A stretch of 57,883 nucleotides of DNA, the filler included, from Catajapyx aquilonaris (Eukaryota): NCBI GenBank assembly GCA_000934665.2. It is 2 parts of 2 records of this genome, joined end to end, with 100 filler letters (N's around TTAATTAATTAA, not from the genome) between each part and the next. Parts side by side here need not be neighbours in the genome. Positions count along the whole stretch, not along the records: positions 28,952 to 57,883 come from JYFJ02004863.1; 1 more part is not named here. One strand, given 5' to 3'. The notes beneath the pieces were generated by a model. It was not told the DNA's origin and did not search any database. It saw only the letters and a program-made list of their open reading frames with translations. Positions 1 to 57,883 of this stretch are shown one piece after another (positions within the stretch are counted from its first letter, which is position 1; each line of letters starts with the position of its first letter). Position numbers and translations under genes: made by a program.

Positions 1-1
1 T

Positions 2-1504
2 CCGGCAGACGGGATCAGGTTCAAGCTGGCCACATCATATCAATCTCTCCCAAACACATCAGATGAATGCGAACTCCGGATGTCCACAATCTGCCTCTTC
101 TGTGACCATGGAAATCCTAAGCCAATGGAACTTGGGACATTCAACGGCGATAGGAACAAGGGACGAGACAGGAATCTTTACCCGGACACTTCTGCAAATC
201 TGAATGGCCACAAAACAAGAATGATATTCGCATACGACGTAGACATGGTTAAACTTCGCAGGAAAAAGAAAGAACTTGGTGAAATCAATCTGGGCGCTGT
301 AGAAAGAGCCATGTTGCTTGGAGAAGAGTTAACAAATGGCGACGCCACTATATACGGACTTCAGGTGGAGAGTTCAGACCTTGATTACCACCATCCAAAC
401 GGCACTTGGATTGGAGTAACTGGAGACATCCTAAGGGGAAAAGCTGACGGTTCGTACTTATCAATGATGACGGAAGTGACTGGGAGATATGTGGCCTTGG
501 GATATCCAAATATATATTTCCGATTTATGTTCATAACGCGACTTCCTGAGAGAATAATCAGATGGGAAGTGATATTCGAACCTTTGGAAGGAATGGTGTG
601 GATTTTTGTGTGCTTCACAGTTCTAGTCACCACATTTGCAATATTCTATATTTACAACAACAGGTGGGCTGTAGTTTCACGTAAGCCAGTGTCATTTATC
701 AAATCTCTTAATTTCTCAGTGCGTTTGTTGATTGGCCAAGCAATTGAACTCCCTCCATCAACACCATATTACTTTTTTTCCTCATTTTTCGCCATATTTT
801 GCATGGTTATGTGCACAGGATACTGCAGCAAATTAGTGTCCTTCCTGACCTATCCAGCTGAAGAATTTATACCAAAAACCTTCTCAGACCTTTTCCGATC
901 AGGTGACTGGAAATGGGGGTTGCCTCTAGAGGAATTTGTGCTCTTGAATTTGTTGGTGCCTCATTCAAGTGATCCGGCTGTGCACAAATTGAAGAAAGAA
1001 GCCCAGATGATGAGCGGAATTGTCGAATGCATAGAGAGCTCGCTTGCAGAGAAAAGAATGGTGTGTGTGGCAGTCGAGACTCGAATTGAACTAGAAGAAA
1101 AAAGATACGCCAATTCAGATGGAAGCAATGGATTCAGGACGTCTGATGGAGACACCATCATCACGGTGTATTCAGCTGCAATGATGAGTGCTGGAGCAAC
1201 ATACTTTATCAAGTGTGACAGGTTGGCAAATATAGTAGCTTATGAGTCACACATCATGCAGAAGTTAATATCAGATGAAGCGTACATGAAGTTCGTCACT
1301 CATGTGCTTCGTTACAGAAATGAACATGCTGGTGGCTTCCATGATGATGATGGAAAGAAGAGTGTGCTTACTGTCACCAAACTCTCAGCAATATTTTATT
1401 TGTGGCTAGTAGGTCTTGGTATATCAGTGCTAACCTTTCCATTAGAAATTGTGTACTACCAGAAAGTAACACAATACAAACCACGCTATAGATTTCTCAG
1501 GTAG
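2..1504 (+). CDS. Divergent ionotropic (chemosensory) receptor, IR/variant iGluR family; no introns in the window; 5' end lies outside the window
   Basis: The frame is open from base 2 (PADGIRFKLATSY...) to TAG at 1504. It has an S1-like motif (NGTWIGVTGDILRGKAD), pre-M1/M1 (IFEPLEGMVWIFV), an M3-like YCSKLVSFLTYP (cf. YTANLAAFLT) and a C-terminal TM (LTVTKLSAIFYLWLVGLGISVLTFPLEI). Confidence 0.85.
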   Translation, partial: PADGIRFKLATSYQSLPNTSDECELRMSTICLFCDHGNPKPMELGTFNGDRNKGRDRNLYPDTSANLNGHKTRMIFAYDVDMVKLRRKKKELGEINLGAVERAMLLGEELTNGDATIYGLQVESSDLDYHHPNGTWIGVTGDILRGKADGSYLSMMTEVTGRYVALGYPNIYFRFMFITRLPERIIRWEVIFEPLEGMVWIFVCFTVLVTTFAIFYIYNNRWAVVSRKPVSFIKSLNFSVRLLIGQAIELPPSTPYYFFSSFFAIFCMVMCTGYCSKLVSFLTYPAEEFIPKTFSDLFRSGDWKWGLPLEEFVLLNLLVPHSSDPAVHKLKKEAQMMSGIVECIESSLAEKRMVCVAVETRIELEEKRYANSDGSNGFRTSDGDTIITVYSAAMMSAGATYFIKCDRLANIVAYESHIMQKLISDEAYMKFVTHVLRYRNEHAGGFHDDDGKKSVLTVTKLSAIFYLWLVGLGISVLTFPLEIVYYQKVTQYKPRYRFLR

Positions 1505-2215
1505 TACACGTCAATGTACAGCATACATAATTCATAATTATTATAAGTCAAGACCGGATGTGCAGAATGACGTATCATTTAGACTGATTTTGAGGGTTTT
1601 GAGAGTATAAAATAAGCGCTGCGAAAGAGCTGATGACCTCAAACTGAGTTTAGAGGACGTTTCATATTTTTTAGAGCATCACTATTGCCTGGCTTAGCTT
1701 CTAATTCTCCGAATTGATTTTTTCGCCTTGGGCATTAGCTTCATGTGCGGGGGCGGTTTGTCATATCAGTCTATGAGGTATAAATTATTCCATATACTCA
1801 TATAGCCCGATATGGTATTAAAGCAATTGAGTCCAATCGAGAATACAGGATTGCCTGTTTACATTGTCGCATATACGTGCCTTATCTCCGCGACAATCGG
1901 CAGAGTAATTTGTGTACATACCACGCTAGACGCTTTGCTCAACATACACGTGCTATATACTGCTTTTAGGATAGTTTCGTGATTCCATCAATGTCACGTC
2001 GAAAGTATTTTTCTTTCACGGTGAGTTATGATTACATTTGCTTTCGCCCAAGTCACTACTTGGAAATCTTGGAAATAAATAGACTACACTGACTTACGTC
2101 ATGTGACACTAATTGAACGAAATAAGAAATGCGCTCAGTTCAAGCAACTGAGTTAGATCAGGAATGACGGCAGCATTTCAAAACACAAAAAAAGCATGCA
2201 TGACCGTACCATGTA

Positions 2216-2303
2216 CAGTACCTATCTCTCAAAGTTGGACACGCCTCTATGTTGGACATTTTTTGTGGAACCGTGAGTGTCCAACTTAGAGGGTTTTTTA
2301 CTG
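2216..2303. mobile_element. Tiny pogo/Tigger-like MITE
   Basis: TA-CAGTA...TACTG-TA ends with inverted ctc..aagttggacac / gtgtccaacttagag motifs. Confidence 0.5.
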
Positions 2304-4538
2304 TATATTGTACAGTATGTCACAATATATCATTAAATAAATAGGGCCCAAATAATTTGCTTTTCGGGCTGTATTGCTGGCGTGAAAATATGACAATTTC
2401 CAGTCTGACCAATGATTACTGCGGCTTCTGATTAAAACTGCTAATTAAAATTACAGAAATAATTACTGCCATGGACCAAACCTTTGAAACAGGCATCTTT
2501 CAGGTGCAAATTCTGTGGGTTGAGGCATACAGCAGGACACACACCAGATGACCAGAGCGATATAGGACAGCACTACAGATGACTCTAACTGTCCATTGTC
2601 CAGAGTTGGAAAAACCAACCCTCATAACTTCCTCCCCCACGCCTTCCCTACCTCCCCCCTTCTGACTCATTGTCTCCACTAAGTGCGGCAGACAGGAGGA
2701 GGTAATTGCAAGATGTGTATTTGGAGGTGACCTTGAGGAACTGACCCGGAATCAAAGGCAGTTTTCAAGAGGGGAAAAGGTGCCTGCTGAACGGAGCAGG
2801 AGTTATTGCTTTTCCGATTAATTTTAGGTCGGTCGTTGTCTCGTTGATTGAAACATGGCATTTGGGTCTTGAAATTACGAGGTGGTATATACAAGGAATA
2901 AGGTTTGATCCTCTCTAGTCTACTCAATGATGTTGAGGTCACTTCCGGTCACTTACTGATTCGGAGTCGGGTCTGTTCCTCTGTCGATGAGAGGCCAGTG
3001 TGCTGGAGAAGACGAAGCTTATTTTGATTGCTGTGAGAGAGTGGGGCCGGAACTGAATGACTACTACGACCGTACAATAATTCAATGAGGGAGTCAATTG
3101 GCCCGTTTGTTGCAGCTTCACGCAGCATGAGCAATTTGACTAGCTCATGAGGCATACTCTGACTGCATTTTAGGGGGGGTTTCCTGCTCTCTTATATCCC
3201 TCAAAATGATAAGAGTTTATAAGAATGCAGTGTACATGCTATCTAAGCATCCCGCCGAACAAGAGAGGCTGATTGGCAGCCCTCGACACTCAGGATAAAG
3301 CATCCCTCGCAGGCCCACTCAATTGGCACCATTAGACAGGCAATGCAGGTTTTTAAAATTATTATTTTCAACTTATCATTCTTAAAGGTGATTTCAAAAA
3401 GGTACGTAATGTGCAATGCTGTAAAGTGGAGAGTTGTAATGCGGAGCCTCCCTTAGATGTATCTTACAGTGATTGGTGTTTCTTCACTGAAGATCACAAG
3501 TCCATCCTGTCAAGCCCTGCTGCATCAAAGGCCACTTTATGTATGGAAAGAGTTTGGAAAGGTTGTCTATTCAAAGTGATATTATGGAGCTATAGAGACA
3601 GTATTATGTGCACAATAAAGCCTCTTTCCGTACATAAATATGGGGCTGTGAGTCAATGTGGAGTAAAAAGAAAGAAAGAAAAAGGAAATACGAAATCAAA
3701 CACTGCATTTTAATGTAACATTGTAAAAAAATGACAGTAACAGAATAGTACCCTTGCTGTTAACAAAAGGCACATTTGATTTAAAAATCTTACAATACCA
3801 ACACATCAGGCAAGTATTTTTGTCCATGCCCCTCATTCTGTACAATTATCTAAGCTGTTAGAAAATTATGACACAGACAATCAATCAATGCATTCAGTAG
3901 ATCAGCACCGATAGCATTGTACTTAAATCCTGAGTAGCAAAAGTGGGGTACTTTAAAATCCGACGAAAATACAGGCATTGTCAATAAATCTATTAACTTC
4001 GTGTGAAACAGATAAAATTAAAAGTCGCACATAATATTTCAATCCTTCACAATAACTACTAAATAGCAGCACACAAGTAAATCTCTCACACAATTTTACT
4101 TGAGCCCATGGTACGGATGATCGAAATAGAGTGCAGTCACAATCAGAACAAGGATGTATTGTCAATAGCAGTAAATAACAAGTGATAAAATTTTGCAGCC
4201 AAGGTGTGCCAATTGGGCTAGATGAAGCCACATTCCTTCCAAATGTATTAGTTTCATGGGTACCCATGTTCCATAACCAAGATTGTAATTACGCACCTAT
4301 TTCTTCATTGTGACTGTACTCAATACACTCAGGACAGATGCATATGACCAATAAATATCATCACAAAAAAATCCACAAACATCAGTGTGAATTTAAAACA
4401 CCCTTTCAGTCTTTTCAGGCTAGGAATTATTACCACATTCAAACAGGTTCACATTAATTGGCATAGCACCAGTCCTAAATGTGACAATCACATTACAAAA
4501 GACCATTTCAACTTCATTCCTTTGGATTTAAACCTTAC

Positions 4539-4666
4539 AGGCTAGTTTACCGTTGAAGGTAGATGAGTTACCAAGGGAGAAATACTTGTTCTGATTTACT
4601 GTTGCCAACTACGAATACTGTCGAAGCAACCCTGAGTAACTCATCTACCTTCAGCGGAACAGCCGG
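4539..4666. mobile_element. Short hairpin MITE; also present in the duplicate at ~19220-19353
   Basis: Inverted arms ccgttgaaggtagatgagttac / gtaactcatctaccttcagcgg. Its presence in both copies means it predates the duplication. Confidence 0.55.
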
Positions 4667-5131
4667 ACCCAAGTCATATTAACCTAACAGAATGACCAGC
4701 ATCGAATGACAAGTTCAAGCAACAGCAGACCATGCAAGTGACTCAAGTTTGTGATGCTTGGAATAGATCATCATGAGGGGTCCTCATGCTTACTTTTCAG
4801 CCTTAATCATAGTTTTCCTTAAAAGCAAGATGCAACCAACATCTGTCACAGATCTGACAAAAAAAACCAGGAATTCACATGACGTACACAAGATGTTATC
4901 AAATGTGTGCCATAATACTTTCGTGGTTCAATGTGAGATACCATGCGCCACAGAATTACACTTCTCGCCCGTATTCAAGGCACAGCTTAGCACCTCGTGC
5001 AGGTACAAATGTAAGATACATAACTGACACCCAGTTATTTACACCTATTGTGATTGGTCAGTTATCAGACAGTTCATGATTCTTGCCACAATTACCTTTG
5101 CTCCCATGCAGCATTAGTTTGGCCGGACATC

Positions 5132-7547
5132 TTAGGCAGACTCCTTGATAAAAGCCATTTCCAGGCCTTCCTTTGGAGTTAGACGCTTCTCCTGGAAAAA
5201 TAAAATAAAATATTACATTTGTGTAGATTACTTCTCTGATGACTTATCTGAAAGTCGCTATATTAAAAGCACTTTCTTATACAGTGTATGCAATGTTAAT
5301 TCCTACACAACAAACATTCAAAAAATATCAGAATGCTAACTTCCAATATATTATGAAGAGAATCCCCATTGCACTGTTAAAACTCAACACCTCAAAAATT
5401 TAGTTTATGGGCCGTTCCAGGTCACTTTGTAACAAGATTAGACCATGGGACATTCGATATCATTCAAAGTTGTCAAAGTGGGAGAGGCAGAATATTTACG
5501 ACAGAATTATCATCAACTAAGGGTCATCAAATGTTTGTGTTGTCAGTACTTTATCATGGATTTATCCAAGATTTATAAAGATAATAAGAACTTACTGGAT
5601 CCACAGTCAGGCAGCTGTAGAAGAACCTTTTAAAGTCCTGATCTTGGTCACCTGATGGACTCCATGGCCCACGGAGGAGGACATGGCTACGAGCAGCATA
5701 ATCGTCACGATGCATCTAGAAATGACAAAGAAAATAATTAAGGCAACAAAGTCATGGGACTATGAATGGTGTTCACCAATATCTAACTAAAAATCACACC
5801 TAATTTCTGGTGTTGCAATATTCTTCCCTGACTAATATGCTTATGCTTAACTGTACAGAAAATTAACATGTGCCAAGACAGTATGAAGTCATTTCTCATT
5901 GCAAAATGAAAAATAATCCAACATTTATGGTATTCAAATGCATTAATCTGATGAACAAATGATGATAAAATACTCGATAAAATGGTCACAAACATAATTT
6001 CAGGTCATTAGAAAATACTGCCGGTATATGCTCAAACTGATGATATTTTGAAAATTAGGATAATTTCAGAATATTGGTATGGTGAGTAAATAAACGAGAG
6101 CAACATGCCAACAAAATATTCAATGAATGTCACCTGGACCTTGGCATGTCCTGAATGACAACAACAAGTCTTTGCCATAATGACCTCAGCATGCACTACT
6201 TTGAATGACTAAAATTTTTCAGGACAACTTACTTTCAGCTGGAACTCTCCGTTGGTCTCCGTGTAGTACATTCCGGTGTGCTTGCCTGCCGTAAGGATCT
6301 TGTTGGGTAGGTCCCCATCACGAAAGAAGGTCCAAAGATGAAGCTTGAGGAGTGGGGGGCATTGTGCAAAGAGTCTGCACTTGTTTCCATAAAACATCAT
6401 CCCACACATAATGCCAAGGGACCACATGTCAACAGATTCGTCAAATGGTGCACCTGCGAAATAATACATTTCTTTAGAATCGGCATGGTTTATGCAAAGA
6501 AACCGGGGACAATAAAGACCATCAAATCTCTCTCTTACCAACATAAATCTCAGGAGCTCTGAAGGTGCGGGTTGAAACCTCTTGACCCACAAAGTTCTTC
6601 GCTTCACTGCGGTGCATGCACCATCCAAAATCTGCCAGCTTGACCCTCCAACTCTTATGACTGGTATCAACCAGGATGTTAGGTGGCTTGATGTCACAAT
6701 GAATCATCTCCTTTTCCTGAAAATGACAATCAATAATTAGAATGTATGCATAAAATGAGATAAAACTTCAATCAAGGGCTGTGCTCCAATGACAGAAGTT
6801 CCACACTTTCAAAATTGCACAGCTCCATGCAGTCGATCAGTACTCAGGTTAGCAAAGCATGGGAAATACACACATTTAAGTTAATTAACCTATATCTGGA
6901 TAGTTCTGGGCCCAATTGCCAGTGTTTCACAATGAGCAGACTCAATTTCTTTTGTTCACACCGACAGGACTAAAAGCTACATCTGAATTGTGTGCATATT
7001 TCTGAATATGACCCTCGGTTGTGGCTGATTACATTTAGCAATAATTCTAGTATTTTTAAAACTGTTATCAGTGTACTCGGCTTACCTTGAGCCAATCAAG
7101 TGCCACTAGGAGCTGCCTTGCCACGTTCGAAACCTGTGGGGATGTCAACTTGGGTTGCTGTTTGAGAACCATCCCCAAGTCTGCCGGCATCGACTCCAGT
7201 AGCATGCAGTAGAGTTCCCCATGTATGAAATAATCCAGGAACTTGACAATGTTGCGCTTCTCTTCCTCCCCTTCATTGGTTGCCCCAATTAGCTGGCCTG
7301 GTCTTGATTGGGTGTTAAGGGGCCGTCTCACATACTCCATTATGGCTACCTCCTTGATGCATGCCACCTTGTCCCTCTGTGCCTTGACCACTGCCACCTT
7401 GTGAGGTACGTCCAGTTGGTCTGCATCAGGACACTCACAGCGAAACACCTCCCCAAATGCGCCTGCTCCAAGGCATGTCACCAAGGTGTACTTGACTCCA
7501 CTGTTAGTTTGGATGACCTGTCCAGGGGCCAATCCACTCTTGAAGGC
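5132..7547 (-). CDS. Divergent HIPK/DYRK-like CMGC protein kinase, paralogue A (5 coding exons found; start codon or first exon uncertain)
   Basis: Exons 7547-7086, 6716-6539, 6453-6233, 5715-5596 and 5191-5132, all GT-AG and in frame. Motifs: LGAGAFGEV, VAVVK, HCDIKPPN, DFG, FRAPEIYVGAPFDESVDMWSLG, FYSCLTVDPEKRLTPKEGL; stop TAA. Confidence 0.85.
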
Positions 7548-10500
7548 CTGCAACATATTAATAAAGACAGATTTTAGCTTTTAAATATCAAACAGAAACT
7601 GGTTCACACCAACTCTTAAACTGACTTATTATTTCTCCTAATGTATTGGAAAACGAGTACTCCACTACCATTCTGGTTAATAAAAAATGAGGATGATGAA
7701 ATTTACATAACCAATACTACATTGATAAAAATGTTACTGAAAATGCTCAACTGGCCGCCAACAATCCACTACCTTTCTTTTACTTTTGAGCCAGACATCA
7801 TGCTCTTCCTAAACATTCCCCCTTTCCCTGGATGACGCGTTTTTGTACAGTATGACTCCCAAAAATACCCCTAGGGCCCACGCCTGCTACCCCCTCCCAG
7901 GTGCACTTTCATCATTCTGATAACGCCAATTCTTTGACTTATAAGCGGTTACATTTCCCAATACCATAAAATCCATTACCAATAAGTTACTCCATCAGCT
8001 CACTATTCAGAATTTGGCTTATGGTTGGCAAAATAATTACAAGCTTACATCCTGTAGTGAAGCCATTCCATGCACCGGTTTCAAAATCAGTCCGCAAATT
8101 ATAATTTCGAATTGAATTTCAACAGCATAACAATTTCGTCTACATCACCACTGCCAGGAAATATTTTTCGGCCAAAACTACAACAGCGGATTTTTCAACT
8201 TTTCTGCCGCTTTTTCCCCCCGCAAAATCTTCCCGCCCGTGGTGTAACCAGAGACTGAAAAGCGCGACCAACCTGTGCCTGCTGTGCCATGGTTCCGACG
8301 GACACTCAAAAGCGACGAGAAAATTCCGGACTGTCGCAATGTCGCACAAGAAGTCTCCGGATGATTGCTCGAAGAGAAGTCGAGAGTTCCCAAGCACTCG
8401 AACAGATCTCAGAAGAAACTCGCGAAAATCTTCACCTTTGACCGCAGAAGGAACAATAAAGCACGCCTTCACTCGACCTGAGCTCCCGGAGAAGTGGCCA
8501 GCGAATGAGCAGTGGTCAACTCCCTCGGACACACCCAGGTCAGGTCCTTCCCTGCCAATCGCAGGAGGGACCCAAAGGGTGGGCTCAAAGGGGGAGGTCA
8601 AGTGAAAGTACTGCTAATCCGAAACATTCCTATACAGTTACTGTACTTGAAGTCTCTTTAGAAAAAAAGGGGTTTTCCCAAGTTCCCCCAACCTTGGCCT
8701 TTTGCAACCAAAAGTACTTTTGTTGCTGGCCGATATAATGCAGTTTGATGTTTCATGAAACAATGCAAACATACCGAGAATAGTTTTAGGCTACATCCTA
8801 TAAAACGCAGGCGGCATAATGGCGACAATTTCTCACACTATATACGCATGTATTGCAGCAATATTGTTGAGAACCAGGCTATATACGTCATTGGAAATCT
8901 TGTTTAAATCTGTGCGGCATCATGTAAGATTACCAACCGTCACTTGAATGATCTATTTTTTATCGGAGAAGGAAGAAAAAAGTGTCACTTTCGTTCCGGG
9001 GAGCCTAAATAGTAGTGTTTTCTTTCCTTCGCCAAAATGAGGGATTATACCACCCATGACCACTTAACCAGTGGGCCCCCTGAGTTATCTACTTCTCGAC
9101 CCATCTCTTTCCAAATTCCTTCATAGCCTCCGGGCCACCCTTTGACCTCTCTAACCTCGGCTCGTTACAAAAACCGGAAAATGGCGACCCGTAAGACCTT
9201 TGAAATATTCGAACTTTGGTATTGAATAAGAGAGAAAATCATTCCGATTTTCGATTATCACTTACTGGAATTGCAAAAATAATTCTCCAGCGTAAAATTC
9301 ACTATAGGATAATTTTTATATCTTTTTTCATATTTGTAGAGTCAATGGCGATTATTCATTCAGCTAATCAGAGGTTTGGGGGCAAAGAGTGGGTGCTGGG
9401 GTCGAAGGGCGGGCATGGGATTAGTCAGAGCGTCCAAAATTACACTTTAAACCTAGTCCAACATTTTGAAGCCACCACCTTCTCGCTTGAAAATTTGAGT
9501 GACCACACTGAGCTTATTAGGAATTTTAATAAAAATGCATAAAAATGAGTATTCATGTTTCACCTTGTAGTAGCCATGTACTGTACAGGGCGATCGAAAA
9601 AGAATGAGCGGATTTTTAAACCCTATATACAACTTGAAAACTGACTGCTGCTTCCAGCAATATTTGAACTGGTTGCTGGAGTATATCACTATCCCCAGCA
9701 TGATCTGAAGAATTGTAGGCGTGCAATCTGTACATTACAGTTCCAATGACCACACAGCAGCTATGACGCTACACTGTACACTTGTCCCAAACCCAGAATA
9801 ATATGCTCACCCTGTAAATGTGCCCAATAGCATTTGAAAAAGAGGAAGAAGATAATAAATGTGCATAAATGCAGTGTTATGAATTTGCTAATGTAAAGAG
9901 AGGTGTCTTGGCCTTACAATGGCACTAAAATGGCACCTCATGTGCACATAATTGTCCAAGTAATTGCGTTGTAAATGCCTCACATTGCCGCAGACGTTCA
10001 TTATCATGGTACAATGTACTGTACATGAAAACCTCTTGAAAAGTACCCGACAGAACGTGCCGTTATTAGTGTCCCAAGAGTGCGAGTCAGGCCATGACAT
10101 TGCCAAGAATTTCCAATTGCCACAGGAACTATCACCAACATTATTTTTGCACTACGGGAAGGTAGGAACAGCGGTACTAAAAAGTCCTACTGGGTGTCCA
10201 GGGGCAAACATCCCCAAGATGACACAAGTTTGCACAGGTTCGTCTCAACAGATCTATTACCAACAAATAACACTATGCACAAAAAGTGACTCGTCATTTG
10301 CAAAGAATCAATTGCTAAACCTAGTCCAACATCTCGGAGTCACCAATTTGAAAACTGATAAGGGTGCAGTTTAGCACCACAAATATCTTGCAGGTTTCTA
10401 TATATTTTCTGAATCTACTCAATGAGCTGAGTCGAATGACACTATTCCTAGTGTGCGGAAATGCTTGGTTCAAGAGTAATCGAATTTTGAAATTCCATGT

Positions 10501-11419
10501 AATAACAATGAATAAATGAAAATAAACAAGTGTTCATTTGTTGAAACAGTTTACTCCCATTGTTGAGTGATGGCATCTGCAAGGTAATTTTACAAGTAAT
10601 TTGAGGGTTGTGTGTTCGCAGCATTACTGTCCGCCTTGTGGTGGCATGGATGTGGGTGTTGCATTATGTGGGTGTGGCATAGCCACAATAAAGTTCGTTG
10701 GCCTGCGGCGCCACAAAACGGACAGTAAATGTTGCGGATACAAAACTCACAATAAGCGCCTAGCTCCGCTGATGCTCCACATTAACTAAAATTATAACAC
10801 ACAGGTAACGTGCTGTGCCTGGCAGGGCCACAAGATGGACAGTACTGGTGCGGTCACTCCAACGCCTCACAGATAACACCAACACAATCAGCGTGGGGCA
10901 TGCCTTGCATAATAAAAAAAAGCTTAGGATGCATTTACGGCAACACTTGTTGGAGAGCAAGAGGCCTCGAGCATCAGTAGCCCAGCTGGAGACACCCTCC
11001 TTATTTCTAGTCTTATCAAACGGGATGAAAAATCGCAGATATTTTGTGTTTCTGTGCTTATTAACTGGTTTTGACCACCTCAAAACAACACTGACCACAA
11101 GAAATGTGAGTCCAACAAATGCTGGCAGAGAAACTTTTTTGCAGTATGAAAACAAGCTTGGGATATCACAGGAGCACTGGGAAAAAACTATGGATTCAGG
11201 GAAATCCAGGTAAAAGTGTGTTAGAAAGATGGCAAGCATCGGTCACAGCCAGAAGCAAGTTCTCGCATCTCACTCTTCTTTATTAATTTATTATCGACCC
11301 TTGCAAAAATGTTCCAAATTCATTCAAGAACGCCATATCGGGCAAGCTTGTGAACATACGCGTGCAACGATGCACAGCTAACTTCACACAGTCCAAATTG
11401 CTCAAACTTGCTAAAGTCT

Positions 11420-11970
11420 GTAAAACAAATGATAGATCTGACGTCACCATTTTGTTTACCGACTCCTAGTCATAGGAAATCTGCCAAATGGACCTCTGGA
11501 CCATTTGTTGGCACAAAAATAGAACAATGTTTACTCTTATTGTTGTAAGAGGACATCTCCATGGAAAGAGGGAAAAGTGGAAGGTTCCATCCAAAGAGTT
11601 CTGCTATATTATATATACACCTAGAGGAGGTACTCGGCCTGAAATGTGAGGCAGGCAACAATGCAGGCAACAATATAACCTCCAACAAGATGGCGGACGC
11701 CTGACATTATTGAACTAATTGTCGCCCAGTTGTCATTATTGGTTGTTGTCCCAGTTGCTGGACAACCGTTAGAACAACAATATGACCTCCAACAAGATGG
11801 CGGCTGCCTCAGCCTGTCTAATGGAAAAGGATAGGGAGTACCTCCTCTAGGTATTATATTATATAATAGCAGAACTCTTTGGTTCCATCCTGGGTGCGTT
11901 TGGCAGATTTCCGTTGATTAGAACTTGGCAAACAAAACTATGGTCCTTTCATTTTACAAACTTGACACCA
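11420..11970. mobile_element. Degenerate inverted-repeat element (MITE-like)
   Basis: Inverted arms ggaaatctgccaaa...aaagagttctgctat...acctagaggaggtactc / gagtacctcctctaggt...atagcagaactcttt...tttggcagatttcc. Internal direct repeat acctccaacaagatggcgg occurs twice. Confidence 0.55.
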
Positions 11971-12099
11971 CGTTAAAACAACTTGAACTACTATTATTAC
12001 TAGTAAACTACCGATAAACAGGGTAGCTGAAACATCCCTCATCTACGGGGAGGCTGTGATTTGCTTCGTAATGATGTCTTGTCTTTCCACAGGTGAACC

Positions 12100-12360
12100 A
12101 TGTTGGCCACTGATGAGCGTTTGGAACCCATTCTCATCTGTGGACGTGAAAGCTACACTCATAGGGACATCTTTGGAGAATTTAATCAAAGGCACCTGGA
12201 GAAAGGGCCTGTAATACAAAGCACCATGAGCAGATTCAAGACCACCGTGAGTGTAGCCTTTGCGTCCACAGAGGAGATTACACCAGTCACAGTTGTCTTC
12301 GAAAAAAACTTGGATCGACACACCCAATTTAATAGGAAGACATTTAGATGCATTTCTTAA
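12100..12360 (+). pseudogene. Decayed N-terminal fragment of a mariner-type transposase
   Basis: MLATDERLEPILICGRESYTHRDIFGEFNQRH...STMSRFKTTVSVA resembles the N-terminal HTH region (…F..TGSV) of DD34D/DD37D-type transposases. Confidence 0.5.
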
Positions 12361-15114
12361 ATTTGCCAGCATACACTGTAAATAGAGAGGCAATCCATAA
12401 GTGAGATATGTTTCTAGTCCAAAACTGAGTTTAATTAATTTGTAATGGTTGTATCTGTGTGTGTGCTCCAATTAAGTTAACAATTGTGTTTTTAGCTGTA
12501 GTTCCACTCTGGAGAGTAATGTTGGCAGATCGGTCTGGAAATCTTGCCAATTTAGCCCTAGAGAATCCCTTAGCACTTTTCCAGACATGCGCCAGTTGAC
12601 CCTGTTTGGTGCTATGGCATAACTATAGGCCATCCATAGTATGGTATTATCGGGGAGTTTGTCGAATTTGGTGATAAGTTTAGCCACAGATTTGACTAAA
12701 TTTAATGTCAACGGAATTTGGGCAGTTTCCAAGTAAACAAAATATGATGCGGTGGTTTTTACACAACATAAATGTTAAGGGATCATACAAAATAGCCTAC
12801 ACACTCATTACAAACCTCTTTCGCATCTAACGTTGCCTCAAATGTAGCATATGCTGCTGCCTTCGCACCAGGGCAATTGAATTCCACTGTGGTGTTGTCA
12901 GCTACAAGACCCTCTACTCAGGAAGAATAATAGTATAAGCTCAGATAGTCGCACTCACCATCAAAAGAAATTATTCTTACCTGGGTTTGCAGAGACACAA
13001 GGATATTGCTCATCCATGAAGAGGCTGCAGAGTCTCTAAGCGTCTTGTTTCCTTCATCAGTGAGCTTTAATTGGCTCCAGTCGGCTGCCTTTTTTTCCTG
13101 CAGGTCATCATATGGAAAATTCTTCCATTCCTACAGAGCCATAGACTTTGTCAGGTCCTGCACAAAAACAAGGCACCCTGTTCAGTGTCTTATCTTGTGC
13201 CCCAGGACCTCGCAGAATTAGGTAGCAAAGCCATCATGACACCCGAATCCATGCAAAGAGCTGCTCAATATGTCCTTTCGCAAGGTGACAACACCATTAT
13301 AAATGGGACCTTTAAAGATAAAATTAGATGTTAGCTTCAACAGTCTGTGGATCTGTATGTGACACATGCTGTCATATGTACATTTCTGATAGAAAAATTT
13401 AATGTCACTTCTGATAAATGCCACTAATCGCTACTTCATGAACATGTGGGTTTATGACATTACCTTGTGACATTTTAGCGTAAATTATAGCCAACTCCTT
13501 TTTCTCTTGTCCGGCTCTCAACATGGATTACAAAGAGGCATCAGAAAATAATAACCTTGCCCATCTTTCTCTCCAACTTCATGTATAGGGCTTGTCATGC
13601 AAGGCATGTTGAGGGACGATGTGAAATGGATCAAATTTGTGTACCCTCCCCCTGCAGCAAGGACCACAGAGACTGTCACTGTCGGAGTGGATTGTTGTTA
13701 TTTTGTTGCGCATCGTGCATCGGAAGGTCCATAAGCAGTTGAGGCCCTCATTGTGGTCTTGGACCACCTCGTTATCTATGAACCGGCAGCTGAATGGCTC
13801 ATGTCGGTCACCCATGATTTGGCCAAACACATGAGCGGGCATATTCCGCGTCCTTGCAAGATTACTTCCAAGAATCCTGGGATAATGTCACCTTGCGCTG
13901 ACTGCTGCAGACACATCTGCTCCTCCAGGGCTTCACAACTCCATTGGCAGCACAGCTTTCTGGTTCAGGCAACATTTTGGAGTATTTTCTCTGCAGTTTC
14001 TACCTACTACAAAGTGGAAAAGAGTTGTGTTATCAGTAAGCATGTTGACAACTTGCTTGCACAATGTAGCACAAGTTCACCAGAGCAATGTTTACAGTAC
14101 GCATATAAAACTGCATAATTACAGCACAAGTAATGCTTCTGCGGATCAATCAGAAATTCTTCAAAGTCATATGCGCATGTTATTATGCTTTAGCCCTGTG
14201 GCTTAATGGTGCTAAGCAGTGTAGTACAAATGTTGACAAAATGCAAGCACCGCAGTGAATCATGCGGGCACGGCTGATCTCACCTGCAGGTCCGCTGCCT
14301 CCAGCACTTGCCGTCCTTGCCACCCCCCATTCTCCAGATCCAATCAAAGACCTTCTGGACATGATGACATCAAGCAGCATGAAGCTCTCGCAAAATGTTG
14401 AGGAGAAGGAAGGACGAGATGAAGAGAGAGGAAAAGGAGGTGAACAGCTCCCCCATGTTGGCCAGCCTGTGGGGACCCAATGGGCCCAAAATACAGCGTA
14501 GCAGCTACTCATTGGGAGTCCGTAGCTGCTTGCTGCTTCATTCTCGTGGCGGGAATCAACCAAATTCATGGAATCATGGAAGATTGATTCGTGTTCCATG
14601 AACCTGCGACTGGAAAAAAAAGCGTTCATGGCCTCGAGAAATAAAGAGCAAGGAATTATTAAATCGCATTGCATTTTAATAATGGTAAATGTGTATGAAA
14701 TATACACATGTTCAGAATATATTTGTGAGCAAAATAAAAAATAAAAAAATCATACAACGTTGCAAGTACGGTCGTATTACAAGATTCTGAAGTCATTTCA
14801 TACGTAAAAAGTGTCAGTACATGCGCAATTGAGGAATTTATAACAACAACAAATATGGGCATGAAAATACTATGTTATACACAAATGGACGGTTTGTTCC
14901 TTGGTCAAGACAGGAAGTTACATTTGAACATCACTTCTGACTATATGGCTCCTGCAAATATGTACTTTTGTACCAATGAGGAAAAATTTAAAAATATTTC
15001 CGATGAACTTGGCAGGTCGCAAAACCACATCGATATAGTTCCGATCATGCTTGACATAAGGTTCAGGCACGATATTTTAGCACTGTCACAATCCTGTTCT
15101 CACAAGTCTGCCAT

Positions 15115-16786
15115 CTACTTCTGCTGGAATGGGTGCGTGATGAACGTCATCTGCAGAGCATCCTTAGGAATAACTCGCTTTTCCTAGATGTGAAAAATAA
15201 GGATAAATAATCACGATGAACTAAAAAACCGACAAATCGCGAGTCAAGTCACATATTCAGTGTAGGCCACATTAATTTTGTCAGTCATAAGGGCAATTCA
15301 TAGACTCTTCCCTCCTCAAAAATTACAAAAATCATTACGTATTTTAATGTCAATTTCTCTCTGTAGCTTCACTCGTCTAATTACAAACTTTTCTGGCTCT
15401 ATTCTGCCGAATAATATGTATGTTTTCCTTATATTGGACCTCCATCATGGCACAATGTGTGGTATAGCACAGAAGATATTGCACTCTATTATTATTTTCT
15501 CGGCACTTACCGGATCCATCTGGCAGCAGCTCCAGAGGAATTCAGCAAAATGGGAGTCGGAGATGTCACCAGAGCCTCGGATGACACATTCTTCCTGGAT
15601 CGCTGTCGCTGCCCTTCCAGTGGTGTCCGGTTCCTGGAAATATTTACATATCCGTTCAATTTAATAATCGCAGCATGCGGGCGGTTTGTACATAATAAGG
15701 AGGATATATTATTTTGAAATAATTATATACCTTTAGCTGGTACCGTCTCTCCTCCATGTCGAAGTCGTAGTACTGGTTGGAATAAATGGCCTCGTGCAGC
15801 ATTCCAGTGGGCACCTCGCCGAAGAGGTTGACCATCATGTGCATGGCCAGCAGGTCGTCCAGGGGGTCACAGGGCGAGAACATGGGGCAGTGCATCCCAA
15901 AGTACATCGTTGCACACATGCCACCCAGGGCATACATGTCGGAGGCCTCGGTCATACCCGCGCCTATACATAAGAAACAGGGCGCAATCGTGAGTCCAAT
16001 ATTCAGCACAATGGCCACTAAATGGACCAGGAGTACAAGACACTTACCGAGGTATATTTCGGGTGCACGGTTGGGGAAGCTCTGAAGCATGAAAGCACCT
16101 GTGTAGGCAGAGGCTGACTGCTTGAAGATGGCCAGTCCAAAGTCGGCCAACTTCACTGTCCAGCACCTGGGATTGACCAGGACGTTGTCCAGTTTGATGT
16201 CCGAGTGGATCACACTCTTGTCCTGCAGGGGGAAATTGACATTAACTATCAGGAAACATGTGACATCCGCAACACGGCAACAGTGGCAAGAGGGGTGACC
16301 TATACTGACCTTGAGCCATCCGAGGGCAATGAGCAGCTGCCTGGCCACGTTTGAGATCTGGAAGATGGTAAGCCTCTTGTTAGGCCGCATCTTGAGCAGA
16401 TGCCAGAGGTTGGTGGGCATGAGCTCCATGACCATGCAGTGGAGACCTCGATGCTCGAAGTGGTCCAGCATCCTCACGATGTGGTGACCCTCGTCCTCCA
16501 GCACGTCCTTGGTCGCATCTCGCCTGAAGAAGAGCCCGATGCAGTCCAACTTCTTTCCGAATCCCCCACTGACCCTCTGCAGCTTCTTCATGGCGCTGAC
16601 CTCTCTGCACCACGCGCTGGAGGAGCTCTGCACCTTGAGGGCAGCCACCGTCTGTTGACCCTTGTCCGACCTGGTGCACTTGAACACCTCTCCGTACCCT
16701 CCCTTGCCAAGACTCTCTCCGACGATGTACCTGCCACCCTTTGGAGCTGGGACAGCCTCAAGGTACACCACCGTCTCGTCGTTCAG
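15115..16786 (-). CDS. Divergent HIPK/DYRK-like CMGC protein kinase, paralogue B (5 coding exons found; upstream exon not identified)
   Basis: Exons 16786-16310, 16222-16048, 15963-15731, 15633-15511 and 15183-15115, with the same intron positions and phases as A and C. Motifs: LGKGGYGEV, AALK, HSDIKLDN, DFG, LQSFPNRAPEIYLG, SDMYALG, FLWSCCQMDPEKRVIPKDAL; stop TAG. Confidence 0.85.
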
Positions 16787-17504
16787 CTGTGCAAGCAAAT
16801 ATAAATAATTTTAGAGATGGACGCACCAACTCATTGCAAATTTCATTTTAATTTTCGAAAGTGTATGGATTTGTTGTACAGGTTTTATTACTTGGCACAG
16901 AGGCGATTACCACCGTTCATTTCCCCCCACCCCAGTGAGTCAGCACACGACCAGTCGCACAATTTGTCCCCACAGCAAGGCACCAGATAAGACCCCCTTA
17001 ATCTCTCCAGCTGCCCACCACCAGAGAAAGGTGCCGTAAAAATATCACAAAATATGTCTACCTTCAGACGGTGACTAAAATGAGGCAATAAGTGGGCAAT
17101 AGGTGTCCTTTGTTTCAAAACTGGTTTCATGGCGCCGGGATTATGCTGGAGGCAACAACTGGTCTTTGCCCACAATGAAATGAACCCAGTCATAAATCAG
17201 CTAATACTAACTTGTTGCATGTTGCTGATATAATTTGCATTATTTGGTATCAGTACTTGCAAGTCCGCCCCCACTTATTTTTTTATGGTCTTTGTAATGA
17301 AATAATTTTTCCCTTAGTTTTTGACTCAAAAAGCGGCTGAGTGCTACATGCATTTGTGACGTCGATGCATTTAAACAACTATCAACCACGCTTAAAACCA
17401 AAGCGTCTTTCGCTAACTGGAAATTAATTCCCAACTAAACGAAATTTGCAGTCAACAAATTGGGTGTTTGGAGACTATTGGCCTAATGTACACCACAATT
17501 ATTA

Positions 17505-20500
17505 TTAAATAACCAGGAATCAGTTACGCCGTTTTTAGCGGGGATACTGGCGTGAAAATAGGCCCTTTGCCAGTCTGCGATCGATTACTGCGTCAGCTGA
17601 TTAACACAACTAATTAAAAAATCACCAAAGCAGTTTTTTACAGGGATGGACCAAACCTTTGCAACAGGCATTCTTCCAGGGGTTGAGGCACAGCAGGACA
17701 CACACCAGATGACCAGAGCGATAGGAGAGCACTACAAATGACTGTTATGACTATCCAGTGTCCTCAGTTGGAATAACCAACCCCTCTTAACTTTCTCCCC
17801 CACACCGCCCCTCCCCCCTTCTGACTCATTGTCTCCAGTAAGTGCAGAAGACAAGAGGCCGCAATGCATGTATTTGCGGGTGACCTTGAGGAACTGGCCC
17901 GGAAGGAAAGGCATTTTTCAGCAACAAACAAGGTGCTTTTCGGTATGAATTTTGGGTCGGTTGTTAATATTGAAGCATGGTATACCCCGGGTCCATTATT
18001 TGGGTCTTATACAGTTATACTTACGAGGTGGTACAACGACTACCACAATTCAATGAGGGAGTCAACTGTCCCGCTTTTTGCAGCTTCCCGCAGGATGACC
18101 AATTTGACGAGCGAATGCGGAATTTTCTGACTGCATTTTTTTAAAAGGGTTTATTGTTGCCATTACACCGCTGACAGGATAAGAGTTTTTAACAATGCAG
18201 TACACACCCTCTGGCCCCTGCCATCTAAGCATCCCGCTGAACAAGAGAGGCTGATTGGTAGTCCTCGACACTCAGGATAAAGCATCACTCGCAGGCCCAC
18301 TCAATGGCCATTTCATTCGGATTGATTTCTTATTATTTTCGGATTTATTTTGAAATCTTCATTTCTTAAAGGTAATGAAAAGGTACTAGTTAATGTGAAA
18401 CGCCGTAAAGTGGAGCGTCTTAAATGTAACTTACCGTGCGGGTGTTTCTTCATTGAAGATCACAATAAGTCCATCCTGTCAAGCTGTATGCCATCAAATG
18501 CCACTTTATGCATGGGAAAAGTTTGGAAAGGTTGGCTATGCTGAATTATTTGTATCTCAAGTCAATATCTTTTGCACAATAATCCTTTTTCCATACATAA
18601 ACGTGGGGTTGTGATTCAATGTGGAGTTAAAAGCAAAAAAAAAAAAGGAAATGTGAAATCAAACACTGCATTTAATGCAACAATGGTAAAGAAAAAAGTA
18701 ACTGTGAAAGTAACTGAAGAGCACCCTAATTGAATTTTTGCATAATTGCAAAAATCTTACCATACAAACATATCTGACAAGAATGTCTTCTACATGCCCA
18801 CACATTCTGTACAATTACCTAAGCAGTTAGAAAATTACAACATTTAATATTATATAACACCGGTATAAAACAATCATTCAATCCATTCAGTAGATCAGCA
18901 TTGTAGTAAAATCCTGAGTAGCAAAACTTGTGTACTTTAAAATCCGACCAATATACAGGCATTGTCAATAAATCCATACACTTCGTGTGAAACAGAGTCG
19001 ATTAAAAATCACACACAATATTTCAGTCCTTCACAATATGATCACAAAAAATCCACAAACATCAGTGTGAATTTAAAACACCCTTCCAGACATTTCAGGC
19101 TTGGAATTCTTACCACATTCAAACAGTTTCACATTAATTGGCCTAGCACCAGTCATAAATGTGACAATCACATTACAAAAGGCAATTTCAACTTCATTCC
19201 TTTGGATTTAAACCTTACAGGCTAGTTTACCATTGAAGGTAGATGAGCTACCAAGGGAGCAATACTTGTTTTGCATGACTCATTCATTGTTGCGAACTAT
19301 GAATACTGTTAAATCAACCAGGGATAACTCATCTACCTTCAGTGGAACAACCGGACTTCAGTCATATTAACTTAGTAGGATACAAGCATTGAATGACAAA
19401 TTCAAGCCAAAGGTTCAAGCAACAACAAAATGTGAGTGACTCAAGTTTGCATTGCTTGGAATACATCATCACCAGGAGTGATTGGGCATATTTCTCAGCT
19501 TTCCTTAAAAGCAAGAAGCTATACCAACATCTGCTGTAGATTTGACAAGAACACACAGCATGTACTCGAATGTGTGCCTTAATACTTTCGCACATAGTTC
19601 AACTTGAAATCCTATGCCCTGCAGGAGGTACACATTACACATTTCACTCGTATTCCAGACACAGCACAAAATAATGTTACACAGTTACGTAAATGACGAC
19701 CAGTCATTAACACTCTATTAACACAGATTCAGTGACTTGTCCGTAGTTATCGGGCAGATAATGCATCTTGGCAAAATCACCTTTGCTCCTATGCAGGGTT
19801 AACATCCCTTGACACCTTAGGCAGACCCCTTGATGTAAGGCATCTGCAGGCCTTCCTTCGGAGTGAGACGCCTCTCCTGCAAAATTAGAATCAAATATTA
19901 GTTTGGTGAACTGGACTTCTCTGATGACTTATCTGAAAGCTGCTGTATTAAAAGCACTTTCTTAAAATAATATGCAATTTGAATTCCCACACAACAACCA
20001 TTCAAAGTAACCTCAGAATGAAAGTTTCAATACAATTTGAAGAGAATTCCCATTGTACTCTTAAAACCCAACACCTAATGTCTATGTCACTTCATCAACT
20101 AGGGTTCATCCAGCACTTGTGTTGCCAGTACTTCATCTTAGATTTCCCCAATAAGAAAAATGACTTACTGGATGAACATCCATGCACGAGTAGAAGAACC
20201 TTTCAAAGTTTCGGTCTTGGTCACCCGGTGAAGCCCATGGTCCACTGAGAAGGGCACGTTTGCGAGCGGCATAAGCGTCACGATGCATCTAGGAACGACA
20301 AAGAAAATAATTAAGGCAACAAAGTCAGGGGAATATGAATGGTGTTCAACAATATATGACTAAAAGCACACATAATTTCTGGTGTTGCAATATTTTACCT
20401 GACTAATATGCTTATGCTTAACATACTGTACACAGAAAATTAACATTTGCCAAGACAGTATGAAGGCATTTCTAATGGCAAAATGAAAAATATTCCAACA

Positions 20501-23500
20501 TTGATGGTTTACAAAGACATTAAACTGATGAACAAAATGCTGATAAAGTAATCAACAAAATAATTATTATAATTAAAGATAAGTTCATGATAATTAGAAA
20601 ATATATTTTAGACGTGAGGAAAATAATTGCTTATTAAATAAACGACAACAACATGCCAACCAAATATTCAGTGAATGTCACCTAGACCTTGGCATGTCCT
20701 TCTGAATGGCAACAACAAGCCTTTGCCTTATTGACCTCAGCATGCACTACTTTGAATGACTAAAAATTTTCAAGACAACTTACTTTCAGCTGGAACTCTC
20801 CGTTGGTCTCCGTGTAGTACATTCTGGTGTGCCTCCCTGCCGTAAGGACCTTGTTGGGGAGGTCCCCGCGGAAGAAGGTCCAAAGATGAAGCTTGTGGAG
20901 TGGGGGGCAATGTGCAAAAAGACTGCACTCGGTGCCATAAAACATCATCCCGCACATAATGCCAAGGGACCACATGTCAACAGATTCGTCAAATGGTGCA
21001 CCTGCGAAATAATACATTTTTTAGAATCGGCCTGTTTTATGCAAAGAAACCAGGGACAATAAAGACCATCAAATCTCTCTCTTACCAACATAAATCTCAG
21101 GAGCTCTGAAGGCGATGGGGACAACATCTAGACCCACATATTTCTTCGCTTCACTGCGATGCATGCACCAACCAAAATCTGCCAGCTTGACCCTCCAACT
21201 CGTCTGACTGGTATCAACTAGGGTGTTATCTGGCTTGATGTCACAATGTACCATACCCTTTTCCTGAAAATGACAATATATTGACGATTAGAATGTATGT
21301 AAACAATGAGATAAACCTTCCATCAAAGGCCTTGCCACATATCACACAGGGGATGCACTTTCAAAATTGCAAAGCAACATGCAGTGTGTACTAAGGTTGG
21401 CAAAGCATGGGCATTACACACATTTAAGTTAAGCTACCTCTTATAAGATGATCATTCTGGGTCCAATTGCCAGTGATTCTCAATTAACAGACCCAACCTC
21501 TCCAGTCTAAAATCTATGCCTGAATAATCTGCATTTCCGAATAAGACCCATTGCCTTTTGCACGAATTAAGTGGCAGTTGATTACATTATTTAGCCATTA
21601 CCGTAAACAACCATATTATCAGTGTACTCTGCTTACCTTGAGCCAATCAAGTGCCACCAGGAGCTGTCTTGCCACGTTCGAAACCTGTGGGGATGTCAAC
21701 TTGTGTTCAGGTTGCTGTTGTAGAACCATCCACAAGTCTGTGGGCATCGACTCCATCAGCAAGCAGTGGAGCTGACCGTGTTTGAACCAACCCAGGAACT
21801 TGACAATGTTGTGCTTCTCCTCCTCCTCTCCATCGTTTGCCTCAATCGGCTGGCCTGCATGTGGTCGGGAGTTAAGGGGCATCCCCACGTACTGCATGAC
21901 GGCCGCCTCTCTGGTGCATGACTTCTCATCCATCTGCGCCTTGACAACTGCCACCTTGTGAGGTAGGCTCTCGTCCAGTTGGTTTTCATCTTTCCTCATG
22001 CACCTAAACACCTCTCCAAATGTGCCTGCTCCCAGGCATCTCAGCAAGGTGTACTTGACTCCACCGTTGGCTTGAATGACCTGTCCAGTGGCCAATCCAC
22101 TCTTGAAGCCCTGCAACATATTAATAAAGATGGGTTTTAAGGTACCGTCTCAAACAGAGACCTGTTCACGCATATTTAGCACATCAAATATCTCCTAACG
22201 GACGTGAGAAAAGAGAAGTACACTACTCCTCAATCATACTGGTTAATAAAAATGATGCAAATATATTTTACACAACCAATGCATGTAACCATGATTTTGT
22301 TTGATTAGGAAGGAACCAAAGCAACTATTTGGCTTTCTATCTTTGCATGCACTAAATATGGCTTTGGGTCATGGGTTACAGGATTTGTCACATTCTCAGA
22401 AAATGCCTGGAAAAAATTGCTGTGAGAACCAATCACACATAATATATGGAGCAAAGCAACAAGTAGTTTTGGAACAGTGTCACATTAATACTTAAAAATA
22501 TTAAAAATGCTGAACTGGCTGGAAACACTGGAGCAGGCTACTTTAATTTTATTTACACTTTTGAGCCAAACATCATGCCCTTCCTAAACCCTCCCCCTTG
22601 CCCCCCGACCTAGATGACGTGTTTTTGTCCAGATAAGCTTTCAAAATACCCCAAGGGCCCACGCCTGCTCCCCCTCCCCCAGAAAACGTCACTTCTTTTG
22701 TCTTACAAGCAGTGCACATTTCCCAATATCCTGAAATCCATTACCAACACGTTTACTCCATGATCTGACTATTCAGCACTTGGCTTATGGTTGCCTAAAT
22801 AATTACATGCCTATCCTACTCCATTCTCGCCATTATACTACACCAGTTTTAAAATTATTTCGCAAATGATAATTTCGTCTGGAATTTAACCACAATAAAA
22901 GCAGTTCAGACCGCACAATTATTTACTTGATATCACAAACCGCCAGAAACTATTTTTCGGATATAAAGGCGACAGAAAAACTGTCGGCAACAGCCGATTT
23001 TTCGTCCGAAAAATTTTCCTGCCCCCTGTGCAACCCGAGACGTAAATGCCTGGAAAAAAAAGCGCGACCAACCTGATGACGCTGACGTGCCTGAGACTGT
23101 GCCATGGTTCCGACCGACACCCAAAAGCGACGAGAAAATTCGAGGCTGTCGCAATGTCGCGCAGGAAATCTCCGGATGATTGCTCGAAGAGAAGTCAAGA
23201 GTTCCCAAGCACTCGAACAGATCTCAGAAAAAACTCGCGAAAATCTTCACCTTTGACCGCAGAAGGAACAAAGCACGCCTTCACTTGACCTGAGCTCCCG
23301 GAGAAGTGGCCAGCGAATGAGCAGTGGTCAACTCCCTCGGACACACCCAGGTCAGGTCCTTCCCTGCCAATCGCAGGAGGGACCCAAAGGGTGGGCTCAA
23401 AGGGGGAGGTCAAGTGAAAGTACTGCTAATCCGAAACATTCCTCTACAGTTACAGTACTTGAAGTCTATTTAGAAAAAAACAGGGGTTTTTCTCAAGTTC

Positions 23501-23660
23501 CCCCAACTTTGTCCTTTTGCAACCAAAAGTACTTTTGTTGCTGGCCGATATAATGCAGTTTGATGTTTCATGAAACAATGGAAAAATACGAGAGAATCGT
23601 TTTAGGCTACATCCTAAAACGCAGGCGGCACAATGGCGACAATATATTTCTCACACTAGG
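17505..23660. repeat. Segmental duplication copy 2 (paralogue of ~2330-8840)
   Basis: Collinear similarity to copy 1 at an offset of about 14.5-15.2 kb. Confidence 0.9.
19817..22110 (-). CDS. Divergent HIPK/DYRK-like CMGC protein kinase, paralogue C (duplicate of A)
   Basis: Exons 22110-21637, 21263-21086, 21001-20784, 20288-20169 and 19876-19817. Motifs: LGAGTFGEV, VAVVK, HCDIKPDN, DFG, FRAPEIYVGAPFDESVDMWSLG, VHPERRLTPKEGL; stop TAA. Confidence 0.85.
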
Positions 23661-26050
23661 CATGTATAATATCAATTGTAACCACATTGTTCACAACCAG
23701 ACTTTATATGAGCGTTTGGTATTTCAGGCACAACTCTTCCACACACCTAGCTTGAAAATCATCCTTCATATTTGCGTGAATCAATTAGGCATCAATTGCA
23801 AGAAAAATTCACCTAATCATTCTGTAAGACTGCAATCTCAGATGTAACTCATTTAAAAAAAACTAAAAGAAACGTTGATTGAGAATAACCTCATCGAGGG
23901 CCTCCTTACTGGCAACTAGCAAGATTACTTGCGCATAACCCATCTATAGTTGAGTCACATAAATTTTATGGCTAGTTATTGCATAGAATCCGGCAACGAA
24001 TCCACATTCATGGCAAATGGATTCCTCGGGATTCCCCATCAAATTCCAAACTGTATTAACTTATCCATGGTGGAATCTGGAAAATAGTGGGGCAGCGCCA
24101 TTATGAACACTGAAATGCTATCCACAACTTCGACTATTGTGAGTTTGTGACTTTGAATTTGGACCTATACTATCCGACATGCACTATATTCATAATGGCG
24201 GTGGAATCCAGCATACGGAAGGAGTATCATTTATGACTGCTAATTTCCTTTGGGAAATGCATGCATGGAATCCTGTTCACTCAGCAATGAAAAATGAAAA
24301 TGTCTGGAAAATGTTAAACTTGAAAAAGAAATGTTGAAATGTTAAACCTAACTAAAGTAAGTGCAGCATCTTGGAGCCACCATAAACTATCTTGAAAATT
24401 TGAGTGCCCAGAGTCACCTTATTAGGAATTTGAAGAGATTTGGTGACTAGAAGAACTGAAAATGATGATACATTAAGACTAGTCCATCCCATTGGATAAA
24501 CCATATTGAATTTAGGAAATATATCTGCAGATTCAAGTTGAACATTCACTGGGAATCACTCCTGCTTCCATTTTGATGGGGGGAAGGGGGCAGTTGGAAA
24601 ATAAATTTCAATAAGCTCGTGAGCTTGAATGACAACCAGAGACCTGGACTACCAGCCACGGCAATTTACTGACAGTGTCCTCAAGTGCCCTAACTTCTGC
24701 CTTATTAGTCCATGTGACCAACACTATCTGCCTGGCATGGCATTTTCCTGGCGGGATACGGGTAGGCCTGCCTGGCTCACCTCTCGTTCACGTCCAACAC
24801 CTGCTGCACTTGAACAATAGCTGCAAGTTTGTGCCTACCCATCCTCTACAGTACTGGAAGGATCGAGTACCTGATCATGCCATCTTTACCCTGTGTGTCG
24901 CATGACGTCGAAACTGTAGCTCCGCAAAACTTATTTTCCTCCAGCCAGCGTATATGATCAAAAAATATATCAGCATTGTGATTAATGAATGAAGTCGGTT
25001 TATAAAAGCGGATTCCCTAAAAGGCCATGGACCTATCACAGGATAACCATCTCCATTATCATCATCACCCACGCATAAACAGATGTGAGTAAAGGGACCA
25101 TAACTTGCTTATGATTGTCAAACAAGCGATGGTCATTGGATCTGTATGGATGAAGCCACATACAGACTTTCTAAAATGAAACATTTCTTTAAAATTATGT
25201 GTTTCCAATCTCATATTGAAATGGCTACGTAAATGTAAGCAAACTAACAAGTAAATGGGACCTGTTTCAGACTTCAAAAACAAGATTTGGTACTGGGTCA
25301 GGCAAATCAGCCATGTGCATGCACCAATGCGTATTTTAAAAAATTATTCAGGTACAAACAAACAACAAAAATATGTTTAAAAAATGCACACAAACCAGAA
25401 ACAAATATGTTGCAAGTGGCTCAGGCCAGATTCACTGCCATTGTCTTCCGTGGTAGATTGGTAGTGGCAAGCATCGGCCCAACGCACTTCAGCATTCCAG
25501 TCTCAATGTCCCTCTTGGTTGTTGTAATGCAGCTTAAGTTCATTCTACACGTAGTCTTGTTCGATGGAATTACATTGGCAGCAGTGAGTGGAAAGGCAGC
25601 ACATTGGGTAGCATCAATATTTATCTTTCATGTACCTAAAACATAATAATGAGTCAGAAACAAGTACCAATGGTGTAACTATAATGAAACCTGCCTATGG
25701 CAGACTCTTGAAACAGCAGAAACTTACCTACAGTGGGAAAACTTCCTCTCAAGGTGGGAACTCAACATAATGGTCAGCAGATGCTCGTGTCAGGACTACA
25801 TGGTGACATACATACACTGCATTACACATAGTACTGAATATCCACTGTATTATTTGTACAACCCAATTACGTATTTCAGTACACAAAAATATTGCACTTT
25901 GATCAGTATAAATTTAGAGAAGTTGTCTCTCAGTACCAGTTGTCAGTCTTTGGCATGTACTGATGTACAGTACTCCTCATTCATAAAGAAGTGCATTATT
26001 GCTCAATGCATGATCCTGCATTAAGCTTAGTTTCGAATGTGACAGAGAGT

Positions 26051-26144
26051 GTACTATGGGCGCCAAAAGAATTGACCGGAGTTGATGGGTATAAGGCGCT
26101 ATATACCCATCAACTCCGGTCAATTCTTTTGGCGCCCATAGTAC
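26051..26144. repeat. Perfect 43-bp inverted repeat with an 8-nt loop (probably a minimal TA-flanked MITE)
   Basis: gtactatgggcgccaaaagaattgaccggagttgatgggtata (26051-26093) is the exact reverse complement of 26102-26144. Confidence 0.9.
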
Positions 26145-26735
26145 CATGCCTTCAGCAGCAACCAACACCAATAATGACTTATACCTTGCTTATACCAAGA
26201 GCTTGCATATACTGGCCCTTATGGAGGTCCCCATGCACTGCATGTTGGCACTTGAGGAGATTCAAATTCATGAAATCTTTCATCAGATTATTGAATCTGC
26301 ACTGTCAATTTAAAATATTTATAAGTTGGTCATGTATCTTATACTGGGATTGATTTATTTGCTTAGATCAAGTTCTCTGAAGTCTGTTTGCACATCACAT
26401 AAGGCTGCAACATGAATAAGTTAGTCATCCTGTACTTTTGTAAATATCTTGAAGAATTGTAAGAAATAAAACCAGAAGAATGGTGCTATATGTGCATCAG
26501 GTTGGTATTGCATCAAAATAATTATTAAAACACTGAGCATTCCAGTTGCACATTAGAAACCTGATAGCTGTACATAACAATATGCTTTTGACTAATAATT
26601 TCCTCAGCTTCATCCCTCACTCACAATTATCATAGTTATCATAATTTGGATTCAAGTAACACCTCTTTTGTTCTATGCAGACACAGAGTATAAGCTGGCA
26701 CGACTTAAATATTTGACAACATGTCTTTAATAAGT

Positions 26736-27789
26736 TTATATGACCTGGAAGGTGCAGGTAAGAGTAATGTCAATAGACATGAAGGCTCCCTTGTTAGTGA
26801 ACGTCCCGCAGTAATTGGGCGCTGAGAAGATGGTGACCAGCTGCCTGTCCGCGAAGAATTCATACCCATGCTCAGTCATTTGGTGACCACGACACATCAT
26901 CTCCAAGTTGTTCCTGTGCAGAAATGACTTAACTTCCTCTGGACTGAAAACCCAGCTGATGCCCCTCTCCCTGTTTGGTCCCCAATGCTGGACAGACATA
27001 TCGGGGTCGGACCAGAGGAGGTCACACATCAAACCTTCTGATGGCACCGGTCCAGAGCGAGGCAACAGGCTGATCTGAAAAAATGCATCGATCTTCAGTT
27101 TTTAAATACGTACACATTGTTTGGGACATCGCTGCAGATTCGAGCAAAAAATGAATTCAGACGCCCACCTGGGACACCATATGCAATTCGGGGCTGAGAC
27201 CACCATGGCAGCAGAATATCTTCCTGGACACTATTGCAGCCACTGGAAGGCAATTGAAGCACGCGTTGAACGCCATCCACATGCTGGCATTGCAGTGCTT
27301 CCTGAGAATCTCCTCGTAGAAACCATATATCCGGTTGACGGATGTAGACTCGTGGTTGCCCCTCAGCAAGTACACCCTGTCTGGATACTTGACCTTGTAG
27401 GCCAGAAGCAGGCACATGGTCTCGATGCTGTGTCTTCCCCTGTCCACATAGTCTCCCATGAAGAGATAGGAGGATTCAGGAGGGTATCCCCCGTGGTCAA
27501 ATATCCTGAGGAGGTCGTGGAACTGCCCGTGGAGGTCCCCGCAGACCTTGAGTGGGGCATGGATCTCCAGAAGCATAGGATCCCTAAGCAGGACAACCTT
27601 GGCCTTCTCGATGACTCCGAGGACTTCCCCGTCGGTCAAGGTTACGCTGCTGCGTCTCACTTTTTTGCGGGCACCCAGCAGCTTTCTGATCAGCTTGTCC
27701 AAATCGTCATCATCTGTGCCAATGGTGGACACCTCGGCTGACCCGCCATCATGTATTGAAACAGTGTCAGTGATGTCCAGGCCTTGCAT
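26736..27789 (-). CDS. Divergent PP1-type Ser/Thr protein phosphatase catalytic subunit (PPP family), about 319 aa
   Basis: Exons 27789-27169 and 27074-26736 joined by a 94-nt GT-AG phase-0 intron. Motifs GDLHGQ, GDYVDRG, RGNHE, HGGLSP, DLLWSDP, RGHQ and FSAPNYCG are all intact. Confidence 0.9.
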
Positions 27790-27951
27790 TTGGATTTAAA
27801 GAACCACGAGAGGGCAAGGGTGTACATTTAAAACAGACAATAAATTTATCTACTCAAATATGAAATGTTTGTTGATGTGATACAATCTCCATTTCCATAT
27901 AGATCTAAATTGTTAAAGAAGCAAAACCATAGTAATGTGATCAGAAGCAAA

Positions 27952-27970
27952 ATATTATTATTATCATTAT

Positions 27971-28029
<59 letters not shown>

Positions 28030-28056
28030 ATAATATTAATAATATTAATAATAATA
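27952..28056. repeat. (CTA)n microsatellite with flanking (ATT)/(AAT) low-complexity sequence
   Basis: About 19 CTA units at ~27973-28029. Confidence 0.95.
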
Positions 28057-28851
28057 AACAATCTGTTTATTAATTTGTTTTATAAATTCATTAGGTACCG
28101 GTATTATTAATAATGAATTATATAATTAATAAATATAAATAAAACTCAATCTATAATATTAAAATGCTTGCGTTGGGGGGCCGAGCCCTCTGATTGGTCC
28201 GCCGCCGCGCATTGTTGCCCCCACCTCCCCATTGGCCCGCGTTCATTGTTCCCTGGACGCATTGTTACCATGACGCCTCCAATTGGCCCCCCTTCCGAGC
28301 ATGCGCAATGGGTGGAAGAACGCCACAGTCTCTTGCTGGACGTCAACGAGGACACATCATTCTCCTCTCCCGTGAATACCCCTCCACCCTTCCACCTTCC
28401 TCCGCCCGCACGTCTTCACGGTGACCTCACAACAGGGGAGGGGGAGAGGAGGGGGGAATGGAACGTGCCATAAACAAACCGAATCGAATGTTGGCCACTG
28501 AGGTCGGAATCTGTTGTTTATCAGTGGTGCCAATATAAACTCCATGGACGTTTATGAACGAAGTTAAATAATTCCGGTTTTTTAAACGAGGTCCTTACTG
28601 CTGCCGTCAGATATGAGAAGACCGTAACTCAATGGCCACCTCCCCTTGCGCCGCTTGCGGCGAGAAATAAAAGCAGTGGTACCAAAAGCACCCAACAGGT
28701 GGAGTTGGGATGCCGTTCCTTTTTCCCCCTTCCCCCAGCGCCACCTCTTGGATCCTGTCGGTAACACTTGCTTTCTTTTCTCGCCGCAAGGGAAGTGGAT
28801 AATGAGTTACGGTTCTCTCACATCTGACTGCAGTACTGGCATCCCCCAGTG

Positions 28852-28951
28852 NNNNNNNNNNNNNNNNNNNNNNNNNNNNNNNNNNNNNNNNNNNNTTAAT
28901 TAATTAANNNNNNNNNNNNNNNNNNNNNNNNNNNNNNNNNNNNNNNNNNNN
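28852..28951. other. Assembly/scaffolding gap with artificial spacer
   Basis: 44 N + TTAATTAATTAA + 44 N = exactly 100 bp; the next contig begins with GATC. Confidence 0.9.
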
Positions 28952-29480
28952 GATCGGTGGCAGTCCTCGCTGTTCTTTTCTCAATAGGTTTTAATCCCGT
29001 CGATGTCCATTGTACGGCGGTGGGAATGCACCCTTTTCTCCTCTGCCATTGGCTCCTGTCCTTTCCCGGTGGGCGGAGCTACCAGAACCCCCGTATCTCC
29101 CCCCTACTTTCAATTCTTTCTTGCAAGGACTTACAGGCTACCACATTTATTCCACTTTTTCGGGGTCCCGCATCCGTCGCCATCTTGGACGGACTTGCGG
29201 GCCCGCATCTCCTGCGGGCCCGCAGACTTACAGGAGTCCACGAGAATCCGCCCCCTAAATTCCTGTTGCATAAACAACTTTTGGAAGAAAACATAGCACA
29301 GAAAATCAAAATTTCACTGTTATCTCTCAACAGAAATGGGAGTTAATATTTTTGTCTGTCACTTTTCCAGCCAGTCGGAGACATAAGGTTTTCTGGCCTA
29401 GCTGCAAACAGACCTAACACAACAAGCACAATTACTACTTTCTCGTTTGAATGCAATCAATGTAAATGGGACAACATATA

Positions 29481-30330
29481 CAGGGTGTCCCACAAATTAC
29501 GCTACCCAGAAATACATTAATAACTACAACACAAATGAAGATATTGCAACGGAATTTGAACTCAAGCAACCTCAACACGTGAGAAAGGAATTGGAATGGG
29601 TCTGTCCAATGTGGGTGCTGTAATACTGACACTGGAGCGACGAATCGGCCAGACGATACCTGTCTGGATACATCAATTCACAAAACTCTCGCATTTGGAC
29701 AACTGAAAATCCCCATGCCATACATGAAGAGCCCCTTCAATCACAGAAGGTTGGTGTTTGGTGTGCGATGTCCCAGCGCCGCATAATTGGTCCGATCTTC
29801 TTCGACACCACCATCACAACAGCTGCGTACATGGAAATCTTTCAGACCTTTGTGAACCAATTGGACGATGTGGAACTTTCGACTGGATATTTTCAACGGG
29901 ATGGGGCGACATGCTACACATCACATGTCAGCATGGCCGAAATAGAGTCCTTCTTCGGCGACCGAGTCATTTCGAAGGGACTGTGGCCACTGCGGTCGCC
30001 CGATCTTACGCCACCTAATTACTTCTTGTGGGGCTTTCTGAAAGGAAGATTGTACCGCAACAATCCACGGTCCATCCAGGCCTTGAAGGACAACATCGTC
30101 CAGGAAATTCAGGCAGTACCGCAGAATATGCTGGCCAGAACATTCCAAAATATGTCGCGCCGTGTTGAGACCTGCCTGGCCGCTAATGGTGGCCATTTCC
30201 AACACATGTTGTGATGCAATTTCAAATCACACATGACAAGGTTAGTTCAGTTCAAATTTCGTTGCAATATCTTCATTTGTGTTGATGTTATGGAAGTAAT
30301 TCTGGCTAGCGTAATTTGTGGGACACCCTG
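29481..30330 (+). mobile_element. Internally deleted Tc1/mariner element retaining the C-terminal catalytic region of its transposase
   Basis: TA-cagggtgtcccacaaattacgcta...tagcgtaatttgtgggacaccctg-TA with ~80-bp TIRs. ORF 29768-30214 has IIGPIFF, FQRDGA, WPLRSPDLTPPNYFLWG and GGHFQHML. The paralogue at ~49001-49020 has the empty site (caacatcTAcaaacaaaaac). Confidence 0.92.
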
Positions 30331-31190
30331 TACAAACAAAAACTTATCAAGCCACACACCAAGATCAATCCTGGAACATAACCTTTCCGTTGACCAATTT
30401 CCTTGAATTATTTACTGAACATCTGTTGAAGAAATATTTCATCTGGCAAGGCCTCACACATCACTCATGCAATTGGTAGCCACTATAACCTGAGAAGAAA
30501 ACACATTAATATGATGTGTCCACACTCACTGGCTGTAGCCTACAGTACACAGGTGATGACTTCCTCCTCCTGGCGGGGCCTCAAAAAAGGCAAGCGTTTC
30601 TACCTACAAATTCTTTATTCAATATTACTAGACCACACCAGGTACAATTATGTTAAACGAGCAATATATAAATAGCCCAAGACTCTCCCCTACAGTGTGA
30701 TACTGAATTGCACAGATCAAATTGCACACCCTGGTCATTCAGTTCCTCTACCCTTCTCTTTTCCTTTCCCCATATCCCCCAATGTATACATGCCACACAT
30801 GCATCAAAGATGCCCGCGGAACACGTCAGAAAAAAACTAATTACTCTTGTGAACAAGGTATGTGTTAATGAGTTCTTATGCCTTCCATAGGCAGGTGATG
30901 GCTGTGGAGACGAGAGACACAACTGACAAGGATTATCTCACATTCATTGTAGGCCTAAGCACATGCCCACAGTGTCTGATTTACACATATCAGCACACGG
31001 TTACATTCTCCTTGCTGAGTACAAAGTTGGGGTCTATTATACACTTGGTAGGTTCACATGAAACAAATAATGGGATGACTGGTAACTCGGTTCACATCTC
31101 CAGTTGCCCTGTTGGGGATTCCTCACACCTCATGCAGTCTATAACTAATACAGCACGTGTGAATGGGGCCTTGACGAAAAATCACTTTTC

Positions 31191-34100
31191 TCATCTGTGC
31201 CTTCTAACAACATGAAGTTTTAAAGTCCCTGACCGAGTAAACCTTTTCTTGCAAACCTGGCATCTGTATGGCTTCTCCCCCGTATGGGTTCTTATGTGAG
31301 TATTGAAATTTCCTGACGCACTAAACATTTTCTTGCAAACCGGGCAACTGTATGGCTTCTCCCCCGTATGGGTTCTCATGCGTTTATTCAAATTTCCTGA
31401 AATACTAAACTTTTGTTTGCAAATTATGCAACTGTATGGCTTCTCCCCCGTATGGGTTCTCATGTGTTTATTCAAATGTCCTGACTCGCGAAACTTTTTC
31501 TTGCAAACCAGGCAACTGTATAGCTTCTCCCCAGAATGGGTTCTCTTGTGTTTATTCAAATCACCTGATCCACTAAACTTTTGTTTGCAAATTATGCAAC
31601 TGAATGGCTTCTCCCCTGTGTGGGTTCTCATGTGGAGATTCAAATTACCTGATCTACTAAACTTTTTCTCACAAACCTGGCAACTGAATGGCTTCTCCCC
31701 TGTGTGGGTTCTCATGTGTTTATCCAAATCACTTGATCCACTAAACTTTTGTTTGCAAATTATGCAACTGAATGGCTTCTCCCCTGTGTGTGTTCTCATG
31801 TGGAGATTCAAATTACCTGATCTACTAAACTTTTTCCCACAAACCTGGCAACTGAATGGCTTCTCCCCTGTGTGCTCCCTCATGTGCGAATTCAAATTTA
31901 CTGACTGACTAAACTTTCGTTTGCAAATTATACAACTGAATGGCTTCTCCCTTGTGTGCACCCTCATGTGTTTTTTCAAATGTCCTGACTGACTAAACTT
32001 CTTCTTGCAAATCTGGCAACTGAATGGCTTCTCCCCCTTGTGAACAACCTTCACATGCTTATTCAAATATCCTGTTAGACTAAACTTTTTCTTGCAAATC
32101 TGGCAACTGAATGGCTTCTTACCTGTGTGAAGCCTAATGTGATTATTCAAAGTTCCTGACTCACTAAACTGTTTCTTGCAAATCTGGCAACTGTATGGCT
32201 TCTCCCCTGTGTGGGTTCTCATGTGTTTATTCAAATTTCCTGAGTCGCTAAACTTTTGTTTACAAATTATGCAACTGTATGGCTTCTCCCCTGTGTGGGT
32301 TCTCATGTGAATTTGCAAATTACTCCAGAAACTAAACTTCCTCTTGCAAATATGACAAACCTTCCTCCCGAAGTGTTTCCCTTTGTGCATGTCTTGCCGG
32401 GTCCCATTCTGCATGTTGTCTTCAGCCCTTTTTCCCTGAAATAAATGCAAGTATACATGAAGGGAGATGTTGGGGCATAGTTTTACAATCACACAAGATA
32501 TTTGCTGCGGCATTTCATGTGCAATGGGCCACCTTTTCCCTTCATCCTCGTAATTTTCATTACAAGAATTCTTGCAGGATTACTTTTGCAGTGGTCCACC
32601 ATAATATTTAAAGGGACACGCCACTCAAAATACAAGTGGGTGTCTAAAAATCAGGCAAAAAATCCTGATTCCGAGAATGCGATCCTTTTTTCTTTGAGGC
32701 GAACGGTAATCCGAGAAATAAATCTCAAAGTAGGCCGGCTGCAAACCCCCTCCCCCTCCAGTCTCGCCCACACCTCCCCCGGCCACCTGGCGGCTGCCTG
32801 AGGAAGTTGGAAATTACTCCGTCCCCAACAGCGCGAGTTTGAAATGCAGTTCCGGGTCGGATATTACTGGCTGCTGCCAATGCATATGTTGTCACCGAGG
32901 TGTTACTTTCCGGACCTCGCCTTTGCTTGGCCCCGCCGGTGGCCTACATCTGTTGCTCCCGCATACACCAATTTAGTCGCAATAGTGCTTCAAATTGGAA
33001 TTAAGTCATTGAAACAGAGCCATTAGCAAAATGTTCGGTCCACACACATTTTAGCTGCTATTCTCAAACCGATGTGCACTGGGGAAAAGAGGTGCATCAG
33101 GAGATATGTCAAACATGGTCATTGGGCTCGATGGCCGAGGAAACATTACCTGTGCATCAGTATTGGACACATCAACAGTGGATGTTCCGGTGCTGGTTTT
33201 CATGTCTGATGTCCACTGGGGGGAGGGGGGTGCAATAAAATATACGCACATTGACGCAGCGCCACATTATTCCTACCTCCATCAGTGTTGGAACAGCATT
33301 AGGCTTTAGTTTCCGCCTCTTCTGTTCCGGTCTGTAGGGGCCATCCATAAATTACGTAACGCTTTGGGGGGCAGGGGGGGTCGACGCCAGCGTGACATGC
33401 CGTTACAATGCGGAGGGGGGGTCCGGCCGACCGTTACGTAATGCCATAATTTAAATACAATTAATTGGTAAATTCCATGTCATAACGTAAGTTACGCGTT
33501 ACACGGGGGTAGGGGGGGGTGTCAAAAAAGCCGAAAATCAGCGTTACGTAATTTATGGATGGCCCCTAGGGAAATAGCGACTGCCTGTGAAAGTGATCCA
33601 TGCACACCTGATGACTTGACATGGGTGTATACGTTGGTGGCAAATTCAAGGCTTCTCGCCATTGCCGCATCAAATCCTGACGCTCGCAAGGAACGTACGT
33701 CACTCGCTCCAACCGTTTCCTATGGCGCTTACAAATAAACTACACAGAACGGGCCACCACCATTGCCTTTCTTGCCCATGATGCTACTTGCTTCCAAGCC
33801 CGCCTCGATATGCCAGACTGGAAGGCCAGAAATGATAAACCCCCCTGCCGAAGTGCTAAACATAAACATGTGTCGTCTTCCAGTCGTTCCCTCCGGGCGT
33901 TTGGTCATCGTCATGGGGATCTGATGCGGGAGCAACACATGTAGTCCACCCGTAAACAATTAGGGGCCAAACAAAGGCAAGGTCCGGAAAGTAACACCTC
34001 GGTGACACCATATGCATTGGCAGCAGCCAGAAATATCCGACCCCGAACTGCATTTCAAACTCGCGCTGCTGGGTAGTAACACCCAACTTCCTCAGGCAGC

Positions 34101-37100
34101 CGCCAGGTGGCGAGTATCCAACTTCCCCCGGTGGCCGTGGGTGAGGAGGGCGGCTCCACGCTCGATCAGAAGTCGAATTTATTCCGACTTTCGTATCTTC
34201 CCCTGTCATTACCGTTCGCCTCAGAGATAAACGGATCGCATTCTCGGAATCAGGATTCTTTGCCTGATTTTTAGAGGCCAACTTGTATTTTTAGTGGAGT
34301 GTCCCTTTAATAATATACAGGGTGTTTATTGTAACTCTGCAAAGACTTTCAGGGGTAATAGAGGGGACCAATACAAGTATTTTTGACATAGGAACCCGTG
34401 TCCGGAAACGCCATCTAGAGGGGGTTCATGGACGAGGAACGGGTGCGCTCACACGCGTCAGGTGAGAGGCGCTAGGCGAGCGGACTGTTTTGTTGATAGA
34501 TGGCACTCGGATAGTAACCAACGATGCGATGTGTCATAACGTGGCAACAACAGAGCCATCTAGAAACTAAAGTCCGCCTCCTAGGAGACTCGCGGATAGT
34601 CAACAGCGGTTCTGTTGTTGCCAGGTTATGGCGTATCGTGTTGTTGTTTACTTACAACGACGCGATACGCCATTACCTGGCAACAACTGCGCGCCATCTA
34701 CCAACAAAACAGTCCGCTCTCCTAGTGCCTCTCGCCTGACGCGTCTGAGCGCACCCGTTCCTTGTCTATGAACCCCCTCTAGATGGCGTTTCCGGACACG
34801 GGTTCCTATGTCAAAAATGCTTGTCTTGGTCCCCTCTATTACCCCTGAAAGTCTTCGCAGAGTTACAATAAACACCCTGTATAATAATAATAATTTGTAC
34901 CCCGTGCTAGAGCCATGGGCCCTCTTAGGGGGTGGGATACCACCATTTTTTTAAAAAATCTGGAACTCTTGCTTTCGTTTTTACTTCTCGTATATGGGGA
35001 TGGGATAGGGACGGAAGGAAGCGGCTGTGGCCTATAATTACAGACACGACCCCGGAATTTTCCTGGTGAGACCATGGGAAACCACAGAAAACCACGCTCA
35101 GGGTCGGCAGCCACCAGGATTCGAACCCACCTCCCGATTAGCAGTCAGATACCATATCCCCTCCACTACCACTGCTTCGGTCTCCATAATATCTAGTGTT
35201 TCTGGAAACAATTACCAGCATAACACGGGACATCCTGTATTAAGATATCATAATTGCAGCAGTTATGTTAGCTGCTATTTACTTGTACTAAGGTCATTTT
35301 CTCCACCCAGTTTTAAGGACGAAGCAAAAAGAACCACAGGAAAGCAGTGCATAATAATTTGTGTATTTTATTTCAGATTTTTATTGGTCATTTTATTGAA
35401 GTTCATTGTCTCAAATATGATTTGGTCTAGAGGAGTGCAGTTATGTAACCTCCTCTGCCACTCAATATTTCATTTGCTGTGCTCTGGCTGGGAACCAGTG
35501 TTTGTTTCCCTTCCACTGGAAAATATTTGGCTACGTTATGATCGCATTTAAAAATTGGACACAATACTAGCAATACTACATTTACGATATAATCTCTTGA
35601 ACTTTGATGCAGAATGAAGCCAGAGATGGCCCAACTCTGCACGAATAATGGTGGGAACCCCGGGTGGGCATTGAACCTGGGACCCTCATATCCGTGGTCG
35701 CGCGCGTTACAGTGGCGCCACTTCATCTCCCAATCCATCCATTCAATTCATTCATCAATTGTACCACTGTAATAAATGGGTACCCTACTCTGCCGTCCCG
35801 CGGAAAAATGCCATATCTGCAGGTACGGCTTTTTTTCCGCGGGACGGCACAGAGTTTGATATCAGAAAAAACACGATCGAAAACGATAGCTCCTCAACTA
35901 AACCGTGTAAGTGCGTAAAAAACACATTTCCCCATGTCTTAGAGGTCGCTAATTACGATTTTAAGGTTATTTTGACCCTGGACCTACAGGGTGTACCAAA
36001 AAGTCCCCTTGGAATTCAAGAACTTCCAGAAAAAAACACAATAAGTAGGTGTAAATAACAATTCCCGATGCTTTCGCGGTCACTGATTTTGATTTCAAGG
36101 TTATTTTGAATCAAGACCTACAGGGTGTACCGAAAACACTGTCGAATTTAATAACTTGTAGGATAAATGGTATAAATGATTACAAATAATGTTAATTGAG
36201 GGGGTTACAAATAGAATGAAATCATTTATTTCTTTACTAATAATTTTTAATTTTTATGAAATAAAATTTTAAAAATAGCTTGATTTTTTTGTTGTTCGTT
36301 TGATAAATCCTATCCTGCAAAAGCGGCTCCACAAGACTCAATCATGAAATTGTTGTTATGGTGATTGGTGACCTTCAGAATGTACTGTAAATAAGACATT
36401 GGTGCAATAAGTCCTTAAGTCCATTGAAGTGAGTTTGGAGATATTCAACAAAAACTGTTTATCTTGGTTCATGACAATCTAAGGACAACTAAAATTTTGT
36501 ATGTCATAACAGCCCCTATTACCTTCACAACTGGATATGTTTGACCGATTTCAAAAAAGTAACGGTTTTGCAAAAAAAATTAAATAGGAAGTGGAGTTAC
36601 CTTGTTATTGCACAAAATTTTTGTTTCATACACCACAAAGCTTTATTGAATCTTGCCACACACCTTACAGCTTCCTTACACATCATCCTCAGCATCTGAG
36701 TCATCACTCTCATTCTCATCTTTCGAATTGACAAGTTCTTGGTAGTACCACATGTCACATTCTGGTACATACTTTTGCGCCAACTTCATGACATATGCAT
36801 ATTTATTTACATTCAGGGGCAAGGGCCCATTGTAGGCCCGCACAGGTTGTATGTCACAGGGCTTGTGAATATTCCTCTCCAACACGAAATGGCAAGGAGG
36901 AACATCTCCTGAATGTGATTCAGACACATACACCTCATGATGATGGCTCGAACTCATTTCAAATCTTTTGTATTTTGAAATAGCAAACACATCTTTTAGT
37001 CCAGGCAGATTTGTATTTTCGCTCATATTGCGTGTTAATTTTGATCTGTTTGTTGGATGTTGTTAAGAATAATGAGAAGTTTCAAAATCGACTTGTCGCC

Positions 37101-40100
37101 ATTTCCCACCCGGCATATTACGGCCGCCATCTTGGAAAAATGGCGGAAAAAACAGGGTTTTCTGTTTTATCTTTTTAACCGTTCATTTTCTGAAAAATAA
37201 TTAGACATTAAACATGACGGTAATTATATGCCGCATCGAAGAGTACTCTATCAATATTATGATAACTGTAACCGTTCAGCCAGAATCGAGCGGACAATGA
37301 CCATTACTACCTTCGCCTGGATTAGCGCGGGAAGAATTGTTCAAAAATTCCGTGCCGCTGTAATTTTAATGATAAATTTGATCTGTTTGTGGGAAGTTGT
37401 TAAGGACAATAAGAAGTTGCAAAATCAACTTGTCGCCATGATTTTAGCTACCTTATTACAACCGCCATCTTGGAAAAATGTCGGCAAAAACAGCTATTTT
37501 TGCTTTAATTTTTGAACAGTTCATATTATGAAAAGACAACTAAAACAAAAGTTAAAGAGCATGAGATTTACAGTAAATTTGTACTTAACAATGTTTTGAT
37601 AAGTGTAACTGTTCAGCTGAAATTCATGATTTAAGGTTTTTCCTATCACAGGATTTCTAGTAGACTAAGAGCATAAGAAACATATTTTAAAATGGTGTAA
37701 TACATATTCCAAGTTATGAATTGCATTCTGCTGACTATTAGGCAACGTATGAAAATTTATCTCAAAAGTTAACAGAACAACTTGGTTGTTTGCTGGTCAC
37801 ACACTTTAATAATAAAAAAAATGTCACTATATACACTCGTAAATGGACCTGATATTTATTGCGCCAGGCAATAATTCTTGTGTTACAAAACTTTAGCTTG
37901 TTCCCAGTGTTTCGACCTCAAACATCGATGTAAGAAACTCAGTTTTATAATCATAACAGTGTACACTTCATAATAGATAATATACATAGCGTCATAGGCC
38001 TACTGTATAGTAGGCTATGCAGTAGTTCTATCCTGCATACAGAACTCCTCATCGTCCGTATCTGCATTGTGCATTTACTGTAAATCTCATGCTCTTTAAC
38101 TTTTGTTTTAGTTGTCTTTTCATAATATGAACTGTTCAAAAAATAAAGCAAAAATAGCTGTTTTTGCCGACATTTTTCCAAGATGGCGGTTGTAATAAGG
38201 TAGCTAAAATCATGGCGACAAGTTGATTTTGCAACGTCTTATTGTCCTTAACAACTTCCCACAAACAGATCAAATTTATCATTAAAATTACAGCGGCACG
38301 GAATTTTTGAACAATTCTTCCCGCGCTAATCCAGGCGAAGGTAGTAATGGTCATTGTCCGCTCGATTCTGGCTGAACGGTTACAATTATCGTAATATTGA
38401 TAGAGTACTCTTCGATGCGACATATAATTACCGTCATGTTTAATGTCTAATTATTTTTCAGAAAATGAACGGTTAAAAAGATAAAACAGAAAACCCTGTT
38501 TTTTCCGCCATTTTTCCAAGATGGCGGCCGTAATATGACGGGCGGGAAATGGCGACAAGTCGATTTTGAAACTTCTCATTATTCTTAACAACTTCCAACA
38601 AACAGATCAAAATTAACACGCAATATGAGCGGAACGGATTTTTTGACCAAATCTGCCCGGACTATTTCCTGCTGTTCTTAATGGTTTTTTTAAAGAAAGG
38701 AGCCAGAGATGACTTGTAATCCAAAATCATATCTTGCGTCACTCTTTCAACTACAAACTTTTTGCATGCCTTTGAAACCAGTTTAAACCACTCACTAGGT
38801 GTGTACAATTTATCTTTTTTGCGCTTTTCCTTTTCTATGAGACCAAAAGACCTGTCGCATGGCAGATAACTGTGACCTCTTTCAGGAAAGTGCACAAATA
38901 TGTTGTCAAAACTACTTTTCTTCACTTCCTGAAAGAGATACTGGAGCACAGTGCTATTCTTATTTTGTGCAGCACAGTTGTCACAAAATATGTATAGGTC
39001 TCGTACGGAACTGCTCACGTGATGTTGTAGGAAGTGATTCAAAAATGAAACAGACTCATTGGGAGCCTTGTGACCAACAGTCTCGTCAAACATGTACATG
39101 ATAGATTTTCCTGACTTGCCAGAGCAGAAGCACTGGTTGTATACCCAGAGTTGTCGAGCATAGAACACTTCAGTTGTTGTTAGTAGTGGCACTGGTAAAT
39201 TTTGCTGATAATCAAAGGATATGCATTCCACCCTATCATCAACTTTTGCTCAATGCCAACTTGGCCTTAAGATCAGTGTAAAAAGACTCAGCTTTACGCA
39301 AATGAATCTTCCTCTCTAACTCTATGGCATTTTTTTTCCACATCAGAAATGTCAGAGTCCAGTTTCTTTTCATACACATCACAATTCATGCAAGTGTCAC
39401 TGCGTGGCTTTCCAAAGCTGTATTTAAAATGTGTGATAAAATACCTGTAGTAGAAGTCATATGACACTACAGGCTTAATAGTTTTTCCACATTGCTGTAG
39501 CAAGTACTGGTCTGGCTCATGCTTCTCCAGGTACAAACTGTACATCTTATTAATGCTGAGCTCTGAGCTCAGATACTTCACCTTCAGGTTTTTTGCTCTG
39601 CTATAATGAGAGGTTCTAACTGGAAATCCCCTGATGTGGGAATCTATTTGAGCCTGTATGGAGTCTTCTATCTTGTTAGGACGATTGGTGTGTTTGCCAC
39701 GTTGATCCAAGGGGCTTGCAATGTTTTTTGATGCATACTTAGTCAGACGCTCCACTCTTCCCGCACCAATGCCATGCAGATGGCAGAACGCCACCTTGCA
39801 TACAATGACCTGCTTTGTGGAGAGTCTCATCTAAAAAGAGTTGGAAAATTACATGTGTTAAATAGCTAAATATATTGTACTGCTCTTGTTTTAGCACAGT
39901 ACCATTTTTGCTATGTTAGGCCTACATCATAGGCTACCTACCTCATAGTGGTAACTGGCAACTCTCTGGCATCTCTCAGATGTTGCTGTCTCCTCAGCAG
40001 TCCCACCTCCATTAGCTGGAATCTTGCAAGGTCTCCGCCTAATGACAGACAGCAAAATAATACCCACAAGAAAATAACGAGACAATATTACTTATGGTCC

Positions 40101-41654
40101 AAGCATATATTTTTACCTCGCAACAGGTGATGCTCTGATCAATCCCGTAAGATAGGCATCTTGCACGTTCTTCTCCGCCAGTTTGTTGAATGTCTCGATT
40201 ATGTCCTTTTTTTCTTCTCCCGAGAACTTGGTCATGCATTTCCTCCGACAGTTGCAAGGAGATCCCGTTTTCCTCCTGGGCTGCAGCTTTCCGGTGGTGC
40301 TGACATACTCTCTTCCACATGCGATGTTCTTTTTGCGAACGTTTCTTTCCCACTTCCCCTGTTGCCTCACCCGCTTCTTCCCCTTTCCTGCTGAGGAGGA
40401 CTCGTCACTTGAAGTGTCGGTATCATCTGGTGGATGGTACTCTTCATCCATGTCTGTTACACTGCTCAGATCACGCGAGCTAGTACTTTGGCGCAAGAAC
40501 CAGGTAACTCCTGGAATTACCAGGTTATTGCCCCAAACAACCTGCTGTTGTAAGTGAATCCTTGCGCCACGAAGTGGAGAACTGTGGTAGTTGCATTGTT
40601 CTTGCACCAAAGTGTGCCCTGTACCACATAGATGGCGTAGGTGGTCTTAACTCAATTTGTCCCAAAATTGGAGTTAAGGACTTCTTGCACCAATGTCTAC
40701 TACTAGAAAATCACAATCCAGCTGCTAATATCTGCTACCCGCAATTTTATAAATGAAAACACCTGAGAGGTGCATTCCAGGGAGGTACAATTTAATGTCC
40801 TGAACTGAATTTCAAAGATAATTAATTAATAACTTCTGCCCTTTTCAGAAGAACAGTGTGTTTTCTAAAGTTTCGAGTGCCTACATAACAACAAACTACA
40901 TAATTTAAACAGCAATCGCGATTTTGTGAAGAAACAAAATTTTCAACTACTTCCACTATTTATTCCATGAGCTCTCAGATTTGATGATGTTTTTGGTACA
41001 GGGTGTATGTCCGGGTTCAATGTAGCTTAAAAATAAAAATCAGTGTTCCCCAACACATTGGAAAATATTTTTTCACCTATCTGTACTTATAATGTAGATT
41101 CTACAAGTTCTCAAATTCGGTGGTCTTTTATGGTACAGTACACCCTGTATGTCCGGGTTCAAAATACCCTAAAAATCAAAATTAGGACCCCGAAAGCATC
41201 CAGAAATGTTATTTTCACCTACTTATAGTGTTGTTTCTAGAAGTTCTTAAATTTCATGCCGAATTTTTGGTACACCCTGTGTGTCTAGGTTCAAAATAAC
41301 CTAAAAATTGAAATCAGCGACCCCTGAAACATGGGGAGACTGGTGTTTTACGTACTTATACGGTACTTATAAGGAGCTATCCTTTTCGATCGTGTTTTTT
41401 CTGATATCAAACACTATGCGGCAGTAGGGCCTACTAGTGACTAATACCATAGACACACTGGTTTGATTTGAACCTAACTAATGTAAACCTAACCTAACTA
41501 AAAGAACTAACACATTGATATATTGCTTTACCTGAAGCTCTGGATAAATGTGCTTCTTCAACATGTGCCTTTCCAGGTCCTTCTTTGTGGCAAATGCACC
41601 GTTGCAATGGTCACAGTAGAGAAGCTGATACAGCAGGATGAAGGGTTCCAATAT
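31191..41654 (-). CDS. C2H2 zinc-finger gene 1 (one-finger exon 41654-41532 plus 14-finger exon 32435-31191; 5' exons not identified)
   Basis: Array exon has 14 CxxC-x12-Hxxx(x)H units with TGEKP linkers; finger 12 has H->R. The upstream 123-nt exon (ILEPFILLYQLLYCDHCNGAFATKKDLERHMLKKHIYPELQ) has AG/GT phase-0 ends and matches the paralogue. Confidence 0.8.
32612..34306 (-). mobile_element. Kolobok-like non-autonomous DNA transposon with a THAP-domain remnant
   Basis: TTAA-agggacac...gtgtccct-TTAA ends and ~330-bp imperfect TIRs. Minus strand 33779-33277 reads CVVY/CKRH...MRQWREAL...VCMDHF...KLKPNAVPTL. Confidence 0.75.
33337..33566. mobile_element. Small MITE (PIF/Harbinger-like termini) nested in the THAP remnant
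   Basis: TIR ggggccatccataaattacgtaacgct / agcgttacgtaatttatggatggcccc with a TA(G) duplication. Removing it restores the THAP frame. Confidence 0.8.
34318..34879. mobile_element. Tc1/mariner-type fold-back MITE
   Basis: TA-cagggtgtttattgtaactctgc...gcagagttacaataaacaccctg-TA with near-perfect ~200-bp inverted arms. Confidence 0.85.
34940..35182 (-). mobile_element. tRNA-derived SINE (same family as 46437-46690)
   Basis: Minus strand reads gaccgaagcagtggtagtggagggg...gactgctaatcgggag..ggttcgaatcc (B box), then gtggttttctgtggtttccca...cacagccgcttcctt. Confidence 0.75.
35783..41428 (-). mobile_element. Sola1-like DNA transposon with a spliced, disrupted transposase
   Basis: Long imperfect TIRs (gtttgatatcagaaaaaacacgatcgaaaa.gatagctcct plus repeated acagggtgtac units) at both ends. 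Transposase pieces at 40610-40117, ~40038-39941, 39830-38665 and 36993-36676 carry VCKVAFCHLHGI, SHYSR, PRSDTC, ISFDYQQNL, DNCAAQNKN and GHSYLPCDRSFG. Frameshifted near 39250-39330. Confidence 0.75.
36997..38664. mobile_element. Academ-like non-autonomous element nested in the Sola1-like transposase
   Basis: TAGTCC...GGACTA termini, 3-bp TTT duplication and ~580-bp near-identical TIRs. Removing it restores ...KNSRK|DVFAISKY... in frame. Confidence 0.75.
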
Positions 41655-42207
41655 CTGTAATGAGAAGATGAAAAATATTGACCTAACAGTTTATTTTAGG
41701 GGTGGGAGCCCCTAAGTAAGACCGTACAACAATTTTCAACAATGAATATTTTTCCAACATGTTGTTGTTGTTACGCTTTTTTTATTCGCCCTAACTCAAG
41801 TTCTGGTGTAGGTAGAGCTACCAAATTTTGAACACAGATCCCCACCGTCGTGAAGTGCATTCCTACCATTTACAGCTAAACTCAATTCCTCTTCAAAACA
41901 CCACCAAAAAATTAAAAACTACTAAAAAATATGTTTCTATTTTTTTTTGCTCAATAACTATTCGGAATTTGGTTTCTTCATCAAAGGGCCGAATGCGCAG
42001 TAGGATGGTACGAATCTATGTTCAAAACCTCACAGTTCCACCTGCTGTAGGATTTAAGTTATGATTTTTTTCACCAATTTTTTTCTGTCAAATACTTCAT
42101 TTGTTCATGATTCAATCACATAGCAAAGTCAATTCTTATTTATATCTCACCATATTGTTAGCGAAATGTTATCCCACTGCTCTGGGGTGAACGGATTGTA
42201 CTTATTA

Positions 42208-42640
42208 CAGTTGAATCCGGATATAACAGCCTCGGCTATAACTATACAGACTTTTGGTTAAAGGCCGGTCCCGGCATGCTTCCATAAGGCCCTGTGTATG
42301 TGACTCCTGATTTAACATTCTCATTTTCACCTCACCTTGGGTATAACACACCATTTCTTGGCCCTCAGTAGGAAAATATAGTTTTCTAGGTACAAAATTT
42401 GCACAAAGGAGATGGCAGAAGAAAATTTCGGATATTTTGGTCCTTCATAATTTTGGAGTGAGCTAATATTACATTATTGGCACATTTCATTAATCGGTAT
42501 GTAGTCTAGAAGTGCATATTTCAGCCATATTGAAAGCAGAAATCTCTGTTTTCATTGCGTGACGATTTGGCTATAACAGACCTCGGTTATAGCAGACTTT
42601 TCCGCAGTCTCTTGAAGTTTGTTTTATCTGGATTCAACTG
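42208..42640. mobile_element. pogo/Tigger-like MITE
   Basis: TA-cagttgaatccggatataac...ttatctggattcaactg-TA, with internal ctcggctataac repeats. Confidence 0.75.
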
Positions 42641-43273
42641 TACGATTAACCCCTTCGCTACCTGCTATATCGCCATTGTCATTGCCATCACCAGGTATAG
42701 GCAACGGATTTCTTAGAGTGAACAGACACGCCCCCTCGGGCGAACCAATGGGGTCGCCTGAATGACCGTGCGTCACAGTAAGGTTGCCAGGTGAAATACA
42801 TAGGCTTAAATGTAATTGACATGTGTATTTTAAAAAGGAATTCGACCGATATCAATTATTTGGTTCTGACATAATTTATGAACCCTAAAGCATTATTTAG
42901 AATAGCGCAAAGAGCTTAATACTAGGAAGAGTGGAAAAAACAGCTGGTAGCATAGCAACCGTGTCTCCAATCGACTGACCTGCCACCTGGCGATCGACAG
43001 CCAAACTCGATACTGTATTGTACAATACGGTAGATCGAGGCAGTGCCGGAAATATGGCAATAAAAGCCCCAGAGGTTGGAAATAAGCTATAAGCACTCGT
43101 ATACTCTCGTTGGTGTAAAAATTGACGACAAAACACGATGTAGAAGACCTGTGAATAAAATACCATCACGAAAAGCAAATTGTTTGCCAGAAGTTTATTG
43201 CCACTACAATAATCCCACACTCTGCGCTATACAATACACACCACGGTAGGCTACTGTTAGAAAATATGTATAT

Positions 43274-46252
43274 GAGGCATTCCACGTCAAGCGGGCCACC
43301 TTTCCGACAAATCTTTGAGGACCTTGACCAAAATTTAATGACATGTACTACTCATCGACCTATGCAGGAACCCAAATTATTATACCTCTGCGTTGCGTGG
43401 TTGCGTATCTACAGGGTGGGCAAGTTGCTATTTTTCACTCATTTTACGCTGTCAGGGCTTTGAATGGAGGCCCGTAACTTCTGAACCCCTGAAGTGATCC
43501 CAAAGGTGATTAGTGATTTGGACAGGTCTGGAAACGCCCTTTAATACTATGACAGCAAGAATTTGAAAAATGAAAATTGCGATTTCTAAATGGCGACAAA
43601 ACTTTGATTTTGATTTAGCTCAAACTTGGACATTTTTGATATTTTTTGAATGTCTCTTAAAACGAAACTTGAACGATCCTACTGATATTTCCGAAAACTC
43701 TCGAGGACCCTTTTTTGATTTTTACCCGCTACAAGCTGCGATAGGACCCCCCCCCCCCCGGCCCCTCTCTTATTCCCTCTGCCTTCCTGCCGGGCGGAGA
43801 CCCATTAATATATTGCGCTGACGTGGATCGTCTCTGCTGCAGCTGGCTCACTGGATCTCACTTTCTTACCTGCCCAACTGAACGAAGTAAACGTGTGATA
43901 GGCACATAACATAGACACTGCCCTTACCTACGAGTAGAATCATCAGCAGACACTAACATTGGGAAATATGACGAGAGTAGTATTCGGAGCAATACAACAA
44001 CAACAACAACTTGATCTGCAAACCTATGCACTTGTCCTATATCGACTCACTCCCAGAATTTATTTAGCTGAACTGATAACCTCTATGATCATTTAAAAAG
44101 AAACTAAAGGGTCCGTTTATAACTAGCCCATAATGTTAAGTGAAGAAAACTCAGTTCACATCGCAAATAAAATATAAGTTGGTGGTTCTTACTGCTTAAT
44201 TAAGAACTTTCCCGCCCTATAGTGACGTACAATGTTGATGATAGCTGCTAACTCCTGTTTAATTCAATATTAAAACTATCATGCTTTAATGCTAATCAAG
44301 ATAATTTAATTCTATTGAGTATGATGTGAGGGTTGGATATGTGTAGTGAGTGTGACATACCGGTATTGCATTTGTTGTAAATACGATTTTAGCCGTGAAC
44401 GGGAAAGGCCTTCTTAATCCGTTGCCAGTCTCAACCCTGTAAAACGCAGAGAGCAATATTGTTTATTAACTTTATGAACCTTTATATTTAGTGCCCTTTT
44501 AAATGATCATAGAGCTTATCGGTTCAGCTAAATAAATTCTGGTAATGAGTCGGCATAATCAAACGCATCCTCATGGAGGTCAGCCTGGGGCATTACAGAA
44601 TATCTTATAGCATCATCACCGGTTGGGATTTTTTTTAGTCGGTATAGGACAAGCGCATAGGTTTGCAGATAAAGTTGCTGCTGTTGTTGTTGTAATGCCC
44701 AGGGAGTGTTATTCAACTGTTTCGTTCATGTTTGTTGTTCTCGTTCAATGTCATTCAATTGTTTCGTTCATGTTTGTTGTTCTCGTTCTACGTCATTCAA
44801 TTGTTTCGTTCTTGTTATATGCTGTTCATTTGTTTGTTGTTGTTGTCATGTCTTGTTCATTTGTTTTCTTAGTTGTTGATGTTGTTCCATTGTTTTGTAT
44901 ATTTCTGTTGCCATGCTTTTGTCAACAAACTTGACTATAAAAGGAGGTACACTGAGCCTGCGGAGTCAGTCAGTTGCCGGCCTCTGAGGAGGTAACATCT
45001 CCAGAGAAGGCGGAGTCAGTCGCCAGTCTCTGAGGAGCTAACACCTCCAGAGAAGGCACTGACCGGCTTTGCCGAGTATCAGGACCCGATCAATACACAG
45101 ACCATTGTTGTATTATTTACTCCTACCTTTCAGGATTACTCAGTAATTAGGGACAGGTGTCATATCAGGGCCAGCAGGTGTCTGCGTCGCTCAGATATAC
45201 ACCGACCAGTCAAGACTGACCAGTCACGTGTCATGGATGGGCCAGCAGGCATCTGCATCGCCCATACATACACTGACTAGGCAGAAGATATTAGGGCCAG
45301 CAGGCAACTGCGTCGCACTAATATCCGAACCTAACAGTCTTGGCAAAAGGAGGTAACCGGAACAACAGTCTAGTAAGAGCTTCCCTCTCACTAACCAGCC
45401 CAAAGTTAGCGGAAGCCCGAATCGGGGCAAGGTGTACCAAACATGAGTCACTCATTGGTCACCTTTAACTTTACCTATAACTACTTCTAAACCTGGCGTC
45501 ACATTGTTGTTGTTGTTGTTGTATTGCTCGCCGAATACTACTCTCGTCATATTTCCCAATGTTAGTGTCTGCTGATGATTCTACTCGTAGAGTAAGCAGG
45601 GAAGGGCAGTGTCTATATTATGTGTCTATCACACGTTTACTTCGTTCAGTTGTGCAGGTAAGAAAGTGAGATCCAGTGAGCCAGCTGCAGCAGAGACGAT
45701 CCACGTCAGCGCAATATATTAATGGGTCTCCGCCCGGCAGGAAGGCAGAGGGAATAAGAGAGGGGGCGGGCGGGGGGGTCCTATCGCAGCTTGTAGCGGG
45801 TAAAAATCAAAAAAGGGTCCTCGAGAGTTTTCGGAAATATCAGTAGGATCGTTCAAGCTTCGTTTTAAGAGACATTCAAAAAATATCAAAAATGTCCAAG
45901 TTTGAGCTAAATCAAAATCAAAGTTTTGTCGCCATTTAGAAATCGCAATTTTCATTTTTCAAAATTCTTGCTGTAATAGTATTAAAGGGCGTTTCCAGAC
46001 CTGTCCAAATCACTAATCACCTTTGGGGTCACTTCAGGGGTTCAGAAGTTACGGGCCTCCATTCAAAGCCATGACAGCGTAAAATGAGTGAAAAATAGCA
46101 ACTTTCCCACCCTGTGGTTACGCAACCACGCAACGCAGAGGTATAATAATTTGGGTTCCTGCATAGGTCGATGAGTAGTACATGTCATTAAATTTTGGTC
46201 AAGGTCCTCAAAGATTTGTCGGAAAGGTGGCCCGCTTGACGTGGAATGCCTC
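43274..46252. mobile_element. Sola2-like fold-back non-autonomous element
   Basis: ATAT-GAGGCATTCCACGTCAAG...CTTGACGTGGAATGCCTC-ATAT: GAG termini, 4-bp TSD and >730-bp near-identical inverted arms. Confidence 0.75.
44691..45503 (+). mobile_element. Solo LTR (813 bp) inserted in the right arm of the Sola2-like element
   Basis: TGTAATGCCCAGG...CCTGGCGTCACA inverted ends, TTGT 4-bp duplication, TATAAAA at ~44936 and internal tandem repeats. It is absent from the left arm. Confidence 0.7.
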
Positions 46253-46436
46253 ATATGTATAATATAGTAGAACTCTGGTCGTAAGTCAAATAAATTTTAG
46301 TCGTAACCGACCGTAACCATAGTTAGTTAATTATTAGTAACTATGGTTACAACCTGTTATGACGGAAATTTTGACTTACGACATTTGATGAATCCACTCC
46401 CTGCTTTGCAACTCAAGGAATAGATATGAAAATAGT

Positions 46437-46690
46437 GACCGAAGCAGTTTGGTGGAGTGGATAAGGTGTTCGACTGCTAATCGGGAGGTCCTGGGTTAGA
46501 GTCACGGGGTTGGCAATCCTAACCGTGGTTTTCTGTGGTTTCCCACGGTCCCCCGAGGAGAATTCCAGGATTGCTCCCTAAATAATAGCCCACAGCCGCT
46601 TCCTTCTGTCCCTATCCTACCGCAAAAAGCAAAGTAAAAATGAAAGCAAAGAGTTCCAGTGAAAACAAAATTGGGATGAACTCCCCCTCT
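46437..46690 (+). mobile_element. tRNA-derived SINE
   Basis: A-box-like tggtggagtgg, tRNA-Ser(GCT)-like loop gactgctaat, degenerate B box ggttagagtc, and a body shared with the copy at ~35000. Confidence 0.75.
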
Positions 46691-49191
46691 AAAGAGCCGC
46701 CGACTGATAACAGGGTATGAATAATATGAAAATAATGTGATACAGACGACTCTGGATATAACAGCCTCGGCTTGAAAGGTTAGGCCGAGCGCAAATCATG
46801 CAATGAAGGTGCGACGCCGTCCCGATTTGTTGCATCGAGACAGGATGCGACCGCGCAGCTTTTGGACAACGATAAGTCACACTGCACACCCGACACAAAT
46901 CATGCAATTTCGATGCAATCTCAGGCCCGGAATTGCAGTACAGTACTCCATAATTTTAGGCAAGTAATAATGCTCACAGTTTATGAATGAGGTCATTCTT
47001 GATCACTGTTTGTGTACTATCCACGTTCCACCAGTACTGGTACGATGTCACCAGTAAGTCACATACTTTGATACAGTATAGCCTAGTATTTACTCATTGC
47101 CAGCAAGTCACAACATTAGCCTCACTCGTAGGGCCCCCAGGTAACTGGGCAGCATGCTCTTAAGTTAAGACGGCCCTCCTTACAACACTTTGTATCGAAC
47201 ATTCTACGAGATTCACTCCAACCTGGCCGCAGGCCACTGCCATGTTGAAAATGAAATGCGATGTGGGGGAGTTTTCAAGCAGTGCTGGAAACCTGCAACA
47301 TCCCTGTGACTTCTCAGGTAAGCGGCGTGCGCATCCTGCGCATGCAACCAGCTACTGCAACATCCCACCGACAGTGCATGATCTGCGCTCAGCCTTAAGT
47401 CCCAGCTAACTTCCATAATATGGTCTGTGTACCTGGCTATGGGATGGGGATGGGCGGGGATGGGTCTCTCCTCGGGGCACCCTCTCCTCTAACTCTGCCC
47501 CTTTGTCTGGAGCCACCAAGCAGGCAACAATCCTTTCAATTCCAACCAGGCCTCGACAACCAGTGACAATCAACAGGTTTCCTTGTTCCTTTCCTCACAG
47601 ACAAAGACAACCTGGACTATGGTCCGATGGTTTACTTGCGGAATACATCGATATATATCGCCACTTCCTTATATCGATAGTATCGGATATCAATGGCTGA
47701 AAATCAGATATCATGCTCTTGGTCACCAGGTGGTAAATCAACATTTCTCTTAAATTTGCAGATGCAAAATAGCAGTAGTTTTAAGTGGGCTACAATTATT
47801 AACCCTTAACTTGCAACCTCATTTAGCTTAACTGGTAACGTGGGGTCCTTTTTGGACGTTTTTTTCGATTACAAACTTACATTAACCAAACCATCAAACT
47901 ATAAATGCTTCCTAAATTCGGGGGGGGGGGNGGGACTATAAGTGACAGATTTTTAAAAATGTTGACCTCCTCTGACCCTTGGTTGACTCGCATGAGGCGC
48001 CGTTTACTGTTTACCCGTATCCCTTCGTGACCCAGCAGCTGTAATGGCAGTCTCCTTATTATGTTGCAGAACTGAAACTGGATCTGGGTGACTATAATGC
48101 TTGACTTCCCGTTGGTGTGAAACCTGTGTATAGCGGAATCGCACGTAATGGAGAGGTTTCCTTTACACATTCGACACGGAATTCATGTACGTGGCCTACT
48201 GCGGATAAGCCCGTTCCCAGGAAAAATTCCGCAAATATGGACAAATTTCCGTTCGAGGACCCCATTAGATGCCACATTTTCTTGAGTTTCACTTTAGCGA
48301 ATACTGTATTACGTGGTATGGGGAACAACTTCCACGAAGATTTTGATATTTATCCCATCCGTCACACTCACAAGGTCAAAGGTCATGTCACTGACCTCCC
48401 AATTCCTGTCCGTGGTATGTGCTACTAAAATCAAACAATGCACTGCATGTGGCAGATTCTACAGTCACACTGCTGTGAACAAACTGGCATTATGGGGCAT
48501 ATTCATAACATAGTGTTATTCTGCAGATACAAGACAAAATGTTGTAACATTGGTGGTTAACACTGACCGTCTTTAATGCATTTGATTTCTTCGGGCCTAT
48601 TAACTTCTGTTTTTTTGAAAACAATCACATAGTTGCATAATTATGCATTATTGATATTGCTTTTGGCAACAATTGGAATATGCAGGGTGACATCAGGAAT
48701 TATTTTCCAGGCCAATCTGTCCCGGAACTATCCAATGATTTGCAAGTCCAGAGTTTTACTAACTAAAGTCCTGTTGCACTAACTGTAGTAAGAGTAGAAA
48801 ACTTTTGGATGAAAACAAAACACAGAAAATCCAAATTTCACTGTTACCTCCCAACAGACATGGGAGTTAAAAAAATTTTTCGGTCACTTTTCCAGCCAGT
48901 CGCAGTCGGAGACACTTAAGGTTTTCTGGCCTAGCTGCATACAGACCTAACACAACAAACACGATTACTACTTTCTCTTTTGAATGCAATGTAAATAGGG
49001 CAACATCTACAAACAAAAACTTATCAAGCCACACACCAAGATCAATCCTGGAACATAACCTTTCAGTTGACCAATTTCTTTGAATTATTTACTGAACGTC
49101 TGTTGAAGAAATATTTAATCTGGCAAAGCCTCTCACATCACTCATGTAATTGGTTGCCACTACAACCTGGGAAGAAAAGACATTAATATGT

Positions 49192-49447
49192 CGCATCCCG
49201 GCAATAAGAGGGCCACAAGTCCAACAATGACGATTTTGACTTATTACTAGAGCAGGGTCCATGACCGTGTGCACATTCAGAATGCATATTCTGATTTTAA
49301 AAAATTAATAATTAGTAATTCAGATTATTCGAATGCTGCATCAATATCTGATTTATGATAACACTATACCAACACTATACAACTTTCAAAGTGCTCTCCT
49401 GTGAAATTGACTTTTTGGACTTGTGCCCCTGTTATTGCCGGGGTGCG
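49192..49447. mobile_element. MITE with a 4-bp TSD
   Basis: ATGT-cgcatcccggcaataagagggccacaagtccaa...ttggacttgtgcccctgttattgccgggtgcg-ATGT. Absent at the paralogous site ~30510. Confidence 0.75.
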
Positions 49448-49751
49448 ATGTGCCCTGGCTGTACAATACAGCACACAGGACATGACTTCCTCCTTCTGGA
49501 AGGGAACATTTGGCCCTGTCATCATACCCACGGAGTTTGGTTTTCCTTTTCTCGTGGCTCTTCTTACATCCATCTGGCTGACCAAAACAGTCAAGGAGCT
49601 CCTTGACAACTTAAACCTTACTTTTCCAACCTGAGCCTCAAAAAAGACAAGCGTTTCTACCTACAAATGCTTTATTCAATATTACTATACCAGGTACAAT
49701 TATGATAAATGAACAATAAATGCCCAAGGCTCTCCCCTAGCATGATACTTA

Positions 49752-51107
49752 TAGTCCTGACGTTAAGGGATTCAACCGTGCATTTGGTGAAAAAAGCATG
49801 AAATTTGGTACAAATGTCCCTGAGAGCATACTCTTCAAATTAAGATATGGCGCCACGCCCGTTTTCGCCCAGGAGGCGGGTTGGCTACACTGAAGCGAGT
49901 GACAAGTCTTTTTCTGAGCGAACTACGCTTCCTAGGCGGATATGTGCCAAACAAATGTTGTGGGGAAACATGTATCCTACAAAAAGTGTATAGTAACCTT
50001 TCCACGTACGGTCAGTATTTTCGGAGCTACTGCGACTTGAACCAAATTAAGGGACGAAAAAAAAGTCAACCGTGCATTGGTGAAATTTGGTAAGAATGTC
50101 CCTAAGACCATACTCCTCCAATCCAGATATGGCGCCACGGCCGTTTTCGCCCAGGTGGCCCGTAATTGCGGGTTGGCTACCTTGAAGCGAGTAAAAAGTC
50201 TTTTCTGAGCGTACTATGCCTCTCAGCCGGATATGTTCCAAGCAAACGTTGTACAGAAACATGTACTCTACAAAAAGTATGAAGTACCTTTTCCACGTAG
50301 AGTCCTTATTTTCGTAGCTACAGCGACTTTAAAAAGACTTTTCACTCTCTGAAGGGTAGCCAACCCGCAATTACGGGCCTCCTGGGCGAAATCTGGCGTG
50401 GCGCCATATCTGAATTTGAAGAGTGTAGTCCCTAGGACATTCCTACCATATTTCATGTCTTCATCACCAAAGTGCACTGTTGACCATTTCATCCCTTAAT
50501 TCCATGACTATATGGGTTCAAGTCGATGTAGCTCTGAAAATAAGGACTCTACGTGGAAAAGGTACTTCATACTTTTTGTAGAGTACATGTTTCTGTACAA
50601 CGTTTGCTTGGAACATATCCGGCTGAGAGGCATAGTACGCTCAGAAAAGACTTTTTACTCGCTTCAAGGTAGCCAACCCGCAATTACGGGCCACCTGGGC
50701 GAAAACGGCCGTGGCGCCATATCTGGATTGGAGGAGTATGGTCTTAGGGACATTCTTACCAAATTTCACCAATGCACGGTTGACTTTTTTTTCGTCCCTT
50801 AATTTGGTTCAAGTCGCAGTAGCTCCGAAAATACTGACCGTACGTGGAAAGGTTACTATATACTTTTTGTAGGATACATGTTTCCCCACAACATTTGTTT
50901 GGCACATATCCGCCTAGGAAGCGTAGTTCGCTCAGAAAAAGACTTGTCACTCGCTTCAGTGTAGCCAACCCGCCTCCTGGGCGAAAACGGGCGTGGCGCC
51001 ATATCTTAATTTGAAGAGTATGCTCTCAGGGACATTTGTACCAAATTTCATGCTTTTTTCACCAAATGCACGGTTGACCCATTATTCGTCCCTTAACGTC
51101 CGGACTA
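49752..51107. mobile_element. Academ-like fold-back element
   Basis: TAGTCC...GGACTA termini and TTA 3-bp duplication. Arms of ~560 bp are essentially identical and built from ~300-bp subrepeats. Empty site at ~30700 (tgatactgaattgcacaga). Confidence 0.8.
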
Positions 51108-51577
51108 TTAATTGCACAGATCAAATTGCACACCCTGGTCGTTCAATCTTCACTCAGTTCCTACCCTCCCTTTTCCTTTCGCCATATTCCCCCAATGTAT
51201 ACATGCCACACATCCATCAAAGACGCCCCCTGAACACTTCAGAAAAAAACTAACTACTGTAGTCAACAAGGTGTGTCAATGAGAAAGGTGATTGCTGTGG
51301 ATACGAGACACACAACTGACAAGGTAGCTTTCACATTCATTGTAGGCGTAAGCACATTCCCACACAGTCTCATTTACACATATCAGCACATGATTATATC
51401 CTCTTTGCTGAGTACAAAGTTGGGGTCTATTCCACACTTGGTAGATTCACTTGGTAGATGAAACCAATGATATAGGACTGGTAACTCGGTTCACATCTTC
51501 TGTTTGGGATTCCTCACACCTCATGTAGTCTATAACTACTAATGCAGCACGTGTGTGAATGGGGCCTTAACCAGAAG

Positions 51578-54031
51578 TTACTTTTCACCTCTGTGCATTC
51601 TAACAACATGCTCTTTCAAACTGTCTGCCCGACTAAACTTTTTCTGGCACACCTGGCAACGGAATGGCTTCTCCCCTGTGTGCATCCTCATGTGTGATTT
51701 CAAATGTCCTGAGTGACTAAACTTTTGTTTGCAAATTATACAACTGAATGGCTTCTCCCCTGTGTGGGTTCTCATGTGGTTATTCAAATTTACTGACTGA
51801 CTAAACTTCTTCTTGCAAATTATGCATCTGAATGGCTTCTCCCCTGTGTGGGTTCTCATGTGGTTATTCAAATGTACTGACTGACTAAACTTCTTCTTGC
51901 AAATTATGCATCTGAATGGCTTCTCCCCTGTGTGAGTTCTCATGTGAATTTGCAAATAACCTGACACACTAAACTTTTGTTTGCAAATTATGCAACTGAA
52001 TGGCTTCTCCCCAGTGTGGGTCCTCATGTGATTATTCAAACTTCCTGACTCACTAAACTTTCTCTCACAAATCTGGCAACTGAATGGCTTCTCCCCCGTG
52101 TGGGTTCTCATGTGTTTATTCAAATGTTCTGACCGAGTGAACTTTCTCTCACAAACCTCGCAACTGAATGGCTTCTCCCCTGTGTGGTTTCTCATGTGTG
52201 AATTCAAATTTACTGACCGACTAAACTTTAGTTTGCAAATTATGCAACTGAATGGCTTGTCCCCTGTGTGAACCCTCATATGATATTTCAAACCCCCTGA
52301 TCCACTAAACTTTTTTTCACAAACCTGGCAACTGAATGGCTTCTCCCCCGTATGGGTTCTCATGTGTGAATTCAAACTTCCTGACACACTAAACTTCTTC
52401 TTGCAAATCAGGCAACTGAATGGCTTCTCCCCTGTGTGGGTTCTCATATGTCTATTCAAATCACCTGACCCACTAAACTTTTTCTCACAAACCTGGCAAC
52501 TGAATGGCTTCTCCCCAGTGTGGGTTCTCATGTGAATTTGCAAATTACTCCAGGAACTACACTCCCTCTTGCAAATATGACAAACCTTCCTCCCGAAGTG
52601 TCTCCCTTTGTGCTTGTCTTGCCGGGTCCCATTCTGCATGTTGTCTTCAGCACCTTTTCCCTGAAAGAAATGCAAGTGTACATGAAGGGAGATGTTGGGG
52701 CATAGTTTTACAATCACACAAGATAATTGCCGGGACATTTCCTGTGCCATGGCCCATGGCCCACCTTTTCCCTTCATCCTCGCTAATTTTTATTAAAATA
52801 ATTCTTGCAGGATTACTTTTGCAGTGGTTCATCATAATATGTAGTCTAAGTTATTTCTAATAATGTTACTGTATACTGTATAAAAAATAGAAACTCATAC
52901 AGTATTTTGCCTAATTGTACTGTATTAGCTCGCCTGAAAATTATGCAGGACCAAAAAAAGAAAGGAGAAATATTTTCTTCTGCCGTCTCCTTTTTACCAA
53001 TTTTATACCAGAAAAAGCATATTTATTTTCCCACTGATGCAAAGGTCCAAGAAAATATTAATCTGTTCAGCAGCGTTTACATGTGAGCGAATTGGTTAGC
53101 GAAGTATTCGCCGAACAAAGTGAGTGGTATCAGTTCTGACGTTAAACTCAAGCGAAGCAAAGGCACACAGCGACTGTGTCGAGTTATCAAATGGCCAAAT
53201 GTCAGTGCGTCACAATCTACACCTGTACAACCTACGTTTAACATGTTGCGAGAAACCCAGTCCGGAAATTTGCTATAATATGACCGTGGATCGTTTTCAT
53301 CTGAATGACCCGTATATAATTTTGTCTGGTTTAAGGCAATTCACTTTAAACTGCTTTGTTGCTGGAAACAATTAGTCATAACAGGGATTCTTTCTGTATT
53401 AAGATATAATCGCACCAGTTATGTTAGTTGCTATTTACTTGTACTGAGGACATTTTCTCCACCTACAGTTTTACGGCTGCAGCAAAAAGAAACACTGGAA
53501 AACAGTGCGTAATAATAATTTGTATATTTTATTTCACCTTTTAATTGATCAATTTATTATTCAGTGTCTCAAATAGGATTCAGTCTAGAGGATTGCAGTT
53601 ATGTCACCTCCTCTGCCACTCAATATTTCATTTGCTGTGCTCTTGCTCTGGGAATCAGTGTTTGTTTCCCCTCCACTGCAAATTATATGGCTACGTCATG
53701 ACAGCATTTCAAAGTTGGACACAATACTACCTTTATAATCTCTACAACTTTGATGCATCATGCACAACTGTCTGTTGAATTGAATACATTGCATAATAAG
53801 TCATGTCGTGAAATGCTTGCTGGTACACACCCTTATTCAGAGGCCTTTCTCTGTGATACAAGTTCCAAGCCTAACTAAAATAATTAACACATTGATATAT
53901 TGCTTTACCTGAAGCTCTGGATTGATGTGCTTCTTCAACATGTGCCTCTCCATGTCCCTCTTGGTGGTAAATGCACCGTTGCAGTGGGCACAGTAGAGAA
54001 GCTGGTACATCAAAATGAAGGGTTCCAATAT
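51578..54031 (-). CDS. C2H2 zinc-finger gene 2 (one-finger exon 54031-53909 plus 12-finger exon 52660-51578; 5' exons not identified)
   Basis: 12 intact fingers with TGEKP linkers. Upstream exon ILEPFILMYQLLYCAHCNGAFTTKRDMERHMLKKHINPELQ has phase-0 GT-AG ends. Confidence 0.85.
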
Positions 54032-54944
54032 CTGCAATGAGAAGATAAACAAGATTGACAAATCATGTGAATGTGATTAGAGTAGACTTTTTCATGTTTA
54101 CTACTAAAATGTCCCCAACATCTGTCACAGGACTGGGACTGAAACTGAAACCACCCATAACTCATTTTCGGTTAAAAGTGGATTACCCTTTTCCCCTTTC
54201 CCCTTGAAAAAATATACCCAAAGAATATACCCTAGCAAAACTAATCTTTTAGACCTTTTTTCATCCACCGAAAAAAGTCTTCTAGCCAGGCTCTGTCCAT
54301 CCATCCATCTGTGGACAAGTATCATGTATCATGGGGTAGGAGGAGGGAGGGGGGAAAGGGACAGCCTGGGGAGATTGGCCCAGGCCAGTCAGGGGCGGAT
54401 AGAGTGAACCCAGAACCCGAATATTGAAAAAACAGTCTTCCAGCACGGCTCTGTCTGTCTGATACCTGCCCACAAACAGACAGAGATGTTCTGTAAGACT
54501 CTTACAGATTACAATTAACAATTTATGATCTAACAGGGTGCAAACATGTCCAGTTGAAAGGGATCACAAGGCACTCGGTGTAATCTAACGAAACCACCCA
54601 GCAGGAAAATCAAGCATGTTGCTGTGCTAGCAATTCTGATACCACCACTCTAGTCTATAGATACACTGTGTGGCTGATTATCCGGTCTCTGATAATCGGA
54701 AATCACGGACAATCAGAAAATTGTCCTTCACATCGTAAAAATGAGCTCTTCACAAATTTTTAGTGAACTACTGTACCTACTGCATGGGACTGTATGCTAC
54801 GGTTTAATCAAAATAACAAAACTTCCCATAGATTTTTAATGGGACAGTGGTTATTGACCCTCTAATGATTTTCCAAAGAACCACTATTGCAAAAAAAAAG
54901 TGATCAAGATATTGCGGATTTTTAAAGGTATGAGTTATCCCCTT

Positions 54945-55577
54945 GGTTATCCCCATTCCCATTGGCCCTCTTCAATGAGGGTGGAATGCGGAAGTCAACA
55001 AAGTCATCACTCTATGATGCATTTCCTGCAGAGAGTAGTACAACTATGGACCTTAAAATCATTATCAATGTTGTAGATGGTGGCTTCCTCCTTCACCGTG
55101 TGAACTGGAATGTTGGCTGCAAGTTTTCTTCTATTTGAGATCAGTATGTAGCTTATCTGCGTAAACATTATGGTGAAAACTGCAGTGGTTTTTGACAGTT
55201 ATGGTGATGTCAACAGTACAAAGCTAGCAGAACAGAGGCGAAGAGGCACCAGGAAAACGTCAGTTGATATTAATTTTGATGAGAACATGCATGTCACTGT
55301 TCAACAGGAACATTATAATACCAAATTTATTCGATTACTAACACGGAAAATTGCTGCTAAAGGAGTTGAAACGAGACTCGCTACAGGAGATGCTGATACT
55401 ACAGTACTAATTTTTGTGAGATGTGGGTTAGAGAAAGCAGCTTCTCATCCCACTGTTGCTATAATAGGGGAAGACATAGACTTACTGTTAGTCATGCTAC
55501 TTGTTACTTTGACACCACCAGAAAGTAACATTTATTTCATGAAGCTAGGGCGGGAGATTCCACTTTCCACAAACTAA
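54945..55577 (+). pseudogene. Decayed Academ-type transposase C-terminal (XPG/PIN-like) region
   Basis: PIPLALFNEGGMRKSTKSSLY...VVDGGFLLHRVNW...(stop, frameshift)...VVFDSY...STKLAEQRRR...DADT...IIGEDIDLL. Confidence 0.65.
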
Positions 55578-57883
55578 AGTGTAGCCTTATATTCGTTAAT
55601 TTTAGATGATAAATGATGGAAAACGATGGCAGCTAAGTGAAATGATAAGGTCGTCGACGCATTTTCGATTTACAATGTGATTCTTCGATGTTTTGCTATT
55701 TTTCTTTTTAATATCGTAGTTATTGATGTTATTTATGTTCACAATTGTAATTTTTCCCAATAACTCATTCCAATGTATAACTAAAGTTTGTTTTCATTAT
55801 CCCCAGACTAATTATTTGGATTTGGAGGTCTGATTTTGAAGATTTTGAAGGGGTCCGAATTTGGAGCAATTTTTCCAGAGCATCATTTTTGCAGACTTTT
55901 ACTGAATTTAAAAATGCCATTAACTTGGAATATTTACGTGGATTTTGTTATAGCCAGTTTTTAGATAACTAATCAAAGAATCATTTGGCATCGAGCAATT
56001 AAGTGTAACTTTAACAGTTACGAAGTTATTCAGGAAAAAAGGATTGGGAGTCCTAATTTGGCCACTTTCCTCTACTACTAGACGTTTCATTAAAATTCAT
56101 CATGTAATTTGCTAATAATGTGTGGCGCAAAATGTGAAGTTCGTTAGGTCTATAAAAAACTAGTCGATGATGACTGCAGTGTTGTTGATGACAGCCTGCC
56201 TGTAAATCGAGACCTTATACAGTATTATTTTATTGCAGTGTGGATTAAATCGCTGATAAACGAGTGGGTTCTGCTTCATAAATTACCCAGACTCTATAAA
56301 CTAGAAATAAGTTGCACGAATAAGTAGCAGAACTCTCATACCACGACCCGGACCGTGCGGCCACGGATCCGTGGGACGCCAGCTGCCGCCATTACCAGTG
56401 AGCAGAGTGTTGTGGATTCCGGAACATTGCCAAATCAACATATCCGTAACCTGGCAGCGCCCAGGACTACCAACACATAAACACATAAACAGTCGCGACA
56501 ATACTTCTGCGGTTAATAGTACTATGGATTGGAATGTTGCGCATATTTGGGCGGCATTTTGGTATGTCTTCATGTCAAGGAGGAAAGCCAGCTGTATTTT
56601 TCGAAACCTCCATAGTAGTGGTAATATGCGGGTTTTGACTGGGAAAATAGCTATAGCACGCTTATCTAATCAGTTGACCTTTGCCCTTATCACTTGACCT
56701 TGCCCCCAACTAATTGCCGGCACGCGCCTGGGCGCGTGGCTTATCAGTAGAGCAGGGAAAAAAGGGCCAGAGCGTGGGTAGGAGTCCCCCAGAGGGCCAG
56801 TGGCCACCTCCTCCGCCCCCCTGGACTCACCTGGTGACCCACCTGGTCACTCACCTGGCCACCTTGACTAATTAGACAGGCAGCATGGGGGGCCCTACGT
56901 CACCAGGACACCCCCACATGGGCCCCACGTGACACCCCTACCTGCCCCAAGCACCCCTGTTGTCACTCCTATGGGGCCAACACCTGTCGCAGGTGCCCTG
57001 TGACGTAGACAGGGGGGGTGGGGGAGCAGTAGAGGGGCACCCCATTTTGCAAGCTACTAGAATATTTTCTGGGAATATCTCTTGCCGGCCCTTATCTATC
57101 TTGGGGGGAGGAGATAGGAAAGGTCGAAGAGGCCACCAGCCAAGGGAAAAATGTGCAGGCTTTAGGAACAGTTCCAAAGTACATGTAGAAAAAACTAATA
57201 GGGTTAGTGTGTGCGTGTGTGCGGGAGGGGTGGGCGGCGGCGGCGGCGGCGGTGGTGCTGGTGTAGGGGGGTTTGTGTATGGCGGGAAAAGGCATCCTCC
57301 ATCTTGGAGTGGGTGGGTGGGAGGTTGGCTTGTTTACATTTTTTATGCTCCACGTCACATGCTGCTGCTGGAGAGCGCAAAAAATAAGGAAGCGACCACA
57401 TATTAAAAAATCAGAGGCGCCATTTTGTCGCCACCTGGCCACCTTGACAGGCAGGTAGCATTAAGGATGGAGCTGAATATTTCCCTCAATCTCTGCCCGG
57501 ACTTATCGGTCGTGAGATAGGGCAACTGGAGGGGTGGGGCTGGGGGTGAGAGGCCAGCTGAAAATAAGGCGGCACCAACTACATGGGATATGTATAGCAG
57601 TGGCTATGGAGAGAGGGGGGGAGCCGGGCGCCATGTTTAATCAAGTGGCAGCCATTTTGGATCCTGGGGAGGCTGCTGCTGCTGCTGCTCTGTGGGGGGA
57701 TTGGTGAGGGGGAACATTGCTATGGGGGGGGCAAATTTTTCCGGAGTGGGTGGGCAGGTGAGGAATGTGCGAGCAAAAAAGTGCCGGTTTGTTTGTTTAC
57801 AATTTTTTATACAGAGGCGGGGCAAAGTTGAGCATGGAGAAGGATAGGAAAAAAGCGGACATCCCTGGCTAGTAATATGAGTG

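Follow-up and report, generated by a model that had tools for sequence, protein, structure and literature searches.

We found that the window analysed here, a stretch of 57,883 nt (filler included) from Catajapyx aquilonaris (assembly GCA_000934665.2), contains two neighbouring minus-strand C2H2 paralogues, each consisting of a 123-nt one-finger exon and a large last exon. Very probably, a lineage-restricted poly-C2H2 gene is present here as two tandem paralogous units and evolves in the ordinary animal mode, with no special PRDM9-like system. Since the duplication, purifying selection has acted on the small exon and on the backbone of the fingers, the DNA-contacting codons have changed at an approximately neutral rate or faster, and the arrays were rearranged after the gene had been duplicated. 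Judging from the family, the products would most likely be sequence-specific DNA-binding proteins. The coordinates of the predicted gene parts, flanks and associated elements are collected in Table 1.

Table 1 Predicted features of the two zinc-finger copies and their surroundings, in window coordinates.
Feature	Position	Strand	Basis or remark
Copy 1 3' flank	29276..31190	-	common to copy 2 (48800-49190, 51110-51577); 82-94% identity
TIR-bounded insertion in copy 1 3' flank	29479-30332		inverted repeat I10
Copy 1 terminal exon	31191..32435	-	ORF, unit table, Pfam; 24-aa linker and 14 tandem C2H2 units
Copy 1 stop codon, TGA	31191-31193	-	
Two-finger 168-bp recent tandem duplication, copy 1	31521..31856	-	units 7-8 vs 9-10, 159/168 nt identical
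Copy 1 intron	32436..41531	-	9.1 kb
Copy 1 small exon	41532..41654	-	123 nt, phase 0/0, one C2H2 (HX4H) finger
Spacer between units	41655..48799	.	not similar to the upstream region of copy 2 (3.8 kb); no recognised domain
3-kb element with long inverted ends, in spacer	43265-46261		inverted repeats I3, I4, I6, I21
Copy 2 3' flank	48800..51577	-	common to copy 1
Foldback element in copy 2 3' flank	49772-51077		inverted repeat I1
Copy 2 terminal exon	51578..52660	-	24-aa linker and 12 tandem C2H2 units
Copy 2 stop codon, TAA	51578-51580	-	
One-finger recent duplication, copy 2	51749..51916	-	units 9 vs 10
Copy 2 intron	52661..53908	-	1.25 kb
Copy 2 small exon	53909..54031	-	123 nt, phase 0/0, one C2H2 (HX4H) finger

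In each unit, the phase-0/0 one-finger exon would be spliced in frame to the terminal exon, which carries a short basic linker followed by the TGEKP-linked array. The open frames on the minus strand extend over 31191-32579 for copy 1 and 51578-52789 for copy 2, and the predicted in-frame junction between small exon and array exon uses canonical splice sites in both copies. In copy 1, the acceptor of the terminal exon reads TTTATTTCAG/GG, while the small exon is bounded by the acceptor TCTCATTACAG/AT and the donor CAG/GTAAAG. We rejected a single-exon model in which translation would start at an ATG conserved in the tail of the intron; when this tail was read in the array frame, copies 1 and 2 differed by 1 synonymous versus 5 nonsynonymous changes, so the splice model is the better fit. 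The array exon of copy 2 and the small exon of copy 1 lie 9.9 kb apart on the same strand. No conserved poly(A) signal was found between the two 3' flanks, and no Rfam family or tRNA was found in the window. Elsewhere in the same window, a search with an ion-channel-like ORF at 2-1501 gave no match.

Both array ORFs match C2H2 families alone in Pfam, which bears out the tandem zinc-finger genes proposed in an earlier note on this DNA. For PF13465, the scores were 341.8 bits in copy 1 (E 4e-106) and 323.9 bits in copy 2 (E 2e-100) against a cut-off of 40, and for PF00096 they were 226.7 bits (E 2e-69) and 203.5 bits (E 5e-62), respectively, against a cut-off of 25.2. With tandem CX2CX12HX3H units above the curated Pfam cut-offs, the two copies belong to the poly-C2H2 (Krueppel-type) family. 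Copy 1 comprises 13 intact units and 1 degenerate unit and copy 2 comprises 12 units, and the linker is an exact TGEKP in 9 of 13 cases in copy 1 and 10 of 11 in copy 2. The -1/+3/+6 triplets that the earlier note had listed agree with our translated units in 26 of 26 cases; two irregular units in copy 1 had been overlooked, namely unit 12 (31353-31436), in which the first zinc-binding His is replaced by Arg, and unit 4, a 29-aa HX4H unit. In addition, the linker of copy 1 unit 10 is altered to SGEKL and the stop of copy 1 comes three codons earlier than that of copy 2. Given this wear in unit 12, the unit 10 linker and the stop, copy 1 could be decaying.

Tandem Repeats Finder detected 84-bp and 168-bp periods, with 80-82% matches, at 31238-32321 and 51614-52546, the 168-bp period scoring highest. 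The near-identical, minisatellite-like 84-bp backbone that had been described held in part. The backbone 39-mer quoted in the earlier note was found at 15 sites when up to 3 mismatches were allowed, 6 of them in copy 1 and 9 in copy 2, versus 0 in 100 shuffles; within the window it is confined to the two arrays, but the units are about 80% identical, which makes them minisatellite-like only loosely. Protein searches with the copy 2 array returned generic poly-zinc-finger proteins alone, with a best identity of 62% among proteins of 198-630 aa and 56% among those of 631-2000 aa.

The single-finger exon noticed earlier upstream of the array is indeed present in both copies, and the flanks of the two copies align at 82-94%. 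Between the copies this exon shows 7 synonymous and 6 nonsynonymous differences (pN/pS 0.20, p = 0.003) and a synonymous difference of about 0.30, and the pN/pS values of the other two frames are 0.69 and 1.01. Its reading as an "unrecognised N-terminal module" had to be given up, since the exon encodes a generic C2H2 finger, matching Pfam with E 1e-5 in copy 1 and 2e-4 in copy 2 (1e-5 to 1e-3 overall), and is a start-less, phase-0/0 internal exon, with no conserved ATG in either copy. In the Atlas, generic C2H2 clusters alone were returned. When the 41-aa exon was compared with 1.84 billion representatives, 519 matches with E<=1e-3 were obtained, and the best 150 of these were multi-finger proteins aligned mainly over the finger core at no more than 52% identity. 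The ILEPFILLYQ lead-in of the exon found no relative among these best 150 of 519 matches.

Across the 23 canonical 28-aa units, entropy was highest at -1 (3.19 bits), +6 (2.68 bits) and +3 (2.28 bits), which rank 1-3 of the 28 positions compared, and position 4 came next with 2.05 bits; the contact positions are thus more variable than the rest of the finger, as had been suggested. Differences are 3.4-8.5 times more frequent in contact codons than in those of the backbone. For 11 independent nearest pairs chosen by total distance, differences were counted at 30/132 contact nt versus 63/792 backbone nt (odds ratio 3.4, p = 2.5e-6), and for pairs chosen by backbone distance, a pairing that biases the contact/backbone ratio upward, at 50/132 versus 53/792. 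Unit 9 of copy 1 and unit 2 of copy 2 are identical at 71/72 backbone nt and differ at 6/12 contact-codon nt. No contact enrichment was seen in the three youngest unit pairs, which differ at 2/36 contact-codon nt versus 8/216 backbone nt.

A dN/dS comparison, proposed in the earlier note as a check, gave a mixed answer. The omega of 1.16 at contact codons is far above the 0.26 of the backbone, but it is not significantly greater than 1 (p = 0.53), so that adaptive retargeting is not demonstrated and the change at contact codons may also reflect relaxed constraint. Given these changes, copies 1 and 2 should read different DNA sequences. The contact-site share of amino-acid diversity (P) was 0.319 and 0.397 for the two arrays, and both values fall inside the 5-95% range of 120 other poly-zinc-finger proteins (0.21-0.45). 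Among these 120 unrelated proteins, none of which is a same-species background, 34 score at least 0.319 and 10 at least 0.397. P values of 0.41-0.68 are given for complete PRDM9 orthologues in Table 1 of Baker 2017. Contact-residue turnover is treated as a general pattern of metazoan poly-zinc-finger genes in passages of Wells 2023 (PMC10547256) and Najafabadi 2017 (PMC5588721), the latter also describing fingers that are often rearranged and contact residues under selection in expansions that arose independently. Given such generality, the pattern is not special to PRDM9 or KZFPs, to whose mode of evolution it had been likened.

The order of the fingers has changed as well. The first fingers of copies 1 and 2 are 95% identical and the last fingers 79%, while the interior units show no collinearity between the copies (in 1838 of 2000 shuffles of the unit order, the score equalled or exceeded the real one), and the view that positional correspondence is confined to the first and last fingers was upheld. 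The nearest neighbour of the 21 interior units lies in the other copy for 11, in the own copy for 9, and is tied for 1. Units 9 and 10 of copy 2, the one-finger duplication, differ by 1 nt, in the +3 codon (His/Asn). The pattern in both arrays is one of gain, loss and possibly exchange of 84-bp and 168-bp units, presumably through unequal crossing-over or conversion.

Transposon insertions at 32608-34310, 34307-34890 and 35847-41419 have enlarged the intron of copy 1, in which the inverted repeats I11/I8, I5 and I7 are found; the insertion at 35847-41419 contains DUF7869 ORFs, with PF25273 on 38662-39249. Alignment to the copy 2 intron is limited to 32436-32610, 35197-35611 and ~41493-41531, and the copy 2 intron has an insertion at ~52844-53356 that is absent from copy 1. 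Neutral intron sequence aligns between the copies at 83-88%, and non-coding divergence amounts to ~6-21%. Young transposon insertions crowd the locus, their inverted repeats being 97-99% identical. Among the 22 inverted-repeat pairs in the window, none brackets 29276-41685 or 48800-54062, so neither unit resembles transposon cargo.

No KRAB, ZAD, SET, BTB or SCAN domain was found in the window. The earlier statement that KRAB, ZAD and SET are absent was confirmed by Pfam, which gave no match to KRAB (PF01352), ZAD (zf-AD, PF07776), SSXRD or PR/SET in the array ORFs or in 120 upstream minus-strand ORFs of at least 25 aa. These ORFs, 36 chosen from 62 of at least 45 aa plus 84 of 25-44 aa, come from the 7.1-kb upstream region of copy 1, which lies wholly within the window, and from the 3.8 kb between copy 2 and the window end at 57883. 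Neither copy has a start codon, promoter or 5' exon that we could identify in the window; the start codon and any effector head would sit in exons not recognisable within it. In both copies, the similarity between them ends ~30 nt upstream of the small exon, on its acceptor side, and over the 100 nt beyond, identity is 55%, a level that does not amount to true homology. When one upstream region was searched against the other by blastn (word size 7) and tblastx, nothing shared came to light.

Since the similarity ends so close to the small exon, copy 1 may lack a promoter and serve as an alternative tail for the gene to which copy 2 belongs. The two copies would then be start-less 3' cassettes of one gene, with the head exons located upstream of copy 2 and probably past the window end. 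Copy 1, as a promoterless duplicate, would be reached by read-through and splicing past copy 2, and the isoforms would share one head but end in one of two distinct DNA-binding arrays, a design known from lola in flies. In favour of this, similarity is lost just upstream of the acceptor although neutral intron is still alignable, the 7.1 kb and 3.8 kb upstream regions lack common DNA or protein similarity, both small exons are phase 0/0 without a conserved ATG, the copies follow each other on the same strand at a distance of 9.9 kb, and purifying selection is apparent on both. However, no head was seen in the window, lola-type cassettes are much shorter, with about two fingers, and the lost similarity could equally well be explained by a transposon insertion just upstream of the copy 2 small exon, with the remaining intron outside the window. 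We regard this arrangement as somewhat unlikely, though worth keeping in view. A bolder version appears less likely still from the sequence at hand: start-less duplicated tail cassettes of one gene with a possibly uncatalogued head, whose reshuffled fingers would provide two specificities in a long-array lola design, possibly directed against transposons.

The transposons at the locus bring to mind a TE-tracking repressor family, analogous to KZFPs or FiNZ-ZNFs, in which an unseen effector would recruit silencing and the contact changes would record a transposon arms race. Contact positions that vary most, units that turn over and young insertions that crowd the locus are consistent with it, and a TE-ZNF link across animals is argued in parts of Wells 2023 (PMC10547256). 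Nevertheless, we consider it improbable, as no effector domain was found in the window, contact omega does not significantly exceed 1, P stays within the ordinary poly-zinc-finger range, two copies and no more were seen, and genes in a TE-rich genome commonly have transposons in their introns. A role as PRDM9-like specifiers of meiotic hotspots, with the array as a coding minisatellite, would fit the 84-bp-period array in one terminal exon, the isolated upstream finger and the high contact-site diversity. Such a role is nonetheless scarcely credible here, given the absence of KRAB, SSXRD and PR/SET from the 120 upstream ORFs, the identity of about 80% between units, the presence of two diverged paralogues instead of a single gene, and P values of 0.32 and 0.40 against 0.41-0.68 for complete PRDM9 orthologues in Table 1 of Baker 2017. 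Finally, copy 1 or both copies could be decaying duplicates, in which case contact variability would consist of old between-finger differences. The degenerate unit 12, altered unit 10 linker, earlier stop and 9-kb TE-filled intron of copy 1 point in this direction, as do the failure to find a 5' exon in the window and the youngest duplicates without contact enrichment. Against this, the frames of 1.1-1.25 kb are both open despite the non-coding divergence, backbone omega and small-exon pN/pS are low (0.26 and 0.20), and the splice sites of both copies are intact, which makes decay a decidedly improbable account.

As tandem paralogues of a lineage-restricted poly-C2H2 gene, which is the reading we prefer, the two copies provide one more case in which an animal poly-zinc-finger gene was duplicated in tandem, gained and lost fingers, and changed at its DNA-reading residues. 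Finger shuffling and change at these residues are already known to be typical of animal poly-zinc-finger genes, and a specialist would not be surprised; the result helps the annotation of a poorly sampled animal genome. It would carry more weight if the arrays were alternative ends of one gene, or if a new effector head were attached to them, and either outcome, if true, would extend lineage-specific KRAB-like or lola-like systems beyond vertebrates and flies.

The two copies share features with several known systems. PRDM9 has an isolated finger upstream of its array, and the copies resemble it in this separate finger, in an 84-bp-period array in the last exon and in contact-residue diversity. 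They depart from it in that KRAB, SSXRD and SET are absent from the window, the units are about 80% identical, there are two old paralogues, and P does not rise above the bottom of the 0.41-0.68 span for complete orthologues in Table 1 of Baker 2017. Tetrapod KZFPs likewise occur as tandem paralogues, carry a long array of TGEKP-linked C2H2 units in a single terminal exon, gain and lose fingers, and vary most at -1, +3 and +6, and the top database matches include many KRAB-ZNFs at ~45-55% identity. Unlike KZFPs, the two copies have no KRAB (PF01352) in the window and an extra single-finger exon upstream of the array, and two copies were seen. As lineage-restricted tandem poly-zinc-finger genes with variable contact residues, they are also similar to the FiNZ-ZNFs of cyprinid fish and the ZAD-ZNFs of arthropods, as described in parts of Wells 2023 (PMC10547256). 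In contrast to these, no ZAD (PF07776) or conserved short N-terminal sequence was identified in the window, and the sole upstream exon that is conserved encodes yet another C2H2 finger. Compared with Drosophila lola-type loci, the window contains no BTB or other head and each tail would carry 12-14 fingers plus a link exon; as at those loci, the units are start-less, tandem and on the same strand, open at a phase-0 acceptor, and lose their similarity just upstream of it.

Both zinc-finger loci lie in animal DNA with a G+C content of about 42%, and the Pfam matches of their two long open frames are to C2H2 zinc-finger families only, far over the cut-offs. Tandem Repeats Finder reported periods of 84 bp and 168 bp, with 80-82% matches, spanning both arrays, and the 39-nt backbone string that the earlier note had seen recurring was found 15 times at ≤3 mismatches, against 0 occurrences in 100 shuffles. 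The open frames of copy 1 and copy 2, as we call the two minus-strand units, contain 14 and 12 finger units of 28 residues, respectively. Compared with these translated units, the -1/+3/+6 triplets listed in that note were right in all 26 cases, although the list overlooked that the first zinc-binding His of copy 1 unit 12 is replaced by Arg, that copy 1 unit 4 has 29 residues and an HX4H pattern, and that the stop codon of copy 1 comes three codons ahead of that of copy 2. Self-comparison of the window showed the loci to be duplicates of one another, most likely paralogues that each form a unit of a poly-C2H2 DNA-binding gene. Searches of protein collections brought up no close relatives. Judging from the family and from the exact TGEKP linkers (9/13 positions in copy 1, 10/11 in copy 2), the products would bind DNA, and the different contact residues suggest that the two arrays would read different sequences.

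Features of the two zinc-finger units and of the surrounding window
Feature	Position	Strand	Basis
Copy 1 long open frame	31191-32579	minus	ORF
Copy 2 long open frame	51578-52789	minus	ORF
Small exon, 123 nt	41532-41654 (copy 1), 53909-54031 (copy 2)	minus	splice sites, Pfam, pN/pS
Matching block	29276-29482, 30331-30513, 30706-32610 (copy 1); 48800-49190, 51110-52843 (copy 2)		self-comparison
Matching block	35197-35611 (copy 1); 53357-53757 (copy 2)		self-comparison
Matching block, contains small exon	41493-41682 (copy 1); 53870-54059 (copy 2)		self-comparison
Copy 1 intron insertion	32608-34310		inverted repeats
Copy 1 intron insertion	34307-34890		inverted repeats
Copy 1 intron insertion, 5.6 kb	35847-41419		189-nt inverted repeats; ORFs including a DUF7869 match
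Private insertion, copy 1 3' flank (absent from copy 2)	29479-30332		119-nt inverted ends
Private insertion, copy 2 3' flank	49772-51077		foldback-like, inverted repeats
Ligand-gated channel-like ORF, 500 aa, entering from window edge	2-1501	plus	PF00060, E 6.5e-11
Protein-kinase gene fragments in older duplication	7071-7580, 21622-22149		Pfam Pkinase
Third kinase ORF	15659-16810		Pfam Pkinase
PP1-type serine/threonine phosphatase, two exons	26739-27795	minus	Metallophos, STPPase_N

As the earlier note had proposed, variation among the units is concentrated at the contact positions. In the 23 canonical units, entropy was highest, of all 28 positions, at -1 (3.19 bits), +6 (2.68) and +3 (2.28); helix positions -1, 2, 3 and 6 averaged 2.39 bits, compared with 0.62 at all other positions and 0.78 at non-structural backbone positions. 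Across all unit pairs, pN was 0.49 in contact codons and 0.13 elsewhere. When 11 independent nearest unit pairs were chosen by total distance, 30/132 nucleotides differed in contact codons versus 63/792 in the backbone (odds ratio 3.4, p = 2.5e-6); choosing them by backbone distance gave 50/132 versus 53/792, a contrast that this mode of selection inflates. The three youngest pairs showed no enrichment (contact 2/36, backbone 8/216). Omega was 1.16 for contact codons and 0.26 for the backbone. Since contact dN did not significantly exceed synonymous divergence (p = 0.53), relaxed constraint at these codons is possible; what drives the change could be an arms race with transposons, diversifying selection of another kind, or drift.

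The arrays correspond only at their ends, a point on which the note was right: the first fingers of the two copies are 95% identical and the last 79%, while the interior units were no more collinear than chance, 1838 of 2000 shuffled orders scoring at least as high. The nearest backbone neighbour of the 21 interior units lay in the other copy for 11, in the same copy for 9 and was tied for 1, and distances were equal within and between copies (10.7 vs 10.5 differences); interior units are thus mixed between copies. Duplication at the scale of units is recent in both: a single nucleotide, which falls in the +3 codon, distinguishes copy 2 units 9 and 10, and copy 1 units 7-8 and 9-10 are identical at 159/168 nt. 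Copy 1 unit 9 and copy 2 unit 2 have 71/72 backbone nucleotides in common and differ at 6/12 contact-codon nucleotides. True orthologues would be expected to differ at about 8 backbone sites by a hand estimate from the small exon (pS 0.30, pN 0.06), so that this single difference, in the best of many pairs, is at most suggestive of exchange between copies.

Upstream of each array exon lies a small exon with strong splice sites (acceptor TCTCATT(A/G)CAG-AT, donor CAG-GTAAAG, hyphens marking the exon boundaries), which is in phase 0 at both ends and continues in frame into the array exon; the acceptor of the latter, TTT(A/C)TTTCAG-GG, lies at 32435 in copy 1 and 52660 in copy 2. What had been taken for an unrecognised N-terminal module is in fact a single HX4H C2H2 finger according to Pfam (E 1e-5 in copy 1, 2e-4 in copy 2). 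The two small exons differ by 7 synonymous and 6 nonsynonymous changes, and because pN/pS is 0.20 (p = 0.003) in this frame, whereas the two alternative frames give 0.69 and 1.01, it is a constrained coding exon. It has no conserved ATG, and a rival model in which the array exon begins at an ATG within retained intron sequence is a poor fit (1 synonymous versus 5 nonsynonymous differences in that stretch); one or more additional 5' coding exons are therefore required. None was found among the scanned upstream ORFs, which comprised 36 in one set (31 of the 62 listed minus-strand ORFs of ≥45 aa, plus five others) and all 84 of 25-44 aa. Neither set matched KRAB, ZAD, SET, BTB, SCAN or THAP, in agreement with the note's remark that no KRAB, ZAD or SET domain is visible. 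No blastn or tblastx match connected the upstream regions of the two copies (7.1 kb for copy 1, 3.8 kb for copy 2). The window edge upstream of copy 2 (56501-57883) is richer in G+C (53-55%), its translated frames are of low complexity and rich in proline, and no domain was found there.

Some 30 nt upstream of the small exon acceptor, similarity between the units stops sharply; identity over the adjoining 100 nt is 55%, whereas neutral intron sequence elsewhere is still 83-88% identical. Because the small exons are start-less and symmetric as well, copy 1 may be a duplicate that lacks a promoter and is joined by splicing to exons lying upstream of copy 2, though an insertion just upstream of the copy 2 exon would explain the break equally well. 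The intron is 9.1 kb long in copy 1 and 1.25 kb in copy 2, owing to inverted-repeat-bounded insertions in copy 1. The largest of these encloses ORFs at 38662-39249, which matches DUF7869, and at 39294-39830 and 40113-40646, which have no Pfam match; inside this element sits a foldback (37017-38634) of 98% identity. The private element in the copy 1 3' flank encloses a 194-aa ORF (29630-30214, plus strand) with no Pfam match at E≤0.1, which by eye we take to resemble the C-terminus of a Tc1/mariner transposase. Two foldback-like elements, 43265-46261 and 49772-51077, have long arms that are 97-99% complementary and are probably young insertions. No inverted-repeat pair surrounds either zinc-finger unit, which makes the units unlike transposon cargo.

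Identity between copies is 94.9% in the linker and first finger, 89.4% in the small exon, 83-88% in the intron pieces, 81.9% in the proximal 3' flank and 78.6% in the last finger. The ~100 nt that end the intron (32436-32610 vs 52661-52843), like the linker and first finger, are more similar between copies than the remaining intron and the flanks (about 82-88%): the final 78 nt of the intron are 92% identical, including a run of about 45 nt at 100%. The patch could reflect gene conversion, or a splicing or regulatory element under constraint. N runs at 28852-28895 and 28908-28951, just past the 3' end of the duplicated block, were called assembly gaps, and a single N stands at 47931 in the spacer.

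Elsewhere in the window, a second, older segmental duplication pairs 2377-8885 with 17547-23708 at 73-79% identity. The channel-like ORF, which had no match in a word search of 5.8 billion proteins, is probably a divergent ionotropic receptor. The phosphatase exons sit just downstream of the zinc-finger units in the joined window, on the other record.

The defining head domains of KZFP, ZAD-ZNF and PRDM9 proteins were not found in the ORFs scanned within the window. By the Baker-type measure, contact sites account for 0.319 of the diversity in copy 1 and 0.397 in copy 2, whereas the values in Table 1 of Baker 2017 include 0.41-0.68 among complete PRDM9 orthologues and about 0.19 among those with SET only. 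In 120 poly-ZF proteins of other animal species, picked by similarity to the query, the median share was 0.276 (5-95% range 0.206-0.446), with 34 proteins scoring at least as high as copy 1 and 10 at least as high as copy 2. Cnidarian PRDM9 is the subject of a 2026 preprint (10.64898/2026.09.07.749791). Wells et al. 2023 (PMC10547256) report poly-ZF ORFs numbering from hundreds to thousands among vertebrates, arthropods and molluscs, and Najafabadi et al. 2017 (PMC5588721) describe independent expansions in which fingers were often rearranged and contact residues came under selection; on these accounts, the pattern in the earlier note is the general one for the class. The observation in the note is correct; its PRDM9/KZFP-like interpretation holds for the mode of evolution but overstated how special it is, and the two copies are a further case of poly-ZF evolution as already described.
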